A DNA stretch of 60,270 bases from a virus. Taxonomy: Duplodnaviria > Caudoviricetes. The notes below the pieces were generated by a model, which did not search any database, was not told the DNA's origin, and saw nothing but the letters and a program-made list of their open reading frames with translations. Shown in pieces: positions 1 through 60,270 of this stretch (positions are counted from its first letter, which is position 1; each line of letters opens with the position of its first letter). The DNA is taken from IMG/VR virus record IMGVR_UViG_3300021494_000019, positions 1-60,270 of that record. The stretch is one strand, 5' to 3'. Both the position numbers and the translations under genes were made by a program.

Positions 1-19
1 TCTTCATAGCCCTCACTTC

Positions 20-202
20 ATCTCTCGTAATTCCGACACCGTCCGACCGCTCCCACCCCGTAGAATTGTGTAGAATTGATAGGTTATTGATTTTATTGGC
101 AATTTTAACCACGGTTTTCACGCCGAAAAATAACCTAAGAATTTCAAACACTTACCCAGCCAAAATTCCACAAAGGTTGTAGAATTGATAAGTTACTGAA
201 AT
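20..202. repeat. Left arm of degenerate, gapless inverted repeat (partner 59997-60179)
   Basis: Position x aligns to the complement of 60199-x without gaps; hand count 42/60 and 43/60 identities in two 60-bp blocks; GTAATTCCG and GTAGAATTG motifs preserved. Confidence 0.85.
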
Positions 203-599
203 TATTGACAATTCCCAAATTTGCCCTTCCGCATCCCATCAATCATGCTACCATGCACCCAAACGCGAACGTCTAAAGGCGAAATGCTGAAAGACGAACA
301 CCTGAGAATAATGACTCGATAGCGAACAACTTATTCAGAACAAACTATCCACGATCAACTAACAGCCAAAGCGGCCTAAAGCTGACAACTAAACGCTTAC
401 AGGCGAAGCCGTCCTGGGCCAACGCATCTAAACTAGAAAACTATCCAAGAACGACTCAGCCAAAGGTTGAATAGCTAAAGACTAAGCCGCTAAGAACTAA
501 GGCCATCGGGAGGAAAGAGTCATCTAAAGGACAGAATTTTCAATGATTTTAAGTACTTAGCCGAGGCCGCCCGAAACAAGAAAAATTTACTTTGGCCAC

Positions 600-612
600 T
601 AACTACTTGATT
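600..612. promoter_or_regulatory. IHF-consensus site (TAACTACTTGATT)
   Basis: Exact match to YAANNNNTTGATW; near-matches at 80-92, 142-154, 189-201, 59769-59781, 59998-60010. Confidence 0.55.
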
Positions 613-640
613 TTATTGACAAAATTCATTAAAAAATTCC

Positions 641-669
641 TTGACAAAAAATTCCCTTTGTGCTATACT
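641..669 (+). promoter_or_regulatory. Strong sigma70-type early promoter
   Basis: TTGACA-17 bp-TATACT with extended -10 TG and an A/T-rich upstream region. Confidence 0.85.
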
Positions 670-675
670 TATTAC

Positions 676-1125
676 AATGGAAGATGCCAAAATTAAGGCA
701 TCCCAGACAGTTCTCAGGCTGGCGTAACGCAGGCCGGAAAGGAGTTCAGGATACCAAGGAAAATCAGATAAGGGTGAAGAAAGCGGACAGATACTTCTGC
801 TAGTAACCCACATCTAACAGTCCAATCCTGAACGAATTTCTAAACTGTCTTGTTCTTTGACAAAAACGAACACAGCCAAAACGGGCTAAGAACAAGCCGC
901 CACAGGTTTTAGCTGCATCTCAGGGTTTCGGCGGTGCACCCTTGACGCCCAGGCTGGTTGTTAGTAGTCATGAGAATTGCGAAGTATAGTAGCGTTCTCA
1001 GATAGGCAGTTTGTCATTGCGGTAACAATGTCAAGCTGGTTATCTTAGCATATATAGTTTCCTTGCGGATTGGAAGGCCATACGGCCTTCCTTTCTGGAG
1101 GGAATCTGTATCCGAAAGATTCACT
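676..1125 (+). ncRNA. Candidate structured leader RNA / ncRNA
   Basis: No credible ORF between promoter and first SD; nested helices AGACAGTT/AACTGTCT, GTTCAGGAT/ATCCTGAAC, CTTGTTCTT/AAGAACAAG, GGAAGGCC/GGCCTTCC and others. Confidence 0.55.
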
Positions 1126-1153
1126 CTTCTAAAATAAAAGACAGGAGGAGAAA

Positions 1154-1390
1154 ATGACTATCAAAGACGCATTACAGGAAAGAGCCTACAGGCTAAAAGC
1201 CCTCAGCAGTGATTTAAAAACTGCAGAAAAAATTGAAAATCCAGAAGACGTTGCTCTCTTAAAAGGAGCTCTTGAGGGATTGTTAGTGACATTGTTAGAC
1301 GACATCCGCTTTGAGTACTATTCTACAGAAAAGCCTATCCAATTTATACAACAGCTGCTGGACTTAAGAGTCCGAGGTTTAGGAGAATGA
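1154..1390 (+). CDS. hypothetical early protein
   Basis: AGGAGG SD; first gene of + strand operon. Confidence 0.75.
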   Translation: MTIKDALQERAYRLKALSSDLKTAEKIENPEDVALLKGALEGLLVTLLDDIRFEYYSTEKPIQFIQQLLDLRVRGLGE

Positions 1391-1677
1391 AAATGACGCC
1401 AGAAGAAAACTACCGCAGCTATTTAACTAATCTTTTCAAAAACATAGAAGCCTGGAATTTAGATGAACTCTTAGAAACTCTAAAAGAGGCCAGCAGAGAA
1501 AACAAGCTGGTTTTCTTAGAAGCAGAGACTTTAGAAGACGAAGACGGCAATATCTGGAACTACGAAGTAGTCTGCGATGTTCTATCTCCAGAAGAGTACC
1601 GCTTTTATCTAAACTCAGGAGGGGTGAATAAATATCAAAATGCTTCAATAGCTTTAGAAGTCTTAAGAGAATGTTAA
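1387..1677 (+). CDS. hypothetical early protein (acidic)
   Basis: AGGAG SD, ATGA overlap with upstream stop. Confidence 0.75.
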   Translation: MKMTPEENYRSYLTNLFKNIEAWNLDELLETLKEASRENKLVFLEAETLEDEDGNIWNYEVVCDVLSPEEYRFYLNSGGVNKYQNASIALEVLREC

Positions 1678-1692
1678 GACAGGAGGAAGAAA

Positions 1693-1977
1693 ATGCAACA
1701 ACGAATTATTTATGACTTGACCGAGGATGAGAGTCAGGAAGTCATCTTTAACCCCGTCAAGGCAAAAACTGGCACATACCAATTAGAGTGCTGGTTTGGC
1801 GAAACACACCTTGGCTATCTTGACGTAGAGATGGGAGATGCTGGCCTCGGCATAACAGCTGGCAATTGCTGTATAGGCGACAACCTGTTAGCCGTTCTGC
1901 AACGGGCGGCAGATTTCATGGCTACCCGAAAAGGAAAGTTGATTGATAAGGATGTGTTACTATTCGATGCAGAATAG
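1693..1977 (+). CDS. hypothetical early protein
   Basis: AGGAGG SD. Confidence 0.75.
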   Translation: MQQRIIYDLTEDESQEVIFNPVKAKTGTYQLECWFGETHLGYLDVEMGDAGLGITAGNCCIGDNLLAVLQRAADFMATRKGKLIDKDVLLFDAE

Positions 1978-1987
1978 GAGGATAAAA

Positions 1988-2266
1988 ATGTCAGACAATG
2001 CACTTCTCATTGACGAAAAAGTGCTCATCGAGTTAACAGACGATGAGCGTAGAGAAATCATGAAAGCTCTTTCACAGGAAGATAAAGAACAGAATAGACC
2101 AGTCACCATTCCGAATAGCTACTCGCTGTTTGAAGACATATCTTCTATGGACTACAGCGAATATCATGACTATCCAAATAGCGATGGCGTGATAGACTAT
2201 CTACAAGATAGCGAAGCCGTAGCAGACTTCCCTGACCTCGTGGACTTGTTTGCTAAGGAGCTTTAA
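1988..2266 (+). CDS. hypothetical acidic protein
   Basis: AGGAGG SD before ATG 1988 (MSDN...); very D/E-rich. Confidence 0.75.
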   Translation: MSDNALLIDEKVLIELTDDERREIMKALSQEDKEQNRPVTIPNSYSLFEDISSMDYSEYHDYPNSDGVIDYLQDSEAVADFPDLVDLFAKEL

Positions 2267-2268
2267 TC

Positions 2269-2478
2269 ATGACCAAACAATGGTTAGGTAAACCACCTGC
2301 TAAATGTGACCTATGTGAAAGCCTCATCGAAGACACCTTTGTTGATGGCAAAACACAATTCGGCTATTGGGCCTACATGTGTCCAATCTGTCATAGCACA
2401 TACGGTCGTGGTTTAGGTACAGGGTTTGGCCAAAAATACCAAAAGACTCCCCAAGGCTGGATTAAGTTAGATGGCTAA
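2269..2478 (+). CDS. small Zn-finger-like phage protein
   Basis: CxxC...CxxC, 'FVDGKTQFGYWAYMC...GRGLGTGFGQKY'; SD. Confidence 0.8.
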   Translation: MTKQWLGKPPAKCDLCESLIEDTFVDGKTQFGYWAYMCPICHSTYGRGLGTGFGQKYQKTPQGWIKLDG

Positions 2479-2503
2479 CAATCCAGCTCCTCGCTTTTAC
2501 CTA

Positions 2504-2578
2504 CACCGAGCCTATCCTCGGTGCCGCTAATGCGGCCTCCTGTCTGCTAACCAGCTTGGACGGATAGGCGTCCAAGCT
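2504..2578 (+). ncRNA. Three-hairpin intergenic RNA element with complementary loops
   Basis: CACCGAG/CTCGGTG (loop CCTATC), GCCGC/GCGGC (loop TAAT), AGCTTGGAC/GTCCAAGCT (loop GGATAGGC). Confidence 0.5.
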
Positions 2579-2599
2579 AACCAATAAATAGGAGGAGAA

Positions 2600-2830
2600 A
2601 TGAAAAGAATAGTCGTTTCACCGCATGAAACAGCAGATTATTTAGAGCTATTTAAGATATTAAAATTCCAAAATGGCCTAATCAAAGCCGTCAGACCAAT
2701 CGGATATATTGAAAATAAAGATATTCCTCATGTTCCATTGGGATATGTTACTTCCGCTGTACCAGCACCTAAAGCGAATAACGATATAACCCTAAACGTC
2801 TATGACAAAAACGACCTGGAGTCATTATAG
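2600..2830 (+). CDS. hypothetical protein
   Basis: AGGAGG SD. Confidence 0.7.
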   Translation: MKRIVVSPHETADYLELFKILKFQNGLIKAVRPIGYIENKDIPHVPLGYVTSAVPAPKANNDITLNVYDKNDLESL

Positions 2831-2839
2831 GAGAAAGCT

Positions 2840-3010
2840 ATGGACATAACACAAGTTTCCCCAGAAGAAAGAGCTATGCTGCTAAGCATGGAATATTATC
2901 CGAGTCAATCTCATGGGCAACTGAAGTTGCAGAAGTTGCTCATCACCATTATGACTTACCTGTTAGGCTTCACCAGCGGAATTCTTTATTTCTTAATTAA
3001 AACAGTATAA
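2840..3010 (+). CDS. small membrane protein (56 aa, not in ORF track)
   Basis: AGGAG SD; MDITQVSPEE...; C-terminal hydrophobic helix. Confidence 0.65.
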   Translation: MDITQVSPEERAMLLSMEYYPSQSHGQLKLQKLLITIMTYLLGFTSGILYFLIKTV

Positions 3011-3021
3011 AGGAGAAAGTC

Positions 3022-3189
3022 ATGAAAGAAGAACATTATGTTTACTGCTTCAAGAGCGAAATACCAGGAAGATATATTCATATGAAGCCGCAATCTCCAT
3101 GGGAGATCGAAATAGATGAAAGCGAATATGCCTATATAGACCGCATACGCTACGAAGCCGTCATGGAGAGACAAAACGATAGCAACTAA
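3022..3189 (+). CDS. hypothetical protein (55 aa, not in ORF track)
   Basis: AGGAG SD; MKEEHYVYCF... Confidence 0.65.
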   Translation: MKEEHYVYCFKSEIPGRYIHMKPQSPWEIEIDESEYAYIDRIRYEAVMERQNDSN

Positions 3190-3246
3190 CATGTCGGGAA
3201 TGACACAGGATTTATTCTATGTCATTCCCTTCTGTAAAACCTTTTC

Positions 3247-3270
3247 ACTATTTCGTTTTGACGAAATTAC
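3247..3270. promoter_or_regulatory. Degenerate copy of GTAATTTCG-N6-CGAAATTAC palindrome
   Basis: ACTATTTCG-TTTTGA-CGAAATTAC. Confidence 0.6.
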
Positions 3271-3271
3271 C

Positions 3272-3328
3272 AACATGTTTTTCATAGAGCTCAGATAGAC
3301 GCTATCTGAGTTCTGTGATAAACATGTT
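3272..3328 (+). other. Long intergenic hairpin (possible RNase III-type processing site)
   Basis: ~27-bp stem AACATGTTT.TCATAGAGCTCAGATAG / CTATCTGAGTTCTGTGA.AAACATGTT, no U-tract. Confidence 0.55.
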
Positions 3329-3366
3329 AATTAAGCATTAACCAAAAGACAGGAGGAAGTAAAAAC

Positions 3367-3798
3367 ATGCCACGAAAAAGGAGTCCTGCTTTTAAAGTAG
3401 TTGACAAAGAAACACGTAGAGGAACTAATCTGGCCCTTTGGAAGCGAAGAAGCGATAAGAAAGATATTGAATATCTTTTAAAGCTTTATGCAGATTTCTT
3501 CCCTGCGTATCTAAAAGATACGATAGTTCAGAAATTACCGAGAACAAAAGGTCTGTTCTTTTTTAAAGACATCTACTACGCCAAACGATTAATTCGGCGA
3601 TGTCACTTACCAGAAGATTCCCTAATGATTATCAAGGTTCAGCCCATCGGTAAAATAACACAGCCTAAGAAAATACTCAGTGGAATTGGTAGCTACGCCT
3701 ATGCTCTTCCTGCTTATTATCAAGGAATGACTTTAATGGATGAAGTTGCTCCGCCTAAAGGAACCTATGTTTGTAATTCTCTTAAAGTTTTAGAATAG
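3367..3798 (+). CDS. hypothetical protein, paralog family A copy 1
   Basis: Shares KVV..R.GTN, FP.Y.K, GLF.F, IIKV.P and VC..L.VLE with 3814 and 7281. Confidence 0.85.
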   Translation: MPRKRSPAFKVVDKETRRGTNLALWKRRSDKKDIEYLLKLYADFFPAYLKDTIVQKLPRTKGLFFFKDIYYAKRLIRRCHLPEDSLMIIKVQPIGKITQPKKILSGIGSYAYALPAYYQGMTLMDEVAPPKGTYVCNSLKVLE

Positions 3799-3813
3799 GA
3801 GGAAATAGCTACC

Positions 3814-4251
3814 ATGGCAGAAATTCCAGATATCGCCTACAAAGTCGTGCGTAAATGGAAAAGATACGGAACCAACTTAACTATTTACGAAAGCCTGGCA
3901 AGCAAACAGGCACAAGTTAAAAAACTACTAAAAGAACATAGTAACCTTTTCCCGACTTATCACAAAGGAGCTACAGTACATAAAGCTTCTGAAACCGAAG
4001 GTCTGTTTGTCTTTTTAGAAAAAAGACACGCAGAAGAATTTATAGAATGGGAGTTGCCCCATCTTCGTGTAAAAATCATCAAGGTAAAACCTCTATCTAA
4101 AGTACGTAAGCCTAAAAAGGTCTGCAGTCATAACGGAAACATACTGCACCAGTTAGTAAACTGGTATAAACATGCAGACCTTCACACCTTAAATATTAGC
4201 AATGCTCCTTATGGTAGCTATGTCTGCGACTCCCTTCTTGTTTTAGAATAG
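3814..4251 (+). CDS. hypothetical protein, paralog family A copy 2
   Basis: Same motifs; AGGAGG SD. Confidence 0.85.
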   Translation: MAEIPDIAYKVVRKWKRYGTNLTIYESLASKQAQVKKLLKEHSNLFPTYHKGATVHKASETEGLFVFLEKRHAEEFIEWELPHLRVKIIKVKPLSKVRKPKKVCSHNGNILHQLVNWYKHADLHTLNISNAPYGSYVCDSLLVLE

Positions 4252-4262
4252 GAGATTAGATT

Positions 4263-4529
4263 ATGGTGATTATCAAAAATCATCAAACTGACGAAGCGGT
4301 CATGCTCCTGGGAGTCTGGGCGAATGATGTTGCCTCTCCCAGGAAGCTATATTTTTATGGCCATGTCGAAAGATTCCCCAAAAAGCTGATAGATAACTCA
4401 TCTTTAAAACCAATAGGTCGAGGATACTCTATCAGCCTTTTAACTAAACAACATAGAGATTGGGCCATCGTAAATATGAAAACATGGAAAGCAACTTCTC
4501 AAGACAATAAACGCAGAGTTTATGTTTAG
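4263..4529 (+). CDS. hypothetical protein
   Basis: SD, operon context. Confidence 0.7.
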   Translation: MVIIKNHQTDEAVMLLGVWANDVASPRKLYFYGHVERFPKKLIDNSSLKPIGRGYSISLLTKQHRDWAIVNMKTWKATSQDNKRRVYV

Positions 4530-4540
4530 GAGGCTAAAAA

Positions 4541-4792
4541 ATGTCAGAAAAATTATTAGGCTATAACTTTCCACAAAAGCCCAGGTATGTTTGGCCTTGC
4601 ATGAAATGTAAATATCTATTTACAGTCGAGGCAGTTTTTAAAAATCATATAGACTATACAGATGTTTACGAATCCTGCACGATAGGCTATATATTCGTAA
4701 ACTCTGAAGAACCAGGCGATTATCATTCAAGTGTAACTATGAAACTTTTAGCTGCAACATATGTAGCTAAGATGAAAAACTTCAAAACGTGA
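4541..4792 (+). CDS. hypothetical protein
   Basis: AGGAGG SD. Confidence 0.7.
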   Translation: MSEKLLGYNFPQKPRYVWPCMKCKYLFTVEAVFKNHIDYTDVYESCTIGYIFVNSEEPGDYHSSVTMKLLAATYVAKMKNFKT

Positions 4793-4802
4793 GGTTTCTC
4801 CT

Positions 4803-5672
4803 ATGACAACAAAAGAATGGTATACTTATGAAGGCTCAAAAAGAGCTGGAATAATGTTAGCTGTTCCATTCGAGCAGAAAAGAATGGAACGATGGAATCC
4901 CCCATATCTGGTTCAACCAAAGCTTGATGGCGAACGCTGTCGAGCGGTTATAACGGATAACAACCCCATTCTCTACACAAGCGAAGTCAACGAATTCGTA
5001 AGCGTGCCGCATATTAACATGGAACTAAAATCTTATAACCTTGGCGACATCGAACTCGATGGCGAGCTATATGTTCACGGCATGGATTTTAACGATATAC
5101 ATAGCATCGTATCACGGACGACTAACCTACATCCAGACTTTGAAGACATAGAATATCACATATTCGATATCGTATCTGACAAACCTCAGCTACAGAGATT
5201 ACTAGACCTGCAATCTCTAAAGGAGTACATCGGTTATTCAGACAATATTAAGATAGTGGACTGTTATCTAATAGACACTTTCGATGAACTCATGCAGCTC
5301 TACAACCAATTTCGCCAATTAGGTTATGAGGGTTTCATCATCCGAAACGTTGACATGCCCTATGTTCGCAAGCGGCTGTCGAATTATATGATGAAATACA
5401 AACCTAAAAAGAGAGATATCTATCCAATAATCTCCTGGAAAGAAGAAAAAGATAAATATGGCAGTCCTAAAGGCCGCATGGGCGCCTTAGTCTGCACCAG
5501 CGATGAAGGTACTGTGTTCAGTGTAGGATCAGGAATGACAGACGAAGACAGAAACTATCTTTGGAAAATCCGAGATAGCCTACCCGGTAAGAGAGTTTTA
5601 GTATCCTATCAACACGTCTTTCCAAAAACTAAAGCACCACGCTTTGGTACATTTTTAAAAATTATGCCTTAG
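4803..5672 (+). CDS. lig: ATP-dependent DNA ligase
   Basis: Motif I KLDGER, LDGELY, FDI, EGFIIR, K-x-K, C-terminal OB fold (VGSG...PRF). Confidence 0.93.
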   Translation: MTTKEWYTYEGSKRAGIMLAVPFEQKRMERWNPPYLVQPKLDGERCRAVITDNNPILYTSEVNEFVSVPHINMELKSYNLGDIELDGELYVHGMDFNDIHSIVSRTTNLHPDFEDIEYHIFDIVSDKPQLQRLLDLQSLKEYIGYSDNIKIVDCYLIDTFDELMQLYNQFRQLGYEGFIIRNVDMPYVRKRLSNYMMKYKPKKRDIYPIISWKEEKDKYGSPKGRMGALVCTSDEGTVFSVGSGMTDEDRNYLWKIRDSLPGKRVLVSYQHVFPKTKAPRFGTFLKIMP

Positions 5673-5684
5673 AGGAGATTAGCT

Positions 5685-5957
5685 ATGGCTAAAGTGATAA
5701 AGCTTCAAACGATTACGCTTGAACAAAGAGAACTTGTTCAAAAAGTAGAAAAAGCTATAAGAGAAGAAAGACAAATCTTAAAAAATCTAAGAGATAAACT
5801 AACAGAACTCGATGATGAATCTGCTACAGACTTCGCAAACGAAGTCTACACGCTTTTGGTAATTAGAAGATGCTGTCTTCTCATGAAGGTCGCTAAGCAT
5901 CTCAACTACATGGGCACCGTAAGATTATATGAACATTTAATTAGTATGTTTGATTAA
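5685..5957 (+). CDS. hypothetical coiled-coil protein
   Basis: AGGAG SD. Confidence 0.7.
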   Translation: MAKVIKLQTITLEQRELVQKVEKAIREERQILKNLRDKLTELDDESATDFANEVYTLLVIRRCCLLMKVAKHLNYMGTVRLYEHLISMFD

Positions 5958-5968
5958 GGAGGCTAAAA

Positions 5969-6607
5969 ATGACTCCTGCAAAAGACCTTTTCAAGACAAT
6001 GTTTCGGGCTGAGGAAGTTTTATCTTGGCCGATAGATCCAAAGTCCAAATACTATCACAAACCCGATTCAGACTTTCAAATCTTTATCGGAAGTCCACAT
6101 CTTATTAAAGAGAATGTTTGGCTCGGTGATAGAGTTTTTATCGGTCCAAGCACTCTTATCAACAGCAACGTAGTAATTCAAAAAGATGTTTTTATCGGCC
6201 CTTATACAACAATCGAATCTAACATCACTATCGAAAAATATGCACGTATTGGTTCTTTTTGCCGCATAGCAGCCAATAGTCTAATTGGCCGTGATGCTCG
6301 GGTAGAAAACAGCGTAATACTAGGGCGCAATTTCACTTTAGCTCCTGAGAAAGACATACCAAGCGGAATTCTGTTAGATAGTAATCTCAAGCTACAATGC
6401 TCTCTGCCGGTGATTTACGGATCAAAGCACGCTGTCTATTGGCGTAGCAAAACAAGATTGGCGATAGGCTGTGATGCCTATCCTATTGACTTTTGGCTTG
6501 AAAAGTATAGAAAGATGGGAGAGATCGCTGGCTATAGCGAAAAGGAGATAGAGGAATATTATGAGTACATAAAGTTAATGATAAAACTTGGTCAACCATT
6601 CAACTAA
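5969..6607 (+). CDS. hexapeptide-repeat (left-handed beta-helix) protein, copy 1
   Basis: Repeated [LIV]-G-x-x-x-x hexapeptides; C-terminal IGC...W...EY domain. Confidence 0.85.
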   Translation: MTPAKDLFKTMFRAEEVLSWPIDPKSKYYHKPDSDFQIFIGSPHLIKENVWLGDRVFIGPSTLINSNVVIQKDVFIGPYTTIESNITIEKYARIGSFCRIAANSLIGRDARVENSVILGRNFTLAPEKDIPSGILLDSNLKLQCSLPVIYGSKHAVYWRSKTRLAIGCDAYPIDFWLEKYRKMGEIAGYSEKEIEEYYEYIKLMIKLGQPFN

Positions 6608-6624
6608 CTTTAAGGAGGATTTAA

Positions 6625-7263
6625 ATGTCCTTAACAAAAGTTCTATCACGACCTAAATATCCACTGGAAGAAGTCCTATCTTGGCCAATCGATCCAGAAG
6701 ACAAATATTATCATGAACCAGGCACGGATGTAAAAATTTTCATAGGCAATCCAAAGCTAATAGGTAAAAATGTTTTTCTTGGTGATCGTGTCAAAATAGG
6801 CCATAGAACAGAAATAGACGATAATGTTTGGATACAATCCAAAGCAAGTATTGGTTCAAAAACATATATCGGAACGCATTCTACAATAGGAGAATATGTT
6901 CGCATCGGTGATTTATGTTTCTTGTCTCGAAATACAACTATTGAAAATCTTGCTACAGTAAGTTCAAGAGTTTATTTAGGACCACATTTCACACTCGCTT
7001 CAGAGCAAATTGTAGAGCCTAACGTTGATTTGGCTGGTTATCAAAAGATGGTTCGTTCTATGCCCATAATTCGAGGCTCTCAACACGAAGTATTTTGGTA
7101 TGATAAACGGATGTTGACGATAGGCTGCATTCGCTTATCCATAGAAGATTGGCTACAAAAATACGAAGAGCTGGGCAAAAAACACAAATACACTGAAGTG
7201 CAGATACAAGAATATCTTAGCTACATAAAAGCCATGAAAAGCATTGGTCCTCCATTCAAATAA
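6625..7263 (+). CDS. hexapeptide-repeat protein, copy 2
   Basis: Same length (212 aa); shares EEVLSWPIDP, KYYH, LGDRV, IGC and GxPF with 5969. Confidence 0.85.
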   Translation: MSLTKVLSRPKYPLEEVLSWPIDPEDKYYHEPGTDVKIFIGNPKLIGKNVFLGDRVKIGHRTEIDDNVWIQSKASIGSKTYIGTHSTIGEYVRIGDLCFLSRNTTIENLATVSSRVYLGPHFTLASEQIVEPNVDLAGYQKMVRSMPIIRGSQHEVFWYDKRMLTIGCIRLSIEDWLQKYEELGKKHKYTEVQIQEYLSYIKAMKSIGPPFK

Positions 7264-7280
7264 CTAAAAGGAGATTTGAC

Positions 7281-7700
7281 ATGGAAAAGATTGTCTATAA
7301 AGTAGTCGATCCAAAAACCCGTTATGGAACTAATGTTATCTTGGCAAAAAGAAACTGCGATGGTTATACTCTTCAAAGATTGCTAAACGCTTATCCTGAA
7401 TACTTTCCGCAGTATCACAAAGAAGTCATCGTTGAGAAAGCTCCTGAAACTGAAGGATTATTTGTTTTTCCTGAAAAAGAACATGCAGAAAACTTCGTCT
7501 TTGCTGAACTTCACGATTTACCTGTTAAAATTATCAGAGTGCAACCCTTAGCTGAACTAAAACAACCTAAAAAAGTTTTTGCTCAATTTGGAGCAAGACC
7601 ATGGGAACTTCCTCGCATGCGTAATTTTCGCAATCTATTAGTTCTCAGATCCGCTCCTGCCGGATCAAAAGTTTGCAACAAACTAAAAGTTCTTGAATAG
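7281..7700 (+). CDS. hypothetical protein, paralog family A copy 3
   Basis: Same motifs as 3367/3814. Confidence 0.85.
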   Translation: MEKIVYKVVDPKTRYGTNVILAKRNCDGYTLQRLLNAYPEYFPQYHKEVIVEKAPETEGLFVFPEKEHAENFVFAELHDLPVKIIRVQPLAELKQPKKVFAQFGARPWELPRMRNFRNLLVLRSAPAGSKVCNKLKVLE

Positions 7701-7712
7701 GAGGTTTAAACT

Positions 7713-7910
7713 ATGACAAAAAGAACAGAAGAACTTATTTTTAATGCCGAGAAGAAACACAGCATTCGCTATGATGCCAAGTCTCCCCACGACGACGAAA
7801 CCTGCATTAAAAGCATTTACATCACTCGCTCCGGCCTGAAAGCCTTAACTAAAACTACGTCTTACCCAGGCACACTAAAACTTACTATTGAGTTTGACGA
7901 TCTTGGCTAA
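7713..7910 (+). CDS. hypothetical protein
   Basis: AGGAGGT SD. Confidence 0.75.
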   Translation: MTKRTEELIFNAEKKHSIRYDAKSPHDDETCIKSIYITRSGLKALTKTTSYPGTLKLTIEFDDLG

Positions 7911-7921
7911 AGGAGACGCTT

Positions 7922-8410
7922 ATGCTTAATGCAAAAATTTTTGAAGAAAGAGTTTCCGCTGCACAAAGACAATATGAGCAAAGACTCAAAGAGATAGAAA
8001 ATGAAGAGCGTATTTTGAGTATTCTAAAAACCTTACCATTTATCGACTCTCCTGAAATCGAAGTTTATGTTTACTTCTACGGTTGGCGTGTTGTTATTGA
8101 TGTTTCAAAATCTCGAGAAGCAGAAGATAAGATTTTAGATATTGCTGATGTAATTGAACAAATTGCAGGGCCGCTTCATAGAGAATTAAACATCGACTGG
8201 AAACTCTTGCCTGAAGGTTCTGGATTAGTTTCCCTTCTGTCTGATAACTTTTCTGATTGGCAAGATATTAAGATACGAATCAACCTGGATCAACGAGACC
8301 AAAATGTCTGTCACATTGAGAAAAAACTTATCAGGCAAAAAACTGATGAAGAACTCGAAAGAGAAAGATGTGAATATCAATTCTTTATAAAATGTGACGA
8401 AGCTGCTTAG
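7922..8410 (+). CDS. hypothetical protein
   Basis: AGGAG SD. Confidence 0.75.
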   Translation: MLNAKIFEERVSAAQRQYEQRLKEIENEERILSILKTLPFIDSPEIEVYVYFYGWRVVIDVSKSREAEDKILDIADVIEQIAGPLHRELNIDWKLLPEGSGLVSLLSDNFSDWQDIKIRINLDQRDQNVCHIEKKLIRQKTDEELERERCEYQFFIKCDEAA

Positions 8411-8420
8411 TAATTTAGCT

Positions 8421-8519
8421 TCCTGCCGCTGAGGTATCAAAAATAAAACATGCGAGAGTAAGGTCAATCTAACAAAAGACAATGCTGGGCTTCTCAGTAT
8501 TGTCGCCTTGGCGGCAGGA
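8421..8519 (+). other. Intergenic structured element
   Basis: 15-bp stem TCCTGCCGCTGAGGT/GCCTTGGCGGCAGGA enclosing an A-rich strand and hairpin GACAATGCTGGG/TCAGTATTGTC. Confidence 0.5.
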
Positions 8520-8542
8520 TTTTAGAAAGGAGAAAATAAGGC

Positions 8543-8836
8543 ATGTCGAATGATATTTATACGGAAGAAATACACATTAAGCGTTTAAAAAAGATGCTTA
8601 AATTAAACGACATAAGAGCTCACTGTCCAGCAGCTCCATATTTTGATAGCGGTAGAGATGCTAATACTTTATGGCAAGGCTCAACCATAGAAGAAGTCTG
8701 CGATATTTGTAGAAGTTTCATAAGTCTCGATTCCGCATCAGGTCTTTTATGCCCTTGCCTCGTATTAGGCGAAGAAAAGGCCAAAGAACTTACCCTATTA
8801 AGACTCAAGGAGATAGACAATGCTCAGAAGATTTGA
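8543..8836 (+). CDS. Cys-rich hypothetical protein
   Basis: HCP, CDIC, CPC motifs. Confidence 0.7.
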   Translation: MSNDIYTEEIHIKRLKKMLKLNDIRAHCPAAPYFDSGRDANTLWQGSTIEEVCDICRSFISLDSASGLLCPCLVLGEEKAKELTLLRLKEIDNAQKI

Positions 8837-9191
8837 AATAACATTAGAACTTCCCAAAGATATGACTCTCGAACAGATGAAATCATATCTAACTAACTGT
8901 CTCTGTAACGAAAACACAGTACCAAGTCGCCATTTTGACAAAACTAAGGTTGTTGTTAAGAGTATACCGTTGCCTAAATCTATGTTTCCCCAAAATCAAT
9001 GGATAAAGATTCTATCTTCTAAGAAGCCAGGAATGTATATCGACGTTCATAAAGCAAAAACTCTGGCATCAATACGCCGTGCCGCCAGAAAGTTGAATAT
9101 GCTAATAACAACAAAGCCTATGATTATTGACAACCAAAAACTAACCCGTGTATTTATTCTCATGGAGGCCGGAAGTTATCATGAAAAATAA
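8820..9191 (+). CDS. hypothetical protein
   Basis: AGGAG SD. Confidence 0.7.
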   Translation: MLRRFEITLELPKDMTLEQMKSYLTNCLCNENTVPSRHFDKTKVVVKSIPLPKSMFPQNQWIKILSSKKPGMYIDVHKAKTLASIRRAARKLNMLITTKPMIIDNQKLTRVFILMEAGSYHEK

Positions 9192-11265
9192 CTGGAAAAG
9201 TTTTGAACAGTATCTTATAGAGTCTCGATACTCTATAAAAGATTCTGAAAATCAACCCATTGAACATAGTTATCAAGATGTCATAAAACGTGTCGTGGAC
9301 TATTTGCAATGTGAACAAGTTCTATCGCAACTACCCGACAATCTAACCGACAGTGCGGTAATAGACAAAATATCCGAACTTCTCCTAAGCCGAAGAATAA
9401 TTCCCGCTACACCTGTTCTAATGCACTTTGGAGCCCCATCTCGCCGAAAAACCTACTTTAGTTGTTATCCGCTCGGCTACGTAGAAGACAGCATCGAAGA
9501 CATAATGTCCACTGCAAGACGAATGGCCATCATTTTTCGCTCAGGCGGAGGTGTTGGTATCGATCTTTCAAAACTTCGATCTAAAGGAAGTCTGGTATCT
9601 AACGGCCAAGGCATCGCTTCTGGCCCGACAGCCTTTTTGAATGTTTTTGATGGCGTAACTCAAGCCATTAGTCAAGGAGGACGTAGGCGAGGAGCGCTAA
9701 TGGTAACATTAGATGCCAGACATCCCGATTTAGAATCCTTCGTCAAGGCGAAACTGAACGGCGATTTTAAGAACATGAATATCTCCATAATCGTAAATTC
9801 GCTAAGTATGCTTAACAAAGATCAATGGAAAATGGTAGCGGAAGCGATTCATGCCTGTGGCGATCCAGGCGTTATGTTTCTTGATAACGTCTACCAAAAC
9901 ACACCGATTCCAGCGGAACTCGAACCCCGACATAGCAATCCTTGTGCAGAGTATTTAAACATCGCCAATACGGCTTGTAGCTTGATTCATCTAAACATTC
10001 CACTACTCAACAACAAAAAGGAAAATTATGTTTTGGAGAATATTCACGATGCTGCTTACCACGCATGTCTTTTCCAAAACATTTTGTCTTTCTTAGACGG
10101 CTACCCCGATAAGCAAGTTGAAATAACATCAAAACTCTACCGTCCGATTGGTGTTGGTATGACAGGCTTTCACGAATTTTTAATCGATCGCAAGATTCAA
10201 TATGATTCTCAACAAGCCATCGAATGGGCAGAAAAGATTCAAGCAACCATCGTCTGTGGTTCAATGTTGGCGAGTGCTCGAATGCAGAAAACTTTAAAGA
10301 CGACAGCAATTCCATGCAGAAGAGAATGGATGTTACATTTCCTCGATCAACTTGAAAACTGCGTAAAAGATTTAGCTAATTCGTGTGAATCTATACGCAC
10401 CGTATTAAACGATTACGGTAGCCTTTACAACATTACTACTACAACCCAGGCTCCGACTGGTTCGATATCGCAACTAATTCATCGTTTTTCTACGGGCATC
10501 GAACCAATCTTCGCTTTGAAGCAAAAACGTAAGTTTGTTTATCAAGATCAACTCAAAGAGGTTGTTTTGGAATATCCAACATCTTCAGACTTCATTCCTC
10601 ACACAGCTCATGAAATCTCTCCTGATTGGCATATTAAGATAACTTCAGCTATTCAGAAGTTCTGCCATACAGGAGTCAGTAAAACGATTAACTTGGCCGA
10701 AGATACCACAACTTCCGAGATTGTTGACCTAATCGAATATGCTCACGATAACAACTTAAAGGCCATTTCGTTCTATCGAGATAAATCTAAGGCAATCCAG
10801 ATATTAGAAAATGCAGAAAAACAACCTATCGAAACCCTTCCTTCTAAACGTCCCGCAGAAGTTTATGAAATATCGGGACCTCGAACCTGCTATGTGATAA
10901 TAACCTACGTTAATGGTCAGATTCGAGAAACCTTCATAAATACTGGCAAAGGAGGGTCTGCGTTAAATGCAGCAGGTGAGGCATTAGGACGAGTTCTATC
11001 TGTCGGCCTAAGAGCATATCCTTCTCTCCGAGAGGCATTTGCTAATGCTTTAAAAAACATCGATTCAGGAGATGTTTATGTTTTGGACAAACGCAGATAT
11101 AAATCACTATTCGATGCAATTGGTCACATTCTATCTAAATCGTCTGAAGATATTGACCAAATCATTATCGCCAACGGCGACCTTTGTCCAAGCTGCGGCA
11201 AAATGACTCTTAAGAGAGAAGGCGGATGTAAAACTTGTCAGTTATGCGGGTATTCGACATGTTAA
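9181..11265 (+). CDS. nrdJ: class II (B12-dependent) ribonucleotide reductase
   Basis: SCY, GGGVG, QGGRRRGA, NPCAE, TTQAPTGSIS; C-terminal TSCPD-like region with CPSCG...EGGC..C..CGYSTC; no beta subunit gene. Confidence 0.92.
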   Translation: MKNNWKSFEQYLIESRYSIKDSENQPIEHSYQDVIKRVVDYLQCEQVLSQLPDNLTDSAVIDKISELLLSRRIIPATPVLMHFGAPSRRKTYFSCYPLGYVEDSIEDIMSTARRMAIIFRSGGGVGIDLSKLRSKGSLVSNGQGIASGPTAFLNVFDGVTQAISQGGRRRGALMVTLDARHPDLESFVKAKLNGDFKNMNISIIVNSLSMLNKDQWKMVAEAIHACGDPGVMFLDNVYQNTPIPAELEPRHSNPCAEYLNIANTACSLIHLNIPLLNNKKENYVLENIHDAAYHACLFQNILSFLDGYPDKQVEITSKLYRPIGVGMTGFHEFLIDRKIQYDSQQAIEWAEKIQATIVCGSMLASARMQKTLKTTAIPCRREWMLHFLDQLENCVKDLANSCESIRTVLNDYGSLYNITTTTQAPTGSISQLIHRFSTGIEPIFALKQKRKFVYQDQLKEVVLEYPTSSDFIPHTAHEISPDWHIKITSAIQKFCHTGVSKTINLAEDTTTSEIVDLIEYAHDNNLKAISFYRDKSKAIQILENAEKQPIETLPSKRPAEVYEISGPRTCYVIITYVNGQIRETFINTGKGGSALNAAGEALGRVLSVGLRAYPSLREAFANALKNIDSGDVYVLDKRRYKSLFDAIGHILSKSSEDIDQIIIANGDLCPSCGKMTLKREGGCKTCQLCGYSTC

Positions 11266-11663
11266 ATAACATCGATAACTTATCCGACAATGAGGCTCGT
11301 GAAATTTTAGCCTTACTACGAGCAACTAAACGTCGCAAGAAGAAAACATCGCAAAAAGAAAACACCATGCCTACTAAGGTATGGGCGGCAACCAGTAAAC
11401 AACCAAAGGCAGTATTAACGCAGTCATTCACTGACATTGCTAAATTTTTTATAGGCGATATCGTACCGGATATTGAGAATCGGTCAACACCAAGCATCAA
11501 AGCCATTGTAGTCGAAATTTTGGAAATGTTGGCAGAAACATCACCCAGCCAAGCCAAGAATCTTCGACACAAGGCTGCAAAGTTTGTCTTAATAAATGAA
11601 CGTGAAAAGCTAATTGCAGCTATTTGTTCATTTGCGGCAAACTTATCTATGAATATTTTGTAA
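11259..11663 (+). CDS. hypothetical protein
   Basis: Operon context; start uncertain. Confidence 0.6.
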   Translation: MLNNIDNLSDNEAREILALLRATKRRKKKTSQKENTMPTKVWAATSKQPKAVLTQSFTDIAKFFIGDIVPDIENRSTPSIKAIVVEILEMLAETSPSQAKNLRHKAAKFVLINEREKLIAAICSFAANLSMNIL

Positions 11664-11683
11664 TTTCGGCGTGGCGAAATTAC
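11660..11683. promoter_or_regulatory. GTAATTTCG-N6-CGAAATTAC palindrome
   Basis: Perfect arms, spacer GCGTGG. Confidence 0.8.
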
Positions 11684-11778
11684 GGAGATGAAAGGAGGGT
11701 AGCATTAATTCCACGATTCATTTAAATCTCCTTTGGAGATAAATTAAAAAATGCTTCACAAAAATAGGAGGAAAAATT

Positions 11779-12054
11779 ATGAAGCAAGTTGAAAAAGAAG
11801 TTCGCCATAAAGGAAACGTCATCGGTAAAGTTCAGATTCCTGTTTACGAAACCATCGCCGAAGCTACTAAGGCTATGGGAGAAAAAGATGCTCTGGCCAA
11901 AATTAACAGGCAGACTGCTCAGGATATTATGAACGATTATCGTGCTTCTGCTACCAGAGAAGTTTCCGAACTTACTATTTTGAAACGGATGGCGAAGAGC
12001 GATCCCAAAGTTGCCGAGGAAATCGCTCGCCTCGTGAAAAAGTTCAAGAGCTAA
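11779..12054 (+). CDS. hypothetical protein, homolog of 58002-58376
   Basis: EA.K..GEKDA.A..N and DY.AS....VSE shared; AGGAGG SD. Confidence 0.8.
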   Translation: MKQVEKEVRHKGNVIGKVQIPVYETIAEATKAMGEKDALAKINRQTAQDIMNDYRASATREVSELTILKRMAKSDPKVAEEIARLVKKFKS

Positions 12055-12071
12055 TTAGTTCATCTTAACTT

Positions 12072-12104
12072 GGCGAGGAGTCTTTTCGGCTCCTCGCCCT
12101 TTTT
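12072..12104 (+). terminator. Rho-independent terminator
   Basis: GGCGAGGAGTC/GGCTCCTCGCC stem followed by T5. Confidence 0.65.
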
Positions 12105-12114
12105 AGGAGAATTT

Positions 12115-12345
12115 ATGGACTATCTAATAAGAAACCTTCCGGATGATTTACATCGCACCTGGAAAAGTTTGTCAGCTATGAAGGGCGTAACTATGCAAGA
12201 TTATGTTCTCATGGCTTTAATGACCAGAATAAAAGAAGACCTGGGAGGACAGAATGTTGAAGAAAGTCTCAGAGATGACAACAGAGGAACTAAAGGAACA
12301 TCTAAGAAAACTGCGAGAGAAAAGAAAAACGGGATACAGCCCTAA
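12115..12345 (+). CDS. ribbon-helix-helix (Arc/FitA-like) DNA-binding protein
   Basis: YLIRNLPDDLH..WK..SA.KG.TMQDYV pattern. Confidence 0.75.
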   Translation: MDYLIRNLPDDLHRTWKSLSAMKGVTMQDYVLMALMTRIKEDLGGQNVEESLRDDNRGTKGTSKKTAREKKNGIQP

Positions 12346-12430
12346 GCCGAGAAAGAGAAACGATGGAATGTTCGGTGATATTCCTCCAGAACTTGCCGCT
12401 AAAATTCTTGCAGAGTTGAAGAAGTCATAA
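12254..12430 (+). CDS. small basic protein (58 aa, not in ORF track)
   Basis: GGAGG SD; MLKKVSEMTTEELKEHLRKLRE...PELAAKILAELKKS. Confidence 0.65.
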   Translation: MLKKVSEMTTEELKEHLRKLREKRKTGYSPKPRKRNDGMFGDIPPELAAKILAELKKS

Positions 12431-12553
12431 TGAGCTTACTTTTCTGGGAAATATTGATCGTGTTAATTCTTATCGCTATTAATTGTATAGGAAATCCTAA
12501 TGACTAAAACGTGAGGAGATGGACGAACATCTCCTCACTTAATAAGGAGAATT

Positions 12554-13441
12554 ATGGCAGAATACTATTCCTACTCCAAAATTCGAGATTTTGCTTTTTG
12601 CCCAAGGCTGTATAAATGGCGATATGTCGAGGGCTATCGTCCCCTAAAAAAGGCTAAAGCTCTTGCATTAGGTAGCTGTATGGCCGCCGGAGTAGCAGCT
12701 TTTCGCAAAAATGGCAATACCGAACATTCCATTATTGATGAACAGAATCCTGAAAACACCAAACTATCGCCAATCGATGCCTTTCTCGAAACATGGAAAA
12801 GTCAAGGTCAAAGTTTGGAATTTAGTAAAGATGAAGACCCTCTCAGATCTGTCGAGCGTGGTCTGGAGATTTTAGAAGCCTATATGAATGAATATCCAGA
12901 AGAACCTGAATTAGTCGTAAAGCCTGAAATTTGGTTCGAAGAAGAAATTGCTCCAGATATCTTCTTCCGGGGCAGAGTTGATGGAATTATGAGAGACGAA
13001 AATGATGTTTTCCTTATCGAAGATAAAACAGTATCTTGGCTTGGCCCTCAATGGTTTCGAGCACAAAAAGACTCTTATCAAATACTTTGGTACATGTTCA
13101 TCTGCAAAAAGCTCGGTTTGTTTGAGCTTTTTCGAGAGAAGGAGAGGCCAAGATGTTTAGTTAATGCCATCTACATAAATCCTACTCGATTCCGTTTCGA
13201 GCGTGAGATGACCATGAAATCAAATAAGGTCATCGACGATTCTCTCAATAAGATGTTAGAATGGGTAGAAATGATAAGATTCGCCACTAACAACGATGTT
13301 TTCCCCAAAGCAGATGGAGATAAATGTCAGGCTTATGGAGGCTGTGAGTACCTTCCTCTGAAGAATGCTCATGGCGAAATGCTCCAGCGTTTGCTTATGG
13401 GAGGATTTACTAAAGAACATGAAAGAGAGGTGGTTATATGA
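12554..13441 (+). CDS. PD-(D/E)XK exonuclease (RecB/Cas4-like)
   Basis: SYS...CPR, GRVDG, IEDKT, Q..WY, C-terminal C....GC.Y. Confidence 0.85.
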   Translation: MAEYYSYSKIRDFAFCPRLYKWRYVEGYRPLKKAKALALGSCMAAGVAAFRKNGNTEHSIIDEQNPENTKLSPIDAFLETWKSQGQSLEFSKDEDPLRSVERGLEILEAYMNEYPEEPELVVKPEIWFEEEIAPDIFFRGRVDGIMRDENDVFLIEDKTVSWLGPQWFRAQKDSYQILWYMFICKKLGLFELFREKERPRCLVNAIYINPTRFRFEREMTMKSNKVIDDSLNKMLEWVEMIRFATNNDVFPKADGDKCQAYGGCEYLPLKNAHGEMLQRLLMGGFTKEHEREVVI

Positions 13442-14229
13442 ACATTCTCTTGATTGGAGCTCCTGGATCAGGTAAGACAACAACTGCCTGTACGGGACGC
13501 CATCCAACCTTACTCATTGATGTCGATAAAAAAGCAGATCAGATGTTAAATATCAAACCCCTAATCGAGAATGGCGATGTAACGATATTAACTCCAAAAT
13601 CGCCACTTGTCGCTGATAGGCTCGCCTATCGAGCAAAAAATCCCAATAAGGGGCCGCAGAAGGAGCCGCAAGGTTATTATGAGATTGTTGACATGTTAAA
13701 TGACATTCTCGATGGAGTCGAAGACTATAATCGCTATCGCACCATCGTCTTAGATTCCTTAACTCGAACTGTCGAGCACTTAAAGCGTCTTTTAATCTAC
13801 CATCGAGCCCACGGCAAGTTGGGGAAGAAGAAAGATGAAGTCGACGACATGAACTGGCCTTCTTGGGGATCATATCTTTCCAATCTCGAAGAACTCTTTA
13901 ACGCCTTGTTATACATCGACGACAAAGACTTCATCTGTACGGTACACTTGAAACACGACATCGAAAGAAACGAAATAACTCAGAGTTTCATCGATAAAGG
14001 CTATTGGCCCATGGTTGATGGCCAGATGCGTGAGAAACTCGGAGGTTATTTTAATGAAGTCTATTTTTGTCATGTCGAGCCGGCATCAACGGTCAAGAAG
14101 ACGCCGCAACAGTATCTACTGAGAACCCACAAGACGAAGTTATACTCTTGTGCTCGAACAAGCATGCCCTTAGACGAATTCGAGGAGGCCAATCTAACAA
14201 AAATCTTTAAAAAGGCAGGAATTTTATAA
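13438..14229 (+). CDS. AAA_24 / Sak4-like recombination ATPase
   Basis: GAPGSGKT, TIVLDSLT, WG motif; next to exonuclease and SSB. Confidence 0.85.
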   Translation: MNILLIGAPGSGKTTTACTGRHPTLLIDVDKKADQMLNIKPLIENGDVTILTPKSPLVADRLAYRAKNPNKGPQKEPQGYYEIVDMLNDILDGVEDYNRYRTIVLDSLTRTVEHLKRLLIYHRAHGKLGKKKDEVDDMNWPSWGSYLSNLEELFNALLYIDDKDFICTVHLKHDIERNEITQSFIDKGYWPMVDGQMREKLGGYFNEVYFCHVEPASTVKKTPQQYLLRTHKTKLYSCARTSMPLDEFEEANLTKIFKKAGIL

Positions 14230-14426
14230 TGGCAGATGTCAAAATCATAACAGGAAAGTTGCGAAATGGCGACCTAATCGAAGTTTCTTTAACGATCGAT
14301 GACTGCCTGTATGGACCTCTTTTGATGACTAAGGAGCATGCTCATCAATTCTATAACATCCTTCGATTAGGCACAAACATTTTAGATACTTTCCAGAAGC
14401 TACCCGACGAATGGAGAGTTAAATGA
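14229..14426 (+). CDS. hypothetical protein
   Basis: Coupled overlaps at both ends. Confidence 0.7.
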   Translation: MADVKIITGKLRNGDLIEVSLTIDDCLYGPLLMTKEHAHQFYNILRLGTNILDTFQKLPDEWRVK

Positions 14427-14995
14427 TCGATTTAATTTTTGACACTGAAACAACAGGACTTGTAAACTTCAAGGAAAGTTATGAACATCCAAGCCAACCA
14501 CATTTGGTTGAGTTAGGTATGCAACTTTACAACGATCGCCGATTATTGGCATCTCTTAGCGTCTTAATCCGCTCAACAAAGTCGATGTCAGATGCCGCAG
14601 TTAAGGTTAATGGTCTGACTAACGACCTGCTTAACAGCTACGGCATTCCTTTAAACATGGCGATGGGTTTATTCGCATTTTATATGACCAAGGCGGATAG
14701 ACTTGTCGCTCATAACTATCGTTTTGACCAGATGGTCATGTTAACTCAGTTTCATCTCTTACGCTCACCTGAGATGATTGAATATCTGAACAACAAACCT
14801 TATCTATGCACTATGGAAGCTGCAACGCCTATCCTTAAACTTCCCGGAAAATATGGAGAGTATAAATGGCCAACACTTGATGTTGCCTATCGCAGCTTAG
14901 TTGACCCACAAGGATTTTCCGGAGCCCATAGAGCGATAGTGGATGTCGAAGCATGCACCAAAGTTTTATGGGCAATAGAGGATAGGCAGAAATAA
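14423..14995 (+). CDS. DEDDh 3'-5' exonuclease (DnaQ-like)
   Basis: FDTETTG, VAHN..FD, AHRA..D. Confidence 0.9.
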   Translation: MIDLIFDTETTGLVNFKESYEHPSQPHLVELGMQLYNDRRLLASLSVLIRSTKSMSDAAVKVNGLTNDLLNSYGIPLNMAMGLFAFYMTKADRLVAHNYRFDQMVMLTQFHLLRSPEMIEYLNNKPYLCTMEAATPILKLPGKYGEYKWPTLDVAYRSLVDPQGFSGAHRAIVDVEACTKVLWAIEDRQK

Positions 14996-15096
14996 CTAAA
15001 GAAAGGAGGTAAAACAATTATCGGCCCAGAACCTGCCTCATTTAGAGGCCAACCATTAACCTATTTGGCTAAATTACTTTAGGAGGTAAAAACAAC

Positions 15097-15462
15097 ATGC
15101 CAAGAATTCAGGTAAATCTTGATGATGTCGAAAGTGCATTTGAAGTCTATCCCGATGGTGACTACTTTGTCGAGATAAAAAATTCCAAGATCAAACAAGG
15201 TGCAAATAGTCCATACATTATGTGGATTGCTGAGATTCTCGAAGGAGAGTTTGAAGGCAAAATGATCAGTTGGCAAACATCTTTGGCCGAAAACGCACTG
15301 TGGAATCTTAAGAATCTTCTCGAAACTATCGGTTTAGCTTGGGATGAAGACGGTTTCGATACCGAGGAAGCCCACGGAGGCAAGCTGATCGTTACTAACC
15401 AAGTTCGTGCTTATGAAGGCGTTGATCGAAACAACATCGTCGGCTATACTAAAGTAGGCTAA
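15097..15462 (+). CDS. DUF669-like single-stranded DNA-binding protein
   Basis: P.GDY.V.I, I.EGEFEG, ALW.LK..L; position in recombination module. Confidence 0.75.
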   Translation: MPRIQVNLDDVESAFEVYPDGDYFVEIKNSKIKQGANSPYIMWIAEILEGEFEGKMISWQTSLAENALWNLKNLLETIGLAWDEDGFDTEEAHGGKLIVTNQVRAYEGVDRNNIVGYTKVG

Positions 15463-15517
15463 GCATGTCTCGGAGAGGAAGCAGATTTGCTTCCTCTCCT
15501 ATCTTAGGAGAAAACTC

Positions 15518-15787
15518 ATGGAACTTACGTCCGGCCAGCAAGTAAAACTCGCAAGATTACGATTAGGTATGACGCTCGCTGAAGTCAGTAAAAAGTCCAC
15601 CTATTCGGCGTCATATCTATGTATGATTGAGCAAGATCAGCGTCCGGTTCCCAAGTACTTAACAAAGCTGTTAAAAGTCGATGAAGCTCTTTGTTGGTAT
15701 AATGAATTAGTTGAAGCCATTAAAGATCGCTTTAAAGACGGAGCTGAAGACGCTTTAAGATATTTAAATACCTTTTTGGGTTTATAA
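15518..15787 (+). CDS. XRE-family HTH regulator
   Basis: ARLRLGMTLAEVS...S.SYL..IE. Confidence 0.85.
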   Translation: MELTSGQQVKLARLRLGMTLAEVSKKSTYSASYLCMIEQDQRPVPKYLTKLLKVDEALCWYNELVEAIKDRFKDGAEDALRYLNTFLGL

Positions 15788-15807
15788 TTTCGTTGTGTCG
15801 AAATTAC
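15784..15807. promoter_or_regulatory. GTAATTTCG-N6-CGAAATTAC palindrome
   Basis: ATAATTTCG-TTGTGT-CGAAATTAC. Confidence 0.75.
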
Positions 15808-15825
15808 AAAGATAGGAGAACACCT

Positions 15826-16032
15826 ATGCCAAAACGTGTCACACCAGAGTTTTTGAGATCATGGGATCCAGATCTACTAATAACTGTCTATCGAATAAAT
15901 CCCATCCGCACAAACATTCTCGAAGCAATAGGTCACTTTCTTAAAGAAGAAGGTAAGTATGAAGTAGTCTATGGCCGCTATAAAGGTCAATTATGCATTT
16001 TTCTTAAACAACTAATCATAACAGCTCATTAG
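15826..16032 (+). CDS. hypothetical protein
   Basis: AGGAG SD before MPKR. Confidence 0.65.
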   Translation: MPKRVTPEFLRSWDPDLLITVYRINPIRTNILEAIGHFLKEEGKYEVVYGRYKGQLCIFLKQLIITAH

Positions 16033-16040
16033 GAGGCGAA

Positions 16041-17420
16041 ATGAAAATAGCAATTGATAAGATAAAGATTGGCGAACGTCGCAGAGAAGATTTAGGTGAC
16101 GATTTTGAAGATTTGAAAACAAGTATCAAACTTCGAGGTCAGATGAATCCAATCTTAATCTCCAAAGAAGATTATCAACTAATCGCAGGCTTTAGAAGGT
16201 ACTCATGTTGCAAAGAGCTCGGAATGAAAGAAGTCGAAGTTAGGTTCTATGAGAACCTTTCCGAGATCGATAAGAAAATCCTTGAGCTTGAAGAAAACAT
16301 CCACAAAACCCTAACCTGGAAAGAGCGTGCGATGTTAGTTCAAGACATCCATCGCCTCAAACAAGAGCAACATGGTGCCGCAAAACAAGGCCATGCCGGA
16401 AAAGGCTGGGGAATCGCTCAAACTGCCGAATTGCTCGGAATGCCAGTATCGACAGTCTCTGAAGATCTAAACTTGGCTGCATCAATCGAAGCGGTTCCAG
16501 AACTAACCGCTCTCAAAAGTCGTCGTCAGGCATTGAAAACTACAGATAAACTTTCCGAAATGGCAATTTTAGCCGAATTGGCGAAAAGGGAGGAGGCAGA
16601 GAAAAAGCTTGAATCGAATTTGTATGTCTTGTTGCATGGCGACGCTGTTAAACTGATTAAGGAAAAAATTGAGGACGAAGTTGTCGATTTGATTATTTTT
16701 GATCCGCCTTGGGGCATCGATGTCGATAAAATTGCATCTGCTCGTGGTCCTCGCAGTGAAAAGACGTCTTATCGAGATGATACCATCTTCACATCACGAA
16801 AACTTGTCGAAGATCTTCTCCCCGAACTTCATCGAATTTTGAAGCCGGATGGGCATATGTATATCTTTTACGATTTTTCGCAAAGAGATTATTATATCAA
16901 CATACTCAACAACTATTTGTATTATACCAGCCCTGAAACTATGATAAGTATGCTCTCACCTCAGCTCCAAAAAGCTATTGCTGATGAAATTGCTCAAAAG
17001 CAGGCAGAGCGTTCATGGAGTTTCCATGTCGAGGAGAAGCCTCTTATCTGGATTAAAGAAGGTGGAGGTTTTACTGATTTCGAGCATAAGTTTATGCCCC
17101 GCTACGAATCTTTTCTCTTTTGCAGCAAAGGCATTAAAAAACCTTTGAGTTCCGCATGTTCAGATGTTTTCGTTTATAACCGTCCTGTGACGACAGAACG
17201 CATCCACACCCAAGAAAAACCAAGAGAACTCATCGAGCGTTTAATTCAACTATCTACTAATCAAGGTGATTTGGTTGTCGATCCATGCGCAGGCAGTTTT
17301 GTAACGGCCGCCGCAGCAACTAAACTAAAACGCAAGTCGATTTCTATCGAACTCGATAAAGATTGCTATTTACGAGGAGTTGAGAGGATGAAAGGATTTT
17401 CCTCAAAGGAGGATAAATGA
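16041..17420 (+). CDS. ParB-like (ParBc + HTH) fused to N6A/N4C DNA methyltransferase
   Basis: N-term L..SI...GQMNPI, LIAGFRR, LEEN, HTH; C-term DPPW, H.QEKP..L, VVDPCAGS. Confidence 0.9.
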   Translation: MKIAIDKIKIGERRREDLGDDFEDLKTSIKLRGQMNPILISKEDYQLIAGFRRYSCCKELGMKEVEVRFYENLSEIDKKILELEENIHKTLTWKERAMLVQDIHRLKQEQHGAAKQGHAGKGWGIAQTAELLGMPVSTVSEDLNLAASIEAVPELTALKSRRQALKTTDKLSEMAILAELAKREEAEKKLESNLYVLLHGDAVKLIKEKIEDEVVDLIIFDPPWGIDVDKIASARGPRSEKTSYRDDTIFTSRKLVEDLLPELHRILKPDGHMYIFYDFSQRDYYINILNNYLYYTSPETMISMLSPQLQKAIADEIAQKQAERSWSFHVEEKPLIWIKEGGGFTDFEHKFMPRYESFLFCSKGIKKPLSSACSDVFVYNRPVTTERIHTQEKPRELIERLIQLSTNQGDLVVDPCAGSFVTAAAATKLKRKSISIELDKDCYLRGVERMKGFSSKEDK

Positions 17421-19762
17421 CTTATGTCGAAGTAATGCCTGATGGTCCGATTAATTCGCCAATTGTTCTGATTGGCGAAGCACCAGCTAAGAAAGAAATC
17501 TTCAGAGGAACACCATTCGTCGGAAGTGCAGGAGAATGGTTAGATAAATTTTTGGCTTTAGCTCAGCTTGATCGTTCAAAAATTCGTCTAACCAATCTCA
17601 GCAAACGACGAGCTCCAGGAGATAAAATTTCCAACATTCCAAGAGCCGAATTGGAAGAATGGCGGAAGAAACTTATTTATGAATTAAACATAATGCCAAA
17701 TATCAAGGTCATCGTTCCTCTCGGCAACTATGCCATGGAAGCAGTTACCGGTCAATCGGGAGTTTCAAAATATCGAGGAACTCCTATGCACCCCATCTCT
17801 GACATTCGCCATGATTGTGTAGTAATTCCAACATACCATCCTTCAAACATGCATTATGACTATCGTCTTTGGCCCCTGATAGTAGCCGATTTAACTAAAG
17901 TTAAGTTAATGCAAACAAATAACTTCAACTTTACTTTTCCACAGTTTAATTTCAAAATCAAGCCGACGTTTGATGAAGTAATGGAAACTTTGGAAATGCT
18001 TGAGCAAGAACCTGACCGCTTAATGACAATTGACATCGAGAACCCACGAGGTTTGTTGTCAGCCATCGGCATCGCTTGGTCGAGATATGACGCTATTTGC
18101 ATTCCCTTCTACTTAGGAAATGGTGATAGCTATTGGACCCTCGAACAAGAAGCCGCTATCTGGAAACGCCTTGCTGAAGTGTTGCCTAAGCTTAACTTAG
18201 CGAATCAAAACGTAATGTTTGATTGGTCGGTTATGCATGACCATGGCATCGATCTAAAAATGCCGACCTGGGATCCGATGTTAATGCACCATTGTCTTTA
18301 CAGCGAGATGCCTCATCGTCTCGATATTATTACGAGTATCTACACCGACCTACCCTATTATAAAACTGATGAATCTGACGAAGGAGCTTCGCTAAAAGGC
18401 TCAAGAATTGTCTATGGCGATGAAGAACGTCATTGGACCTATAACTGCTATGACGTTGTCGGAGCTCTTTGGGCCATCGAGGAACTTAAAAAAGAGCTCG
18501 AAGAAGAAAAAATGCTTGATGTCTACATCCGTTTTTATGCTGAAATGATTCCGCCCCTTTATCGGATGAACATCGAAGGAGCTCCGGTGGACGTTACATT
18601 GATAAAAGAGATCGCCAAAGATTTCAAGAAACAAATCGAAGATAATCTTAAGTACATCAAAGCCGAAACAGGCGTTGAGGTTTATGTGCCGATGCCAGGC
18701 GAAAAACCAATTTCGCCTAAGAAAAGACCTGATCTTATAAACCTAAATTCGCCTCAGCAAGTAGCTAAGTTGTTATACGATTATATGGGCATGGCACGCT
18801 ACAAAAGCGGCTCTACGGGTAAGGATATTTTAGAGAAACTCGCATATAAATACAAAACCGAAGTGCCTTTAAAGATCATTGAAATAAAATCAAACCGAAA
18901 ACAGATCGGACTTTTCGCTCCAGAAAACATTTTAAATGGCCGAGTTTATTGCCAATTCTCCCTTGGCCGAGCAAAGACAGGTAGATTAGCTTCTCGCAAG
19001 AGTTTCAATAAGGCAGGCATGAATCTTCAAAATGTTAAACGAGGTATTCAAAGAAGATTCTTCATCGCAGAGAAAGGACATGTTTTACTCTACCCTGATC
19101 AGAAAGGTGCTGATGCTCGCATTGTCGCCTATTTGTCGAGAGACAAAAAGCTAATCGATCTTTTCGAATCCGGCAAATCTATTCACATCGAAAATGCCAA
19201 GAATGTCTTTGGCGTCGAGGTAACTAAAGACAGTGAGCTTTATTTAGTCTCTAAACGTCTCATTCATGGCGGCAATTATGGCATGGGGCCAATGCGATTT
19301 GCTATGTTATCCGGTTTATCGTTTTCTGAAGCTAAAAAACATCTTGAAGCCTATTTTAAAGCCTACCCAGGTATTCGAGATGTTTTTCATGCCTATGTTC
19401 GAAGGCAGATAACTAAATATCGAATGTTATATAATCCCTTTGGCCGTCGCATGGTGTTTTTCGGACCAAAAGATTATCGCACTTTCAACATTGGCTATTC
19501 GTTCATCCCTCAATCAACAATTGCCGATTTGAATAAGATTGCCTTGAAGTTCATCGATAAATACTACAAAGTCTTGTTGGAGCTTCACGATGGTATTTCT
19601 ATATCTGTTCCTAAGAACGAAATTAAGTCTGCCTTGGAAGTCATCGAGGAAGCCTACTCAACAGAAGTTGAAATTTGGGGAGAAAAACATCAGATTCCCG
19701 TAGAAATAGCTATTGGCAACAATCTTGACGAAATGGAACCAATAAGCCTTAAAGACTTCTAA
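17417..19762 (+). CDS. polA: DNA polymerase A with N-terminal uracil-DNA glycosylase-like and 3'-5' exonuclease domains
   Basis: GEAP...PFVGSAG and YHPS (UDG family 4-like); DIE, N..FD, YN..D; TGRLAS, NLQN, motif A D, K....GGNYG, HD. Confidence 0.92.
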   Translation: MTYVEVMPDGPINSPIVLIGEAPAKKEIFRGTPFVGSAGEWLDKFLALAQLDRSKIRLTNLSKRRAPGDKISNIPRAELEEWRKKLIYELNIMPNIKVIVPLGNYAMEAVTGQSGVSKYRGTPMHPISDIRHDCVVIPTYHPSNMHYDYRLWPLIVADLTKVKLMQTNNFNFTFPQFNFKIKPTFDEVMETLEMLEQEPDRLMTIDIENPRGLLSAIGIAWSRYDAICIPFYLGNGDSYWTLEQEAAIWKRLAEVLPKLNLANQNVMFDWSVMHDHGIDLKMPTWDPMLMHHCLYSEMPHRLDIITSIYTDLPYYKTDESDEGASLKGSRIVYGDEERHWTYNCYDVVGALWAIEELKKELEEEKMLDVYIRFYAEMIPPLYRMNIEGAPVDVTLIKEIAKDFKKQIEDNLKYIKAETGVEVYVPMPGEKPISPKKRPDLINLNSPQQVAKLLYDYMGMARYKSGSTGKDILEKLAYKYKTEVPLKIIEIKSNRKQIGLFAPENILNGRVYCQFSLGRAKTGRLASRKSFNKAGMNLQNVKRGIQRRFFIAEKGHVLLYPDQKGADARIVAYLSRDKKLIDLFESGKSIHIENAKNVFGVEVTKDSELYLVSKRLIHGGNYGMGPMRFAMLSGLSFSEAKKHLEAYFKAYPGIRDVFHAYVRRQITKYRMLYNPFGRRMVFFGPKDYRTFNIGYSFIPQSTIADLNKIALKFIDKYYKVLLELHDGISISVPKNEIKSALEVIEEAYSTEVEIWGEKHQIPVEIAIGNNLDEMEPISLKDF

Positions 19763-19778
19763 AGAAAGTGAGGAGAAG

Positions 19779-20147
19779 ATGATTTACTTGATAAGTCCGT
19801 ACAACGATACGAATCCGTACATCCGCCATAACCGTTTCCGCTTAGCCGCAAGAGTATGCGGACACATGGCTGAATGCGGTCTTAACATCTACAGTCCCAT
19901 AGTTCATTGGCACTCTGTTGTAGATACGTTTCCCGAATTAAACTTAGGAACCGATTACAAATTCTGGCAAAGGAGTAATATGGAAATGATGTTACTATCT
20001 ACCAAAGCAATCGTTATGACGATTGAAGGATGGAGAGACTCTCTCGGCGTTAGAGATGATATCGCCAACGCTATCGCATTTAGTAAACCTGTATTTTATC
20101 TAACCTATGCGCAGTGTTTACACTATGGCGAGAAAGAGAAAGCTTAA
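19779..20147 (+). CDS. DUF1937 / nucleoside deoxyribosyltransferase-like protein
   Basis: IYL.SPY, YSPI.H.H, GW..S.GV..(D)I..A...KPV. Confidence 0.75.
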   Translation: MIYLISPYNDTNPYIRHNRFRLAARVCGHMAECGLNIYSPIVHWHSVVDTFPELNLGTDYKFWQRSNMEMMLLSTKAIVMTIEGWRDSLGVRDDIANAIAFSKPVFYLTYAQCLHYGEKEKA

Positions 20148-21315
20148 ACAAGGATGGCTACAGGCATATGATGAATACATAATCAAGCAAGAATCACCAC
20201 GCACCTTTCATTTTTGGGTAGGATGTCAACTAATCTCAACCGTTTTGAAAAGGCATGTCTATCTCGATCGTGGTGCGTATGAAGTATGGCCAAATTTATA
20301 CATCGTCCTGGTAGCTAAATCCGCAGACCAACGCAAAAGTACGGCTATGGATATCGGCCTTGAACTCCTGGAAGATATTCCAGATATTCATATCGTTCAT
20401 GGCCGAGCTACTATCGAGGGATTGATGGATATGATGAACAAAAACGTAGAGATTGGCCGTCCAGGTACGCCAAATGAAGGAAAGGCAAGACCTGATGGAA
20501 GCGTCTTACTCCATGCAGACGAACTTCAGTTCTTGCTTGGTAGAGCATCATACATCACTGATCTAATGACCTTTCTAACAGCGGCTTATACAGCCAAGGC
20601 TAAGTTAGATTTTCTAACCCGCAAGAACGGGTTATGTAAGGCGAGGAATTTATATCCAGGAATACTAACAGCAACAACACCTGAACAAATGTCGGAAATC
20701 TTTCCTTCTATGGCATTGTTTAGTGGATTCTTAGGCAGGGTTTTATTGATTTATACTGATGAAACTTGGCCCCGATACGCCAAACCCGAACTTAAAAGAG
20801 AAATGGAGGAAAGCCTCATTTGGGATTTAGGTTGCATCAACGAACTCGAAGGCGAGATGGTTATGACCGAAGAGGCAGATAAATATTTTGATGCTTGGTA
20901 TGAAACCACTCTCAAGCCAACTACGCCTGAAATGGCTTCTTTTTATCTTAGGAAACATGACCATGTTCTGAAACTTGCGATGATTTTGTCAATATCGGAA
21001 TCCGACGAACTGGTTTTGAGGTTAGATCATCTTCAAAAGGCTATAGACATTATTCAGATAGTCGAAGATAACATGCCCGCCGCTATAACCTATGTCGGCG
21101 CCACAGCACGAAGTCATCTTACTGATTTAGTTGAACATGTCATCCTTTCAGTAGCTCCAGAAGCCATCGGACACTCAGTTCTCTTGAAAAGAGTCTATCG
21201 AAAACTGCCCAATGGAGCGGCGGACTTAGCTGAGGTTATTAGCGATCTAAAACTCAAAGGCAGAATTGAAGAAATTGCAGATAAGAAAGGAGTAAGATAT
21301 AGGGTGAAAACATGA
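20125..21315 (+). CDS. DUF3987-like P-loop protein (putative replicative helicase)
   Basis: ESP..F, PNLY.VLVA.S...KST, DE, GFLGR. Confidence 0.7.
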   Translation: MARKRKLKQGWLQAYDEYIIKQESPRTFHFWVGCQLISTVLKRHVYLDRGAYEVWPNLYIVLVAKSADQRKSTAMDIGLELLEDIPDIHIVHGRATIEGLMDMMNKNVEIGRPGTPNEGKARPDGSVLLHADELQFLLGRASYITDLMTFLTAAYTAKAKLDFLTRKNGLCKARNLYPGILTATTPEQMSEIFPSMALFSGFLGRVLLIYTDETWPRYAKPELKREMEESLIWDLGCINELEGEMVMTEEADKYFDAWYETTLKPTTPEMASFYLRKHDHVLKLAMILSISESDELVLRLDHLQKAIDIIQIVEDNMPAAITYVGATARSHLTDLVEHVILSVAPEAIGHSVLLKRVYRKLPNGAADLAEVISDLKLKGRIEEIADKKGVRYRVKT

Positions 21316-21482
21316 AAAAGTTAAAAAATCCTCTTGTAAAGATTTTAGATGATTTAAAATTTGGTGAAGAGAGTCTTCTCGATATTGTAATAAAAGAAAT
21401 GCACGATAATCGTAAAATGCCGCTTGAGCTCGTGGCTGAGATACTCGAAATGAGCGTATCTTCCCTCAAAAGACGACTTTAA
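21312..21482 (+). CDS. small HTH protein (56 aa, not in ORF track)
   Basis: ATGA overlap; LELVAEILEMSVSSLKRRL. Confidence 0.7.
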   Translation: MKKLKNPLVKILDDLKFGEESLLDIVIKEMHDNRKMPLELVAEILEMSVSSLKRRL

Positions 21483-21488
21483 TGATAT

Positions 21489-21637
21489 GCACAGAGTGGC
21501 AACTGGTGTTGCGGTGAAACAGTTGGGCACATAGACCAAAAGCGGCATAGTATGTCTATGTGTTTGGGGAAACACCTGAAGCTGTTTTCTCAACTGTACT
21601 GAAGGCTTCCTCGGTTCGATTCCGACTCTGTGCATCA
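21489..21637 (+). tRNA. Atypical tRNA-like RNA (8-bp acceptor / 4-bp T stem; expanded anticodon domain)
   Basis: GCACAGAG/CTCTGTGC; D arm GCAAC-TGGT-GTTGC; T arm TCGG-TTCGATT-CCGA; 3' ATCA; anticodon unresolved. Confidence 0.7.
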
Positions 21638-21649
21638 AAAAGAGCAGAT

Positions 21650-22048
21650 ATGAAAGTTAAAGTTAATTTAAATGATGTCGAATCCGAACAAGAACGTGAT
21701 TTGTTTGAGGGTTTGGAAAAGATACCTAAGTGTCAATGCGGCAAATTAGCCTATATCTATACCACTGAAGGCTGTTTTTGTAACGATTGTTCTCCTAAGC
21801 AGCTACGAAAGGAGGTGAAAAAACCTAAGCGCATCGAACCAACAAGAATAAACGATTCTGACGATTATTCTTTCACCGTCGAAATTAAGCATGAAACTAA
21901 AAAGGCCATCTTGATTAACTATAACGGTCAAGAATATTGGTTACCAAAATCTCAGATAAGCTGGGATGTCGATGCAGTCAAGTCAGGTCAAAAAACTAAG
22001 GTCGTCATACCCTTTTGGCTTGCAGAAAAGAAGGAAATGTTTTCTTAG
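21650..22048 (+). CDS. hypothetical protein with Zn-finger and WLPKSQ domain
   Basis: CQCG...CNDC; ETKKAILI...WLPKSQI...IPFWLA; longer ORF start would overlap the RNA. Confidence 0.75.
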   Translation: MKVKVNLNDVESEQERDLFEGLEKIPKCQCGKLAYIYTTEGCFCNDCSPKQLRKEVKKPKRIEPTRINDSDDYSFTVEIKHETKKAILINYNGQEYWLPKSQISWDVDAVKSGQKTKVVIPFWLAEKKEMFS

Positions 22049-22062
22049 ATAAGGAGAAGATT

Positions 22063-22566
22063 ATGCCTAAAAGTGAATATGGTAGAGGATTTATCTATAA
22101 TCTTTTATTATTCAATGCTCATTTTTATAACGCTAAAACGGAAAGAATAGAAATTTATAATTTTGTTATGCAAATGCCGCCCGAAGAGAAGGAAAAAGTT
22201 TTGAGAGACAATCCTGATATGCAACATAATTATGGCTGGAATAAAGAAGTTAAATTTTGGTTTGATAGAATCGTTCCTCTTTGTAGTAATGATGAAAAAA
22301 GGGCATTAGCAGATGAAATTCGTTCTTGGGCAAATGGGGCCGTTGACCATCTTGAAGAACTTCAAATTCCTGAACAATGGAAAAATCATGAAATAGGTAA
22401 ACTAACACAAAAAATGTTAAAAAAGGCTTATGTTTTAACTCTTTATGATGAAGTCGCAAAACCAACCTTTAAAGATTTTAAAGAATTAAAAAATCTAACA
22501 CACAAAATAGCTTTAGCTATTGACAATGCTTTAGGCGTTGAAACATGTCAAGCGGAATGGACATAA
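22063..22566 (+). CDS. hypothetical protein
   Basis: AGGAG SD before MPKSE. Confidence 0.75.
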   Translation: MPKSEYGRGFIYNLLLFNAHFYNAKTERIEIYNFVMQMPPEEKEKVLRDNPDMQHNYGWNKEVKFWFDRIVPLCSNDEKRALADEIRSWANGAVDHLEELQIPEQWKNHEIGKLTQKMLKKAYVLTLYDEVAKPTFKDFKELKNLTHKIALAIDNALGVETCQAEWT

Positions 22567-22576
22567 GGAGATTGCT

Positions 22577-23254
22577 ATGTTTTTAGAAAAACCCTATTAT
22601 CAAATCTTAGATTTTCCCTATCATGCCATGCAAAGACTTGAACTGATAGGAAGAGTATGTTATAAATCTGAAGACAAAATTAATAGTGGCACTGCTGAGC
22701 ATTTTCTCGAAAATATCATCAAAAAAGGCCATGAAAGTGTCATCGAGCATTGCTACGCCACCGTGAAGTTAATATGTGATCGAGGTGTTTCTCATGAACT
22801 CGTCCGACATCGTTTGGCTTCCTACAGTCAAGAATCGACAAGATACTGCAACTACTCTGGAGGAGTCGCCTTTATAATTCCACCTTGGCTCGATATCGAA
22901 CCTGGAGAGCTTAAAGATAAAGAAGCTATTGCAACTCGTTATCTTTTAAAAGATGAATCTGTTTGACTCTTGGCCATGTTAAAAGCCGAAGAATACTATC
23001 TCCATTTTCTAAAACATGGATGGTCGCCAGAAAAGGCGAGATCAGTACTTCCAAATGCTCTTAAAACCGAAATCGTCATAACGGCAAATCTGAGAGAATG
23101 GCGGCATATTTTCAAACTACGCTGTTCTAAACAAGCACATCCACAAATGCGTGAAATTATGATTCCCTTGAGAAATCAGTTTAATCTTATGTTGCCTATT
23201 ATATTTCCTGTTGAGGAGAAAGGAGAAAGTAATATGTCTGACAAAAAGAATTAA
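22577..23254 (+). CDS. thyX: FAD-dependent thymidylate synthase, interrupted by in-frame TGA at 22964-22966
   Basis: GHESVIEH, RGVSHELVRHR.ASYSQESTRY before the TGA; ARSVLPN..KTEI...N.REWRH..LRC...AHPQMR after it, same frame. Confidence 0.88.
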
Positions 23255-23256
23255 TA

Positions 23257-23553
23257 TTGGCACAATGCAAGTTAGATTATTTAATAGAAGCCTTGCGAAA
23301 AGCAAGAATATTGCTTGGGAAGGAGAAAAAAATGATCGAACAAAAACAAAATAGTAAAATTCTGGAAATTAATCCTGACATAGATCATGTTTTCGAGGTT
23401 GTGATACGCTTTAGGGTAAATGGTATAAACGATTTATTTGAAGAATTGTCAGAGTGTTTTAAAGAAATAAGAAATTTGCTGCAATGTTACGGAACAAGAG
23501 ACTTTAACGTTCAAATTAAATTTTTATCTGAGGAGGATAAGATAAATGTTTGA
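23257..23553 (+). CDS. hypothetical protein (start uncertain)
   Basis: Internal SD and ATG (MIEQK); possible frameshifted 5' part from ATG ~23234. Confidence 0.55.
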   Translation: MAQCKLDYLIEALRKARILLGKEKKMIEQKQNSKILEINPDIDHVFEVVIRFRVNGINDLFEELSECFKEIRNLLQCYGTRDFNVQIKFLSEEDKINV

Positions 23554-23791
23554 AGAAGTTATAGTTATTCCTTTATACATAACAGTTTTGAAAATAAGCG
23601 ACGCTCGAAAAAACCTAACACGAGAACAGCAGATTTATTTGGGCACTGATTACAGTAAAGCTCATGAAGCGGCATTTGGTGCTATGCGGGAAGATTGGCC
23701 GGAAGGTGTGACAGATTTAAAGGCATTTATTAGATACTATCACATTAAAACAGATGGAACCATAGTATATATTCTTGAAACGGGAATATGA
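23546..23791 (+). CDS. hypothetical protein
   Basis: GAGGAGG SD. Confidence 0.7.
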   Translation: MFEEVIVIPLYITVLKISDARKNLTREQQIYLGTDYSKAHEAAFGAMREDWPEGVTDLKAFIRYYHIKTDGTIVYILETGI

Positions 23792-23813
23792 AAGAAATAT
23801 AGAGGATTATATA

Positions 23814-24101
23814 ATGAAAATCAAAGAAGCAGAAAAAGACGCTGTGGCTACTTTAGGAGACTTAAAAACAGGCACTCTTTTAAAGGGATTAGCAAATAAT
23901 CCCGAAAGGATATATATCAAAGTTTCAGAAATAATTTTAAGCGAAACTCAAGTAATTTATAGGGCAGACAAAAGTTATTGCGTCTTATTAGATCTGTTTA
24001 CCGGTGTATTAGGGATTGTGCCTCGAAATCTTAAAGTAACTGTTCTGGACGGTACTCTTCATATTGAAAAAGTTAACAAGTTAGAAGACTATTTAAGATG
24101 A
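23814..24101 (+). CDS. hypothetical protein
   Basis: GAGG SD before MKIKE. Confidence 0.7.
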   Translation: MKIKEAEKDAVATLGDLKTGTLLKGLANNPERIYIKVSEIILSETQVIYRADKSYCVLLDLFTGVLGIVPRNLKVTVLDGTLHIEKVNKLEDYLR

Positions 24102-24111
24102 AGGAGAAGAA

Positions 24112-24765
24112 ATGAAATCTCCCATTCATCAACACGAAGATAAATGGTATTTCTGGGGTGAAGTTTGGTGGGAAGGCCCTTATGAAACCAAAAAAGAGTG
24201 TGAGTTAGCTCTTCAAGAATATTACTACCGTCTTGAAGCTATCAAACTTATGAAAAGACATGCTCTTACATTCAGAAACTTAACTTTATCTTCTGGAACA
24301 GAAAGCTCTTATTATATCGATTGTAGGATGATATCAACTCTCAAGGAAGGAGCTCCATTATTAGCTGATCTAATTAAAGAAAAGATCGGAAATCTTCAAG
24401 TAGATGCAATAGGAGGCCCTGAGATCGGAGCAATTCCCATACTTGGAGCTCTGTCAGGAAAAGGATATTTCAACACATTCATCATTCGAAAAGGACCTAA
24501 AAAATACGGCCTTAATAAGCTCATCGAAGGTCAGCTTAATGAGCAGGATAGTTCTGTGATAATTATTGATGATGTCGCAACAACAGGTAAGTCAATATTA
24601 AGAGCTATCAATACCGTAAAGAAGGTACATCCCAACATAAAAATACTTAAAGTTATTGTCATTGTAGACAGAGAAGAAGGTGCTAAAGAGTATCTTAAAG
24701 AATTTGGATATAGCTTAGAACATCTCTTTACAGGCAAAGAATTAATAGGAGAATTAAATGGATAA
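24112..24765 (+). CDS. pyrE: orotate phosphoribosyltransferase with N-terminal extension
   Basis: LSSG..S.YYID.R, G.E.GA.P, IRK..K.YG, IIDDVATTG.S, IVDREEG. Confidence 0.9.
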   Translation: MKSPIHQHEDKWYFWGEVWWEGPYETKKECELALQEYYYRLEAIKLMKRHALTFRNLTLSSGTESSYYIDCRMISTLKEGAPLLADLIKEKIGNLQVDAIGGPEIGAIPILGALSGKGYFNTFIIRKGPKKYGLNKLIEGQLNEQDSSVIIIDDVATTGKSILRAINTVKKVHPNIKILKVIVIVDREEGAKEYLKEFGYSLEHLFTGKELIGELNG

Positions 24766-24970
24766 ATGCCTATCAGGAAAAATCGACAAATATGGACAAC
24801 TTTGGATTAAACGTGTAGACGCATGGAGACTACAGGAATGTCCATATAAAGGATCGAGTAGACCATGTGGAGATAAATGTCCCTTTTTTGACGATAATGC
24901 TTCTGAAGAAGTTATTTTACGATGTCAACATGTTACAATAGTTTCGATTCTTCTTGATGAGAGACTATAA
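24758..24970 (+). CDS. small Cys-rich protein
   Basis: CPY...CGDKCPFF; SD. Confidence 0.7.
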   Translation: MDKCLSGKIDKYGQLWIKRVDAWRLQECPYKGSSRPCGDKCPFFDDNASEEVILRCQHVTIVSILLDERL

Positions 24971-24993
24971 TGATTAAAAGTTAAGGAGGTGTT

Positions 24994-25323
24994 ATGAAAA
25001 AATCTTTAGTAGCGATTTGTCTTTTAGTAATTTTCATCCCTTTAAACTGTTACCCTAAAGACATAGTTTCAGATTGTAAAACTTTTGGAGAGTTTGCAGG
25101 AATGATAATGCTTCTTCGCCAATATGGTATAGAGTCATCATTCCTTATAAAAGTAGCTCGAAAAGACAAAGAAACGTCCAAAGAGGTTAAAAAGTTTATG
25201 GAAGATATAATTATGGAGGCTTATAAATATCCGGAAGTTTCTGAAGATGAACTAAAAGTACACATCATAAACTTGTTCAAAAATGAAATGTTTTTAAAAT
25301 GTATGAAAAAATATAACAGATAA
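24994..25323 (+). CDS. exported hypothetical protein
   Basis: N-terminal signal peptide-like MKK + hydrophobic stretch; AGGAGGT SD. Confidence 0.75.
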   Translation: MKKSLVAICLLVIFIPLNCYPKDIVSDCKTFGEFAGMIMLLRQYGIESSFLIKVARKDKETSKEVKKFMEDIIMEAYKYPEVSEDELKVHIINLFKNEMFLKCMKKYNR

Positions 25324-25333
25324 GGAGGAAAAG

Positions 25334-25699
25334 TTGAAACCTAAAAACCAAAAGACGACTGACGACTGTCTAAAAGCCTGCATCGCATCTCTCTTCGAAT
25401 TACCGATGCACGAGGTTCCCCACTTTATAAAACATGAAGACTGGATTAGCTGTTTGAATACATGGTGTGAAAAATATAATCTTATTCCTCTCGATGTCGT
25501 TCCTACTGAGCCTTTTGATTTTTATACTATCGCAACAGTCGATAGTCCCAACTTCAAGGATAAAAAACACGCTGTTATTTGGAAAGGCGATAGATTAATT
25601 CACGATCCTCTCGGCACCAATAAGCATACATACGAGCCAGAGAGCCATTTGGTATTTGTTGTTAAAGATTTAGCTAAATACATCGGAGAACATAAATGA
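25334..25699 (+). CDS. putative papain-like peptidase-fold protein
   Basis: Q....DC..AC.AS, HAV.W, HDP (C/H/D order). Confidence 0.6.
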   Translation: MKPKNQKTTDDCLKACIASLFELPMHEVPHFIKHEDWISCLNTWCEKYNLIPLDVVPTEPFDFYTIATVDSPNFKDKKHAVIWKGDRLIHDPLGTNKHTYEPESHLVFVVKDLAKYIGEHK

Positions 25700-26022
25700 A
25701 TCTTGAACAAAAAGAAAAGTTTTTTAGAGCTATGCTAAAAGACCATCAAACCAACTTAACTGTTTATAAGATAATAGATAACGCCTTAAAAATATTGGCT
25801 TATGCTCAATCTTTAGAAAACTTAGTTAAGAAACAAAATAATAATCTTGAACCCATAAGACAAGCTAATGAATCCTTGGCCGAAAACAATCAAATTCTTC
25901 GTGCAGAACTAAAAACTCTGAAGAAGGTTTTTTGTCATTACCTAAAAATCTCTGAACAAGATATGGAAGAGATCCTAAAACTATGGGAGAGAAACGATGT
26001 CCAAGCAAAAACGATCAGCTAA
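25696..26022 (+). CDS. coiled-coil hypothetical protein
   Basis: ATGA overlap. Confidence 0.7.
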   Translation: MNLEQKEKFFRAMLKDHQTNLTVYKIIDNALKILAYAQSLENLVKKQNNNLEPIRQANESLAENNQILRAELKTLKKVFCHYLKISEQDMEEILKLWERNDVQAKTIS

Positions 26023-26164
26023 AGCGGGAAGAGATTTGGGTTTAGTCATAATGCAAATCTCAAAAATGCTATACCACTATCATCAAAGAGCTTTTCTTAT
26101 GTCGCTATTGAAAACCTTACAGCGAGAAATTGATAAGCTCTTTCAAGAATCTAACGTTTCGTAG
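25997..26164 (+). CDS. hypothetical protein (55 aa, not in ORF track); last + strand gene
   Basis: GGGAG SD; MSKQKRSAKAGR... Confidence 0.55.
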   Translation: MSKQKRSAKAGRDLGLVIMQISKMLYHYHQRAFLMSLLKTLQREIDKLFQESNVS

Positions 26165-26573
26165 CAACTCCAGACAAGACTTCTTTAAGGCGGCTACCGA
26201 AGTAAAAGGCAATGATTGTGCTCAGAACTAAATGTTGTGCGTTGGTGATTGTGACAGGATGGTAGTTGAATCTTAGCCATTCGGCGATGTTCTCTCCCCA
26301 GATCGAATAAAACTCTGTAAGGAGAGCTCCTAATCCACCTACCGGCCTAACGAGGCCGTTTAGGAATCTAATCAACCAAGGCTGTTTTTGTGTTCTGAGT
26401 TCGGTCATAAACATTTGCCTTGCTGAATCAGTAGACTGTTCTGAAATATTAAAAAGTTGAGCGAGCTGAGTCATCTTCTCATGCTCGCTCATTTTTTTAG
26501 GAGGTAAAAGACGTTCGCCTAAGAATTTAGCACTATCTTTGACAAGGTCTAAGATTGGTAAAGTTAAGTTCAT
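26151..26573 (-). CDS. putative holin (3TM-holin-like)
   Basis: SARQM...LVRP...AFYFGSR; near endolysin. Confidence 0.75.
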   Translation of the reverse strand: MNLTLPILDLVKDSAKFLGERLLPPKKMSEHEKMTQLAQLFNISEQSTDSARQMFMTELRTQKQPWLIRFLNGLVRPVGGLGALLTEFYSIWGENIAEWLRFNYHPVTITNAQHLVLSTIIAFYFGSRLKEVLSGVATKR

Positions 26574-27061
26574 TATTTTTTCCATCCGTACAAAAGCCAA
26601 TCATCGTTAAACTTCTCAGACTTGACGACATCGAGAAGGTTTCGATATCGTTTGTAAATGTCTGATGAAGTTATTCTTCCAGGCAGAGTGAAAATGAGCT
26701 TAGTATCAGGCTTCAGTTTGCGAAATATCCACAAATCCAATCCGAGGTCTCGGAACATATCTAAAGCAACCACGGTGTTGTAGTCTGTTCCTGAGTCTGT
26801 CAACTCTGTCTTTAAGAACTTGCGAAATTTACTTTTGATGCCCGGATACTTCTGCTGAGCATTCAATAGATTTTCTAAATCTCCGATTAGACAAAGAAAA
26901 TCCTTCGCACAAAAAGCCAGAAAGTTTCCGGCAAAGTAGCCGTCACGTCCATTCAATTCAAGAACCGTATCTGTAGGACGAATTAAAGATGCTACTTTTT
27001 TGTAAAGATCTATAGTTTCCTGATCGATAATCTCAACGTTAAAATCTTCTTCTTCATACAT
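26573..27061 (-). CDS. class I SAM-methyltransferase-like protein (possibly degenerate)
   Basis: TVLELNGRDGYFA glycine loop; LKP...LIFTLP. Confidence 0.6.
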   Translation of the reverse strand: MYEEEDFNVEIIDQETIDLYKKVASLIRPTDTVLELNGRDGYFAGNFLAFCAKDFLCLIGDLENLLNAQQKYPGIKSKFRKFLKTELTDSGTDYNTVVALDMFRDLGLDLWIFRKLKPDTKLIFTLPGRITSSDIYKRYRNLLDVVKSEKFNDDWLLYGWKK

Positions 27062-27494
27062 TATCAGTCACCCAATTTTTTATTTTTTCTAAGGGAAACA
27101 TCTTCCCTGGACATTCAGTATAGCCAGGTCGCATGACTTCATAATGGCCATAGATAGCATTTCTATCTATGTTAAAAGCCTTTATGAGACTTTCCAAAAG
27201 CTCTAAGAGGCGTAATATTAATCTCAAATCCGGCGTATGTTCGCTAAAATCGCCGAGAATACAGATACCGAGACTCTTAGCATTGGATCCTGGAGCATGA
27301 GCTCCTGCTTCATAAGGCTTTCTGCCATAGCGAATAACGGCACGATGGTCGACTAACTCGATGCCATAGTGGTATCCTATATCCCTCCATCCTCTGACTT
27401 CTTTATGATAACGACGAATTCCTTCCCAGTTAGGGATTACGGGATGGTCATAACCTGCGCTATGATGCAGAATTATCATCTGAGGCTGATTCAT
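27054..27494 (-). CDS. N-acetylmuramoyl-L-alanine amidase (endolysin)
   Basis: IILHHS, GWRDIGYH, GAHA, GH...TECPG. Confidence 0.92.
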   Translation of the reverse strand: MNQPQMIILHHSAGYDHPVIPNWEGIRRYHKEVRGWRDIGYHYGIELVDHRAVIRYGRKPYEAGAHAPGSNAKSLGICILGDFSEHTPDLRLILRLLELLESLIKAFNIDRNAIYGHYEVMRPGYTECPGKMFPLEKIKNWVTDNV

Positions 27495-27627
27495 CTTTCT
27501 TCTCCTTTTTTAAGATGGCTAATTCTCTTTGCAGTTCTGCAATTCTCTGATTGAGTAATTGAATCGTTATTTCCTTAAGGCCGATGATTTTCGCTACTTC
27601 ATTAAGATCGATGGGTGCATTTTCCAT
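27460..27627 (-). CDS. small coiled-coil protein
   Basis: AGGAG SD before MENAP. Confidence 0.65.
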   Translation of the reverse strand: MENAPIDLNEVAKIIGLKEITIQLLNQRIAELQRELAILKKEKKDESASDDNSAS

Positions 27628-27646
27628 GCTGTCTCCTTTCATGTTT

Positions 27647-27670
27647 GTAATTTCGACACTTCGAAATTAC
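27647..27670. promoter_or_regulatory. GTAATTTCG-N6-CGAAATTAC palindrome
   Basis: Perfect arms, spacer ACACTT. Confidence 0.8.
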
Positions 27671-27702
27671 CGAATTTAAAAATTATTTAAATTAGATATA
27701 AC

Positions 27703-30700
27703 TTATTGCATCAATATATCTACCCCAAAACTATTATCCACACTAACGCTAAATACTTTGGCATAAGCGCTTCCGGGAGCATCCTGACCTCGAATATAAA
27801 TCTGTACCAAATCTCCGGGCGACCATCCAGAAATATCTTCCGTAAAAGATTCATAGTCTGGAGGCGTCCAAGTAGTACTTCTCTCTGTTCCTACAGGAGA
27901 ACCGTTGCGATAAATACGTCCATAAGCTCGTGTAGCATTGGACATACTTATACTGAAAGTAATACGCAATTCACCGCCTCTCGGAATTCTCAGCTCTTTG
28001 GCCTTTGTGTAAGTTGTAGATTGTACATCGTGGACATAGTCATCATAATGCAGACTTACATCTCCCGCTTCATAAGGTTCGAGCTTATCTTGCGTAACTG
28101 CATGTGTTTTGATATTACCCGTCGCAATAATATCTCCGCCTACCTGTAAATCGTTGCCATCCCATTTGAGATACTTGGTTGAATTTCCAACGGAAAATTT
28201 ATAGTCGCTCCCCGAATACCCGAGAAAGAAACCGATCCCTGTCGCAAAATCAGTCTGACCTCCCCTAACACTGCCGCCGCCAGTGCTAAGAATAATATCA
28301 CCGCCGTTTAGCTTAATATTTCCTCCACCCAATATTTCAAGGGCATCCGCATCACTAAACTTAAACTTGAAGGTAGCTAAATCATAGGCAAAGTAATTAT
28401 TTGAGTCCTTCCCCAGCTTGAAACTGCCATCGCTATCGATGTAATTCGTCCATGCAGACCCGTTAAAATATCCCATATGGTCAGCACCAAGATAAAGCCC
28501 CGCACCCGCAGGCGTTCCGACATTCTCACCAGGCAAAACCTTGGTCTGCAAATTACCATCTGAATCAAGACCGGTATAAATTCTATTTTCTGCAAGTCTC
28601 GAAGAAACTCCTGCTGGATTGAGATAAAGAGCCTTGATTTCTGAAGCAGTAAGTACTTTATTATAGATGCGGACTTCATCTATTAGACCATCGAAACCTC
28701 CATTCGTTATCTGTAGAGGATCAGTAGTTACTGTTGTCTCAGTTAATGTATTTCTTACGTTATCGCCAGATATTTCATCACCATTCCAATATAACAAAAG
28801 TCCATCAAAGCTCACTGAACCATCATATGTTATAACCAAAAAACCCCAATTTTGATCAATATAGCCTTGTGGATAATTAAAATCTTTAATTAAATCATTT
28901 CCATTGGTAGTACCCGATAAATATACTCTAAATTGATTTTCGCCATCAAGATCTTGAATACCATATCCTGGAGTAGTGTAGTTTCCTGCGCTTTTTCTAA
29001 GTAATATTCCTCCATAAGCATTTCGTTTACACCACAAACAAATACTAAAAGAATCAGTTCTTTCAAAACTAAAAGAAGAATCACTTGGTATAGTTACTTG
29101 TTTATTTGTTCCATCAAAACTAAGAGCATTTCCACTTACTCCGGAAACCCAGTCAGCCTCTTCCATGTTGACCAGAGTTCCATCATGGCCGTTTCCGCTA
29201 TTATCTATCGCAGTAGTTCCTGTTCCATCGTCAAAAGACCAATAGGCAACAAGATGTTCATCAGAAGGTAAGGGAGGCGTAACATCTGCGCCACTCTCAG
29301 CGGCAAACTTATTTGTAGTGCCTTCGCTGATATCATCAGCGTCTCCTACAACCGAGGATAAAATGATATGCCCAGCAGATATATCAGTTGACAATACCTT
29401 CCCATACGTCCCATCTGCGATATCATCGAGGTCGCCTACTGCTTCAGACAGCTTGATATGGCCAGCACTTATATCGGTAGCCAAAACCTTACCGTAGGTT
29501 GTACCGTCATCTATATCATCAAGCGTTCCTTCACAAGAAGCCAGAAGAATATGACCAGACGAAATATCTGACAATAAAATTCTGCCATAGGTAGCGCCAT
29601 CATCGATATAATCTAACGTTCTGTCGATTAACCGAGTAATCGAATCATTTGCAAAAACTATGTTAGATTGATCCGTAAGCCACGAAGAAGATTGTGGATT
29701 ATTAGCCGTTACATCAGCTCCACTTTCGGCTGCAAATTTATTAGTTGTCCCTTCCGCTATGTCATCAGCATCGCCGACAACTGAAGAAAGAACAATATGA
29801 CCGGCTGAAATATCTGTCGATAAAACTTTGCCATATGTGCCGTCAGCGATGTCGTCAAGATCGCCTACCGCCTCTGATAGTTTAATATGTCCGGCAGATA
29901 TATCGGTAGCTAAAACTCTACCATAAGTAGAGCCATCATTTATATCATCAAGAGAGCCTGTACAAGAAGCTAATAAAATATGTCCCGAGGATATATCCGT
30001 TAAAAGAACCCTACCATAAGTTGCTCCATCGGCAATGTTATCCAGAGTTCTGTCGATCAATCTGGTAATCGAATCATTCTCGAAAATAAGACTGGCCTGG
30101 TCGGTGAGCCAAGAGGATGACTGAGGATTGTTGGCTGTTACATCTGCACCTTCTTCAATATCTGACAATTTCTTACCTAAAGGTCTGATCGAAACAGAGT
30201 CGATATAAGTAGTTGCCGAAGATGTACGATTAGTTAAGGCAAGAAAGCGGATGTATTTAGTACCATATCTAAATTTAGTAAAACCTGGAGGAGAAGTAAC
30301 GGAATTCACTCCATCAATAATATCTGAGTGAAATTCCCAATCTGTACTAACATCCTGATTAGTTAAAAGAATATAGCTATAAGCAGCCCCTGCCTGAGTA
30401 TGGCCTACTTTAGTTCCGGCCGCATAGGTTGCAGGTACTGTTTGTCCTGATTGTAAATTCACTCTCCAGTAAGTTGGATCATTACTTTTATCTATTGAGT
30501 CTATAAATCTTGTATTGAAGTTAGGTAAATCGCTATAATCACTTTCAATATCAAATTGAATTGTAGAATAAGTACCTGTCCAATCTTCACTTGGAGGAAC
30601 TATGTCAACATAGGTATCACCTTGATTGGCCTGAGCGTATAAAGTGGTGTCTCTATTAGCATGTCGCCAACAGTGTTGATGATAAATTAAAGTCTTATTT

Positions 30701-33700
30701 TCATCGTATCCAGCAAAGCCCATATAAGTTTTTTGTGTAGATGAAGCCTTAATCGCTGCCTGAATTTCATATTTAAGATCGACACTAACAGGTATATAAG
30801 CATCACTATATCGAGTATTGTTACTACCTGTTACGGAGAAACAACCTAAGCCTTGATAGCCATCATTAGCAACATACTCAAACTGAGAAAAGTTAAGAGT
30901 TCCTCCAAGTTCCGCTCCGCCGTTTAAGACAAGATTATCTGGAGCGGTAGCTGTAGCTCCAGGTTCAGCAGTCCATTGAGGCTTTTGGCCTCCTGGATTC
31001 AAAAACAAAGCACGAACTTCGTCTGATGTTATCGCTTCTTCGTAAAGACGTACTTCATCAATCTTACCGTTTAGATATTCGTATCCTTCACGAGAGCCAA
31101 CATAGATATAAGTCGGCGAATAAGCCAAACTATTCAGACCTGAAGCACTTCCTACATTTTCGCCATCAATAAATAACTCTGCAGTTCCGGCAGTGTCATC
31201 AAAGACAACTACTACATGATGCCAACTTCCAGCACTAACCAGATTGCTTCCACTATCAACTCTTTTAGCCCAGCTAGTGCCATCATAAGTGTAAAACAGA
31301 AGCTGATTAGAAGAATTTAACCCTAGGCTAAATTGTCTTGTAGAAGATTGACCTACCGCATTAGCTACTAAGGATTGAAAATCTCCGGAGCCATTATGAT
31401 ACATCCAAACAGAAACTGTCAGATCTTTGCCAGCAAAATCCAAACTACCGTTATGATTAACAGTCGCATAATCTTCAGAACCGTCAAACTGGATACATTT
31501 TCCCGATATCCCATCCTTCCAGCTTGCATTGGACATACTGTGAAATAAGAGATTGAGACCGTTTCCCGATGAATCAATCGCTGAAGTTCCGGAACCTTCA
31601 TCAAATGCCCAATAAGCAACAAGATTTTCATCTGAAGGCAATGGCGGGATTAGGTCATCTGTTAAATCTTCTGTTTCGATCTGTTTAGGACTTGCATTGA
31701 CAGAACTTGTAGCTTCGCTTAAGTTTCCAGCCGCATCAACGGCCTTGAGAAAATAGAAGTATGTTGTTCCGTAACTAACATTCTTATCTGTCGCTGAAAC
31801 AGATCCATTAGGGGAACCTGCTACTGAATAAAGAGCATCACCTCCTGGAAAACTATCTGAAGTATTTCGCCAAATGTTGACATGGTCGAAGTCCAAATCA
31901 GGAGGATTTGTCCAGTCAAGACGAATGGCATTAATAATCCCAGTAGCACTAACATCACTTGGCTTAGCGGGACTTTCATCTTTACCAATCACTGTATGAG
32001 TTTCTACATCGCACCAAGGACCTATTGATCCATCAAGCGCAACATATCTAAACTTTAGGTCATAACTCTCTCCACCTTGAACGCCATCGATAGCAATTTC
32101 GGACTGAAAACCAGAATAGCTGTTATATATCCATGGACCTTCAGAATTTTGAAGCCTTATCGCCGATTCCATTTTAGCTACTTGGTCGAATAAATGACCA
32201 CTTTCGTATCTAAAAGAAACCAGAATTCGATAAGCTAAAGCTCCGTCTTCTTCCCGAGAATGAACGTAAGTATCTGAACGAATATTATCTACTATCGGAC
32301 TTCCAATGGTTTCAAATATATCATAAGGCAAAGTTATCTGACTATCAAACTCAGGAATAGAGCCGGTATCAGCAGAATAAATAGCCGAGTTGTAATCGAC
32401 ACATACAATCCTCGCAGTTAAGTCTTGCGCAGGTTCGATGCTTTTAACGATTAACTCAACTGATTCAGAACCTTCTTCGCCAAAGAGACCAAGATCGTCA
32501 GCCTGGACATTATGGCCCGAACTCGCAGGAGTCTCTAATTCGAGAACTGTTTGATACCCAGGGTTAGTTACGATATTATAGACACTCGATGATCCGTCAG
32601 ACTTCCTAATGCGAATAGCATAATCTTTACCAGCTTCCATCCCAACTTCGCTATCCATAGTAATATGCGTCAGGTTGCCACCACCATCTTCAGTAATACT
32701 GGCAACTCGACCGGAGGCAACACCGAACATCGGAACATCGTGAGTAAATCTAATTAAATCTCCACGAGTGCAAATAATGTTTTCTACATCGGCATAGAAA
32801 CTATGAATCTCAGGACGCAATCTTGCACAGGCCAAGAAATATCTGGCATGTTTATATGCCATTTCGCTATTGGTAATGCCTCTTAGCGATAAAGTTTCGA
32901 ATATGGTAGCATTGTTGGCATCATACCCATCATCATAAACAAGTATCTCATCTGCTCGCCATTCCTTAGCTTCGTTAATAAACTGCACACGGAAGGCATG
33001 AGGCATTTGCGAAAACTGTTTTTCTCCTTGATAACCCCAAGAATTTCTTGGTGAGAAATGCTGAACAGGTGTCAATTGCTCTTTGTCTTGAACGATTGAA
33101 AATTTGCCATCGACATAAGACAATGAGGCTCGACCAGCTGATGCAATCTCCCGCAGTATTTGTTCGACTGATGTTTGATAATCAATCACTGCATTAAAAG
33201 AATAACTAAGCCCTGAAACTGTTTCATTTCCTGTAAAATTCTCAGCGGCGTAGGTAGCCTCGATGACCATTATATCTGCGGAAGTAGAGTCATCGAGAAC
33301 ATAAAAGCCATCATAATTCACCGTACCGAAAATATGTATCAAAGCTCCATCAGCATAGCCATGTCCCGTGCATGGAATTCCAACTAAGCCATTGCCTTTA
33401 TCTATTGCAGCAGCATTATCAAGATTCTGCGGAGTCGTAATACAGTCTTCATGCCATTCTTGAAGATCAGTTAAATTGATGCGTGAATCCGCAAGAGCCT
33501 GTTTATTTGCACTTGATTGCAAGACGTGTCTAAACAGAGATGCGGGATTTGCAGATTCACGCTCAATCCATGTCGAGGAAGCTGAATCCCAATCTTTAAC
33601 GACAGACATAGCCGTACAGTTAAATTGATTCAGCGTACCGGAAAGTTGATCAGTTGCCTTAACCCTCAAAGCGACTAAGGCCAGATTTTCATCTGAGCTT

Positions 33701-35238
33701 ATCGGATCTTCGTTTGTTATTGATCTAAGAGCTGTCCAATGAGCAGTGTCAACAGTATCATCTCCAGAATCCGCAGTTAGTCTCTTAATCCTAACGTCAT
33801 ACTGCCCACGAGGAACCTTAAAGCGAAATGTTCTTCTAATGATATCTGCTCTTGCGTCAGAAAAACTTGGATCGACCTTCAAATAACCTGCGGCAATATC
33901 GATCTTATCACTTTCTGGAGATTGTGCCGATGGAGCAAAATCACCTGCATTTTGTTTCTTCAAGCAAGAATCTCGCTCATCAGTAATGTCGCTCGCTGAA
34001 ATTGTACTGGAATTGTTTCGTAATATCTTAGCTATTGGACATGCCCAATCGGGCACTGTGGGCGGAACTGCTGCAGGAAAGTATTGAGAATGATAAGAAT
34101 GATAAGAAGAAGGATCGCCTCCTGTATTTCCGGCCAAGGTAGATATTTCGCCCGTGTATTTATTTATTACAACACGATAGTAACGATAGACATGATCGAA
34201 TCCAGTAGCAGGCATTGAATCGGATTCTTGAGCAGAGATAGATTCATAATCAACACCTACACTCCAATCATCGGCATCCTTAATCGAATACTGAATTTCA
34301 AAGTCTACGCTGGTAGAGGATTTAGTGCCGTCACTCTCGATCTTAAACAATCCTTGGAGAAAAGAGATGTCTACTGAAATTTCATCACAATTTTCTTCTG
34401 TAGTTTGAGTTACGTAGCCAGTAGCATAGGATAATTCAATATTTAGCTGAGTTTCTCTAACATTCTGAGTATACAATGTTATAGGCTCATCAGAGTCGTA
34501 ACCCTCCCTGATCTCCATTTCAACATCTTCAAGGTCGCTAATATCAGTATCGCCGAATTTAAAATTGCCGAGCTTAAGCGGACCATAGCCAATGACGAAC
34601 AACATTCTAAGATACTGATCGTCACCAATTATCTCAGTATAAGGCATCGCTCCATAAGGAGGAACTATTCGATGCATACCTAAGATTACAGGAATCGGGC
34701 CATAAGGATTAGCCTTATTCTGACCGCCTGTTAGCGTTGGAGAACGTTTAAATTGATCTCCCTCTCCGCCTAAATTTCCGACTGGAGGCGGAACAAGAGC
34801 ATTTACTGCAAGCATTCCAACAACAGTAACCGCAGTTGAAACTCCGGCACTGACTATTGATCCAGCAGTTGTTAGGATAACCTTACCGCCTACTACTTCA
34901 GTCAGATTTAAAGCACCCGCAGCTGCTGGTCCCGCATATGCGGCGGCGGCCAGTACTAACAATGTCAACATAGTTCTTGTCGGATCTTTTCCCTCCCCTC
35001 CTTGAGGAAGAATCCGAATGTTGACTATATCTCCATGTTTTGGCCTGATTGAGGACCAATAATCTTTAGCTATTATTTGATCATTAACAAAAACTCTTGC
35101 ATAGACATCATCACGCAAAAGAACAGGAGAGCATTTTTCTAAAATCTGCTCAATTGTCTGATCTTCTTCAACTATCCAATCAACTCTTTTAAAAGAAAAA
35201 GGTTCAGGACAAGTTTGTACTTTGATTGAATTTTGCAT
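27703..35238 (-). CDS. tail tip / host-specificity protein (J-like) with FN3, two LamG-like domains and internal repeats
   Basis: N-term PYGPIPVILG, GQYDVRIKR, NPA..RHVL; two 'PPLPSDE.LVAYW.FD.G.G...G.IDEVR.Y' domains; follows Dit/DUF1833/NlpC. Confidence 0.9.
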   Translation of the reverse strand: MQNSIKVQTCPEPFSFKRVDWIVEEDQTIEQILEKCSPVLLRDDVYARVFVNDQIIAKDYWSSIRPKHGDIVNIRILPQGGEGKDPTRTMLTLLVLAAAAYAGPAAAGALNLTEVVGGKVILTTAGSIVSAGVSTAVTVVGMLAVNALVPPPVGNLGGEGDQFKRSPTLTGGQNKANPYGPIPVILGMHRIVPPYGAMPYTEIIGDDQYLRMLFVIGYGPLKLGNFKFGDTDISDLEDVEMEIREGYDSDEPITLYTQNVRETQLNIELSYATGYVTQTTEENCDEISVDISFLQGLFKIESDGTKSSTSVDFEIQYSIKDADDWSVGVDYESISAQESDSMPATGFDHVYRYYRVVINKYTGEISTLAGNTGGDPSSYHSYHSQYFPAAVPPTVPDWACPIAKILRNNSSTISASDITDERDSCLKKQNAGDFAPSAQSPESDKIDIAAGYLKVDPSFSDARADIIRRTFRFKVPRGQYDVRIKRLTADSGDDTVDTAHWTALRSITNEDPISSDENLALVALRVKATDQLSGTLNQFNCTAMSVVKDWDSASSTWIERESANPASLFRHVLQSSANKQALADSRINLTDLQEWHEDCITTPQNLDNAAAIDKGNGLVGIPCTGHGYADGALIHIFGTVNYDGFYVLDDSTSADIMVIEATYAAENFTGNETVSGLSYSFNAVIDYQTSVEQILREIASAGRASLSYVDGKFSIVQDKEQLTPVQHFSPRNSWGYQGEKQFSQMPHAFRVQFINEAKEWRADEILVYDDGYDANNATIFETLSLRGITNSEMAYKHARYFLACARLRPEIHSFYADVENIICTRGDLIRFTHDVPMFGVASGRVASITEDGGGNLTHITMDSEVGMEAGKDYAIRIRKSDGSSSVYNIVTNPGYQTVLELETPASSGHNVQADDLGLFGEEGSESVELIVKSIEPAQDLTARIVCVDYNSAIYSADTGSIPEFDSQITLPYDIFETIGSPIVDNIRSDTYVHSREEDGALAYRILVSFRYESGHLFDQVAKMESAIRLQNSEGPWIYNSYSGFQSEIAIDGVQGGESYDLKFRYVALDGSIGPWCDVETHTVIGKDESPAKPSDVSATGIINAIRLDWTNPPDLDFDHVNIWRNTSDSFPGGDALYSVAGSPNGSVSATDKNVSYGTTYFYFLKAVDAAGNLSEATSSVNASPKQIETEDLTDDLIPPLPSDENLVAYWAFDEGSGTSAIDSSGNGLNLLFHSMSNASWKDGISGKCIQFDGSEDYATVNHNGSLDFAGKDLTVSVWMYHNGSGDFQSLVANAVGQSSTRQFSLGLNSSNQLLFYTYDGTSWAKRVDSGSNLVSAGSWHHVVVVFDDTAGTAELFIDGENVGSASGLNSLAYSPTYIYVGSREGYEYLNGKIDEVRLYEEAITSDEVRALFLNPGGQKPQWTAEPGATATAPDNLVLNGGAELGGTLNFSQFEYVANDGYQGLGCFSVTGSNNTRYSDAYIPVSVDLKYEIQAAIKASSTQKTYMGFAGYDENKTLIYHQHCWRHANRDTTLYAQANQGDTYVDIVPPSEDWTGTYSTIQFDIESDYSDLPNFNTRFIDSIDKSNDPTYWRVNLQSGQTVPATYAAGTKVGHTQAGAAYSYILLTNQDVSTDWEFHSDIIDGVNSVTSPPGFTKFRYGTKYIRFLALTNRTSSATTYIDSVSIRPLGKKLSDIEEGADVTANNPQSSSWLTDQASLIFENDSITRLIDRTLDNIADGATYGRVLLTDISSGHILLASCTGSLDDINDGSTYGRVLATDISAGHIKLSEAVGDLDDIADGTYGKVLSTDISAGHIVLSSVVGDADDIAEGTTNKFAAESGADVTANNPQSSSWLTDQSNIVFANDSITRLIDRTLDYIDDGATYGRILLSDISSGHILLASCEGTLDDIDDGTTYGKVLATDISAGHIKLSEAVGDLDDIADGTYGKVLSTDISAGHIILSSVVGDADDISEGTTNKFAAESGADVTPPLPSDEHLVAYWSFDDGTGTTAIDNSGNGHDGTLVNMEEADWVSGVSGNALSFDGTNKQVTIPSDSSFSFERTDSFSICLWCKRNAYGGILLRKSAGNYTTPGYGIQDLDGENQFRVYLSGTTNGNDLIKDFNYPQGYIDQNWGFLVITYDGSVSFDGLLLYWNGDEISGDNVRNTLTETTVTTDPLQITNGGFDGLIDEVRIYNKVLTASEIKALYLNPAGVSSRLAENRIYTGLDSDGNLQTKVLPGENVGTPAGAGLYLGADHMGYFNGSAWTNYIDSDGSFKLGKDSNNYFAYDLATFKFKFSDADALEILGGGNIKLNGGDIILSTGGGSVRGGQTDFATGIGFFLGYSGSDYKFSVGNSTKYLKWDGNDLQVGGDIIATGNIKTHAVTQDKLEPYEAGDVSLHYDDYVHDVQSTTYTKAKELRIPRGGELRITFSISMSNATRAYGRIYRNGSPVGTERSTTWTPPDYESFTEDISGWSPGDLVQIYIRGQDAPGSAYAKVFSVSVDNSFGVDILMQ
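29279..30150 (-). repeat. Tandem 429-bp (143-aa) duplication inside tail protein
   Basis: GADVT anchors 429 bp apart; subrepeats LDDIADG.TYG.VL.TDIS.GHI.L. Confidence 0.85.
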
Positions 35239-35617
35239 GTCTATAAACTCCAAGAATTCGGTTTTTCCAAATTAGATTGTCGAATCTTTCAATGCCTGAA
35301 TCAGCACCTTTGAGAATGTGAATCATTTGTCGTTTGCCAATGGCCATTCCTATATGCATCGGGAGACCATATATGCGAAAGAGAATAACATCACCAAAAC
35401 TCGGACGAGACGTGATGGTTATCCAATTTAACTTTTCTACATCGGCAAATTCAGCTACGGATTTTCTGTTTGCTGTTGAAACATAGGCATCAAGATATTC
35501 AGGCAAATTGATATTAAACTCATTTTTGTAGATTAATCTAATCAATCCCCAGCAATCGCATCCATCAAAATCTCTACCTTTATCTTTAAATGGAATGCCA
35601 ATATAACGATCAAACAT
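35204..35617 (-). CDS. NlpC/P60 tail-associated protein
   Basis: YIGIPF...GR...G.DCWGL, HIG, H. Confidence 0.88.
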   Translation of the reverse strand: MFDRYIGIPFKDKGRDFDGCDCWGLIRLIYKNEFNINLPEYLDAYVSTANRKSVAEFADVEKLNWITITSRPSFGDVILFRIYGLPMHIGMAIGKRQMIHILKGADSGIERFDNLIWKNRILGVYRHAKFNQSTNLS

Positions 35618-36084
35618 CAGAACAATGACGGAAATGTTGAAGGAAGAAAATGATCGCCAGGAAAAGGTTCATGAACAAATGATTCGATGCTTATGTCCGC
35701 TGTAACCGTTAAAGCATTATATCTAACGTTGCTAAGTTTGAATCCGCTAAACTCAGCCTCGATGGTATCTGGATCACTTGCCAACACGATTTGAATTGTT
35801 ATATCGGGAGCTTCTGTTGCCGACCGAACAGCTTCAACGATAGACCTATCAATATTGTCAATAGTTATACTTCCTCTCGTGATTGACTCATCGGGATCGG
35901 AAGGCAAAGATATTTCAAAGGGATATGCAGTAAAAGTATTGCCATTGCTGACTGTATCAACATTATCGCTCGATAGACGAATATGCGTACTGTTGTATTG
36001 AATATCAATAAGAACAATAAATGCCTCATTTGTCGAGGAACTATAAACTGATTCACGGAAGGTTAAAGATGTATCTCTACTCAT
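35617..36084 (-). CDS. DUF1833-like minor tail protein
   Basis: F.AYPF.I.LP, IDNIDR, V.ASDPD.IE, F.PS.FP.LF. Confidence 0.8.
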   Translation of the reverse strand: MSRDTSLTFRESVYSSSTNEAFIVLIDIQYNSTHIRLSSDNVDTVSNGNTFTAYPFEISLPSDPDESITRGSITIDNIDRSIVEAVRSATEAPDITIQIVLASDPDTIEAEFSGFKLSNVRYNALTVTADISIESFVHEPFPGDHFLPSTFPSLF

Positions 36085-36431
36085 GGCAACAACTCCACTT
36101 CACAAGAAATCTGATAGCCTCGACGGCCATATGACGAATAAACAGGTTGTTGAGAGAAGATATACGTCCCCACAGTCTGAGTTCGAGGCGATCTGAAAGT
36201 AAAACTATCCGCTCCTGAATGCAGAGTGCTGTCATAAAAATCATCGAAAACAGTAACTAAGTTTGAAGGAAGAAACATGCTAAAAGAAAACTTACGAGTT
36301 CCAGCAGTTGATCGCCTCCTAATCTTTGGAGGGCCGACATCCATAGCCGTTCTAATAATATTATTCGGCGGAACTTCTTTAAAACTATCTTTGAGAATAT
36401 ATCCGTATAAGTTACTTGGCCATGAAGCCAT
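36081..36431 (-). CDS. distal tail protein
   Basis: WP..L, RT.MD.GP.K.RRR.T, F..FY..TL..G...F; after tape measure. Confidence 0.8.
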   Translation of the reverse strand: MASWPSNLYGYILKDSFKEVPPNNIIRTAMDVGPPKIRRRSTAGTRKFSFSMFLPSNLVTVFDDFYDSTLHSGADSFTFRSPRTQTVGTYIFSQQPVYSSYGRRGYQISCEVELLP

Positions 36432-36432
36432 T

Positions 36433-39144
36433 TTATGATCTCCCTATAACCGCAGGCTGGAGTCCGTAGCGTCGTTGAATTATCTGAGCTAAAGCTCCAC
36501 CTTCGGCAATGTTCATTCCCGCTAATTCGCCGATGATTACTTTTATATCTCGGCCTCCCCGAGCATTACGACCTTCTTCTACACGAGCAGGCGTGCCTGA
36601 GTAATTATGTATCTCAACATTAACTCCATTAGAAGCCTCTACACCTAAGTTGCCTCCGGGCATTCGCTTCAGAGGCAAGATTGCTTCGGGTCCTGCCTCT
36701 CCCATGAGACCGATGCCATGTTGAAAACCGAAAAATGTTGGGCGATCTACAATGCCACCTTTAGCAACTCTTTTTTGAGGAATATTAGTTTGATCAAATC
36801 TTATTAGGGCACTCTTAGCTATCGAAGAAAAAGCGGTCATTAAAGGCTCTGTAATACTTCTACGAATCACTATTCGAGCAAGGTCGGCCAAGATAGAATT
36901 GACTAAGTCTTTAAATGACATCTTACCGGTAGTTACGAATTGCTGAAGCGCATCAGTTATATTATCAAGAACGTCCCTAAAATCATTACGGAAGCTCTGT
37001 ATGCGATTTTTCCAATAATTAATAGCCTTACCGACTTCTCTGCCAATATGATTAAATGTTTTAGCAAAACGGTCGAATTCTTCCTCATTCAATCGCTCAG
37101 TTTCTGCATGAAACCATTTAAACAACTTTTGTTTATCCGTAACATATTTATTAAACAGATCAAAACGCTTCTTAAGATTATATCTTTCGTATTGATATTG
37201 ACTGAGTATGGTCTTTCGATATGCCTCGCCAAAGTCTGCAATAACTTTTTTAGCTTTTTCAGCGTTAGCTATGGCTTCATCTATCTGCTCTCTTAATCCC
37301 TCAAGAGAAAAAACCTGACCTTTTTCGAAGTCCGGCGGAGTTAGAATCTTTTCCATAAGATCTGAAATAGAAGTTCCGAAAGATTCTAAATAAGGCTTTG
37401 CGAAATCTAATAAATCTTTAAAATTCTTCTTAAAATTAGCTTTGTAGCGATCTATAAAACCTTTATCTCTATAAGGAGAAACAACAGTACCTTCGACTAA
37501 GCCTCCTTGAAGCCTTTTTCGCTGACGAAGTTCTTCATCAGTGAAATCTTTAGATAATTTATTTCGTGCAGAGAAGAAACGCTTAATGGTTTTCCATAAT
37601 CCTAAGTACCCTGCCGCTTCATTTTCTATGGCATCTAAATGATCTATACTGCTTTTCTTAGCGGCATCAACAAACTCCTGACGAGTTTTTTCAGCATCTT
37701 TAGTTGTATCTATGAAAGCTCTCATACCAACATAAGAAACGGCGAAAGTAGCTGGTAAGATTAGCAGTTTGGCTATCATAGAATTTAAAAGTTTGTTTAA
37801 GGTGTCGACGGCTGTTCCTAAATCTTTAAAATTCTCTTTAAAAAATTTGAAAGTGCCTATAACTATATCCAAACTTGCTATCTGCAATAAGGCTTTTTTA
37901 AACCGACGAACAAGTACAAGGACGGCTCTAATGGCCATAAAACCTATGAATGCTTTAAGAGCAGTTCTTAATTGAGGAGTCAGGTTTCTATAAGCAGTTG
38001 CTAAATATCCAATAGCAAGTGCGGCATCTTGAAACAGTTGCAGTACTGATTTTAAAGCATCTCGCATAAGTTTCATCAAAACAACATTTCGCTTGACTAC
38101 GTCTTCTTTTCCCATAGTCTTAGCGAACTTATCTGCGGCATCAGCGAAAGCTGCGGCAAAGATATTTCCTACTTTTTCGGAAGCTGAAGCAAGTCTAATC
38201 GTATTAATCCAAACACTTCTGACAGTTTTATTCCAAAAGTTTAAGGCTTCATTGACATCGGAACGAAGAATTAAGCTAACAACTTCCTGCCAGTTTTCAT
38301 GAACTGCTGTTACGACCTTACCGAGAATCTCGGTTCGATGCGTTTGTTCTTTTAATCTTTTAATATCTTCTTCAGATAAAAGACCTAAGAATTTTAAAGA
38401 CCTGATGACAATATTAGTCGTCTTCATCTGACCTTGCATTAAGGATTGAATCTCTTGTCGAATTTGTTTAAAAGTTGCTCCTGTAGTTTTGGAAACCATT
38501 ACAGTAAAATCGACAAAAGAAGCGAATGCTTTGGTCATAGTTTTAGGCACAAAAACACCTGCCTGAGCAAGCTCATCCATAGCCGTCGATAATTCTTCAA
38601 CCGAGCTAAGAGTATGAAGGCTGGCTTTGTACATAGCATCAACATTAACACTCGCGCGCTTATAGGCTTCAGCGAAGGAAATGACGCCTTTAGTTCGCAT
38701 CGTATACCAAAACGCCAACTTAGCCTGAAGCGACGCTAAGCTTCCTGACTCTTGGATGGCTTCTGTTATAGTACTAACGAGCTTAGATAATCCAGCCTCA
38801 AAAGCATTCATAGCTCGATAAGCAACAGTGAAACCGAGAGCTACAATACCGAATCGCTTCCACCAACCTGCTTTAACCCTTCGCGAAGCTTTTTCGTTCT
38901 GTTTAGCAAAAAGCTCAACAGCGGCACCCATACGTCGCATAGAATCAGCAATTCGCTTACTCACCCTTCTTTGAGCTTGAGCAAAACGATCAAGAGCCGT
39001 CCGCATACGTTTCGTAGCCCGAACTGAGTGGCTACTCATGCTTTCTTGAGCCTGAGCAAAGACTTTCTCAGAGCTTTTTAACACTCTGATAAAGTCTTTA
39101 TTATCTAAAGTTAACGCACCTGCTAAGTTGTAAACATCTAACAT
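36433..39144 (-). CDS. tape measure protein
   Basis: Long helical protein; TGK.SFKDL..SILADL, GEAGPEAILPL. Confidence 0.9.
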   Translation of the reverse strand: MLDVYNLAGALTLDNKDFIRVLKSSEKVFAQAQESMSSHSVRATKRMRTALDRFAQAQRRVSKRIADSMRRMGAAVELFAKQNEKASRRVKAGWWKRFGIVALGFTVAYRAMNAFEAGLSKLVSTITEAIQESGSLASLQAKLAFWYTMRTKGVISFAEAYKRASVNVDAMYKASLHTLSSVEELSTAMDELAQAGVFVPKTMTKAFASFVDFTVMVSKTTGATFKQIRQEIQSLMQGQMKTTNIVIRSLKFLGLLSEEDIKRLKEQTHRTEILGKVVTAVHENWQEVVSLILRSDVNEALNFWNKTVRSVWINTIRLASASEKVGNIFAAAFADAADKFAKTMGKEDVVKRNVVLMKLMRDALKSVLQLFQDAALAIGYLATAYRNLTPQLRTALKAFIGFMAIRAVLVLVRRFKKALLQIASLDIVIGTFKFFKENFKDLGTAVDTLNKLLNSMIAKLLILPATFAVSYVGMRAFIDTTKDAEKTRQEFVDAAKKSSIDHLDAIENEAAGYLGLWKTIKRFFSARNKLSKDFTDEELRQRKRLQGGLVEGTVVSPYRDKGFIDRYKANFKKNFKDLLDFAKPYLESFGTSISDLMEKILTPPDFEKGQVFSLEGLREQIDEAIANAEKAKKVIADFGEAYRKTILSQYQYERYNLKKRFDLFNKYVTDKQKLFKWFHAETERLNEEEFDRFAKTFNHIGREVGKAINYWKNRIQSFRNDFRDVLDNITDALQQFVTTGKMSFKDLVNSILADLARIVIRRSITEPLMTAFSSIAKSALIRFDQTNIPQKRVAKGGIVDRPTFFGFQHGIGLMGEAGPEAILPLKRMPGGNLGVEASNGVNVEIHNYSGTPARVEEGRNARGGRDIKVIIGELAGMNIAEGGALAQIIQRRYGLQPAVIGRS

Positions 39145-39392
39145 TTTCTCTTAGCCTTTTTTAAAAACTCCCAACTTTGGTTAATGCGTTCTTTGTCCAT
39201 CTTTGGCGGATTTATCAGATATTCATATTGACGCATTAAAACCATACGAGAATTTTCAGTCATGTGAGGAAAACTTGCAGCCTCAATTTCCAGCAGCTGT
39301 TTCTCAAGCTGCAATTTTCGTCCCTCACTTAGGTAGCTAAAAAATTGGGAGATGGTTAGACGCTTAATATCTTGATCCGTCCAACCATACAT
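39138..39392 (-). CDS. tail assembly chaperone, frameshifted C-terminal part
   Basis: YGWT...I..LT..Q; open in the -1 frame back to the slippery site. Confidence 0.8.
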   Translation of the reverse strand: MYGWTDQDIKRLTISQFFSYLSEGRKLQLEKQLLEIEAASFPHMTENSRMVLMRQYEYLINPPKMDKERINQSWEFLKKAKRKC

Positions 39393-39397
39393 AGAGG

Positions 39398-39724
39398 CTA
39401 ACTCTGCATACCATCGTTTCCATCGAAAGGGCCTTGATCAGCCTCCGTACCTTCCTGCATGTCTTTGAGCATCCATTCTCTAATAGCATCCAAAGCTATT
39501 CGAGCGGCTTTCATGCCGATAGTAGATTGAAGCTCTTCAATTGAAACATCCAGTATTTGGCTAAGCTGAATATAGATGAGCTCTGCTACATTTTCCTCAT
39601 CTATCTCCAAAGCCTGCCGGAATGTTTCGACAGGAATGTCTGTTATGGTATAAGTTTTTCCTCCAAGTTTCAGAGTTAATGCGTCGTCTTTGATTTGAGA
39701 ATCAATATCGACAGTTTTATGCAT
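39398..39724 (-). CDS. tail assembly chaperone
   Basis: Between tail tube and tape measure. Confidence 0.8.
   Translation of the reverse strand: MHKTVDIDSQIKDDALTLKLGGKTYTITDIPVETFRQALEIDEENVAELIYIQLSQILDVSIEELQSTIGMKAARIALDAIREWMLKDMQEGTEADQGPFDGNDGMQS
39425..39431 (-). other. -1 ribosomal frameshift heptamer C CCU UUC
   Basis: Correct X XXY YYZ phase; -1 frame reads PFRWKRWYAELASMYGWT into the 39138 ORF. Confidence 0.8.
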
Positions 39725-39749
39725 CTAACCATCTCCTTTCATAGATTAA

Positions 39750-40286
39750 TTAAGTGCCACTTTCTGCGGCATCTTCATCGCCAAGGAAGTAAAGAACATC
39801 GTCGGCATTCGGAAAAGCTCGAAAAACAACTTCGATGATGCGCTGAGATGATCCATCAAAAGGCACCTCGAAGTTGCCTAACGGAGCTGCACTTGGAAAT
39901 TTGATCCAATCTTCCGTATCGGATGAAATACTTCCATCAACATATTTCTTCAGTAAAAGCTCATCAGCAAAAGATGTCATACGAGTGCCGACTAAACTAT
40001 CGCCTTTGATGCCATGTTTACTATTCAATGCTGTTACTGTTTGATTAAGAGCTATGGCCAAATTATCGAGAGTATACTCGGCGAGTGGTACAGTAATAGT
40101 AGCACCACTTCCGGTTATCACTTGATTCTCAGGCTGAGTGCCGTATTGATCAGATAACAAATCCGCAGCATCTGTCGAGAAGGCAACTCTTACGCCTCCT
40201 TGAGTGCGGCCTAAATCTGTTTGACTTGATCCCCAATACACTCTGCACGGCCCAAGATCTAAATTTGCAGAACTTGGTGTTGACAT
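39750..40286 (-). CDS. major tail tube protein
   Basis: LGP..V.W....LG.T.GGV, DQYG, V.LAE.TL.NL; synteny. Confidence 0.85.
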   Translation of the reverse strand: MSTPSSANLDLGPCRVYWGSSQTDLGRTQGGVRVAFSTDAADLLSDQYGTQPENQVITGSGATITVPLAEYTLDNLAIALNQTVTALNSKHGIKGDSLVGTRMTSFADELLLKKYVDGSISSDTEDWIKFPSAAPLGNFEVPFDGSSQRIIEVVFRAFPNADDVLYFLGDEDAAESGT

Positions 40287-40311
40287 GTTAATCCTCCTTA
40301 ATTACATCTTT

Positions 40312-40335
40312 GTAATTTCGTCGTTACGAAATTAC
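40312..40335. promoter_or_regulatory. GTAATTTCG-N6-CGAAATTAC palindrome
   Basis: Perfect arms, spacer TCGTTA. Confidence 0.8.
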
Positions 40336-40965
40336 CCTTTTAAAAACAAACGATTGAATATCCGCCGACCTCAGATGAGATTCAATCATTGCATGTGTCA
40401 CTAACGTATAGTCCCATTTAGTCATCAAATTAATCAACGCTTTTGTTGAGAACATCCAAATATGCTCATAAGGCACATAATGCTTCCAACAAAAAATGTT
40501 TTCAACGTTGTCTATTACCGGTAAGGTTATAAAGATAAACTCAGCTCGAAACTCTTTCACAATCGGAAGTCTTTCAATATGCTCAAACGAATCCCAAAAA
40601 GTTAAAGCATCAATATGATCCTCTTTGAGGAAGTTATGATTAGGATAGAAGTAAGGATCGTAAGAATAAACCTTGATCTTTTCTCCCCTATCTGAAACTT
40701 TCCAAAATCGCTCAAAGGTTCTTGCTCCGCAACCGAAATCTAACAAAACGCCTTCTTTAAAATAATCCAGAACAAGGTTTTGCCTCGCCTGAAAAATCTG
40801 CTTAGACAAAGGCGTCTTTTCGTAAAGTTTATAATGGAGCCAATAAAGATCATTATAACTCGATCGAGTTGGCCGAAGATCGGCATAGAGATGATCTTTC
40901 TCACAATAACACAAGCCGTCAATGCTTATGAAGGGCTTACTGCATATTGGACATAATCTATTCAC
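40324..40965 (-). CDS. class I SAM-dependent methyltransferase
   Basis: LLDFGCG, TFWDSFEH, WKHY.P.EH.W.F; N-terminal CPIC. Confidence 0.85.
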   Translation of the reverse strand: MNRLCPICSKPFISIDGLCYCEKDHLYADLRPTRSSYNDLYWLHYKLYEKTPLSKQIFQARQNLVLDYFKEGVLLDFGCGARTFERFWKVSDRGEKIKVYSYDPYFYPNHNFLKEDHIDALTFWDSFEHIERLPIVKEFRAEFIFITLPVIDNVENIFCWKHYVPYEHIWMFSTKALINLMTKWDYTLVTHAMIESHLRSADIQSFVFKRVIS

Positions 40966-42646
40966 AAAAATCCTCCGAAACTAAAGTAGTTTTAGCAAAA
41001 GGAGCTGAAGAATCAAAGGCTCCAAAGTGTTCGATAACAGAAGGAACAAGAAGCATAGCTTTATATCCCTTTTCGACCAACTCACTATTTTTTTTGATAT
41101 CGCTTGAAGTAATCATCGTACCAACTTCAAAGAAGCCGTGAATGTTCTTCATATCTTCCATTGTTATTAGATAGGCGGCATTACATCCTCGACTAATTCG
41201 ATAATCACTAACTGATGTCGAATAAACTTCCAAAGTTGTTTCGTCATCGTATATTGGATGAATCGAATTAAATCCAGAGCAGGTAATTATTTCTGGATGT
41301 TCTTTTTTCGCTTCTTCAAAAGCTAAGATCATCTTCTGAACCCAGTAGGGTTTTAGAATGAGATCGGAATCGCATCGCAAGACATAATCGCAGTCACAGT
41401 CTGAATCATACATTCGCTGGATTAAGTAATTAGATGCGTGAACAGTTTCATTAACCTTATATTTTCGATAAAGTTCATCGACTTCTTCGAAATCTCGATG
41501 GTAATAATGAACAATGCAATCTTTCGATGTATGTTTCTTTTGAAAGTCCAAAAGAAGCTCTTCGACTCTGGGATCGATACTTGCATCGTTTAAAAAGAAT
41601 ATCTCAGACTTCGGCAAATGCGATCTTTCCAGATATCCGAGAAAATCTCTAAGAGCATAATAGCGATCTCGGCAAGGTATCAAGAAAGCAACTGATTTAT
41701 CCGTTTTCAATTTTTTGCCTTTAAGACGATGTGTTGAGGGAATCTGCCAAAATCTTTTAGGTTTTTTAGAATGCTTAAGAAAATTCATCAATCTACGAAA
41801 AACTTCATCGGGAGTAATTTCATCCATACAGATAGGATTATCGCAAACTTTCCAGATCATTTTCTGAAAGCAGGGAGCGCAAGATACGTAGCGACGAACA
41901 ACATCAAATCTCGACTGCAAAGGATGAGCTCTTGATGTCAACATAGGTCCTTCGAGGAGTAGTACAGGTGTTCTAACAGCATCAGCAACGATACTGTTTC
42001 CGGTAGATACGGAAACTAAAGCATCACACTGCTCAAGCACCTTAGCTGTCTGACGAATTGTTAGTTTATCGACGAAATCTTTGCCTACGCAACCTTTCAA
42101 CTCATCACCTAAGCCTACTAAAACAACAGAATAACCTTGGTCTTGCAAGATTTTTGAGAGCTCAGGAAAATATTTCCAACGTTTTTTATGAGCCTGGTTA
42201 GTTGATGCACAATTAGACAAAGCTATTATAGGTCGAGGCAGATTTAGCAAGGGCTCATCATCTGGCTCAAGTAAATAACCATCGAAATCTTGCCAGGAAG
42301 CTCCAATCATTCGCAGATACTCTTGAACCTCGTGGACGCCTTCTGTATGCCAATTAATCGTTCTGGAGCGTTTGACTATTTCATCTCTTTTCTTAGCATA
42401 ATTAAGCGGAACTGACCAGTTGGCCATAAAAATTCGCTCGTACTTATCCTTATCGAGCTCAGTCAAGATATTATCAAAAATACCTTCAGTAATTTCTCGC
42501 AAAGGCTTATAGTTATAGAAATAGTCATCAGTAATTAAATCAATATGCTCATAACCCCATTTCTTCAAAATCTTAATCGCCGCAGAAAAGAAAATGAAGT
42601 TTCCCATACCATTAGAAAACAATACTGCTACAGGAGCTCTTGACAT
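40958..42646 (-). CDS. GT9 (heptosyltransferase-like) + GT2 glycosyltransferase fusion
   Basis: GMGN, KRW..F.EL, A.VL..CD..VS.STG...A.A..TP, C.PC...C...CM..I; then LIP...R, NDAS.D, DSD, PS...H.G. Confidence 0.85.
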   Translation of the reverse strand: MSRAPVAVLFSNGMGNFIFFSAAIKILKKWGYEHIDLITDDYFYNYKPLREITEGIFDNILTELDKDKYERIFMANWSVPLNYAKKRDEIVKRSRTINWHTEGVHEVQEYLRMIGASWQDFDGYLLEPDDEPLLNLPRPIIALSNCASTNQAHKKRWKYFPELSKILQDQGYSVVLVGLGDELKGCVGKDFVDKLTIRQTAKVLEQCDALVSVSTGNSIVADAVRTPVLLLEGPMLTSRAHPLQSRFDVVRRYVSCAPCFQKMIWKVCDNPICMDEITPDEVFRRLMNFLKHSKKPKRFWQIPSTHRLKGKKLKTDKSVAFLIPCRDRYYALRDFLGYLERSHLPKSEIFFLNDASIDPRVEELLLDFQKKHTSKDCIVHYYHRDFEEVDELYRKYKVNETVHASNYLIQRMYDSDCDCDYVLRCDSDLILKPYWVQKMILAFEEAKKEHPEIITCSGFNSIHPIYDDETTLEVYSTSVSDYRISRGCNAAYLITMEDMKNIHGFFEVGTMITSSDIKKNSELVEKGYKAMLLVPSVIEHFGAFDSSAPFAKTTLVSEDFCE

Positions 42647-43068
42647 ACCCGCCTCCAAAAATATGCAGGTTTAATATCGCCGACTAAGCAAATATCAAAA
42701 TACCAAATCCATCTTCCGGGATGCATATATCTATTAATCCATACCAAAGGAATTCCATAACTTGACGCAAAACTTAGAGTCGCCAAGCGATGATGAAAAT
42801 TTTGATCCGCCTCCTTAACGACCAAAGCGTGGCTATGGATTAAAACACTTGGCTCGCCTGCTTCGTAGTTACGACAGACATATCCAAGTTTTTGTCCGTA
42901 GCTAACAAAATCTTCGGGAATTTTTCCGATCCAATAAGTAACCATCGGTTGTTCTTTACGCTCAATGTATCTGACTATTTGAGCTTTAGAAGAACTAACT
43001 TCTTTGAGTTGTCTTTTCTGCTCAACATATCTTTGATTAGCTGAGCGTGATCGAAAAACTACTGCCAT
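42628..43068 (-). CDS. hypothetical protein (possible glycosylation accessory)
   Basis: Overlaps the GT start. Confidence 0.65.
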   Translation of the reverse strand: MAVVFRSRSANQRYVEQKRQLKEVSSSKAQIVRYIERKEQPMVTYWIGKIPEDFVSYGQKLGYVCRNYEAGEPSVLIHSHALVVKEADQNFHHRLATLSFASSYGIPLVWINRYMHPGRWIWYFDICLVGDIKPAYFWRRVCQELL

Positions 43069-43455
43069 TTAAGCTCCTTTCCATATTGTAAAGTTTAAGG
43101 AATAAATAAAACTGCCTCCTTGTGATCTGGCTAACTTTTGCGGCAATGCTACGGGGTCACAATAAAAAATGTTTTCATTTGCCAAATCATTATCAGAGAA
43201 TCCTGGCGCATGTGCCATAAGCTCAAAAATTTCAAAAGCTAAAGTTTCAGCATCGATGACCGACCTATCCATACACAAAATCTGAATAGCTCTTTGCTCC
43301 AAATTACTTTCATTTCGAGTTCCTCCAGGTGTTTCGGTAACTATGATCGCCTTAGCAGGTACTTCATAGACTTCAGCTCCGACAAAGATATCTGTATCTA
43401 TTGCATAATTGGTCGAGTTTTCTAAATACTTGGCGATGTTATGCATCAAACTCAT
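43069..43455 (-). CDS. tail terminator-like protein
   Basis: Size, DIFVG...ETPGG...IQI, synteny. Confidence 0.7.
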   Translation of the reverse strand: MSLMHNIAKYLENSTNYAIDTDIFVGAEVYEVPAKAIIVTETPGGTRNESNLEQRAIQILCMDRSVIDAETLAFEIFELMAHAPGFSDNDLANENIFYCDPVALPQKLARSQGGSFIYSLNFTIWKGA

Positions 43456-43847
43456 TTGTAAATCTTATCCCGCATAATTTTAAAATATTTCTCTCTATGC
43501 CGACGCATTTTGGCTTCGACCCACTTAGGCCCTGATCCAGGTCTTGTATATCGAATAACCGTATCGGCTTTTTGACCATGAATGCCTTCGTGAACATAGG
43601 TAGCGTAAGGAACATCTTTAACGCCAATAATACCAACTAAACGCTCACCTTTAACTATTTTAGTCTCATGGCTATTGTATAATTTCCCTGTATCTATCGG
43701 ACAAGAGGGAGTTTCATCTAAGGCATCTTTTAGCAAAGCATCTAAAGCAGCTTGCATAGCATTTTCTTCAACACCTTTAAGACTTTTCATAAGAGAAATA
43801 CGAGCGTTTCTCATTGCTTGTTTTTCAAACTTTATACTTACTTTCAC
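43452..43847 (-). CDS. neck protein (HK97 gp10-like)
   Basis: PIDTG.L..S, YA.YVHEG. Confidence 0.8.
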   Translation of the reverse strand: MKVSIKFEKQAMRNARISLMKSLKGVEENAMQAALDALLKDALDETPSCPIDTGKLYNSHETKIVKGERLVGIIGVKDVPYATYVHEGIHGQKADTVIRYTRPGSGPKWVEAKMRRHREKYFKIMRDKIYK

Positions 43848-44152
43848 GATAAGTATGCCTCAAGATGATGAACTCCCGCCTCGTCACGTGCATGAACTAA
43901 CTTAACAATAGGACGTTGTTTTCCATCAACGATTATTTCGTCCTGCTCAGAAACGTTAGCATCGTGCTTCAGATAAACAACGGTATTTGATGCTAAACGA
44001 TCTCCTGCAGCAGTGCGGATAAGTTCTCGTTTCTCTGCTACTCTCGCAGGAACATTAGTTTGTACTGATTCTGACCGTGCCCCTGCTGAGATAGTAACAT
44101 TAACAATCGAGACAGTATGAGTCAATCGAGCATTAAAGCTACTGATAGTCAT
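43844..44152 (-). CDS. head closure protein
   Basis: Size, beta-rich, synteny. Confidence 0.7.
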   Translation of the reverse strand: MTISSFNARLTHTVSIVNVTISAGARSESVQTNVPARVAEKRELIRTAAGDRLASNTVVYLKHDANVSEQDEIIVDGKQRPIVKLVHARDEAGVHHLEAYLS

Positions 44153-44537
44153 GCATTCCTCGTTTAAACAAAGGCTTGACTAAGGTTGTATCGTCAGCAG
44201 TATCATCTTTGAAACTTGTCTCAATGCTTCCGACCCATGGAGTTCCTCCTCCACGAGCTGAGTGCATATGAATTAAGTCTTTATAATGATTAACCATATT
44301 GCGGTTAGATTCAGAATATCCTTCAACCTGATAGCTTTCTGGATTTTTAGCTATTTTGGCCAAGATCAATCGACAACAAGCAATTACTCTTAGATGAAAA
44401 TTGCTTTCCTCGTCCATGATCTGCTGAATTTCTTCATCTTGCAACAAGGCTCGATCAGAATCAGTATCCCCAAGTTCAAGACGCAGACGCATCATTGCAC
44501 TTGAGGATAACTGATCTACATCGTAGGTAAAAGACAT
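44139..44537 (-). CDS. head-tail adaptor
   Basis: FTY...RL.LGDTD....LL.DEEI; after capsid. Confidence 0.8.
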   Translation of the reverse strand: MSFTYDVDQLSSSAMMRLRLELGDTDSDRALLQDEEIQQIMDEESNFHLRVIACCRLILAKIAKNPESYQVEGYSESNRNMVNHYKDLIHMHSARGGGTPWVGSIETSFKDDTADDTTLVKPLFKRGMHDYQ

Positions 44538-44548
44538 AACTAACTCAA

Positions 44549-45553
44549 TTAAGAGATTGTCGTCCCTAATGCTATGGCATTATGAAAAAAGACTCCACAA
44601 TCAGCCGCAACGAGCTTGATGTCTTCATAGACAGAGCCTTCAATTACCGTGCCTTTGATTTTGTTTTCATACCATCTACGAATGGTAGACTCCAACTTTT
44701 CAGCGGAACGTCCTCGTTGAATAGGTTTCTTCCAGCGGAAGGTGTAGCCTCCTGAAGGCCTCCGCTTCGTGGGACGAGGAGCTGAATAGACTAACAAAGC
44801 ATCGTTTTCGTCCAGGATGAAGTTCAAATCATTTGTGCCTTCCGGTGTGGATGAATATAAAGCCGATCCGACAAGGTAACGATCAACTTCAAATACCTTA
44901 GCTAAAAGCTGTGGCGTGATGATTCCCGCCTGGGTGTATTTGTAGCGATCAATCACATCGGAATGGTTCTTTAGGGCCTGATGAACTCGCATCGAAACAA
45001 CGAGAGTATTAGGCATCAAGCCTGTCAGACCTTTGATGACTGCTTTGGCATCCTCGATATCTTCAATCGGAGTGCCACCTGTTTCATCCCAACAAGTAAA
45101 CTCATTCGTACCGGGAGTTACGGTTTTGCCTTCGAGATCAGTAGTCCATACGCCTGTTTGGAAATATGCAGACGCCCACAACCTCTCGCGTTTGATCTTA
45201 AGTTTTTCAACAACATACTCAACAGCCTCTTCTTCAAGATCGAATACTTCATCTGCGTTATCGATGTCTTCATCGGCAATAGCCTTATGGAAGGCATATT
45301 CATCGCAGTAGAAAGTTCCAGGAGTGGTTAGCTGATAGCCGCCTCCTGTAGATTCGGTCAAGATAGCTCGCTGTTGTGCTTCATCTCTGAACCAATCATA
45401 TTTATTATAAATCGCATACTTATCCGATTGTTTATTAGTCAAAACAACCGGAAAAACCTGATCGGCGATATAATCCGAAGGCTGATTCATAAATGCGATG
45501 CTAAGATTGCTCAGATAAGTGTCAATATGTAAATCACTTTGTGTCGGGTTCAT
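44549..45553 (-). CDS. major capsid protein
   Basis: HID..LSN.SIA..N...IAD.VFP.V...QSDKY, PNTLV, PSGGYTF, D.K.VAAD.G. Confidence 0.9.
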   Translation of the reverse strand: MNPTQSDLHIDTYLSNLSIAFMNQPSDYIADQVFPVVLTNKQSDKYAIYNKYDWFRDEAQQRAILTESTGGGYQLTTPGTFYCDEYAFHKAIADEDIDNADEVFDLEEEAVEYVVEKLKIKRERLWASAYFQTGVWTTDLEGKTVTPGTNEFTCWDETGGTPIEDIEDAKAVIKGLTGLMPNTLVVSMRVHQALKNHSDVIDRYKYTQAGIITPQLLAKVFEVDRYLVGSALYSSTPEGTNDLNFILDENDALLVYSAPRPTKRRPSGGYTFRWKKPIQRGRSAEKLESTIRRWYENKIKGTVIEGSVYEDIKLVAADCGVFFHNAIALGTTIS

Positions 45554-45565
45554 GTGTTATCCTCC

Positions 45566-45931
45566 TTAAGCCACAGTTCCGAATTCCATGAGTACAGAAA
45601 CGGTATCTCCAGAATCTCCGCCTTCAAGAGCAATCGCTCCATAGCGTTGGCCTGAAGTTGCAGCAACTGTTTTACCATTAGCATCAGACGTTAATCGACT
45701 TCCGGCTGTTACAGTTCCGCCAAGAACTGCCTTAGAAATGCCTACTCGACGTACCTGTGCAGCGACGCCTGATTCGGGCTTGTTTTGCAACAGTCCGACG
45801 AGCTCTGTATCTGCCGCAGTAGCGATGGCTACCGTGTAATCGGCAGAGACTTGCATCCAATAAAACTGCTTTTCGGACAAATCAGTTGCTGTTTTCATGG
45901 AAATGTCATAGACTTGTTGTGAAATAGCCAT
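45566..45931 (-). CDS. capsid decoration/cement protein
   Basis: A..DLS..QF, G.LQNKP, G.SK..LGG, ALE. Confidence 0.75.
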   Translation of the reverse strand: MAISQQVYDISMKTATDLSEKQFYWMQVSADYTVAIATAADTELVGLLQNKPESGVAAQVRRVGISKAVLGGTVTAGSRLTSDANGKTVAATSGQRYGAIALEGGDSGDTVSVLMEFGTVA

Positions 45932-46842
45932 TATAATTTCCTCCCCTGACGATAAAGGTTCCAAAGTTCAGGATTCTCTTTACCGATCTTAACCATGGCC
46001 TCAGCACGAGTAAGTTTCTCATCTTTTTCCATAAGCTGATCAACCAACTTGTTAAGTTTGCCTTCGACATCAGTAGCCTCATCGGCTTCGAGAGAAGTTC
46101 CTGTTTCTTTGAAAACTGTTTCGATAGCCTCACCTGCCTTAGTTAAGCTGGTAAGAATGTTATCATAAAGCTCTTTGCTAACTTTTTCTGCCTTCAATAG
46201 AGTTGATACGATGAGATTGGCATCGCCCGGAATGTGCTTATCTTTGATAAGCCGTTTGAGCTCAGCCGTTTTGCGAATCTCTCGCTCTTTTTCGGCCTGA
46301 GCCTTAACGACATCAAGAGCTTTTTTCATCTCTTCATTGGCTTTAAGCAGAGAAGTGATTCGCTCATCATCGCTCTTATTCATTTCCTTTTCAAGCTCTT
46401 TGCGAATCTCATCTTCGAGCTCTTTCCTGAGATCTTTTTTGAGTTTTTCCGTATCGATCTTGGCAGGCTTAACAGCGTTAATAAGATCTTCAACAAAATT
46501 CTCAGGTAAGTTGTCTTTAGATGTTACGATTACAGATCGAGCCGCTTTGATTGCGGAAACGGTCTCATCTGCAAAATTTTCATCTTTTGCGATGATGTCC
46601 AATTCCTTCTCAAAGGCTTCTTGATCTTCCCTTAGCTTCTCATCTTTCAGAAGCTCAAGTAATTTCTCCATGGAATTTCCTCCCTTTGATTTATTAAGTA
46701 TCTTGAGAAGTCGAGAATCAACTTCGTCAAAATCATCATTATCGTCTTTCCTCATGAGAAACCTCTGTTGGTTTTTTGGGTTGTACGCTAAAGAGATTTC
46801 TCGAATGGTAGGAACAATCCTACGTTTCTTAGTTTTAGCCAT
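45931..46842 (-). CDS. head scaffold protein (possible internal start at 46671)
   Basis: Charged coiled coil; N-term EISL...N; internal GGAGG SD before MEKLL. Confidence 0.7.
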   Translation of the reverse strand: MAKTKKRRIVPTIREISLAYNPKNQQRFLMRKDDNDDFDEVDSRLLKILNKSKGGNSMEKLLELLKDEKLREDQEAFEKELDIIAKDENFADETVSAIKAARSVIVTSKDNLPENFVEDLINAVKPAKIDTEKLKKDLRKELEDEIRKELEKEMNKSDDERITSLLKANEEMKKALDVVKAQAEKEREIRKTAELKRLIKDKHIPGDANLIVSTLLKAEKVSKELYDNILTSLTKAGEAIETVFKETGTSLEADEATDVEGKLNKLVDQLMEKDEKLTRAEAMVKIGKENPELWNLYRQGRKL

Positions 46843-47459
46843 TATTCTTCCTCCTCAACAATAACTGCACGACCGCCAGCAGATAAGCCAACTATATTGT
46901 TCTCTGTTTCTTTCCAGAGTTCTGAATCCCATAGTTTAATTCCAACGATCCAAGTTCCTTGAGAGATTTTTCTGTCATCAAGTTCAAAATCTACGGGAGC
47001 GACATAGGATTCTACAACATCAGCCACATTGTCAATATCAACTCGATGACTGAGCTTTAGTTTTCTCGAATTGACAAGGTAGTCATGAGCCGCATTTTCA
47101 ATATCATCTTTGGTCACATAGTCACCATCGAGATCGACAAAATCCGGCTCAAAGACGATGCCGTAGATGACTTGCTTCTCCTGATTTTTAGCAATAATCT
47201 CGAAGCCTAACTCATCTTTAGCTCTCGCCGCTTCGAACTGACCTCCATGTCTTTGGCAATGCGCTCGTGCTTCCTCTACCGACCACTGTTTCTTGTTGTA
47301 ACGATATGCTTGCTCAGATTTGCCAGATTCGCCTTTCTTACGAGCGAAGATAATGCGATAGAGCTTTCCCTGAGATGTTCGAGTTCCAGATGAATAGGAA
47401 TCTGGTTCCATATCTCGGGGATTCTGTAATCTGCAAGCATGTTCATTTGGATACGGCAT
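46842..47459 (-). CDS. XkdF-like prohead serine protease
   Basis: YGIV.EPD.VD..GD...I..AAH, VVESY.AP, GTW, G.S.GG. Confidence 0.82.
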   Translation of the reverse strand: MPYPNEHACRLQNPRDMEPDSYSSGTRTSQGKLYRIIFARKKGESGKSEQAYRYNKKQWSVEEARAHCQRHGGQFEAARAKDELGFEIIAKNQEKQVIYGIVFEPDFVDLDGDYVTKDDIENAAHDYLVNSRKLKLSHRVDIDNVADVVESYVAPVDFELDDRKISQGTWIVGIKLWDSELWKETENNIVGLSAGGRAVIVEEEE

Positions 47460-47461
47460 AA

Positions 47462-47788
47462 TTAATCTCCGTAATTTCGTCGTAGCGAATTTACACTACG
47501 ACCATCTTGTAAAAGTCTTAGAATTTCTTTTTGCCCTGATTTTAATTCTTGTATATTTTCTTTCATTGCCTCAATTTGAGCTTTTATACCGGCCAATTGT
47601 GCCGATTGTTCTGCCTGAGTATTTTCATACACCTTAGCTTGTTTTTCTACTTTAGTAACATCGGCCTGTAAGTACTTGACATCGGTCTTAAGTCCTCCCC
47701 AGGCGATGAATCCTGTAACAAGCATTAAGGCGATGGGAACCATGAGAGCAAGAAAACCATTACCTAACCATTTTTGTCCATTTGCCAT
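47462..47788 (-). CDS. single-TM coiled-coil protein (holin/XhlA-like)
   Basis: AGGAGG SD; N-terminal TM followed by heptads. Confidence 0.6.
   Translation of the reverse strand: MANGQKWLGNGFLALMVPIALMLVTGFIAWGGLKTDVKYLQADVTKVEKQAKVYENTQAEQSAQLAGIKAQIEAMKENIQELKSGQKEILRLLQDGRSVNSLRRNYGD
47471..47494. promoter_or_regulatory. GTAATTTCG-N6-CGAAATTAC palindrome (1 mismatch)
   Basis: GTAATTTCG-TCGTAG-CGAATTTAC at the 3' end of a CDS. Confidence 0.75.
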
Positions 47789-47802
47789 ATAGCCTCCTTT
47801 AT

Positions 47803-48132
47803 TTAGCTGCCTTCTACTTCTGCCTTGACAATGATTGTAACAGCGCCCCAAACGATTCCATCGGTGTTAACAGCGTCGTAGACTACGATAGGGACATTAT
47901 AACCTCCGGGAGAGATTTCTTGATCTCCCAAAGCAAGCCTGATCTCGCCTGTCTCATAACCAGACTGAGCCCATGTGATAGGACCATTTGCGGCATTGGT
48001 AGATTCAATCAGCGTGTCTCCGAAAGTAGCCGTAATCTTAGTCACGCCGCTCAAGTCCTGGGCCGTGCCGTCCGCCTTAAGCAGGAGATCAATAGTATTA
48101 TCATGTCCTAAATAAACTATCTCGGTAGCCAT
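47803..48132 (-). CDS. putative virion protein (Ig-like/BppU-like)
   Basis: Beta-rich, DLSG, G.Y motif; GAGG SD. Confidence 0.65.
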   Translation of the reverse strand: MATEIVYLGHDNTIDLLLKADGTAQDLSGVTKITATFGDTLIESTNAANGPITWAQSGYETGEIRLALGDQEISPGGYNVPIVVYDAVNTDGIVWGAVTIIVKAEVEGS

Positions 48133-48148
48133 CTAACAACCTCTCTTA

Positions 48149-48364
48149 TCACTTGGACTCAATCGTTCTAGCAGTAGTCAAGCTGGTTATTGTCCTTAAT
48201 GCTGTCAAACTCTCGATGGTAGTGTTAATGATAGTCAGTAATATTGCCTCGGCTATCGTTCCAAGTAAACCAGCTGTCACAGCAAAACCCGCTCGTTCCT
48301 TTGTCGTGGAAGAAGGATCGGGATAAATACCCCTGCTCGCTATTGCCAAATAATCTAAGGCCAT
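48149..48364 (-). CDS. hypothetical virion-associated protein
   Basis: Operon context. Confidence 0.6.
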   Translation of the reverse strand: MALDYLAIASRGIYPDPSSTTKERAGFAVTAGLLGTIAEAILLTIINTTIESLTALRTITSLTTARTIESK

Positions 48365-48365
48365 C

Positions 48366-50636
48366 TTATTCCAACCTCTTCCGAGTGGTTACGCCTCCAG
48401 AAGATGTAAAGGCACCGGCCACATTTACGAATTCAGTAGTATCATTATCGTCATAAATCACCGTGTTGCCGTTCGATTCGTCAATAGTCATCTTGTTGAC
48501 CGTAACCTTCTTGATTCTCTCGATATAGTCATTAATACTATCCGCCGTCGGCGAACCAGGAATTGCTGTATCTAAGGCATTGTCCACTTCAGCGTTAACG
48601 TCCGCCTTAGCTTGGGTCCCGAGTGCATTGACAGTTCCTATCGTGACATCACTTTGATCAGCCGCCAGGTTGAAATCGGATTTATCCGTCAAAGCCCTTG
48701 TAGCGACAGACCATACATCGGCTGCTGAATGGGTTGAAGTGCCGTCAAGCTGATCACTCAATGTTTCAAGAGTGTCTCCATCAGCACCGGTTCTGGCTAT
48801 CTGAGTCGAACCCGAATCGGCAGACTTGATCGGGAAAGCGGTTGTTTCATCAAACTTAGCCGCAGTGATGGCATCATCTGCCAAGTTCATTTCGCTCCCA
48901 ACCGCCGCAGGACTGGCCGGCAAGTTATCTGTCTTGGCTTTTATTGCATCTACCACGGTATCTACCGTATCAAGTTTACTATCGTGCGTACTCAACTCGG
49001 CACTGGTGGCAAAGCCTGTTGCAGTCACCCAATTTCCTTGATTGATTTGGAGTTCGTTCGTGTCTGCCAAAATTGCATTAATATCTGCTCCGTTATCGTT
49101 GGCCGTCTGGGCAGTACCTGATATATGAGTAACGTTCACATCAGCATAGGCATTAAGGATGTAAAACTCATCCCCTGCCGCCGGAGTAAAGCCAAAGGCA
49201 CGATCAACCGTAATCTCTTTCGAAGAGCCAACATAGTCTATAATGCGGCGTGTTTCGTAATGTCCGTCTGTCTTATCTTCTATGGTAATGATCATGCCGT
49301 TATAGGCATCATTAACAGAAGAACCAGAGTCTATGACAAACTTAGTGGCATCCGTAGCCGAGGCCACGTCACCCTGGACAAGAAACATACGAGATAGATT
49401 ATAACCAAGGGTTCCATCATCATGACTGCCGTTTACGCTTGATCTTGCCCACACGGCTTTCTGGATTGTATCTGCCGTAAGTCCAGCCGCCTCCAAGGCA
49501 ACACTTGCCACATTGACATAATCGCAGTACCAAACATCCGTGCCTGTTTCTGACGTTGACGTGAACCTGATCTTAACCTCACCATCCGTAATCCTAACAT
49601 TATCAATCCCTAAAGCATATTCCTGAGTTGCGTCTGTTCCTGAGTTTCCGAAATCATTCGTGGAATTAGATATCTGGTCATAGCTAGAAGTATTGTAATT
49701 ATATGCCCAGACCTGAACTGTCCGCTGTGCTCCTGCATCGAAATGACCTCTGATTACAACCACGGAAGGTGTGCGGCCTGTGCCGATGTTAAATGTCAAG
49801 TTACAATCGAGACCATATCCACCAACTGCCGCTCCAGGGCTTGTCTCATAGTAATTTGTCCCGTCAGGCGTAAATGTATCAGTATAATCGCCATCAACCA
49901 AGACGGTATTACCTTCTTCGGAATTGGACGTTGCCGAATGGCCGAGGGGACTTGCGTCCACCAGGGCATCCCTTATCGCCTCAAGACTGTCTGTTGTATT
50001 ATCAAAATCGTCCCAATCAGCGGTAGCAGACTTGGATACCAACTTAGCAATGATCGAGTTATCGGTAATATCCGTTCCGGCCACCGAAGCACTGATAAGA
50101 TGGTCAAGTCCAATATCGCTTAGGGCTGTATCAACCTCGGCATTGACATCTAATTTGGCTTGAGTTCCCAAGGCGTTAGCGGTATCGGCCAAGACAACGC
50201 CTTGGACTTTGTGAGTAGACGGATCATAACCCGTATCTGCAAAATCTTTCAGGTCGGTAGCCGATTGAGTGACTCCGCCTATTTGAACAACATCTACTTC
50301 CAACTTATCTGAACCGTACTTAGAATCCCAAACATTAGCCGGAAGGACAGTAAACTCTAATCTAACCGCCAATGCACCCGATACATGGACAAAAATAACT
50401 CCAGGGCCGACAGTATCAGTATCAGTTGCATCCAGAACAACGTAGTAAATGCCGTTAGACATGTGAGTAGCACCACCAGAGTTCTTGCTGACAAGTGATG
50501 TAGCACCCCACTTCCAGATTTTGATATCTGTATTGCTTATAGTGAGTGCCGTTTCCTCGGTATCGCCATCCGATGAATCAAGAAAATATCCGAGCGGAAC
50601 TTCCTGATTGGCTGTTGATTGTCTAAGTTCTATCAT
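48366..50636 (-). CDS. large acidic Thr/Asp-rich virion protein (possible head fibre)
   Basis: Mosaic composition; ALGTQAK.DVNAEVD.AL repeated twice. Confidence 0.7.
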   Translation of the reverse strand: MIELRQSTANQEVPLGYFLDSSDGDTEETALTISNTDIKIWKWGATSLVSKNSGGATHMSNGIYYVVLDATDTDTVGPGVIFVHVSGALAVRLEFTVLPANVWDSKYGSDKLEVDVVQIGGVTQSATDLKDFADTGYDPSTHKVQGVVLADTANALGTQAKLDVNAEVDTALSDIGLDHLISASVAGTDITDNSIIAKLVSKSATADWDDFDNTTDSLEAIRDALVDASPLGHSATSNSEEGNTVLVDGDYTDTFTPDGTNYYETSPGAAVGGYGLDCNLTFNIGTGRTPSVVVIRGHFDAGAQRTVQVWAYNYNTSSYDQISNSTNDFGNSGTDATQEYALGIDNVRITDGEVKIRFTSTSETGTDVWYCDYVNVASVALEAAGLTADTIQKAVWARSSVNGSHDDGTLGYNLSRMFLVQGDVASATDATKFVIDSGSSVNDAYNGMIITIEDKTDGHYETRRIIDYVGSSKEITVDRAFGFTPAAGDEFYILNAYADVNVTHISGTAQTANDNGADINAILADTNELQINQGNWVTATGFATSAELSTHDSKLDTVDTVVDAIKAKTDNLPASPAAVGSEMNLADDAITAAKFDETTAFPIKSADSGSTQIARTGADGDTLETLSDQLDGTSTHSAADVWSVATRALTDKSDFNLAADQSDVTIGTVNALGTQAKADVNAEVDNALDTAIPGSPTADSINDYIERIKKVTVNKMTIDESNGNTVIYDDNDTTEFVNVAGAFTSSGGVTTRKRLE

Positions 50637-52004
50637 TTACATCATCCTTTGTTGTTTATAGTGATGAACAAATACCGGAATACTTGCACCTCCAGCCACA
50701 TACTCCCAAGCACCTATATCCGGCGTACTACGAGAAGTGCCTATAATATCCGTAGAAGTCGAATTCGCTGGATCGCCTGCATCAATCAGAGGCGACCCAG
50801 AAACCAAACTGAAATCACCGTTAGGAGCATCCGTCCAAATATCGCCGTGTGCTTCTCCGCTCAAATCAACATCGTGAGTGCCCGGCTGGGAACCATCTTC
50901 TCCTGCATTGTAATCCCCATCACAAGAGCTATAATCCGCTCCTGTAATAGTGTGTGCTGCACAAGAAGTGCAAGTTAGCGTGTAATAAGCGTCTCCGCCT
51001 GCATTATAAACCACGCAGTTTATAGCACCATCGTGTGATGTATTCATACCTTCAATTCCAATATTATCCACATTTTTGATTACACAATTTTCAATACGAC
51101 CTCCATTGTTCTTCCATGCTCTCATACATATCCCACTTGCAGTTCCAGAACCAGCGTTGGTATGTTCATTGATTATACAATTCTTGATTAAAAGGGTAGA
51201 AGCCACGGTTTGATACAAACGGATAACATACTGGTTATAGATATTATTTCTTGAAACAGTTATCTGGAAACCATCCAGTGCGAAATGCGTCAGATCAGCA
51301 TTCTGATTAAGTTCAATCTGAGCTCCCTTACCTCCGCCATACGACATATAGTAATAATTTGTATCCCACTTGCCTTGATGACGGCCCGCACCGGAAATCC
51401 TGAAAGTCAGTGTGTATCCATTGTCCGCAAATCCGGCAATGTCTATTATGTTGGCATTACTCTCATTAAACGCCTCATCACAATCTCCCGTCAAATCACC
51501 GGTTAAATCGCCACAATTTGACTCAAATTCAAAGAATGTGTTGGCATCTGAATGGCCATTTGGTCCAACATCAACCGTACCACTTGTAAAAGTACCTGCC
51601 CGATCATAGGGGTTAAGAACAGTGCGTAATTCAACCGGTTCAAATAAATCAATAGGATTTTTATTTACCGTAATCGCCGGAACGGCATAGTCATGATTAT
51701 ATAAATCTCTCAATCGCCGATCACCAAACAGCTTACTCAAATCTACATAATACTTAGCTCTTCGCCAAGGTATTAATCTTCGTTCCATTCGATCAATTTC
51801 TTCTGGAGTCCAGGTATAATCTTGCCACCTGAACCTACCTGGGACACGCAGAACGATACCCATGCGTTTCGCACCGGCATGACGATTTTGAGTGAAGAAA
51901 CCATCAGGTTGAATTTGAAGAATGTCTCCTGCCGTCCAATCCCTCAGATATAACCTACTGTTAGGGTCACGATGTCGTGTATATGTTTTAACTAAGACTT
52001 CCAT
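50637..52004 (-). CDS. right-handed beta-helix (pectin lyase-like) virion protein
   Basis: IKNC/IENC/INC repeats; C-term DF.L..GSPLIDAG...DIGAWEY. Confidence 0.72.
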   Translation of the reverse strand: MEVLVKTYTRHRDPNSRLYLRDWTAGDILQIQPDGFFTQNRHAGAKRMGIVLRVPGRFRWQDYTWTPEEIDRMERRLIPWRRAKYYVDLSKLFGDRRLRDLYNHDYAVPAITVNKNPIDLFEPVELRTVLNPYDRAGTFTSGTVDVGPNGHSDANTFFEFESNCGDLTGDLTGDCDEAFNESNANIIDIAGFADNGYTLTFRISGAGRHQGKWDTNYYYMSYGGGKGAQIELNQNADLTHFALDGFQITVSRNNIYNQYVIRLYQTVASTLLIKNCIINEHTNAGSGTASGICMRAWKNNGGRIENCVIKNVDNIGIEGMNTSHDGAINCVVYNAGGDAYYTLTCTSCAAHTITGADYSSCDGDYNAGEDGSQPGTHDVDLSGEAHGDIWTDAPNGDFSLVSGSPLIDAGDPANSTSTDIIGTSRSTPDIGAWEYVAGGASIPVFVHHYKQQRMM

Positions 52005-52019
52005 TGTTTATGAAGATTT

Positions 52020-52319
52020 TTAATTAATTTCAGTTGTAGCCACTACATAAGCTCGAATAGCAGCTTGAACTTCTTCCACCACTGGAACAAGTGTCTCACG
52101 ACTAATAACATACGCATTACCATTCGGCAGACGAAACGATATGGCCTCGGGAAAAAGCTGCACCGTACTATCAACAATGGACTGTAAAGCCATTCGTGCC
52201 GCCTGCTCACTTTCAGAGGATGCCGAACCGTAAGTATCTGTATCAGGGTCGTATATACGGCCGTCTAAGATTCGATTTGCTTCGATTAAGCCGATTAAAG
52301 CATCTTTAACAAGACTCAT
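52020..52319 (-). CDS. hypothetical protein
   Basis: GAGG SD. Confidence 0.65.
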   Translation of the reverse strand: MSLVKDALIGLIEANRILDGRIYDPDTDTYGSASSESEQAARMALQSIVDSTVQLFPEAISFRLPNGNAYVISRETLVPVVEEVQAAIRAYVVATTEIN

Positions 52320-52448
52320 GAATTTTATTCCTCGCTGTGTTTAATCTCTTTAGATAATCTTCTTCATAGCCTTTCTTATAACCTTGACGATAAGAAAATC
52401 TATAAACCAAAAAGAGTAAAAGAACATCTGAAGAAACTAAAAGAATCG

Positions 52449-52661
52449 TCATCTCTCGCCAAACTTTTGTACTGCCTTAGCACCAAAAATCACACCAAGA
52501 AGCGCAACGTTGGTGTTGCTGAAAGTGGTCATAGCGTTATTTCTAAGGCTAATATAAGTCCAAACGAACATAACGGGAATTAGAACGATTAACTGCATGA
52601 TTCGCATACACGACCAATCACCATTGGCTTCTTTTAGAAAACTTAGAAAATTTTTAAGCAT
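52449..52661 (-). CDS. putative 2-TM holin
   Basis: S..R motif, two hydrophobic helices, K..QKF.E tail. Confidence 0.65.
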   Translation of the reverse strand: MLKNFLSFLKEANGDWSCMRIMQLIVLIPVMFVWTYISLRNNAMTTFSNTNVALLGVIFGAKAVQKFGER

Positions 52662-52678
52662 TTTAACTCCTTATCTTC

Positions 52679-52702
52679 GTAATTTCGTCACTGCGAAATT
52701 AT
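52679..52702. promoter_or_regulatory. GTAATTTCG-N6-CGAAATTAC palindrome
   Basis: GTAATTTCG-TCACTG-CGAAATTAT at the portal stop. Confidence 0.78.
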
Positions 52703-53907
52703 AAACGAGTCTCGCTAAACTCGGTTAATCTTGCATATCTTGCAAGCAATTTCTTTATACCATCATCAATCTCAAGAGCGTCAACTTTTATCAGCTCTGA
52801 AACATAATTAGAAAGGTCTCTAAGATTGGCTTTATGAATCTGTGTATGAACAATCTGAGGAAGATTTTTAGTCGATCTTCCATTGAGCTTAAACAACCTT
52901 GGCACGGCAAGACGATTAAGAACTTTGCCGATAGCATCTCCCCAACTCTCAAGGCAGAGATAGAACATATCTGTCTGTTCTTTAGCTAAAGCGTAACTAC
53001 CAGTACGCTCCATTCCTAACATGACAAACTGTGCCAGAACAGTAACGGCGATTTCTTTATTATAGCGATTAATTGTTTCAACCGTACTGAATTGTCTCTT
53101 GCCAGGAGCTCCCATAAGCTCAATCGTCCAGCCGAAAGGTTTAATCATTCCTTCAAGTTCATCTCGCCTAACCGAAGAGATTGTTCGTTTAATAGCATCT
53201 AACTCAGCCTTAACAGTTGTATCGTCGCTATCAATATCGAATCCTTCTGGCGGCGTCACTACAGGAAAACCTGTCATGTCTCTTTCGATGCCGATGGCCT
53301 CAAGTTCTTCGATGGATTTTTTGATATACCACGGCCTGAAGGCGTTTCGGAGAATGCTTCTTCCCTCTGGATTGCCACCGGCTGATTCAGTTTTAAAATG
53401 GAGGCATTTGTCCATTGGAATATAAACGAGCTTATAAGAAGGAGCTGCTCTTTGATAAAATCCCTTAAGATTACCATTGGTGTCTAAATCCCATCGTTCG
53501 ATAGTTAAAGGATGACGGAATCCCATCTTTTTCCAAACGATTCGCATGGAATCATCTCTCTGATAAACTTGTTCAAAGACGGAGAAGCCGTATGTTAACA
53601 TTGTCAAGACATCGCTGATAAAATCTCCCCAAGAGTGCTCCATATGAGACATATTCTCACGAAGGAATTCTGCATCGGCTTCATTGCCTCCCTGGCCTTT
53701 TTGAACATCCCATCTTGTCTCACGAAGGATTTGAGTGATGGCGTGCATACAAGCTCCGATTATCGGATCATTGTCCCGCATCTCTGTATAAGTTTTACGT
53801 CCTGTTTGGCCTCGCAGAGCTGTTAAGAACTCCTGAGTTATTTGACCATAATTAGTAGAAAAGCCGAATTTTCCTACCTCAATAAAGATAGATCGAGGAC
53901 GAGCCAT
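52699..53907 (-). CDS. portal protein (DUF935/Mu gp29-like)
   Basis: Y.EM..ND, YGFS.FE.VY, NP.GRS.LR, IERD..G.P, VLAQF..LG...GSYAL; after TerL. Confidence 0.88.
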   Translation of the reverse strand: MARPRSIFIEVGKFGFSTNYGQITQEFLTALRGQTGRKTYTEMRDNDPIIGACMHAITQILRETRWDVQKGQGGNEADAEFLRENMSHMEHSWGDFISDVLTMLTYGFSVFEQVYQRDDSMRIVWKKMGFRHPLTIERWDLDTNGNLKGFYQRAAPSYKLVYIPMDKCLHFKTESAGGNPEGRSILRNAFRPWYIKKSIEELEAIGIERDMTGFPVVTPPEGFDIDSDDTTVKAELDAIKRTISSVRRDELEGMIKPFGWTIELMGAPGKRQFSTVETINRYNKEIAVTVLAQFVMLGMERTGSYALAKEQTDMFYLCLESWGDAIGKVLNRLAVPRLFKLNGRSTKNLPQIVHTQIHKANLRDLSNYVSELIKVDALEIDDGIKKLLARYARLTEFSETRL

Positions 53908-53922
53908 CTTAAAATCCTTTCA

Positions 53923-56454
53923 TTATGAATGTAAAACGCTCCAACGAGCGTTATTAGACGGAGTTTTTAGCCTGGGTTTGTCCATATTCCAAATACTGCT
54001 CCTGTTTAGGTTGCTATTAGCGTTGGAAAAATGAATCGAGGGCGTGGTGCCTTTAGCATCTTTGCAATATTCGTCATCGAGAAAAGCGTACATCATTGCA
54101 TCAAGATGGTCAGGAGATTGGCCCATGCCTTGTTTAGACTCAATGAGAATCTTTCCGTTGCGTAAAATATAATGCAAATTCCCAAGTTCAGCAATTAGTT
54201 GTTGAGGAATGTTTTTGCAGTATACGTGAGGCAAGATAGTTCTTAGGTTCCAATATCCAAGAGCACGTAAGTTTGCGATGGTATCTTTATGTTTATCTGG
54301 AACCTTAGCCTGACCTAAGACTGGCTTGACAATCTTAGGAAAAAGACGTTTAAGATTGTCATAAACTCCTGCTCCGATTCCATTAGCGTCAACCTTCACT
54401 GAAGTTGGATTGAAGGATTGAACAAATTCAGTTACCCAGTTGGTAATATCTACCGTATCGCCTATGCTGCCGCTTAGTGGAAATTCTTCAAAACCTAAAA
54501 CTTTATAGCCTTTTCGGATGCATAATATAGTTTTATTAATACTGCGAGCAATATCTAATCCGAATTCGATTGGTATGCGTTTGCCTCGATCATCATAAAG
54601 CTCAGGCCCATTATTGCGAAACTTTTCGATGTCGTCGGGAGTGAATAAGAGCATAGACGAATCCATCTTCGGAAAGTTGCCCATGACTTTTATTTGATAG
54701 ATTGGATGATCCTCGCCATAGGTGGCCAGCATGGTTTTCAAATAACGCTCTTCGACAAAAGGAGAATTTCGGCTATCGACGTGAAAAAGTCTATAAAGAC
54801 CTTTCATCATAGGATTATTAAACACGTCGTAGAAATATCCGGAAATTTTGGTCGGATTGCTTGTCAAAATACAATAAGCCTTCTTTCCTGTTAAGGCTCC
54901 TTCTATGGCGGGGAAGATTGCATCGGGGACACCTGAAGCTTCGTCGACGATGAACATAAGGTTTTCCTCTGAATTACCGGACCACATACAAAAGCCGTTT
55001 CTACGTGTAAAAATTAGATGATAAGGAGCGACATCTACACAATAAACTTTTCCTTTGTATGGAACTTGATACAAATTCTCCCGTCTAATAGTGAGGTAAG
55101 CCTTATTATCTACATATTCAGCTACTCTATAACGAACATGCTTTGTTTGTACTAATCTTCCTCGAATATAACTGGGTTTTTTCTGGTTCTGTTCGGGAGT
55201 ATATTTTCTAACGGACGCCTTTCCTCCAACCTTAAAAATTAGCTCTTGAATATCATCCGCTAATTTTTTGGAAGATGTGTAATAAATCTTTATGCCTTTT
55301 CTATTAATATAACCATCTCCATGCAAATAACCATTCAAAAATCTTCTAATGAGTTCAGGAGAGGCATCTTTAACATACTGAGGTACGAACTTATTTAAAG
55401 ACGATGTTCCGAATTCTTCTAAATGATGCTTAAGTTGTGGAGAGTTGATATCGATACGATCCGCTCCAAAATCTTCGTTAGCATAAGTATGTGCTACAAA
55501 ACCAAGTTGATTCGCAAGATATTCTATTAAAGGAAAAACAGCTTCATCTTTTTGACTAAGACTAATTCCGTAAGGAGTACAATATCCTTCGGCAAGATAA
55601 AAACCTAAGAAGTAAAACCATGAAGGTGCAGATGTAGTAACTTTAGGATATTTTTTCTGTTTACCTTGATAAGCGGGGATATCGAAAGTCGAGAAATCTT
55701 TACCTTTCCAGATGAAAGTATTATTTATGTACCAATGACGGTATGTTATATTCTGAATTTCATCCAACTTCCAATCAGTAAGTTTTCCATGACTTTTATT
55801 TTTGTACAACATCTTATGATTAGGCGTAACACAAAAATCTAAATTTTGATGTTTAGTTGTGTACATCATACCGTCATAATCATATTCCATTATCTTAGAA
55901 GGTCGATAATATGAAGCCTCTCCAGTATCAGGGTTTAAAGAGAGTACTTTGTCATCAGATTGCAATTCGTAAAAATACTTCCATCCTTTGTGGGTTAGTA
56001 TCTCAGTGTCTTGGCTCATGCAGTGAAATCCCTGAAGTCCTTCCGCAACCTGACCCGTTGGTGATACTCTGGCCGTTCGAGCTACGGCATACCAATCAGG
56101 AGCGTACTTAGTTACGGCGACTCTGGTTCCTGTCCAGGTCAATAGCTGAGACAAAAATTCGCTTTCTCGAATATTACGATGGTGGGAAGCCCATAAAATA
56201 TCAAATAGCTGATGTTGACTTGGAGCAGTTGTCGGAATGCGACAGAAGGGCTTCGTGCAGAGAAACCAACATGTAACGTCACTCAACCAGAAAGATTTAC
56301 CGACTCCGGAACCGGCTCGGATGGCGACGAAGTGATCTTCGACCAAGGCCTTAAATGCTTCCGATTGCCATTTGTCGTATTTATGACCTAAGATATCCTC
56401 ACCAAAAGCTTCTGGATTGCTTTCGTAAAACTGCAAGGCTTCTTTCGAGAGCAT
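53923..56454 (-). CDS. terL: terminase large subunit containing an intein
   Basis: GSGVGKS, TAP..HQ, IVDEASG, SNP, G.DIAR, SPD..DA. Confidence 0.92.
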   Translation of the reverse strand: MLSKEALQFYESNPEAFGEDILGHKYDKWQSEAFKALVEDHFVAIRAGSGVGKSFWLSDVTCWFLCTKPFCRIPTTAPSQHQLFDILWASHHRNIRESEFLSQLLTWTGTRVAVTKYAPDWYAVARTARVSPTGQVAEGLQGFHCMSQDTEILTHKGWKYFYELQSDDKVLSLNPDTGEASYYRPSKIMEYDYDGMMYTTKHQNLDFCVTPNHKMLYKNKSHGKLTDWKLDEIQNITYRHWYINNTFIWKGKDFSTFDIPAYQGKQKKYPKVTTSAPSWFYFLGFYLAEGYCTPYGISLSQKDEAVFPLIEYLANQLGFVAHTYANEDFGADRIDINSPQLKHHLEEFGTSSLNKFVPQYVKDASPELIRRFLNGYLHGDGYINRKGIKIYYTSSKKLADDIQELIFKVGGKASVRKYTPEQNQKKPSYIRGRLVQTKHVRYRVAEYVDNKAYLTIRRENLYQVPYKGKVYCVDVAPYHLIFTRRNGFCMWSGNSEENLMFIVDEASGVPDAIFPAIEGALTGKKAYCILTSNPTKISGYFYDVFNNPMMKGLYRLFHVDSRNSPFVEERYLKTMLATYGEDHPIYQIKVMGNFPKMDSSMLLFTPDDIEKFRNNGPELYDDRGKRIPIEFGLDIARSINKTILCIRKGYKVLGFEEFPLSGSIGDTVDITNWVTEFVQSFNPTSVKVDANGIGAGVYDNLKRLFPKIVKPVLGQAKVPDKHKDTIANLRALGYWNLRTILPHVYCKNIPQQLIAELGNLHYILRNGKILIESKQGMGQSPDHLDAMMYAFLDDEYCKDAKGTTPSIHFSNANSNLNRSSIWNMDKPRLKTPSNNARWSVLHS
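54973..56022 (-). mobile_element. Intein with LAGLIDADG homing endonuclease (350 aa)
   Basis: GFH|CMSQDTEILT...VTPNH...FLGFYLAEG...FLNGYLHGDG...VYC...SGN|S. Confidence 0.92.
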
Positions 56455-56999
56455 TAATTAGTCTCCTTAGCCATAGGCATCTTGGCCGGAAGCAGTGGTT
56501 GGTTCGTGGATAGTGGTTGGTCGGATAGTGGTTTGGCATCGGACGCCTTCGGCTTTCCGTCAATGACTTCACCACGAACTCTTTTCTGATATTTTGCTTC
56601 ATAGGCTTCGACAATGGCATCGGCCAAATCCGCCGTAGTCGGACCGTGTTCCATGGTGGCTCCCGATGCTTTCAGGACATCCCAAACATTTTTCGATCTG
56701 AGAGTTGGCGATATCTCGCTACCGCCCAAGGTGCCTTCGACTACCATCTCACGAGCTAACAAAGCTGCATCGACCGCCGTATCTTGAAGAATTTCCATCG
56801 CATCTGCCCTCGTCTGAACGAATCTTTCGTTGACTTGGGACATGATGTTCCAATAGGCTTCTTCAAATAACGGCTCTTTTCTCAGCACCGATAAGCGGGA
56901 TTCGGATATGCCCATTTCGGCACAAACCTCTTGAGGGGTTTGGCCGCATACGAGTCGCCGAATAATGGCGTAATGCCGTCCGGTTAGCTTTTTCAGCAT
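56454..56999 (-). CDS. terS: putative terminase small subunit
   Basis: N-terminal HTH; coupled to terL. Confidence 0.7.
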   Translation of the reverse strand: MLKKLTGRHYAIIRRLVCGQTPQEVCAEMGISESRLSVLRKEPLFEEAYWNIMSQVNERFVQTRADAMEILQDTAVDAALLAREMVVEGTLGGSEISPTLRSKNVWDVLKASGATMEHGPTTADLADAIVEAYEAKYQKRVRGEVIDGKPKASDAKPLSDQPLSTNQPLLPAKMPMAKETN

Positions 57000-57076
57000 G
57001 GCCCTCTTTAATATCCATCTTTAGTTGTTTAATAACATCTCGCATCTCTGAATACATCTTAACTTCTCCTACGTTA

Positions 57077-57105
57077 AGAATAACACACTTCTTATTTTTT
57101 GTCAA
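57077..57105 (-). promoter_or_regulatory. sigma70-type promoter for the morphogenesis operon
   Basis: TTGACA-17 bp-TATTCT with TG. Confidence 0.7.
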
Positions 57106-57280
57106 GTTAATTTTTAATTTGCGGGTTAGGTTGATAAGCTATCACTGTTTGATAGGCTATCACCCGATGCTTAGATTGATGGCCGTTCGCCTCCGGATTT
57201 GGCCGTTCGCTAAGCGAGCTTAGCTTGCTAAGCAAGTTAAAATTTGGGTGGCGGTTGGAGATGGTACGCCCCCGCATTTT

Positions 57281-57450
57281 AGTTAAATTGTTGCATTTTA
57301 TATCAAATTAACATATTTTATATTAAATTAATATCTTTTATGTTAAATTAATATATTTTATAGCTAATTAACATATTTTATATATAATTAACAGCTTTTA
57401 TATTAAATTAACAGCTTTTATATTAAATTAATATATTTTATATCAAATTA
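57281..57450. repeat. AT-rich 20-bp tandem repeat (~8 copies)
   Basis: TATTAAATTAAYAKMTTTTA-like units with exact 20-bp period. Confidence 0.9.
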
Positions 57451-57496
57451 ATCAAAATAACCTATATAGATTAACTTGATTAAATTGATTAAAATT

Positions 57497-57575
57497 ATGG
57501 CATAGCTTATGCAATAGCATAAGATATGCCAAAATGACTTGGCATAGATATTGCTAATAGCGTATAGCAGGCCAA
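57497..57575. repeat. Two head-to-head pairs of sigma54-type GG-N10-GC elements
   Basis: ATGGCATAGCTTATGC/TTGGCATATCTTATGC; TTGGCATAGATATTGC/TTGGCCTGCTATACGC. Confidence 0.75.
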
Positions 57576-57619
57576 AATAAGATTGATAAGTAAGATAGCT
57601 AAAAGCGATAAACCCGGAC

Positions 57620-57653
57620 AAAAAAAGCCCGTACAGTGAAACGCTGTACGGGC
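57620..57653 (-). terminator. Rho-independent terminator
   Basis: GCCCGTACAG/CTGTACGGGC stem with T7 on - strand. Confidence 0.85.
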
Positions 57654-57681
57654 AGTGATGAGAAGACTAATCTTATCTAAG

Positions 57682-57936
57682 TCATATTAAACAAGACTCC
57701 ATTTCAGCAAGTACGTCACGGCAACAACCGTATTCACCCCGTACATAGTAACTGATGAAATCTTTACTTGCCTTGTTAATAAAAGCTATATTAGATAGTC
57801 TTATTAACAGACGCTCATCCTCTTTCAAGGGTTGTCCTAAATCAGACAACCTATCGGCAAGCCTTAAACAGGCTTGACCAAATTCAGCTAACTGTTTCTT
57901 GGTTTGTTCCAAATTCCATAATTCCTTTTCCGTCAT
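57682..57936 (-). CDS. hypothetical protein
   Basis: AGGAG SD. Confidence 0.75.
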   Translation of the reverse strand: MTEKELWNLEQTKKQLAEFGQACLRLADRLSDLGQPLKEDERLLIRLSNIAFINKASKDFISYYVRGEYGCCRDVLAEMESCLI

Positions 57937-57951
57937 AGTTTATCTCCTTTT

Positions 57952-57994
57952 AAAAAATTCCCTTGCCCGATGGTGACGTTACCGGGCAAGGGAA
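57952..57994 (-). terminator. Terminator-like hairpin between the two terminal genes
   Basis: TTCCCTTGCCCG/CGGGCAAGGGAA with T6 on - strand. Confidence 0.65.
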
Positions 57995-58001
57995 GTGAGA
58001 G

Positions 58002-58376
58002 TTATGCTAAGGCTTTGCGTATGACACGCTGCCTTAACGATTCCTTAGACTTGCGAACCCTGAGCAAATCCTCAGGTTTGCCATAGCCTAAGGCCTGTAA
58101 GGTTGAGATTTCAACCTTGGATAACTTGCCTTGTGACCATTTTTTGGCAAGTTTTCTCTTTTCTGAAACTTGAAGCTCACGGCTTGCCTTATAATCTTCA
58201 GCCGCAAGGTCACGACTGAATTTTTTTAAGGCTTCATTTAACACCGCTATAGCATCTTTTTCACCTAAAATTTTGACAGCTTCAGAAACGCTGTCAAATT
58301 CCGGATACCGATAGTTTCCTACAGGTATCCTTTTACGGTTTTCAGTGATCGAAAATTTTTCAGTTAGCTTCTTCAT
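58002..58376 (-). CDS. basic hypothetical protein, homolog of 11779-12054
   Basis: AGGAG SD; shared GEKDA and DY.AS...VSE. Confidence 0.8.
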   Translation of the reverse strand: MKKLTEKFSITENRKRIPVGNYRYPEFDSVSEAVKILGEKDAIAVLNEALKKFSRDLAAEDYKASRELQVSEKRKLAKKWSQGKLSKVEISTLQALGYGKPEDLLRVRKSKESLRQRVIRKALA

Positions 58377-58441
58377 AATTTATCTCCTGCCTGTTAGTGA
58401 GTAACCATAGCCAAAGACTATGTTATGTTACTCTAATTATA

Positions 58442-58469
58442 ACTATATCACATATAATCAAGATGTCAA
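58442..58469 (-). promoter_or_regulatory. sigma70-type promoter
   Basis: TTGACA-16 bp-TATAGT with TG. Confidence 0.6.
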
Positions 58470-58562
58470 GTACTTTTTTCACTTTTTTGCAATTTTTTTT
58501 CTGGAAACCCAAAAAATATCTTACGACAATTTTAGCTAAGAATATAATCCGAACTAAACAAG

Positions 58563-58825
58563 TTGGCCTAAGATGTGTTATAGCAATTAACGTACCAAGA
58601 CAGATAAGTCACTTTGGCAAGAGTATTGCTATATCAATTATCATACCAAGATAGCTTATCTTACTTGGCAAGGTTATTGCAATAGCATAACTTAGGCCAA
58701 CTTATGTTGGCAAGAGTATTGCATAAGCAAATAGTATGCCATAGGACTTGGCATGATGTTTGCATAAGCATAAGATGTGCCATAACCTTTTGGCAAGGTT
58801 ATTGCATATGCATAAGGCGTGCCAG
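58563..58825. repeat. Array of six ~36-bp quasi-palindromes, each two head-to-head sigma54-type elements
   Basis: TTGGCA-N6-TTGC-N4-GCA-N7-TGCCA pattern; 10 of 12 half-sites keep GG-N10-GC. Confidence 0.82.
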
Positions 58826-58829
58826 TTAG

Positions 58830-58977
58830 CTTATTTAACTAATTTATGTTATTTAACTTATTCATACCAGCCGGACAAGATTTAACTTATTTAGCTAATT
58901 TATGTTATTTAACTAATTTAACTTATTTAACCTATTTAACGAATTTAACCTATTTAACTTATTTAACTTATTTAACT
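58830..58977. repeat. AT-rich ~9-bp tandem repeat (TATTTAACY)
   Basis: Direct inspection. Confidence 0.85.
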
Positions 58978-58994
58978 CTCAAACGTAAACCTCC

Positions 58995-59290
58995 CTGTCG
59001 CATCCTGTCGTGGCCAGAATGCCGGCGTGTCGCATGAGTCGTGGCCATCCTGTCGGGTGTCGCATAGCGAATGGCCAGAATGCCGAATAGTCACTTAGAA
59101 TGTCGCCATGATGCCTTCGAGTCGCTTAGAAGGTCGTATCCTGGCTCGATGTCGCCATGGATAGGGTCAGAATGGCCAACTGTCGCACAGCGAGTGATCA
59201 TCTAATCAAGCCATCCTGTCGTGGCATCATGGCACTGTCGCCTGGCCAAAGGCCATCGTGGCTAAAGGCCATCTTAGGAGTGTCGCATAG
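58995..59290 (+). repeat. Cluster of same-orientation (T)GTCG(C) motifs
   Basis: More than 10 copies on the + strand interspersed with TGGCCA. Confidence 0.7.
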
Positions 59291-59495
59291 TAGGATTGAT
59301 AATGGTTGTGTGATATATTATCAACTCGGCCCCTTGGCAAGGTCTAAAATAGGTTACGAAGTGTTTTGAAAAACGTTCAATAACGGGCCAAATCGCCACC
59401 TGGCAAGGCCACGGAAAACGACCCTATATAATGGTACTGGCCCCAGGCCAGAATGGCCTTAGAATTGATAACATATCATATCAATCTAACTTCCC

Positions 59496-59519
59496 ATAAT
59501 TTCGCCGTGACGAAATAGC
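59496..59519. promoter_or_regulatory. GTAATTTCG-N6-CGAAATTAC palindrome (degenerate)
   Basis: ATAATTTCG-CCGTGA-CGAAATAGC. Confidence 0.7.
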
Positions 59520-59544
59520 CATGCGGCTAAAGCCGCCAAGGCTA

Positions 59545-59695
59545 ATGGCCATCATGCCTTTCCAGACTACCCAGGCATCATGCCAAGACAGGTGTTAACG
59601 GCATCATGCCACTTCTGTCGACCCGTGGCCAGGTGGCCGTAGCATCATGCCCTTCCAGGTCGCTAAAGGCATTCTGGTCTCGGCCATCATGCCTA
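59545..59695. repeat. Cluster of CATCATGCC motifs
   Basis: 5 copies, some as the GGCATCATGCC quasi-palindrome. Confidence 0.7.
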
Positions 59696-59996
59696 TTTTG
59701 TCGGTCAGGACAGGATGGCTCCTGTCGGATACCATCTTTTGCGGGTTTTAGTGAACATATGTTCAAAATAAGTTATTGAAATTATTGACAGTTTTAAAAT
59801 TTCCTAACAATTTCGGCCACTTACCAATTACGCAAAATTACACACTTCTTGAAAATTGTAAGATGGCTAAAATAGCCTAAAAATAGACCCTTCCTGGGTA
59901 AGAATTTGCCGATGATCTACCCTCTTTTCCTGCTCGCCAGAGTTCTGAAGTTAGATGGTATGATGGCATGATGGTATTTTAAAAGGTTTTGTAGTG

Positions 59997-60179
59997 ATTT
60001 CAATAGGTTATCAATTCTACAAGTTGTGTAGAATTCTGGCGGTGTAGGTACTTGAAATTATTAGTCTTTTTTTCGGCCCGAAAACCCAAGTCAAATTTGC
60101 TAATAATTTCAACCACTTTTCAATTCCACAGAATTCTACGGGCCGGGCGGCTGGAAAAAGTGCCGGAATTACGGAAGAT
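59997..60179. repeat. Right arm of degenerate gapless inverted repeat (partner 20-202)
   Basis: See left arm. Confidence 0.85.
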
Positions 60180-60197
60180 AGAGAAAGCGACATCTCG

Positions 60198-60221
60198 GTA
60201 ATTTCGCCACGGCGAAAAAGC
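60198..60221. promoter_or_regulatory. GTAATTTCG-N6-CGAAATTAC palindrome (degenerate)
   Basis: GTAATTTCG-CCACGG-CGAAAAAGC. Confidence 0.65.
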
Positions 60222-60224
60222 GAA

Positions 60225-60270
<46 letters not shown>

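Follow-up and report, generated by a model that had tools for sequence, protein, structure and literature searches.

A dispersed 24-base palindrome at the module junctions of a non-temperate siphophage and its relatives: a candidate operator for a phage-encoded dimeric protein

The 24-base palindrome GTAATTTCG-N6-CGAAATTAC, present in nine copies in a 60-kb phage record, is genuine and inherited across related phages. The record (the window of 60,270 nucleotides analysed here, referred to as G000 in the genome comparisons) is the complete 60-kb record of an uncultured, non-temperate siphophage. The copies are best explained as a phage-specific palindromic operator, a double-stranded site made of two half-sites. 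We put at about even the chance that this is their nature, with a phage-encoded, dimeric, sequence-specific protein that co-evolves with the site as the candidate reader.

Three copies, at 11660, 27647 and 40312, fit the pattern exactly, against an expectation of 0.00 from 100 dinucleotide shuffles. When up to 3 mismatches were allowed, nine sites and none beyond them were recovered (expected 0.07, shuffle maximum 1), and the core AATTTCG-N6-CGAAATT at up to 2 mismatches returned the identical nine (expected 0.80). The sequence-only reading that had first listed the nine copies was thus right in every coordinate, and degenerate scans add nothing to its list. With strands collapsed, the 9-mer half-site occurs 11 times; by sequence reading all 11 lie inside the nine palindromes and none is isolated. 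Consecutive sites are separated by 8413, 4124, 11863, 12665, 7159, 5208, 6817 and 702 bases, which agrees with the earlier description of a spacing of mostly 4-13 kb (4124-12665 bases, plus the 702-base pair). A central GT had also been described in 8 of the 9 spacers. This holds if orientation is chosen freely; when the sites are read toward the downstream gene, the centre is GT in five, AC in three and neither in one, and central-GT polarity is therefore independent of transcription direction.

All nine copies lie at gene junctions, as had been proposed. Eight of them occupy 8 of the 20 non-coding gaps of at least 25 nt in our own gene calls, and the remaining one, at 47471, overlaps the last ~10 codons of the upstream ORF. 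The copies mark the borders of the early, recombination, ParB-methyltransferase (ParB-MTase)/polymerase, head-maturation, tail and lysis blocks. Copy 1 (3247-3270; 3 mismatches, all in the upstream arm) is preceded by a strong hairpin at about 3195-3235 and stands 96 nt before the ATG of gene 3367-3798. The end of ORF 11235-11663 extends into copy 2 (11660-11683, exact), which is followed after 95 nt by gene 11779-12054. Copy 3 (15784-15807, 1 mismatch) overlaps the stop of an XRE gene, is followed 18 nt later by the ATG at 15826 and heads a block containing the genes for ParB-MTase, PolA and primase. Copy 4 (27647-27670, exact) separates a tail gene of 2516 aa from the lysis block, whose amidase is at 27054-27494. 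Copy 5 (40312-40335, exact) has a terminator-like hairpin and its T-run on the upstream side and, 25 nt downstream, the ATG of a conserved 178-aa gene (39750-40286) that matched no Pfam family and is read as the major tail gene from its position. Copy 6 (47471-47494, 1 mismatch) is 11 nt before the ATG of a prohead protease-like gene (46842-47459), and copy 7 (52679-52702, 1 mismatch) shares bases with the stop codon of the portal gene and precedes the ATG of 52449-52661 by 17 nt. Close to the end of the record, copy 8 (59496-59519, 3 mismatches) lies in a non-coding control region of 1.6 kb, 702 bp from copy 9 (60198-60221, 3 mismatches); similar close pairs were seen in non-coding regions of G001, G002, G003, G006 and G007.

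Across the genomes compared, the motif proves to be a single variant within a family common by descent. The relatives are uncultured phages with ~50% protein identity and 6-9 copies each. The degenerate scan returned 7 sites in G001, 9 in G002, 6 in G003, 6 in G006 and 7 in G007, with 2 in the 6-kb G004 and 3 in the 21-kb L060 among the short records. Part of these sites lie at junctions shared with G000: after the portal gene (the G004 site immediately past it is orthologous to copy 7), before the major tail gene (G002 37478 and G007 39182, orthologous to copy 5), before the homologue of gene 11779 (G002 7442, orthologous to copy 2) and before the ParB-MTase block. Between genomes the outer ends GTAA..TTAC are kept and the inner bases vary symmetrically (CG/CG, TA/TA, CA/TG), giving the arm pairs TTTCG/CGAAA, TTTTA/TAAAA and TTTCA/TGAAA, in which both arms shift together. 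The spacer is 5 or 6 nt long and is itself a conserved palindrome, N-C-N-N-G-N (CGCG in G002 and G007). At the analogous sites of G010, G013 and the Desulfofustis phage the centre is merely 1 nt, and the two distant phages G010 and G013 have the 15-bp palindrome core GTTCAAA-W-TTTGAAC in common. Scans for the exact pattern in collections of viral and prokaryotic genomes turned up scattered single matches unrelated to the phage. The prokaryotic collections yielded no multi-copy match, and these scans give no sign of a host operator. Descent, joint variation of the arms and the lack of isolated half-sites all argue for an operator read by a phage protein.

The leading candidate reader is the ParB-MTase fusion (16041-17420, + strand), a tentative assignment to which we give clearly less than an even chance. 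The protein carries a ParB N-domain of CTPase fold with a GFRR box, a ParB-type HTH (about residues 126-150) and an N6/N4 DNA methyltransferase, as the earlier reading had recognised; Pfam domains PF02195 and PF01555 cover residues 3-87 and 215-441, and over residues 21-159 its profile finds solved chains of ParB, Spo0J and Noc. The C-terminus is a beta-class MTase and there is no C-terminal dimerisation domain. The earlier remark that no ParA was recognised also stood, since a six-frame search with PF13614 gave no match in the phage and was positive in 14 of 14 control genomes; the sole P-loop protein of the phage is an AAA_24. Fusion homologues are present in every close motif-bearing relative examined for them. 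The HTH turn and recognition helix vary with motif subtype in all 16 distinct assignable variants, and G007, which falls outside the TA clade, yet has a TA-type HTH. In G000, G002 and G007 a site immediately precedes the fusion gene or the operon that contains it. The TA-subtype inner half-site TTTA-N-C resembles the KorB operator TTTAGC(C/G)GCTAAA as given in PMC2680271. Even spacing also favours this reader, being beyond random in the Desulfofustis phage (P=0.0014, sites ~7 kb apart) and marginal in G000 (P=0.06), but it is not significant in G010 (P=0.13).

Several results weigh against this assignment. In an HTH-masked tree the tracking between HTH and motif largely coincides with two clades, and therefore reflects few independent events. 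The recognition helices of G010 and G013 are very different despite the common palindrome core. No palindrome family was seen in the fusion-positive records G009, G012 and ctMlz233. Clustered palindromes (n=9) also occur in G017, a complete portal relative without a ParB or MTase match. The 9-6-9 or 9-5-9 geometry differs from a contiguous ParB site. Thus, the proposal of a ParB-MTase loading site is supported in part, by the protein fold, the missing ParA, the close relatives, the HTH tracking and the adjoining sites, and is weakened on the remaining counts.

It is unlikely that the reader is instead another DNA-binding protein of the phage, or a host factor, with the ParB-MTase unrelated to the sites. 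The alternative candidates are a ribbon-helix-helix (RHH) protein, FitA/ParD-like and below the Pfam cut-off (12130-12345, + strand), and a conserved 91-aa protein (11779-12054, + strand; paralogue at 58002-58376, - strand), the first gene after copy 2. The close clade keeps both proteins, encoded just past an orthologous site, and a gene next to its site is the layout typical of autoregulation. RHH proteins bind palindromes as dimers of dimers, and the G010/G013 result argues that the reader could be something other than the ParB HTH. The RHH beta-strand, however, is nearly alike in G007 (TA) and G003 (CA) and does not follow motif subtype, by which the RHH alternative of the sequence-only reading is weakly disfavoured. 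Homologues of either protein were not detected by tblastn in palindrome-bearing G010 (of G010, G013 and the Desulfofustis phage, all with palindromes, the screen covered the first), and the model of the 91-aa protein (pLDDT 87) matched no solved DNA-binding fold. An operator for the XRE-type HTH protein (15518-15787, + strand), also suggested earlier, is disfavoured because motif-bearing G002 and G007 have no XRE homologue by tblastn. The suggested host factor is unlikely, given that the site changes phage by phage and has no multi-copy host match.

The motif is not an ordinary promoter. As had been noted, the sites are not next to recognisable promoters: sigma-70-like -35/-10 elements are absent at all nine, though the phage has three elsewhere. 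The first + arm genes are preceded by a near-consensus promoter whose -10 is TG-extended (641-669, + strand, 11/12) and gene 58002-58376 by a near-consensus TG-extended one (58442-58469, - strand, 11/12); a further TG-extended one stands at the head of the terminase/structural arm (57077-57105, - strand, 10/12). The promoter at 641-669 shows the form of host-type promoters in this phage.

The motif could still form the core of a phage-specific promoter, with the start at or just past its gene-side end and an unrecognised phage factor redirecting the RNA polymerase of the host, each module being its own middle or late transcription unit; we regard this as improbable. Functional modules are headed by the sites. 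Where a downstream start could be detected (33 sites), the distance to it has a median of 19 nt and is within 30 nt in 23 cases, a closeness to the ribosome-binding site that fits a promoter or an RNA element as well as an operator. Conserved elements of 23-24 bp abutting the start are the geometry of phage-polymerase promoters. The 12 nt upstream of the sites are T-rich (P=3e-6), and among 30 oriented sites 12 carry the gene-side flank RRAGAT vs 4 with its mirror image. Several sites (3247, 40312, G002 13771, G007 11098) come after a strong hairpin, either with a T-run or lacking one, but upstream hairpin stability shows no overall difference from controls (P=0.12). At the oriented sites of G000 (n=8) the gene-side half is perfect and the far half holds 9 of 9 mismatches, which speaks for a promoter over an operator; in the relatives without G000 the split is 19 vs 16 and the asymmetry is absent. 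Dyad symmetry across the centre is unexpected for a promoter, the position equivalent to -11 differs between subtypes, and for 16 of 49 sites our own criteria detected no gene start in a span of 130 nt. Six-frame searches found neither sigma region 2 (PF04542) nor a single-subunit RNA polymerase (PF00940), the latter a weak negative as the control also matched nowhere.

An action in mRNA, where a hairpin 5' of the ribosome-binding site would be a processing site, a 5'/3' stabiliser or the operator of a translational regulator, is quite improbable. The sites stand immediately upstream of Shine-Dalgarno (SD) sequences within operons, arm changes between genomes keep pairing, the G013 palindrome extends to ~33 nt (GAGATGG..CCATCTC) and makes a stable stem, and the outer arms CTCC..GGAG of G011 could sequester the SD. 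Within one genome, however, arm mismatches are uncompensated, and mismatches on the sense strand (12 G·T vs 18 A·C) show no wobble bias. The spacer is conserved as a palindrome and therefore leaves no room for a hairpin loop, and the 1-nt centres of G010, G013 and the Desulfofustis phage also favour a DNA site. The G000 stem is short and AU-rich, an Rfam search gave no match, and paired copies lie in non-coding control regions without an adjoining gene start. Taken together, a centre conserved as a palindrome, arm mismatches that go uncompensated and the missing G·U bias favour double-stranded DNA bound by a dimeric phage protein over an RNA hairpin.

Finally, the sites might be parS-like, the ParB-MTase closing there as an NTP-dependent clamp that would slide along the phage DNA and, acting in cis, methylate or coat it for self-restricted protection or marking. 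We regard this as quite improbable; against it stand the 5-6 bp gap between half-sites, the differing G010/G013 helices and the fusion-positive genomes without palindromes. It draws on the arginine box and HTH fused to a beta-class MTase, the subtype tracking within the close clade, the dispersal of sites every ~4-13 kb (~7 kb and significantly even in the Desulfofustis phage) and the lack of ParA, which makes partition unlikely. ParB-CTPase/N6_N4-MTase fusions are frequent in phages without known function (PMC12704722), and a ParB-like activator of a phage DNA-modifying dioxygenase has been described (PMC13229309).

Known systems share features with the preferred reading of a phage-specific operator. 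Canonical ParB-parS systems combine a ParB N-domain with arginine box, an HTH and palindromic sites, and in the plasmid-prophage N15 palindromic centromere sites are dispersed through the phage genome; the present phage has no ParA, no C-terminal dimerisation domain and a gapped site, and is not evidently a plasmid prophage. In KorB/OB of the IncP plasmid RK2/RP4, a ParB-family protein likewise acts in operon control on a short multi-copy palindrome around a mobile genome, and KorB is a sliding clamp and repressor (PMC11790492, PMC13768133). Its operator, however, is a contiguous 13-bp palindrome, whereas the phage site has 9-bp arms, a 5-6 bp centre and optional flanks; the C-terminus of KorB is a dimerisation domain and its partners are KorA and IncC, whereas the fusion ends in a methyltransferase and its reader role is putative. 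Cluster O mycobacteriophages (the Corndog group) carry more than 30 copies of 17-bp dyad repeats across apparently non-temperate genomes (PMC4351075); these are predicted sites of a dimeric protein with function unknown, and the phages encode ParB-like domain proteins. About one third of the repeats lie in coding regions with no link to translation starts (PMC4351075), whereas the present sites are at gene junctions, 6-12 per genome, and unrelated in sequence; no homologue of the ParB-HTH region was found in mycobacteriophage records. The start-associated sequences with extended inverted repeats (SAS/ESAS) of Cluster K mycobacteriophages are imperfect inverted repeats with a variable spacer just upstream of some translation starts, kept at orthologous genes with a genome-specific consensus and function unknown (PMC3203893). 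As described there, ESAS has 17-bp arms and a separate 13-bp asymmetric element holding the ribosome-binding site in a single orientation, whereas the present motif is a single 24-bp dyad without fixed orientation across relatives. The stoperators of Cluster A mycobacteriophages (L5, Bxb1) are also many copies of one repressor site in short intergenic gaps genome-wide; they are asymmetric, oriented with transcription and found in temperate phages with an immunity repressor (PMC4351075), whereas the phage site is a dyad, its orientation bias is not general, and a tyrosine integrase was looked for in the phage and none was found.

Genome comparison thus reveals sites inherited at module junctions across a clade of uncultured phages, with the inner half-site bases changed jointly. 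One protein would occupy every module boundary, and might work there in the manner of RK2's KorB/OB network or of the palindromes scattered through Cluster O mycobacteriophage genomes. Once bound, it may modulate expression of the block that follows, or the site may be its entry point onto the genome.

At up to three mismatches, exactly nine sites were recovered in the window, against 0.07 expected from shuffles. These are the nine copies of the 24-bp gapped palindrome listed in the sequence-only reading (3247, 11660, 15784, 27647, 40312, 47471, 52679, 59496 and 60198), and that observation is confirmed, with none besides. A scan with the 20-nt core returned the same nine sites, and the exact pattern GTAATTTCG-N6-CGAAATTAC was found at 11660, 27647 and 40312. 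All 11 occurrences of the 9-mer half-site in the window lie within the nine sites. The siting at gene junctions was also borne out: among the 20 non-coding gaps of at least 25 nt, 8 hold one site each, several of these being just 37–38 nt long (motif plus ribosome-binding site), and the ninth site overlaps the final codons of an ORF.

CheckV rates the whole virus record (60,270 bases, linear) at 100%. The early/replication arm (~1154–26164) runs rightward and encodes ligase, ribonucleotide reductase, a PD-(D/E)XK nuclease, an AAA_24 ATPase, DUF669, the ParB-methyltransferase, UDG-PolA, primase and ThyX. The structural arm (26151 to ~60193) runs leftward, with small terminase, intein-bearing large terminase, Mu-type portal, protease, capsid, tape measure, 2516-aa tail protein and amidase. 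Downstream of a site are found the early block (3367), the recombination block (11779), the ParB-MTase/polymerase block (15826), the lysis block (27627), a conserved 178-aa gene whose position suggests the major tail gene (40286), the protease/capsid block (47459) and, past the portal gene, a small gene (52661). The remaining two copies lie 702 bp from each other in a 1.6-kb non-coding region near the record end.

In the same part of the record, at least five closely spaced copies of a ~12-nt unit (AATAAGTTAAAT-like), 9–36 nt apart, occupy non-coding DNA at 58852–58975, between gene 58002–58376 and motif copy 8; they are iteron-like and may mark a replication origin. The 11-mer TAGAATTGATA occurs with similar flanks near both record ends (71–81, 180–190, 59460–59470 (+) and 60009–60019 (-)), which suggests a single control region made up of both ends, on a permuted or circular map, and a second type of operator. 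The right record end (60222–60270) consists of an (ATT)n microsatellite and then a T-run, starting just past motif copy 9.

Among the early-arm genes are two sets of paralogues, three ~140-aa proteins of no known family and two 212-aa hexapeptide-repeat transferases, located jointly in 3367–4251, 7281–7700 and 5969–7263 (+). A family A DNA polymerase with an N-terminal uracil-DNA-glycosylase-superfamily domain (17417–19762, +) is kept in all close relatives. The ThyX (Thy1) homologue (22538–23254, +) lies in two adjacent ORFs, 22538–22966 and 22970–23254, both matching one and the same region of the relatives G003 and G008; a frameshift, a split gene or a sequencing error may account for this. 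In the structural arm, the 843-aa large terminase (53923–56454, -) carries a LAGLIDADG/HINT-like insert (intein), and relatives align across ~360–370 residues only. The 2516-aa tail protein (27703–35253, -) combines GpJ-type FNIII and Phage-tail_3 domains, two Laminin_G_3 domains and a lectin-like domain scoring with the Pfam clostridial neurotoxin receptor-binding N-domain model; these domains look like a receptor-binding module. Between head and tail genes, 40324–42658 (-) holds a Methyltransf_23 gene and a 566-aa GT9+GT2 glycosyltransferase, and a comparable methyltransferase/glycosyltransferase set is described in the structural region of Cluster O phages (PMC4351075).

Related phages were gathered via the ParB-MTase and the portal protein, and show ~45–65% protein identity to the window across replication and head genes. 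Megablast of 25 kb against deposited phages and a locus search seeded with the DNA polymerase gave no match. Exact scans for the CG type, named after its inner half-site bases, are blind to the subtypes of relatives, G001 and G003 among them, so a degenerate scan was needed; it found the motif family in all relatives where the exact CG-type pattern had given nothing. G001 has seven sites of GTATTTTTA-N6-TAAAAATAC, G002 nine of GTAAYTTTA-N6-TAAAATTAC, G003 six of GTAACTTCA-N6-TGAAATTAC and G004 two in 6 kb; GTAWTTTCA-N5-TGAAAWTAC is present at six sites in G006 and three in contig L060, and G007 carries seven sites of the TA type. The family thus varies by symmetric half-site forms (CG, TA, CA/TG) and by a spacer of 5 or 6. 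Several positions are orthologous to those of the present phage (G000). In G004 this applies to the site that follows the portal gene; in G002 and G007, to those preceding the major tail gene and to those immediately ahead of the ParB-MTase gene; in G002, also to the one upstream of the 11779 homologue, where the flanks are shared as well.

More distant genomes encoding the fusion have other palindromes in the same kind of place. There are two junction copies of a different dyad in G005, 12 copies of TTGTTCAAA-W-TTTGAACAA in G010, 11–12 copies of the same core with GAGATGG..CCATCTC flanks in G013, ~9 copies of an imperfect dyad in G011, and 7 copies of a 25-bp dyad, ~7 kb apart, in the deposited Desulfofustis phage MD01, whose host was inferred from CRISPR spacers (PMC10370329). 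Sites are spaced more evenly than expected at random in the Desulfofustis phage (P=0.0014), marginally so in G000 (P=0.06) and not significantly in G010 (P=0.13). Exact-pattern scans of viral and prokaryotic collections gave scattered single matches among those listed, and the few contigs listed with several matches (a Patescibacteria MAG, a Cloacimonadales array, a Bordetella contig and L019) share no similarity with the window. The Patescibacteria contigs (L175, L176) carry a ~36-nt palindrome three times in one MAG and the Cloacimonadales contig (L180) a four-copy array with a 74-bp period, both chance occurrences of the 22-nt pattern unrelated to the phage.

We give an even chance to the reading that a dimeric DNA-binding protein uses the motif as its phage-private palindromic operator, which is kept at module junctions and co-evolves with this reader. 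Of the chances assigned below to a promoter, an mRNA hairpin and another reader, some overlap with this reading.

The ParB-MTase (16041–17420, +) had been described as a ParB (GxRR box and HTH) fused to a DNA methyltransferase, and the domain searches agree. Its N-domain matches PF02195 over residues 3–87 (E=1e-7, above cut-off), and the GFRR and EENxxK box is invariant in four homologues. The fusion profile matches solved ParB, Spo0J and Noc chains in alignments reaching residue 134–159, the HTH included; among the matched chains are 6t1f and 4umk, which we take to be structures solved with parS DNA. The Pfam HTH_ParB model itself gave no score at E<=0.01 on the fusion. The C-terminal half is an N6_N4, beta-class methyltransferase, nearest to DpnA, CcrM, MboIIA and RsrI. 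Thus, the N-terminal nucleotide-binding fold with arginine box and the ParB-type HTH following it are both present, and a methyltransferase stands in place of the C-terminal dimerisation domain of ParB/parS systems. No ParA partner was found, in line with the earlier reading: PF13614 had no match in six frames of the window, all 14 of 14 control genomes being matched, and AAA_24 is the sole P-loop protein among the window proteins scanned. Fusions of ParB-CTPase and N6_N4-methyltransferase are frequent in phages, where their role is only speculated upon, and some ParB-fold fusions bind ATP or GTP rather than CTP (both PMC12704722).

This ParB-HTH-methyltransferase is the leading candidate reader of the motif, though with well under an even chance. 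The turn and helix start reads L-[NSKC]-x-S-x-[AS]-T in nine distinct variants from contigs with TA-type sites, L-G-x-[SA]-x-G-T in seven with CA-type sites, and LGMPVST in G000. HTH and motif subtype agree in 16/16 assignable distinct variants from viral and metagenomic homologues, with no exception. In an HTH-masked tree most TA and CA sequences fall in two clades, and hence few independent events lie behind this tracking; the tree leaves G007 unresolved outside the TA clade, though its HTH is of the TA type. G010 and G013 share a 15-bp core and have very different ParB recognition helices. Co-occurrence of motif and ParB-MTase across relatives held only in part: the HTH tracks the subtype, but no member of the palindrome family was found in fusion-positive G009, G012 and ctMlz233, and palindromes are present in a relative lacking the fusion. 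This relative, G017 (L271, 6482–15303), is complete, was identified through its portal, and carries a 9-kb cluster of nine CTGTCCAA-GG-TTGGACAC palindromes, whose half-site resembles that of the Desulfofustis phage dyad. The other portal relative without ParB-MTase, G014 (L268–L270), has only a direct repeat, promoter-like and ~50 nt long, in eight same-strand copies.

That a protein other than the ParB-MTase reads the motif appears unlikely. The beta-strand of the RHH protein (12130–12345, +) does not track motif subtype. For the 91-aa protein (11779–12054, +), neither a DNA-binding fold nor a Pfam or PHROG family could be recognised, and comparison with solved structures gave no match (best E=1.9). 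The XRE protein (15518–15787, +), listed earlier as an alternative, was rejected because no homologue was detected in motif-bearing G002 and G007.

Somewhat less probable is a private promoter core. In eight genomes, 33/49 sites have an SD-preceded ORF start (ORF of at least 45 codons) within 130 nt, and at 23 of those 33 the start is within 30 nt (median 19). Such adjacency is weak evidence, as a 24-bp junction insert in a packed genome can only fit into the gap that separates a stop codon from the ribosome-binding site after it. Strong hairpins precede some sites; a terminator upstream of the site is not a general rule, the upstream 55-nt folding energy being no different from controls (P=0.12). 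Orientation in these distance and folding analyses was automatic and conflicts with manual orientation at G000 59496, G002 7442 and G003 33459. Against a promoter, none of the nine sites is among the sigma-70 hexamer matches of at least 9/12 in the window, in keeping with the earlier remark that no recognisable promoter adjoins them, and the base at the would-be -11 differs between motif subtypes. Near-consensus TG-extended sigma-70-type promoters were found instead at 641 (+), 57105 (-) and 58469 (-), and a consensus promoter/terminator scan of 1–20000 was no richer than shuffles. Nor was a phage-encoded factor detected: sigma region 2 (PF04542) had no match in six frames of the window, and T7-type polymerase (PF00940) likewise, a weak negative since its control also gave no match. 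The sites thus have neither recognisable -35/-10 hexamers nor a detected polymerase or sigma factor of the phage. Where the operators of a KorB/OB-like network would lie near the promoters of most operons, there are nine junction copies at which no sigma-70-type promoter was recognised. A likeness of 6/9 G000 sites to a sporulation-regulator box was set aside, since neither the TA nor the CA subtype shows it.

Slightly more improbable still is a hairpin in the mRNA. The arms change symmetrically between genomes, which is compatible with an RNA stem and a DNA site alike. However, arm mismatches within a genome are never compensated, and the 297 arm pairs contain 12 G·T against 18 A·C sense-strand mismatches, so wobble pairs are not favoured. 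The spacer is itself palindromic and conserved (C at position 2, G at position 5; CGCG in G002 and G007), leaving no loop for a hairpin, and the dyad centre is a single base in G010, G013 and the Desulfofustis phage. Rfam gave no match for the motif, and no T-run follows the dyad in either direction; a compensated stem, loop, U-tract and known RNA family, as expected of an intrinsic terminator or structured RNA, are all missing. The palindromic spacer, one-base centres, uncompensated mismatches and lack of wobble bias favour double-stranded recognition by a dimer over an RNA stem.

The stoperator-like alternative finds no support, as stoperators are asymmetric, oriented with transcription and found in temperate phages with an immunity repressor, whereas the motif is a dyad and tyrosine integrase (PF00589) had no match in six frames of the window, positive controls being matched. 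A comparable orientation bias is limited to G000, where at eight oriented sites the gene-side half has 0 mismatches and the far half 9; in relatives the counts are 16 and 19, and the rule that the gene-side half is better kept was dropped. An RRAGAT-type flank is on the gene side at 12/30 sites and mirrored at 4/30. Both counts refer to 30 manually oriented sites, 19/49 without a clear downstream gene being left out.

Among described systems, the motif would work most like the KorB/OB network (PMC2680271), and it looks most like the dyad repeats, unexplained so far, of Cluster O phages (PMC4351075) and the ESAS repeats of Cluster K phages (PMC3203893). Genome-wide palindromes of unassigned function are already known in a few cultured phage groups; for those of Cluster O, the sections available of PMC4351075 identify no reader. 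The present family spans many uncultured phage genomes, with orthologous positions, symmetric variants and a short list of candidate readers, and these properties allow it to be tested directly by cross-binding with cognate and non-cognate sites.

The operator reading has a special case, one to which we assign a low probability, in which the dispersed palindromes are putative loading sites acting in cis. The palindromes at module boundaries would draw the fusion enzyme to its own genome, and from these sites it would spread outward and selectively methylate or coat the phage DNA. In a literature search of main texts, no paper was found that assigns a DNA site to ParB-CTPase/N6_N4-MTase fusions, and the main text on the Desulfofustis phage mentions neither ParB nor these repeats (PMC10370329). 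If the link to the ParB-MTase is true, the sites would be the first cis element for this protein class; if it is false, they still mark the regulatory architecture of a large sediment/groundwater-type phage group. Should the loading-site reading hold, it would provide a mechanism for the widespread phage ParB-MTase fusions, namely self-directed epigenetic marking or anti-restriction in cis.

What the first reader, a model, noticed from the sequence alone, without database searches (positions are those of the whole stretch)
21489..21637. 8/4 tRNA-like RNA whose anticodon arm is replaced by a ~90-nt branched domain
Seen: an 8-bp acceptor, a 4-bp T stem with TTCGATT loop, a tRNA-Sec-like D arm (5 bp, TGGT loop) and a 3' ATCA. 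Between D and T arms lies the helix ACAGTTG/CAACTGT carrying two hairpins (CACATAGAC/GTCTATGTG; GGGAAACA/TGTTTTCT with loop CCTGAAGC). Established: 8/4 folds occur in allo-tRNAs and selC* tRNAs. It is too short for tmRNA, lacks G3-U70, and the insert is too small for a group I intron. Inference: a new tRNA-mimic class (anticodon-nuclease decoy, scaffold, or spliced/processed tRNA).
Basis: partly seen in the sequence, partly recalled or inferred. Interest (0 to 1): 0.8.

Follow-up and report, generated by a model that had tools for sequence, protein, structure and literature searches.

The report
Phage tRNA-like RNA with branched arm
A phage genome from vent-type metagenomes carries one conserved 149-base RNA gene that has the top half of a transfer RNA but a three-way branched arm where the anticodon arm should be, so as written it probably mimics a tRNA and cannot decode.

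Summary
Window 21489-21637 (+) has an 8-bp acceptor stem, a 5-bp D stem with a UGGU loop, and a 4-bp T stem with a consensus T loop. Between the D and T arms a 7-bp helix carries two hairpins. A Watson-Crick-only descriptor of acceptor, T arm and D arm found this site alone in the window and 0 hits in 1000 shuffles.

It sits in a 167-nt gap between two co-oriented genes of a complete 60-kb siphophage. That phage has no other tRNA. ARAGORN and Rfam do not call it.

One 97%-identical metagenome contig differs inside the element at only two positions. Those two form a compensatory A-U to G-C pair in hairpin 1. A third haplotype has 15 differences in 490 nt and none in the element.

Best reading (0.45): a non-decoding tRNA mimic derived from an 8/4 allo- or Sec-type tRNA, cut out of the operon transcript like a tRNA. 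Main rival (0.25): an 8/4 tRNA gene with an 'enigmatic' small intron, as reported for Lak megaphages.

I found no expression data, and no homologue beyond near-identical variants. I rate it a new variant of a known kind.

The parts
21489..21496 (+). acceptor stem, 5' strand (8 nt); base -1 (21488) is T
   Evidence: Pairs with 21626-21633 by 8 of 8 Watson-Crick pairs, with pair probability 0.99-1.0.
21499..21512 (+). D arm: 5-bp stem with tetraloop UGGU, after a UG linker (21497-21498)
   Evidence: probability 0.77-0.79. The loop carries the GG expected to meet the T loop; that role of GG is recalled, not tested.
21513..21518 (+). 6-nt single strand (GGUGAA) between the D stem and helix P
   Evidence: Unpaired in the MFE and the centroid. 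A decoding tRNA has about one base here.
21519..21525 (+). helix P, 5' strand
   Evidence: Seven Watson-Crick pairs with 21591-21597; probability 0.29-0.68.
21528..21562 (+). hairpin H1: 9-bp stem with a 17-nt loop (21537-21553)
   Evidence: Probability 0.85-1.0. The pair 21535/21555 is A-U in the window and G-C in L003, a compensatory change. One low-depth contig lacks one A of the loop at 21538.
21567..21590 (+). hairpin H2: 8-bp stem (two G-U pairs) with 8-nt loop CCUGAAGC; abuts helix P with no spacer
   Evidence: Probability 0.80-0.85. Its 5' strand is a 7-of-8 copy of 21514-21521 (sequence).
21591..21597 (+). helix P, 3' strand
21598..21610 (+). 13-nt single strand (ACUGAAGGCUUCC) before the T arm; contains a second CUGAAG; its GCUUC is complementary to GAAGC of the H2 loop
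   Evidence: Read from the sequence. No stable hairpin of its own is predicted. The loop pairing is an inference and was not tested.
21611..21625 (+). T arm: 4-bp stem with loop UUCGAUU
   Evidence: which place the only GGTTCRANTCC of the window at 21613-21623. The thermodynamic probability is low, 0.01-0.09.
21626..21634 (+). acceptor stem 3' strand (21626-21633) and discriminator A (21634); CCA is not encoded (UCA follows)
21312..21482 (+). upstream 56-aa ORF, HTH-like by eye; its last ~36 codons are invariant together with the element
   Evidence: It has no Pfam or PHROG hit. The stop codon is 6 nt before the element.
21650..22048 (+). downstream 132-aa ORF (phrog_8389; Cys-rich); its start codon is 15 nt after the discriminator
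   Evidence: with homologues in Yuavirus phages next to the DNA polymerase.

Best explanation
The element is a real, selected RNA gene that descends from an 8/4 (allo- or Sec-type) tRNA. It keeps the acceptor-T-D 'top half'. Its anticodon arm is replaced by a compact three-way junction made of helix P, H1 and H2.

Shown:
- the fold;
- its non-random nature;
- one compensatory substitution;
- invariance across haplotypes whose flanks differ;
- the absence of a promoter-like or terminator-like site of its own.

Inferred:
- It is transcribed with the replication-gene operon.
- It is released by RNase P at 21488/21489 and by 3' trimming after A21634, then receives CCA.
- It persists as a stable RNA of about 149 nt.

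As written it cannot decode. P is separated from the D stem by 6 nt and from the T stem by 13 nt. P plus H2 form about 15 stacked pairs, roughly twice the length of a normal anticodon arm.

My committed mechanism is a tRNA mimic. The top half engages factors that recognise the tRNA elbow and acceptor end, and the branched arm supplies specificity. That arm has two anticodon-loop-like CUGAAG motifs. Cutting it out also splits the polycistronic mRNA between the 56-aa and 132-aa genes. The target factor is unknown. A decoy or sponge for a host tRNA-directed defence enzyme is the most attractive guess, and it is untested.
For: Structure and non-randomness:
- Fold.
- All 41 pairs are standard pairs in both sequences.
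- Descriptor controls: 0 of 300 and 0 of 1000 shuffles when the D arm is required.
- My model R1, built from the element, gives its best foreign scores to real tRNAs through the acceptor, D and T parts: 23.6 bits on an 8/4-like tRNA of Vibrio phage D333 and 20.9 bits on T4 tRNA-Thr. The core is therefore tRNA-like in sequence as well as in shape.

Selection:
- L003 has 57 differences over 1804 nt. Only two lie inside the element, and they turn A-U into G-C at one H1 pair.
- The X4 contig covers 21411-21900 with 15 differences: 1 upstream of the element, 0 in its 149 nt, and 14 in the 263 nt after it.

Not a decoder:
- ARAGORN finds 0 genes in the window, and Rfam gathering thresholds give 0 matches.
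- tRNA-Sec reaches only 13.6 bits against a threshold of 47, and that alignment is misplaced.
- The alternative 'anticodon stem' 28-33/95-100 costs 13.8 kcal/mol more than the three-way junction, -33.5 against -47.3 kcal/mol.
- None of 4200 single-deletion variants passes ARAGORN at 106% of its threshold.

Co-transcription:
- There is no promoter-like site on the + strand before 22201 and no terminator-like site in 20900-22300.
- The gaps to the flanking genes are 6 nt and 15 nt.

Precedent:
- T4 RNAC has a T arm and two hairpins, is stable, and has no known function (PMC3014915 and PMC9697503, passages read).
Against: - No RNA data of any kind, so expression, ends, CCA addition and stability are all inferred.
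- Only near-identical variants exist, so just 1 of 41 pairs shows covariation. The shuffle control is uninformative with two sequences (257 of 500 shuffles reach the observed value).
- The invariant block also covers the last ~110 nt of the upstream ORF, and divergence along the locus is mosaic: 3 differences in the first 800 nt against ~40 in the next 525. Recent recombination could therefore explain part of the invariance.
- The T stem is barely predicted by the energy model.
- An intron reading is not excluded. A 7-of-8 direct repeat flanks part of the insert. 31 of 4200 deletion variants pass ARAGORN's default threshold. A jumbo-phage tRNA-Tyr carries a 69-nt, two-hairpin insertion in its anticodon loop and still scores 56.5 bits as a tRNA.
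- No partner protein was identified in the phage. None of the 40 ORFs scanned with Pfam has a tRNA-related domain.
Confidence: 0.45

Rival explanations
1. It is an 8/4 tRNA gene interrupted by a small 'enigmatic' intron of about 52-64 nt in the anticodon region. The three-way junction is then the precursor fold, and removal of the insert yields a decoding tRNA. Candidates seen in the deletion scan are Ser(UGA/GGA) on stem 30-34/94-98 and Phe(GAA) on stem 28-33/95-100.
For: - Lak megaphages carry tRNAs with highly conserved introns of unknown splicing mechanism, including a tRNA-Phe(GAA). The authors suggest such introns may be common in large phages (bioRxiv 10.1101/356790, passages read).
- L027:1604-1743, from a 171-kb phage contig, is a tRNA scoring 56.5 bits with a 69-nt, two-hairpin insertion in the anticodon loop.
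- A 7-of-8 direct repeat (21514-21521 and 21567-21574) brackets part of the insert.
- 31 of 4200 deletion variants pass ARAGORN's default threshold, and 10 pass at 103%.
- (8/4) tRNA-Ser and tRNA-His occur in phages (PMC5389517).
Against: - No deletion variant passes at 106%.
- In every reading the anticodon stem starts 4-6 nt after the D stem instead of about 1.
- The 20-24-nt 'variable region' left behind has no stem.
- The perfect 7-bp helix P would be unexplained in the mature tRNA.
- The alternative stem is 13.8 kcal/mol worse than the three-way junction.
- No group I intron or ribozyme model matches, even at E <= 10.
- No contig lacking the insert, and no joint, was seen in the 4 runs laid. 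Only one of those runs spans the whole element.
- No splicing enzyme was found among the ORFs scanned.
Confidence: 0.25
2. It is only a cis-acting processing or stability signal. The tRNA-like shape recruits RNase P and 3' processing enzymes to cut the operon mRNA between the 56-aa and 132-aa genes ('tRNA punctuation'). The released RNA itself has no function.
For: - It is tightly packed between two co-oriented genes and has no promoter-like or terminator-like site of its own.
- Base -1 is U and the acceptor stem is perfect.
- tRNA-like processing signals are known elsewhere (recalled: mitochondrial punctuation, mascRNA).
Against: A processing signal needs only the acceptor and T parts. The invariant three-way junction and the compensatory change in H1 indicate selection on the arm as well.
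Confidence: 0.12
3. It is a decaying tRNA pseudogene, disrupted by an insertion, that has no function and has not yet been lost.
For: - It is the only tRNA-like gene in the phage.
- It is found in just one lineage: 0 hits in viral contigs, genome contigs and the phage collection.
- A direct repeat flanks part of the insert.
Against: - All 41 pairs are intact.
- The only two substitutions are compensatory.
- Haplotypes whose flanks differ by 5-7% show no difference in the element.
- The perfect helix P ties the insert to the 3' part of the element.
Confidence: 0.08
4. It is a miniature tmRNA-like RNA. A frame from 21527 reads A-H-R-P-K-A-A-stop, and its stop codon lies in the H1 loop.
For: - The short frame ends in Ala-Ala-stop, and the stop lies in a hairpin loop (sequence).
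- The A-to-G change at 21535 in L003 is synonymous in that frame.
Against: - There is no G3-U70; position 3 is an A-U pair.
- ARAGORN's tmRNA search finds nothing, even at a 70% threshold, and Rfam gives no tmRNA match.
- There is no pseudoknot.
- The D arm is a full hairpin, unlike a tmRNA.
- One contig, at depth 2, lacks one A of the loop at 21538, which would break the frame.
- The frame was found post hoc.
Confidence: 0.03

Closest known systems
(8/4) allo-tRNAs and other 8/4 tRNAs of bacteria and phages (Mukai et al. 2017, PMC5389517)
   Same: It has an 8-bp acceptor plus a 4-bp T stem (a 12-bp branch), a long D stem with a tetraloop like tRNA-Sec, and a helix longer than a normal anticodon stem in the anticodon position. 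It occurs in a phage. An unannotated 8/4-like tRNA-Ser(GCU) in Vibrio phage D333 matches the T arm and acceptor 3' strand at 22 of 23 bases and is the best foreign hit of model R1.
   Different: It has no 7-nt anticodon loop and no anticodon. The arm ends in a three-way junction. It has no long variable arm, the discriminator is A rather than G or U, and 6-nt and 13-nt single strands flank the arm.
T4 RNAC (species 1 RNA, rnaC), a 139-nt stable RNA in the T4 tRNA cluster
   Same: It is a phage-encoded RNA of about 140 nt with a consensus T arm, paired ends and two extra hairpins. Its function is still unknown (PMC3014915 and PMC9697503, passages read).
   Different: T4 RNAC has no D arm and an imperfect terminal stem, and it lies in a tRNA cluster. 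There is no detectable similarity: model R1 gives no match to rnaC at E <= 10.
'Enigmatic' introns in tRNA genes of Lak and other large phages (Devoto et al., bioRxiv 10.1101/356790)
   Same: These are tens of nucleotides inserted in the anticodon region of a phage tRNA gene and are highly conserved among variants. The example L027:1604-1743 has a two-hairpin, 69-nt insert.
   Different: In those cases the exons make a canonical tRNA (56.5 bits). Here no excision restores one. This phage is 60 kb, not a megaphage. Table S6 of that paper, which holds the intron sequences, could not be read because supplements are closed.
tmRNA
   Same: It has a tRNA-like acceptor and T domain with the anticodon arm replaced by another domain.
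   Different: The element is 149 nt, with no G3-U70, no pseudoknots and a full D hairpin. Neither ARAGORN nor Rfam calls it.
Bacterial and phage Y RNAs (YrlA) with a tRNA-like module
   Same: It is a non-decoding RNA that mimics the tRNA elbow.
   Different: As I recall it, the YrlA topology is the reverse, with ends in the Ro-binding stem and a closed acceptor. There is no Rfam match, and no TROVE/Rsr protein among the 40 ORFs scanned with Pfam.

Membership tests
canonical tRNA (Rfam RF00005 / ARAGORN) | Recognised by the covariance model or by ARAGORN at default settings | tested here: not met
   ARAGORN finds 0 genes in 60270 nt. Rfam gathering thresholds give 0 matches. RF00005 does not match even at E <= 10 in 21400-21720.
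canonical tRNA (Rfam RF00005 / ARAGORN) | Acceptor stem, T arm with a consensus loop, and D arm with GG, in the right order | tested here: met
   Model R1 cross-hits real tRNAs.
canonical tRNA (Rfam RF00005 / ARAGORN) | A 5-6-bp anticodon stem next to the D stem, with a 7-nt loop | tested here: not met
   Helix P starts 6 nt after the D stem and ends in a three-way junction.
(8/4) allo-tRNA (Mukai et al. 2017) | 12-bp acceptor branch split 8/4 | tested here: met
   Eight plus four Watson-Crick pairs.
(8/4) allo-tRNA (Mukai et al. 2017) | Long D stem with a tetraloop, as in tRNA-Sec | tested here: met
   5-bp stem with loop UGGU.
(8/4) allo-tRNA (Mukai et al. 2017) | Long variable arm and discriminator G73 or U73 | tested here: not met
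   The 13-nt strand 21598-21610 forms no stable stem. The discriminator is A.
(8/4) allo-tRNA (Mukai et al. 2017) | Anticodon loop that decodes | tested here: not met
   No such loop exists in the favoured fold.
tRNA-Sec (Rfam RF01852) | Score at or above the gathering score of 47 bits | tested here: not met
   It scores 13.6 bits (E = 6.1) on a misplaced alignment. A real 8/4-like phage tRNA scores 29.2 bits.
tmRNA | G3-U70, a tag reading frame, pseudoknots, and detection by ARAGORN or Rfam | tested here: not met
   Position 3 is an A-U pair. ARAGORN -m at ps70 finds nothing, and Rfam finds nothing. The short frame ending in Ala-Ala-stop is inconclusive on its own.
tRNA with a group I intron | Group I intron core in the anticodon loop | tested here: not met
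   No intron or ribozyme family matches at E <= 10. The insert is about 65-79 nt.
phage tRNA with an 'enigmatic' small intron (Lak type) | Canonical tRNA restored by removing one contiguous insert | tested here: inconclusive
   31 of 4200 deletion variants pass ARAGORN's default threshold, 10 pass at 103% and 0 at 106%. ARAGORN also misses genuine 8/4 tRNAs, so the test is weak.
Y RNA / YrlA | Rfam match and a nearby Rsr (TROVE) gene | tested here: not met
   There is no Rfam match. None of the 40 ORFs scanned with Pfam has a TROVE domain. Not every ORF was scanned.

The most novel reading that the evidence does not exclude
The 8/4 tRNA top half with a three-way-junction arm is the founding member of a class of phage tRNA mimics. 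Such an RNA would be matured by RNase P and the CCA-adding enzyme and would act as a decoy or adaptor for a host tRNA-directed factor. Alternatively, and equally new, its insert is a small intron removed in a bacterium by a mechanism that is neither group I self-splicing nor the archaeal/eukaryal endonuclease. That would explain the 'enigmatic' introns of large-phage tRNAs.
Probability: 0.3. Interest if true: 0.8.

Novelty: new variant of a known kind. Interest (0 to 1): 0.55.

Why it matters
Phages carry tRNA-shaped RNAs whose roles are still open. T4 RNAC has had no known function for fifty years, and Lak-phage tRNA introns have no known splicing route.

This element is a compact, well-defined case. 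The phage is a complete 60-kb genome with no other tRNA. The tRNA top half is perfect, and the arm clearly cannot decode as it is written. A compensatory substitution shows selection on structure.

It gives a tractable construct of about 150 nt. With it one can ask whether such RNAs are processed like tRNAs, whether they are spliced, and what they bind. It also shows that ARAGORN and Rfam miss this kind of gene.

Tried and rejected
Homologue searches:
- blastn against the 50,697 phage records: no match with a 551-nt query. With the 149-nt query there were only chance-level hits (E = 2-5) to the T arm.
- Exact or degenerate patterns in viral contigs: 0 hits. A looser pattern returned 25 loci. 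All were tRNA clusters or other irregular tRNA-like genes, and the best R1 score among them was 25.7 bits.
- Genome contigs: 0 hits.
- Metagenome contigs: 1 locus, L003.
- Neighbour-protein route: the primase found one relative, L002 at 52% identity, with no element downstream and none in its 13.8-kb record. The DNA polymerase and the 132-aa ORF found no relatives in viral contigs. Yuavirus homologues of the 132-aa ORF have no intergenic RNA beside them.

Sequencing runs:
- No RNA holder was listed among the 19 runs, so nothing can be said about expression.
- Of the 4 runs laid, X8 and most of X13 do not cover the element. Parts without cover are not evidence.

Readings considered and rejected:
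- Hammerhead or another small ribozyme was considered because of the CUGAAG and GAAAC motifs. Rfam shows no match at E <= 10.
- A pseudoknot between the H2 loop (GAAGC) and GCUUC at 21605-21609 is complementary over 5 bp, but it is geometrically doubtful if H2 stacks on P. I did not test it.
- An opal-suppressor role was considered because thyX has an in-frame TGA. No fold presents a UCA anticodon, and the only internal UCA lies buried at the P/H2 junction.
- An archaeal bulge-helix-bulge intron: no such motif is visible by eye, and the amidase endolysin points to a bacterial host.

Tools and files not available:
- Paper PMC150520 is not held.
- Supplements are closed. Table S6 of Devoto et al. 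and the supplementary figures of Mukai et al. might hold comparable sequences.

Full report
CONTEXT. The window is a complete (CheckV 100%) 60,270-nt IMG/VR virus record.
- The + strand of 1-26 kb holds a replication and nucleotide-metabolism module: ATP-dependent ligase, ribonucleotide reductase, exonuclease, Sak4-like annealing protein, ParB-methyltransferase, UDG-PolA fusion, DUF1937 protein, DUF3987 primase, ThyX and a phosphoribosyltransferase.
- The - strand holds siphovirus structural and lysis genes: amidase endolysin, a 2516-aa J-like tail fibre, tape measure, major head protein, portal and large terminase.
- The finding lies in the 167-nt gap between a 56-aa ORF (21312-21482) and a 132-aa ORF (21650-22048). 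Both are on the + strand.
- No + strand promoter-like site occurs before 22201, and no terminator-like site occurs in 20900-22300.

- All 41 pairs are standard pairs.
- The MFE fold (-53.5 kcal/mol, z = -2.79) recovers the acceptor, D arm, helix P, H1 and H2.
- The cloverleaf-plus-junction structure evaluates to -47.3 kcal/mol. Pair probabilities are high everywhere except the 4-bp T stem, which reaches 0.01-0.09.
- The element folds the same way inside a 291-nt context.
- A permissive descriptor (G-U allowed, no D arm) is not rare in shuffled windows, with 89 hits in 300. Requiring the D arm gives 0 in 300. With Watson-Crick pairs only, the numbers are 4 in 1000 and 0 in 1000, while the real window has one hit, at 21489-21633.
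- The + strand is the better folder. H2 has two G-U pairs that would be mismatches on the other strand.

WHAT STANDARD TOOLS SAY.
- ARAGORN finds no tRNA or tmRNA anywhere in the window.
- Rfam finds nothing at gathering thresholds.
- At E <= 10 the only related Rfam match is tRNA-Sec at 13.6 bits against a threshold of 47, and that alignment puts the acceptor in the wrong place.
- With introns allowed and the threshold lowered to 80%, ARAGORN proposes a tRNA-Leu(CAA) with a 71-nt intron, but its anticodon stem is poor.
- Model R1, built from the element, scores 193 bits on itself and finds no second copy in the window. Its best foreign hits are real tRNAs, aligned through the acceptor, D and T parts with the junction deleted: 23.6 bits on an unannotated 8/4-like tRNA-Ser(GCU) of Vibrio phage D333 and 20.9 bits on T4 tRNA-Thr.
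- That D333 RNA is itself missed by ARAGORN and scores 29.2 bits on the tRNA-Sec model. 8/4 tRNAs are therefore generally under-called.

RELATIVES AND SELECTION. The element is rare.
- The phage collection, IMG/VR and the GTDB species genomes gave no match.
- A D-arm plus T-loop pattern found one metagenome contig, L003, of 1804 nt.
- Over the shared 1804 nt there are 57 differences, distributed in a mosaic: 3 in the first 800 nt, about 40 in 20849-21374, and 12 in 21662-21823. Between 21375 and 21661 there are only two.
- Those two, 21535 A>G and 21555 T>C, are the two partners of one H1 base pair, changing A-U to G-C.
- If two substitutions fell at random in that 288-nt block, I estimate the chance of such an outcome at about 5 in 10,000. 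This is my own estimate, not a tool result.
- Public runs that hold the locus are DNA contigs. The two that hold half or more of the sampled words are labelled hydrothermal vent metagenome.
- Four runs were laid. X4 has one 571-nt contig covering 21411-21900 with 15 differences, 0 of them in the element's 149 nt and 14 in the 263 nt after it.
- X11 covers 21409-21560 with one base missing from the A-run of the H1 loop (depth 2, possibly an error), and covers 21593-21772 with no difference inside the element.
- No joint that skips the insert was seen.
- Caveat: the invariant block also includes the last ~110 nt of the 56-aa ORF, and the locus is mosaic. Invariance alone could therefore reflect a recently shared recombination block. 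The compensatory pair is the stronger argument.

CAN IT BE A DECODING tRNA? Not as written.
- Helix P begins 6 nt after the D stem and ends 13 nt before the T stem.
- H2 abuts P without a spacer, so the two can stack into about 15 pairs, and H1 branches off.
- I removed every contiguous segment within element positions 25-122 (4200 variants) and ran ARAGORN. 31 pass at default, 10 at 103% and none at 106%.
- The survivors reuse P, or a 7-of-8 duplicate of the H2 5' strand (21514-21521), as the anticodon stem. They give inconsistent identities: Arg, Ser, Phe, Pro, Glu, Asn, Asp, Ala and 'SeC'.
- The most tRNA-like of them (Ser UGA/GGA on stem 30-34/94-98, Phe GAA on stem 28-33/95-100) leave a 20-24-nt variable region with no stem and a 3-4-nt D-to-anticodon linker.
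- The corresponding stem is 13.8 kcal/mol less stable than the junction.
- The perfect helix P would have no role in such a mature tRNA.

WHY THE INTRON READING STAYS ALIVE.
- Devoto et al. describe tRNAs with 'enigmatic', highly conserved introns in Lak megaphages, including a tRNA-Phe(GAA), and suggest they are common in large phages (passages read).
- Among the 25 loci from my last pattern scan, L027:1604-1743 is a tRNA scoring 56.5 bits, apparently Tyr(GUA), with a 69-nt, two-hairpin insert in the anticodon loop.
- Small structured inserts in phage tRNA genes are therefore real, and their fate is unknown.
- The difference here is that the 'exons' do not make a canonical tRNA.

MECHANISM I COMMIT TO (0.45). 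The element is a non-decoding tRNA mimic derived from an 8/4 tRNA.
- It is co-transcribed with the replication genes.
- It is excised by RNase P (base -1 is U, and the acceptor stem is perfect) and by 3' trimming after the discriminator A.
- It is then CCA-tailed.
- The released RNA presents an intact elbow and acceptor end plus a branched arm with two CUGAAG motifs.
- These steps are inferred from the anatomy and from general tRNA biology, which I recall rather than tested. None is shown.
- The target is unknown.
- No tRNA-related or Ro-like protein was found among the 40 ORFs scanned with Pfam and the 40 queries sent to PHROGs, two of them repeats.

COMPARISON WITH KNOWN KINDS. The top half meets the defining features of 8/4 allo-tRNAs, but the arm, the variable region and the discriminator do not. 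It is therefore not a member.

It works most like other non-decoding tRNA look-alikes. T4 RNAC is the nearest phage case, with a T arm and two hairpins and no known function. It shares no detectable similarity with the element. tmRNA, tRNA-Sec, Y RNA and group I intron membership each fail a tested defining feature (see the membership table).

VERDICT. This is a real, structured, selected tRNA-like RNA gene of a kind that current annotators miss. It is a new variant of a known kind, and the choice between mimic and small intron is unresolved. Interest is 0.55.

Noticed in passing
window 22577-23254 (TGA at 22964-22966): thyX is one continuous frame interrupted by a single in-frame TGA, in the context GTT TGA CTC. 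Both halves hit Pfam Thy1 (model positions 9-110 and 116-190). TGA is otherwise a normal stop in this phage, ending 16 of 66 long frames. It could be leaky readthrough, recoding, a recent mutation or an assembly error.
   Followed up: partly
window 3250, 11654, 15778, 27641, 40306, 47465, 52673, 59499: A recurrent hairpin motif (about GTAATTTCG, 4-6 nt, CGAAATTAC) lies between genes on both halves of the genome. It is probably a phage-specific regulatory, terminator or processing hairpin. None lies next to the tRNA-like element.
   Followed up: no
window 57275-57491, 58614-58826, 58815-58987: There are three arrays of short direct repeats, with periods of 20 bp, about 42 bp and 9 bp, in an AT-rich non-coding stretch. 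They look like iterons of a replication origin or a packaging region.
   Followed up: no
window 53923-56454 (-): The 843-aa large terminase has its terminase match only in residues 498-798. The N-terminal ~450 residues hit phrog_5902, an endonuclease family and phrog_85. This may be an inserted or fused mobile domain such as an intein or a homing endonuclease.
   Followed up: no
window 48366-52004 (-): ORFs of 455 aa and 756 aa lie in the same frame, separated by a single TAA at 50637-50639. Neither has a PHROG hit. The first has a weak beta-helix match.
   Followed up: no
window 21333-21374 and 21375-21488: The 56-aa ORF has a hypervariable N-terminal part, with 15 differences in 42 nt against L003. 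Its last ~36 codons have no difference at all, even at synonymous sites. Its stop codon is TAA in the window and TGA (21481 A>G) in runs X4 and X13.
   Followed up: partly
L005:339-426 (Vibrio phage D333, OZ195998.1 69558-69645): This is an unannotated class II tRNA-like gene with a 7-8-bp acceptor and a 4-bp T stem. Its anticodon loop reads GCU (Ser). ARAGORN misses it, and it scores 29.2 bits on the tRNA-Sec model. The same locus recurs in about 286 Vibrio phage records.
   Followed up: partly
L027:1604-1743 (IMG/VR contig of 171 kb): This is a tRNA (Rfam 56.5 bits; anticodon region reads GUA) with a 69-nt insertion in the anticodon loop that folds into two hairpins. ARAGORN does not call it.
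   Followed up: partly
L031:1146-1258, L028:13372-13478, L030:4722-4868(-), L029:6752-6886: These are further phage RNAs of 107-147 nt with long terminal stems and consensus T arms, called by neither ARAGORN nor Rfam. L031 and L028 are related: their 8-9-bp terminal stems differ by compensating changes while their middles differ. L029 has two T-arm-like hairpins.
   Followed up: partly

Follow-up and report, generated by a model that had tools for sequence, protein, structure and literature searches.

Face-to-face pairs of sigma54-like elements recur in unrelated phages and are arrayed around a small gene cassette in a siphovirus genome

Results

Organization of the locus

The window, that is, the whole 60,270-bp stretch of phage DNA analyzed, holds eight quasi-palindromic units with the pattern TGGCA-N6-TTGC-N4/5-GCAA-N6-TGCCA. 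They form two arrays that bracket a minus-strand cassette of two genes, ORF124 and ORF84. Half-sites were scored against the consensus TGGCAYR-N4-TTGCW (12 scored positions). The features are as follows; arrays, units and repeats have no assigned strand.

56454..57105, minus strand: beginning of the genes for packaging and structure, some 440-500 bp away from array A
56454-56999, minus strand: terS, at the first packaging genes
57057 (start), minus strand: small conserved ORF before terS
57105-57077, minus strand: sigma70-like site TTGACA-17-TATTCT, in front of the packaging and structural genes
57295..57451: 20-bp AT-rich direct repeats, 7.8 copies, iteron-like, flanking array A on its outside
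57497-57575: array A (units U1 and U2)
57497..57532: U1, halves ATGGCATAGCTTATGCA / TGGCATATCTTATGCT, both 11/12, centre AATA
57539..57575: U2, left half 12/12, right half TGGCCTGCTATACGCT 9/12, centre 5 bp
57617..57653, minus strand: intrinsic terminator of the cassette (10-bp stem with 7 GC pairs and a T run), with U2 some 40 bp away
57682..57936, minus strand: ORF84 (P0002), second cassette gene, no family
58002..58376, minus strand: ORF124 (P0001), small basic protein of an orphan family, syntenic in relatives
58442..58469, minus strand: sigma70-type promoter-like site TTGACA-16-TATAGT (11/12, TG extension), in front of ORF124
58563-58825: array B (units U3-U8)
58563..58598: U3, left half degenerate and without GC, right half TGGTACGTTAATTGCT 11/12
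58614..58649: U4, left half 11/12, right half without the -12 GC, 10/12
58665..58700: U5
58707..58742: U6, right half 12/12
58748..58783: U7, left half 12/12
58790..58825: U8, right half TGGCACGCCTTATGCA
58826..58977: 9-bp repeats ATTTAACTT, 4.1 + 10.9 copies, flanking array B on its outside

Units followed one another, start to start, at 42 bp in array A and at 51, 51, 42, 41 and 42 bp in array B. A preliminary description of this DNA had counted eight units (2 + 6), and direct inspection located U1-U8 at the coordinates above. The same description had reported an exact GG-N10-GC in 14 of the 16 half-sites, which was again obtained (only U3, in its left half, and U4, in its right half, depart from it), and paired -12 GCs 4-5 bp apart, the distance being 4 bp except in U2, where it is 5 bp. 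The two half-sites that it had quoted were found at 58707-58723 (plus strand) and 58826-58810 (minus strand).

The window is a virus contig that stands alone in its record, and searches of it against Rfam and for tRNAs gave no match. No Pfam or PHROG family and no fold match was found for ORF124, which had six relatives among 5.8 billion proteins, all on contigs of 1-2 kb. Its AlphaFold model (pLDDT 77.8) consists of a beta-hairpin and a long helix, and the best match in the PDB had an E value of 2.4. With no family, so few relatives and no convincing structural match, ORF124 was dropped as a candidate binder of the units.

Half-sites against chance

The exact motif TGGCAN6TTGC occurred seven times in the 60,270 bp, each time within the arrays. 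Allowing one mismatch raised the count to 22, of which 14 fell within the arrays and 8 outside them, as against 12.2 +/- 3.6 in shuffled sequences. On the extended consensus, 12 sites in the genome scored at least 11/12 and all lay inside units, so that 12 of the 16 window halves reach this score; at 10/12, 13 sites were found outside the arrays, and Markov resamples of the whole genome gave a mean of 13.9. Because the exact and the high-scoring matches all fall in the arrays and matches elsewhere are at background level, a chance origin of the array half-sites is excluded.

The inner bases had been described as varying while the spacing does not, and this held. The N6 segments of the two arms are non-complementary and less alike than chance (1.68 vs 2.29 +/- 0.11), which argues against selection for a hairpin or cruciform; a hairpin, cruciform or RNA reading of the units was rejected on this basis. 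A close relative differs from the window mainly in the N6, in the flanks and at degenerate positions (-21, -15, -14), and the GG and GC cores of its units are unchanged. A sigma70 reading, with TTGGCA as a -35 element, was also rejected: the scan reached only 9/12, and GC-rich relatives lack a -10 element.

Likeness to sigma54 promoters

Promoters read by sigma54 (RpoN) are textbook elements. With canonical examples (Salmonella/E. coli glnA, pspA and hypA) the phage half-site shares TGGCAYR-N4-TTGCW, an exact spacing of 10 nt between GG and GC, a W at -11 and a T-rich stretch from -17 to -14. Unlike them, the phage elements overlap face to face with the -12 GCs 4-5 bp apart, stand in phased arrays at one locus per genome, lack a recognised enhancer or bEBP gene and lie mostly off promoter distance from an ORF.

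The likeness was assessed at positions that the search pattern had left free, in 238 half-sites from 119 distinct units on contigs other than the window. In this set, position -21 was C (.52) or T (.47), -20 was G (.57) or A (.39), -19 was R in.76 and -11 was W in.85. The 29 intergenic sigma54 sites of Salmonella mapped by ChIP-chip and given in Table 3 of PMC3844500, tallied here, had C17 T11 G1 at -21, G19 A10 at -20 and W at -11 in 27 of 29. A at -21 was found in 4 of the 16 window halves, as against none of the 29 Salmonella sites and about 1% of the phage halves. Since the free positions (Y -21, R -20, W -11) match the ChIP-mapped sites, the half-site appears to behave like a real sigma54 -24/-12 element. 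This identity, proposed in the preliminary description, is well supported at the level of sequence by the comparison, by the spread of the motif over unrelated phages and by single sites at promoter geometry (both below).

Distribution of the module

The full palindrome was present in at least 120 IMG/VR stretches (reversed-pattern control, 0) and occurred 12 times in 596 Gb of bacterial genomes; matches in Leptospira were set aside, as they lie inside a different, larger repeated element. Judged by where it occurs in sequence records, the head-to-head pair is a phage module. Among its carriers are a Terminase_6 group (52 of 122 loci), a Terminase_3 phage, an inovirus-like contig that encodes Zot, the present siphovirus and contigs of up to 223 kb; GC content ranges from 0.30 to 0.65. 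When the flanks of 3 kb on either side were clustered, no gene family common to all carriers was found. That unrelated carriers share the module and no flanking gene family suggests a conserved host factor.

Complete carrier records have one cluster per genome. The preliminary description had placed the arrays near the genome end and suggested a role there; this argument is weak, for the cluster is internal in complete records classed as having terminal repeats, and the genome-end reading was rejected. The ends of the window itself look like an assembly break in repeats.

Among carriers the central spacing of the units varies (offsets 18-23), and single and tandem-direct copies of the half-site also occur, so the half-site is taken to be the functional unit. 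A single unit was present at 77 of 121 loci (regex count), and the arrays are phased at 42 and 51-54 bp.

These data bear on the view that a dimeric protein, of phage or host, reads the 34-bp palindrome as an operator or centromere-like site and that the likeness to sigma54 elements is coincidental. The palindromic form, the phasing, the single cluster per genome and the bracketing of a small operon with products of no known function all suit such a protein. The sopC centromere of the F plasmid, a partition site, consists of tandem repeats of about 43 bp with an inverted repeat in each, and the arrays resemble it in having tandem units of about 42 bp with an inverted repeat at one locus per replicon, but they differ in the bipartite half-site that matches sigma54 and in the single unit of most carriers. 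The operators of a phage repressor would keep their half-sites at a constant distance and be accompanied from genome to genome by the gene of their cognate protein; here the spacer is not fixed, half-sites stand alone or in direct tandem, ORF124 and ORF84 had no tblastn match in 132 loci, and the few relatives of ORF124 also speak against it as the reader. Partition centromeres adjoin genes for a ParA ATPase and a ParB-type binder; no ParA was found adjacent to the arrays, where the cassette ORFs belong to no family, and the sole ParB_N domain of the window is fused to a methylase (16041-17420), about 40 kb away. The free positions, moreover, copy the sigma54 consensus, and we regard a dimer operator or centromere as distinctly unlikely.

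The surroundings of the units suggest a second view, in which they act in replication or packaging: DNA would be opened or primed for bidirectional replication by the face-to-face promoters or by closed complexes on them, or the units would mark the pac region upstream of terS. One cluster per genome would fit, as would the iteron-like AT-rich repeats that flank the units in the window, the position of units 230-530 bp upstream of terS in 38-52 loci (about 440-500 bp in the window) and the one unit of the inovirus-like contig, in a non-coding stretch after the Zot gene. The density of perfect DnaA boxes rose about 13-fold within 400 bp of units (34 in 129,201 bp vs 19 in 959,446 bp), but this association rests on nine related loci with at least three boxes each, and the non-coding region of the window has no DnaA box. 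Different carrier groups have terS genes that are not related to one another, which makes a TerS-specific site unlikely; the arms give no sign of a selected hairpin or cruciform, and priming would still need an activator. An origin or packaging element of this kind seems to us very improbable.

Activators and host

The preliminary description had recognised no phage enhancer-binding protein, and the profile searches agree: neither the bEBP AAA+ domain (PF00158) nor a sigma54 gene was found in the window, and no sigma54 gene or activator, PF00158 included, exceeded the Pfam cut-off in any of 48 carrier records. Any firing would therefore depend on a host activator. Some bEBPs without a DNA-binding domain are described in PMC3844500 as activating any promoter; the DctD AAA+ domain, employed in that study, is a promiscuous activator of this type.

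Of five bacterial genomes with a palindrome, four had Sigma54_DBD, a proportion near the base rate. The portal search in bacterial genomes gave a single contig, in a MAG labelled Bathyarchaeota, which was rejected as a guide to the host. The best-matching DNA sequencing runs (0.25-0.45 of sampled words) are labelled hydrothermal vent metagenome; there were no RNA runs among the sequencing runs matching the window. Blastn of 56000-60270 and of an array from locus L054 found nothing in cultured phages, and tblastn with three proteins gave no close relative there.

Position of sites relative to genes

In three relatives (L001, L002 and L003) a single site precedes the first ORF of a syntenic small operon by 34, 32 and 34 nt, respectively, from the -12 C to the ATG, with a Shine-Dalgarno sequence between the two, and in L003 all seven single sites point outward to flanking genes. 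By their geometry, these single sites are placed as working promoters would be. These relatives weaken the preliminary judgement that productive promoters are not to be expected here. In the window, every unit is at least 207 nt from the ATG of ORF124, the distance of the nearest leftward half-site. With all loci pooled, the distance from a site to the next ORF start showed no promoter-like peak. Among unpaired intergenic sites the gene ahead reads away in 84 and toward the site in 54, and 36 have no ORF ahead; this orientation bias is weak because the loci are related.

Copy number at array A is labile, with 3, 2 or 0 units among close relatives; the array is absent from a relative at 90% protein identity. 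In the window, L147, L003 and L145 the cassette terminator is directly followed by a unit or array, and in an unrelated phage (L059) a small terminated cassette has an array on either side.

The preliminary description had proposed a sponge, a roadblock or an anchor for incoming DNA. On a view of this kind, sigma54 or E-sigma54 would occupy the arrays without ever starting transcription. The arrays might then act in trans, as a sponge for the limited sigma54 pool while genome copies accumulate, or in cis, as a protein roadblock or insulator on either side of the cassette. Such occupancy would account for the overlapping convergent geometry with up to six tandem units in the window, the missing phage bEBP, the uncoupling of sites from ORF starts, the labile copy number and the terminated cassettes next to arrays, and the stability of the E-sigma54 closed complex is stated in PMC3844500. 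The many single-unit loci, however, would make a poor sponge unless genome copy number does the work, the single sites of relatives lie at exact promoter distance and are oriented with genes, L146 manages without array A, and sequestering holoenzyme also removes core polymerase that the phage needs. Pure occupancy is, in our estimate, unlikely.

Discussion

The reading we tentatively favour, at a probability somewhat short of even, is that the units are docking sites for host sigma54-polymerase or poised bidirectional promoters. Each unit would be a pair of overlapping face-to-face sigma54 (RpoN)-type -24/-12 elements, and the module would sit at a single locus, the main non-coding control region, in many unrelated phages. 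A unit would accept host sigma54-RNA polymerase in one of two orientations, each excluding the other, and would hold it as a stable closed complex. Firing would follow only upon remodelling by a host enhancer-binding ATPase, needed because the phage encodes none, and transcripts would then leave the unit in both directions. In the present phage the module would have been amplified to 2 + 6 units around the ORF124-ORF84 cassette, set between the iteron-like repeats and terS, which would multiply docking capacity at both flanks of the cassette. We infer from the DNA sequence that sigma54 is the binder, that the sites fire and that a host activator acts on them.

Several observations weigh against docking and firing. 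Polymerases would collide in arrays of convergent promoters. In front of ORF124 there is already a consensus sigma70 promoter, and no leftward half-site comes closer to it than 207 nt from the ATG; pooled loci show no promoter-like distance peak; 4 of 16 window halves have A at -21, the 90%-identity relative lacks array A and 0 of 48 records have a phage bEBP. A further possibility, which we hold to be somewhat unlikely, is that phages of many lineages keep one face-to-face sigma54 locus to exploit the closed complex itself, either as a polymerase trap that silences sigma54-controlled host responses or insulates the cassette, or as a sigma54-based element that primes or opens the phage origin in both directions.

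The favoured docking and bidirectional-promoter reading has a parallel in the pseudo-symmetric bidirectional sigma70 promoters of the Grainger laboratory, as set out in PMC12825309 and PMC10268837. According to these accounts, they share with the proposal a symmetric core, two polymerase orientations, mutual exclusion and transcripts both ways; there, the symmetry lies in the -10 hexamer and opening is spontaneous, whereas the phage units would consist of two complete -24/-12 elements for an activator-dependent sigma factor. The core of the phage unit is symmetric. In L071 and a marine group the unit lies between a minus-strand gene and terS; in the window, the cassette on one side of array A has its 3' end toward the array. 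Orphan and intragenic sigma54 sites of Salmonella, E. coli and Vibrio, for which PMC3844500 mentions proposed roles in interference, antisense transcription and promoter search, resemble the phage sites in not being obviously tied to a gene start. As portrayed in that report they are single, scattered and of weaker consensus, whereas the phage sites are paired, clustered, near-consensus and part of a conserved module. A full-text literature search found no description of phage sigma54 palindromes or arrays or of face-to-face sigma54 promoters; no earlier description was thus found of overlapping face-to-face sigma54 pairs, of their arrays or of a phage-wide module.

Being compact, clearly delimited and common among metagenomic phages, this element lends itself to direct tests, and it could serve as a host-range marker for rpoN-positive hosts. 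If host sigma54-polymerase binds, phages may have a single master locus at which the enhancer-binding proteins of the host report its physiological state to them; alternatively, they may use the stable silent closed complex as a sponge, barrier or origin element. Either use, if true, would add a new kind of contact between phages and the transcription of their hosts, and use as a trap or origin element would define a new class of phage cis-element.

Genome layout and repeat elements

The window spans one complete virus record (60,270 bp). Early and replication genes, including RNR, a UDG-PolA fusion, a ligase and a ParB_N-methylase, occupy the + strand from ~1.15 to 26 kb; packaging and structural genes (terS, terL with an intein-like insert, a Mu-type portal and a lambda-type tape measure) occupy the - strand from ~57.1 kb down to 26 kb. 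Both blocks are separated by ~4.3 kb of repeat-rich, nearly all non-coding DNA, which spans the record ends and contains arrays A and B. The record ends look like an assembly break within one continuous control region. Motifs of the GTAGAATTG...TTATTGAAATTATTGACA type flank both ends (1-220 and 59760-60270), and the terminus of the record is (TTA)12.7 T8.

Features of the window (strand in brackets where assigned)
5969-7263: two hexapeptide-repeat transferases in tandem
16041-17420 (+): ParB_N domain fused to a DNA methylase, one gene
17417-19762 (+): uracil-DNA-glycosylase-superfamily domain fused to family A DNA polymerase, one gene
53923-56454 (-): terL candidate, 843 aa, with a LAGLIDADG_3 domain and a weak HINT match mid-protein
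57295-57451: AT-rich direct repeats outside array A, 20 bp x7.8
57497-57575: array A, two units
57653-57617 (-): strong intrinsic terminator of the cassette
58469-58442 (-): consensus sigma70-type promoter of the cassette, TTGACA-16-TATAGT
58563-58825: array B, six units
58826-58977: AT-rich direct repeats outside array B, 9 bp x4 + x11
within 58980-59720: TGTCGCA-type motifs past array B, ~9 copies (counted by eye)
59007-59085: 30-bp repeat GTCGTGGCCAGAATGCC... past array B, x2.6
59545-59700: near-palindrome GGCATCATGCC, ~5 copies (counted by eye)

The mid-protein LAGLIDADG_3 and HINT matches suggest that the terL candidate carries an intein with a homing endonuclease. At ~610-670 lies a strong sigma70-type promoter (two TTGACA + TATACT), and ~480 nt without an ORF separate it from the first early gene; since Rfam gave no match for this stretch (600-1140), it may be a new leader or non-coding RNA. 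Counting the two AT-rich arrays, the 4.3-kb region combines six or more kinds of repeat in a mosaic.

Every unit of the arrays has the form TGGCA-N6-TTGC-N4(5)-GCAA-N6-TGCCA, i.e., two sigma54-type -24/-12 half-sites face to face. The 2 + 6 units of the preliminary description were all present, and GG-N10-GC is kept, as it held, in 14/16 halves. Between the arrays lies a small minus-strand cassette made up of the promoter, ORF124, ORF84 and the terminator. The late genes start ~440-500 bp past array A, with a sigma70-like site, a small conserved ORF and terS. All seven exact genome matches to TGGCAN6TTGC fall inside the arrays. When the genome was scored with TGGCAYR-N4-TTGCW, 12 sites reached at least 11/12, every one an array half; outside the arrays there were 13 sites, all at 10/12, a level that first-order Markov resamples of the whole genome also reach (mean 13.9). 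Enrichment of the motif in the arrays exceeds chance.

Sigma54-like character of the half-sites

IMG/VR was scanned for the full palindrome with 19 bases fixed, which matched at least 120 stretches; the reversed pattern, used as a control, gave no IMG/VR match. Across 596 Gb of bacterial and archaeal genomes, a 20-base version matched only 12 stretches, five of them from one Leptospira repeat family. In the Leptospira contigs (L133, L135, L139, L141 and L143), TTGGCACGACGCTTGC-N4-GCAAGAGGAGTGCCAA is central in a ~140-bp GC-rich repeated element bounded by GCATAAC ... GTTATGC, which adjoins small AT-rich gene cassettes and which we take to resemble integron attC sites.

Free positions were tabulated from 119 distinct units (238 halves) among the matches listed. 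Position -21 was C (.52) or T (.47), -20 was G (.57) or A (.39), -19 was a purine (.76), and -11 was A or T (.85) and rarely G (.01). Table 3 of PMC3844500 gives 29 intergenic Salmonella sigma54 sites from ChIP-chip; by our own count of that table they have C17 T11 G1 at -21, G19 A10 at -20 and W in 27/29 at -11. The phage halves read like these sites and thus copy the sigma54 logo at unselected positions. GC-rich carriers have textbook TGGCACG-N4-TTGCA halves. Summed over all functional readings, the half-sites are probably genuine sigma54 elements.

Distribution among phages

Among the matches listed, carrier loci range in GC from 0.30 to 0.65. Of the 122 loci that hold one or more units, 52 come from a single group of uncultured phages, where a 142-aa gene and a Terminase_6 terL follow 230-530 bp downstream of the units. 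In a further carrier, the unit is immediately followed by a Terminase_3 terL and an SU10-type portal; a 7.7-kb contig of inovirus type has it in a non-coding stretch 3' of a Zot-family gene, and further carriers are contigs of 120-223 kb. ORF124 and ORF84 had no tblastn match in any of 132 loci, and no family of neighbour genes was common to the carrier groups. Since the motif is constant while phages, terminases and base composition differ, it would most simply be the site of a conserved host protein. Sigma54 is a host protein with known specificity for TGGCAYR-N4-TTGCW-type sites.

Neither Sigma54_activat nor, above cut-off, Sigma54_DBD was found in 48 carrier records (a single 13-bit Sigma54_DBD match was broken by stop codons). 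The window also lacks both domains, in agreement with the earlier remark that no phage enhancer-binding protein was recognised. No close cultured relative was found by blastn/tblastn, and full-text literature searches gave no earlier description of phage sigma54 palindromes or arrays. A 40% GC phage contig (L026, 2050-6050) carries an intergenic module at least four times at 0.7-1 kb intervals: a tandem pair of TTTGGCAC-N5-TTTGCT sites on one strand, spaced 26 bp, and then CTGCCATTTTGGCAG palindromes, which looks like a sigma54-type promoter set with an operator or hairpin.

Module architecture

In five CheckV-complete records, all 28 TGGCAYRN4TTGC matches lie in one cluster per genome, of ~500 bp at most, and the reversed control had no match; the cluster is internal in all three of these records classed with terminal repeats. 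Among the matches listed (121 loci, by regex), the unit count is one in 77, two in 22 and three to six in another 22. Same-strand spacing peaks at 42 and 54 bp, or ~four and ~five helical turns. The half-to-half offset is 19 in 175/202 units, a count biased by the search pattern, and 18 or 20-23 in the other 27; single and tandem direct halves are also frequent. These variable offsets and unpaired or tandem halves make the half-site the predicted functional unit, and speak against recognition of the whole palindrome by a dimer. Action of a phage or other dimeric binder on the units is an unlikely reading. The N6 of one arm resembles that of the other less than chance would give (identical positions 1.68 versus 2.29 +/- 0.11), so selection for a hairpin or cruciform is not indicated; shared ancestry inside the largest group may contribute to this dissimilarity.

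The density of perfect DnaA boxes within 400 bp of units is ~13-fold that of the remainder of the loci (34 in 129,201 bp versus 19 in 959,446 bp), an excess concentrated in nine loci with at least three boxes. In these (L105, 1110-1190, and eight others) the boxes (TGTGGATAA) abut units; L092 and L105 also have a conserved GTGAATATTCAC palindrome upstream of units. At least in this group, the units likely adjoin an origin. No DnaA box was found in the non-coding region of the window, but iteron-like repeats stand at corresponding places there. That the units themselves serve in replication origin or packaging is an unlikely reading.

Single sites and array lability in the window lineage

Relatives were found via the portal (L001-L003 and L145, 55-64% identity) and via ORF124 (L146 and L147), and all retain the layout upstream of terS. 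Their ORF124-family operon is preceded by a single sigma54-type site, without a sigma70 promoter. From the -12 C to the ATG of the first ORF there are 34 nt in L003 (TGGCACGGGAAATGCA), 32 nt in L002 (TGGCACAAAAGTTGCA) and 34 nt in L001 (TGGCATGATATTAGCA), with a Shine-Dalgarno sequence in between in all three; L146 has an imperfect site (GG replacing GC) with the same spacing. At this position the window has only a decayed remnant, plus the sigma70 promoter. A ~50-aa four-cysteine (zinc-ribbon-like) ORF lies ahead of the ORF124-family gene in L002 (6893-7057) and L145 (949-1104) and is absent from the window.

In L003, all four single sites on the left side aim left, toward leftward genes, and all three on the right side aim right, toward the operon and terS. 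Such gene-following orientation is typical of promoters and is not required of mere binding sites. Over 66 loci, the gene ahead of an unpaired intergenic site reads away from it in 84 cases and toward it in 54, with no ORF in 36; this is a weak bias among loci that are not independent. Over the pooled loci, the distances between sites and the following ORF start have a flat distribution, which counts against a promoter role.

Array copy number is evolutionarily labile among close relatives. L147 (94% ORF124 identity) has three units versus two in the window; the inner bases vary, as first described, with differences mainly in N6, the flanks and the degenerate positions -21, -15 and -14, where change is tolerated, and with the same GG and GC cores. 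In L146 (90% identity) a decayed trace is all that stands in place of the two units. A unit or array lies immediately 3' of the cassette terminator in the window, L147, L003 and L145. An unrelated 51-kb phage contig (L059, 1-1420) has the same design, a small cassette with a terminator between two arrays: its arrays, of ~four units each and 1.1 kb apart, bracket four small leftward ORFs unrelated to ORF124/ORF84, of which two seem to be membrane-embedded; the cassette ends in a hairpin that, judged by eye, resembles a terminator.

Proposed working of the units

E-sigma54 forms a stable closed complex whose opening needs an enhancer-binding ATPase, and certain bacterial activators that lack a DNA-binding domain work at any sigma54 promoter (both from PMC3844500). 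Polymerase on a face-to-face unit would take one of two mutually exclusive orientations, and a firing unit would send RNA outward both ways. The unit would then be to sigma54 what the pseudo-symmetric bidirectional promoters of PMC12825309 are to sigma70. Occupancy alone, with the arrays as a sponge or roadblock as first proposed, fits the multiplicity of units, their convergent geometry, the absence of a phage activator and array lability; the promoter geometry of the relatives' single sites does not fit it, the predominance of single units fits it poorly, and we regard it as unlikely. Our preferred reading, held tentatively, is that the units may act in the phage control region as a docking module and two-way promoter, poised and dependent on a host activator, whose copies have been multiplied around the cassette in this phage.
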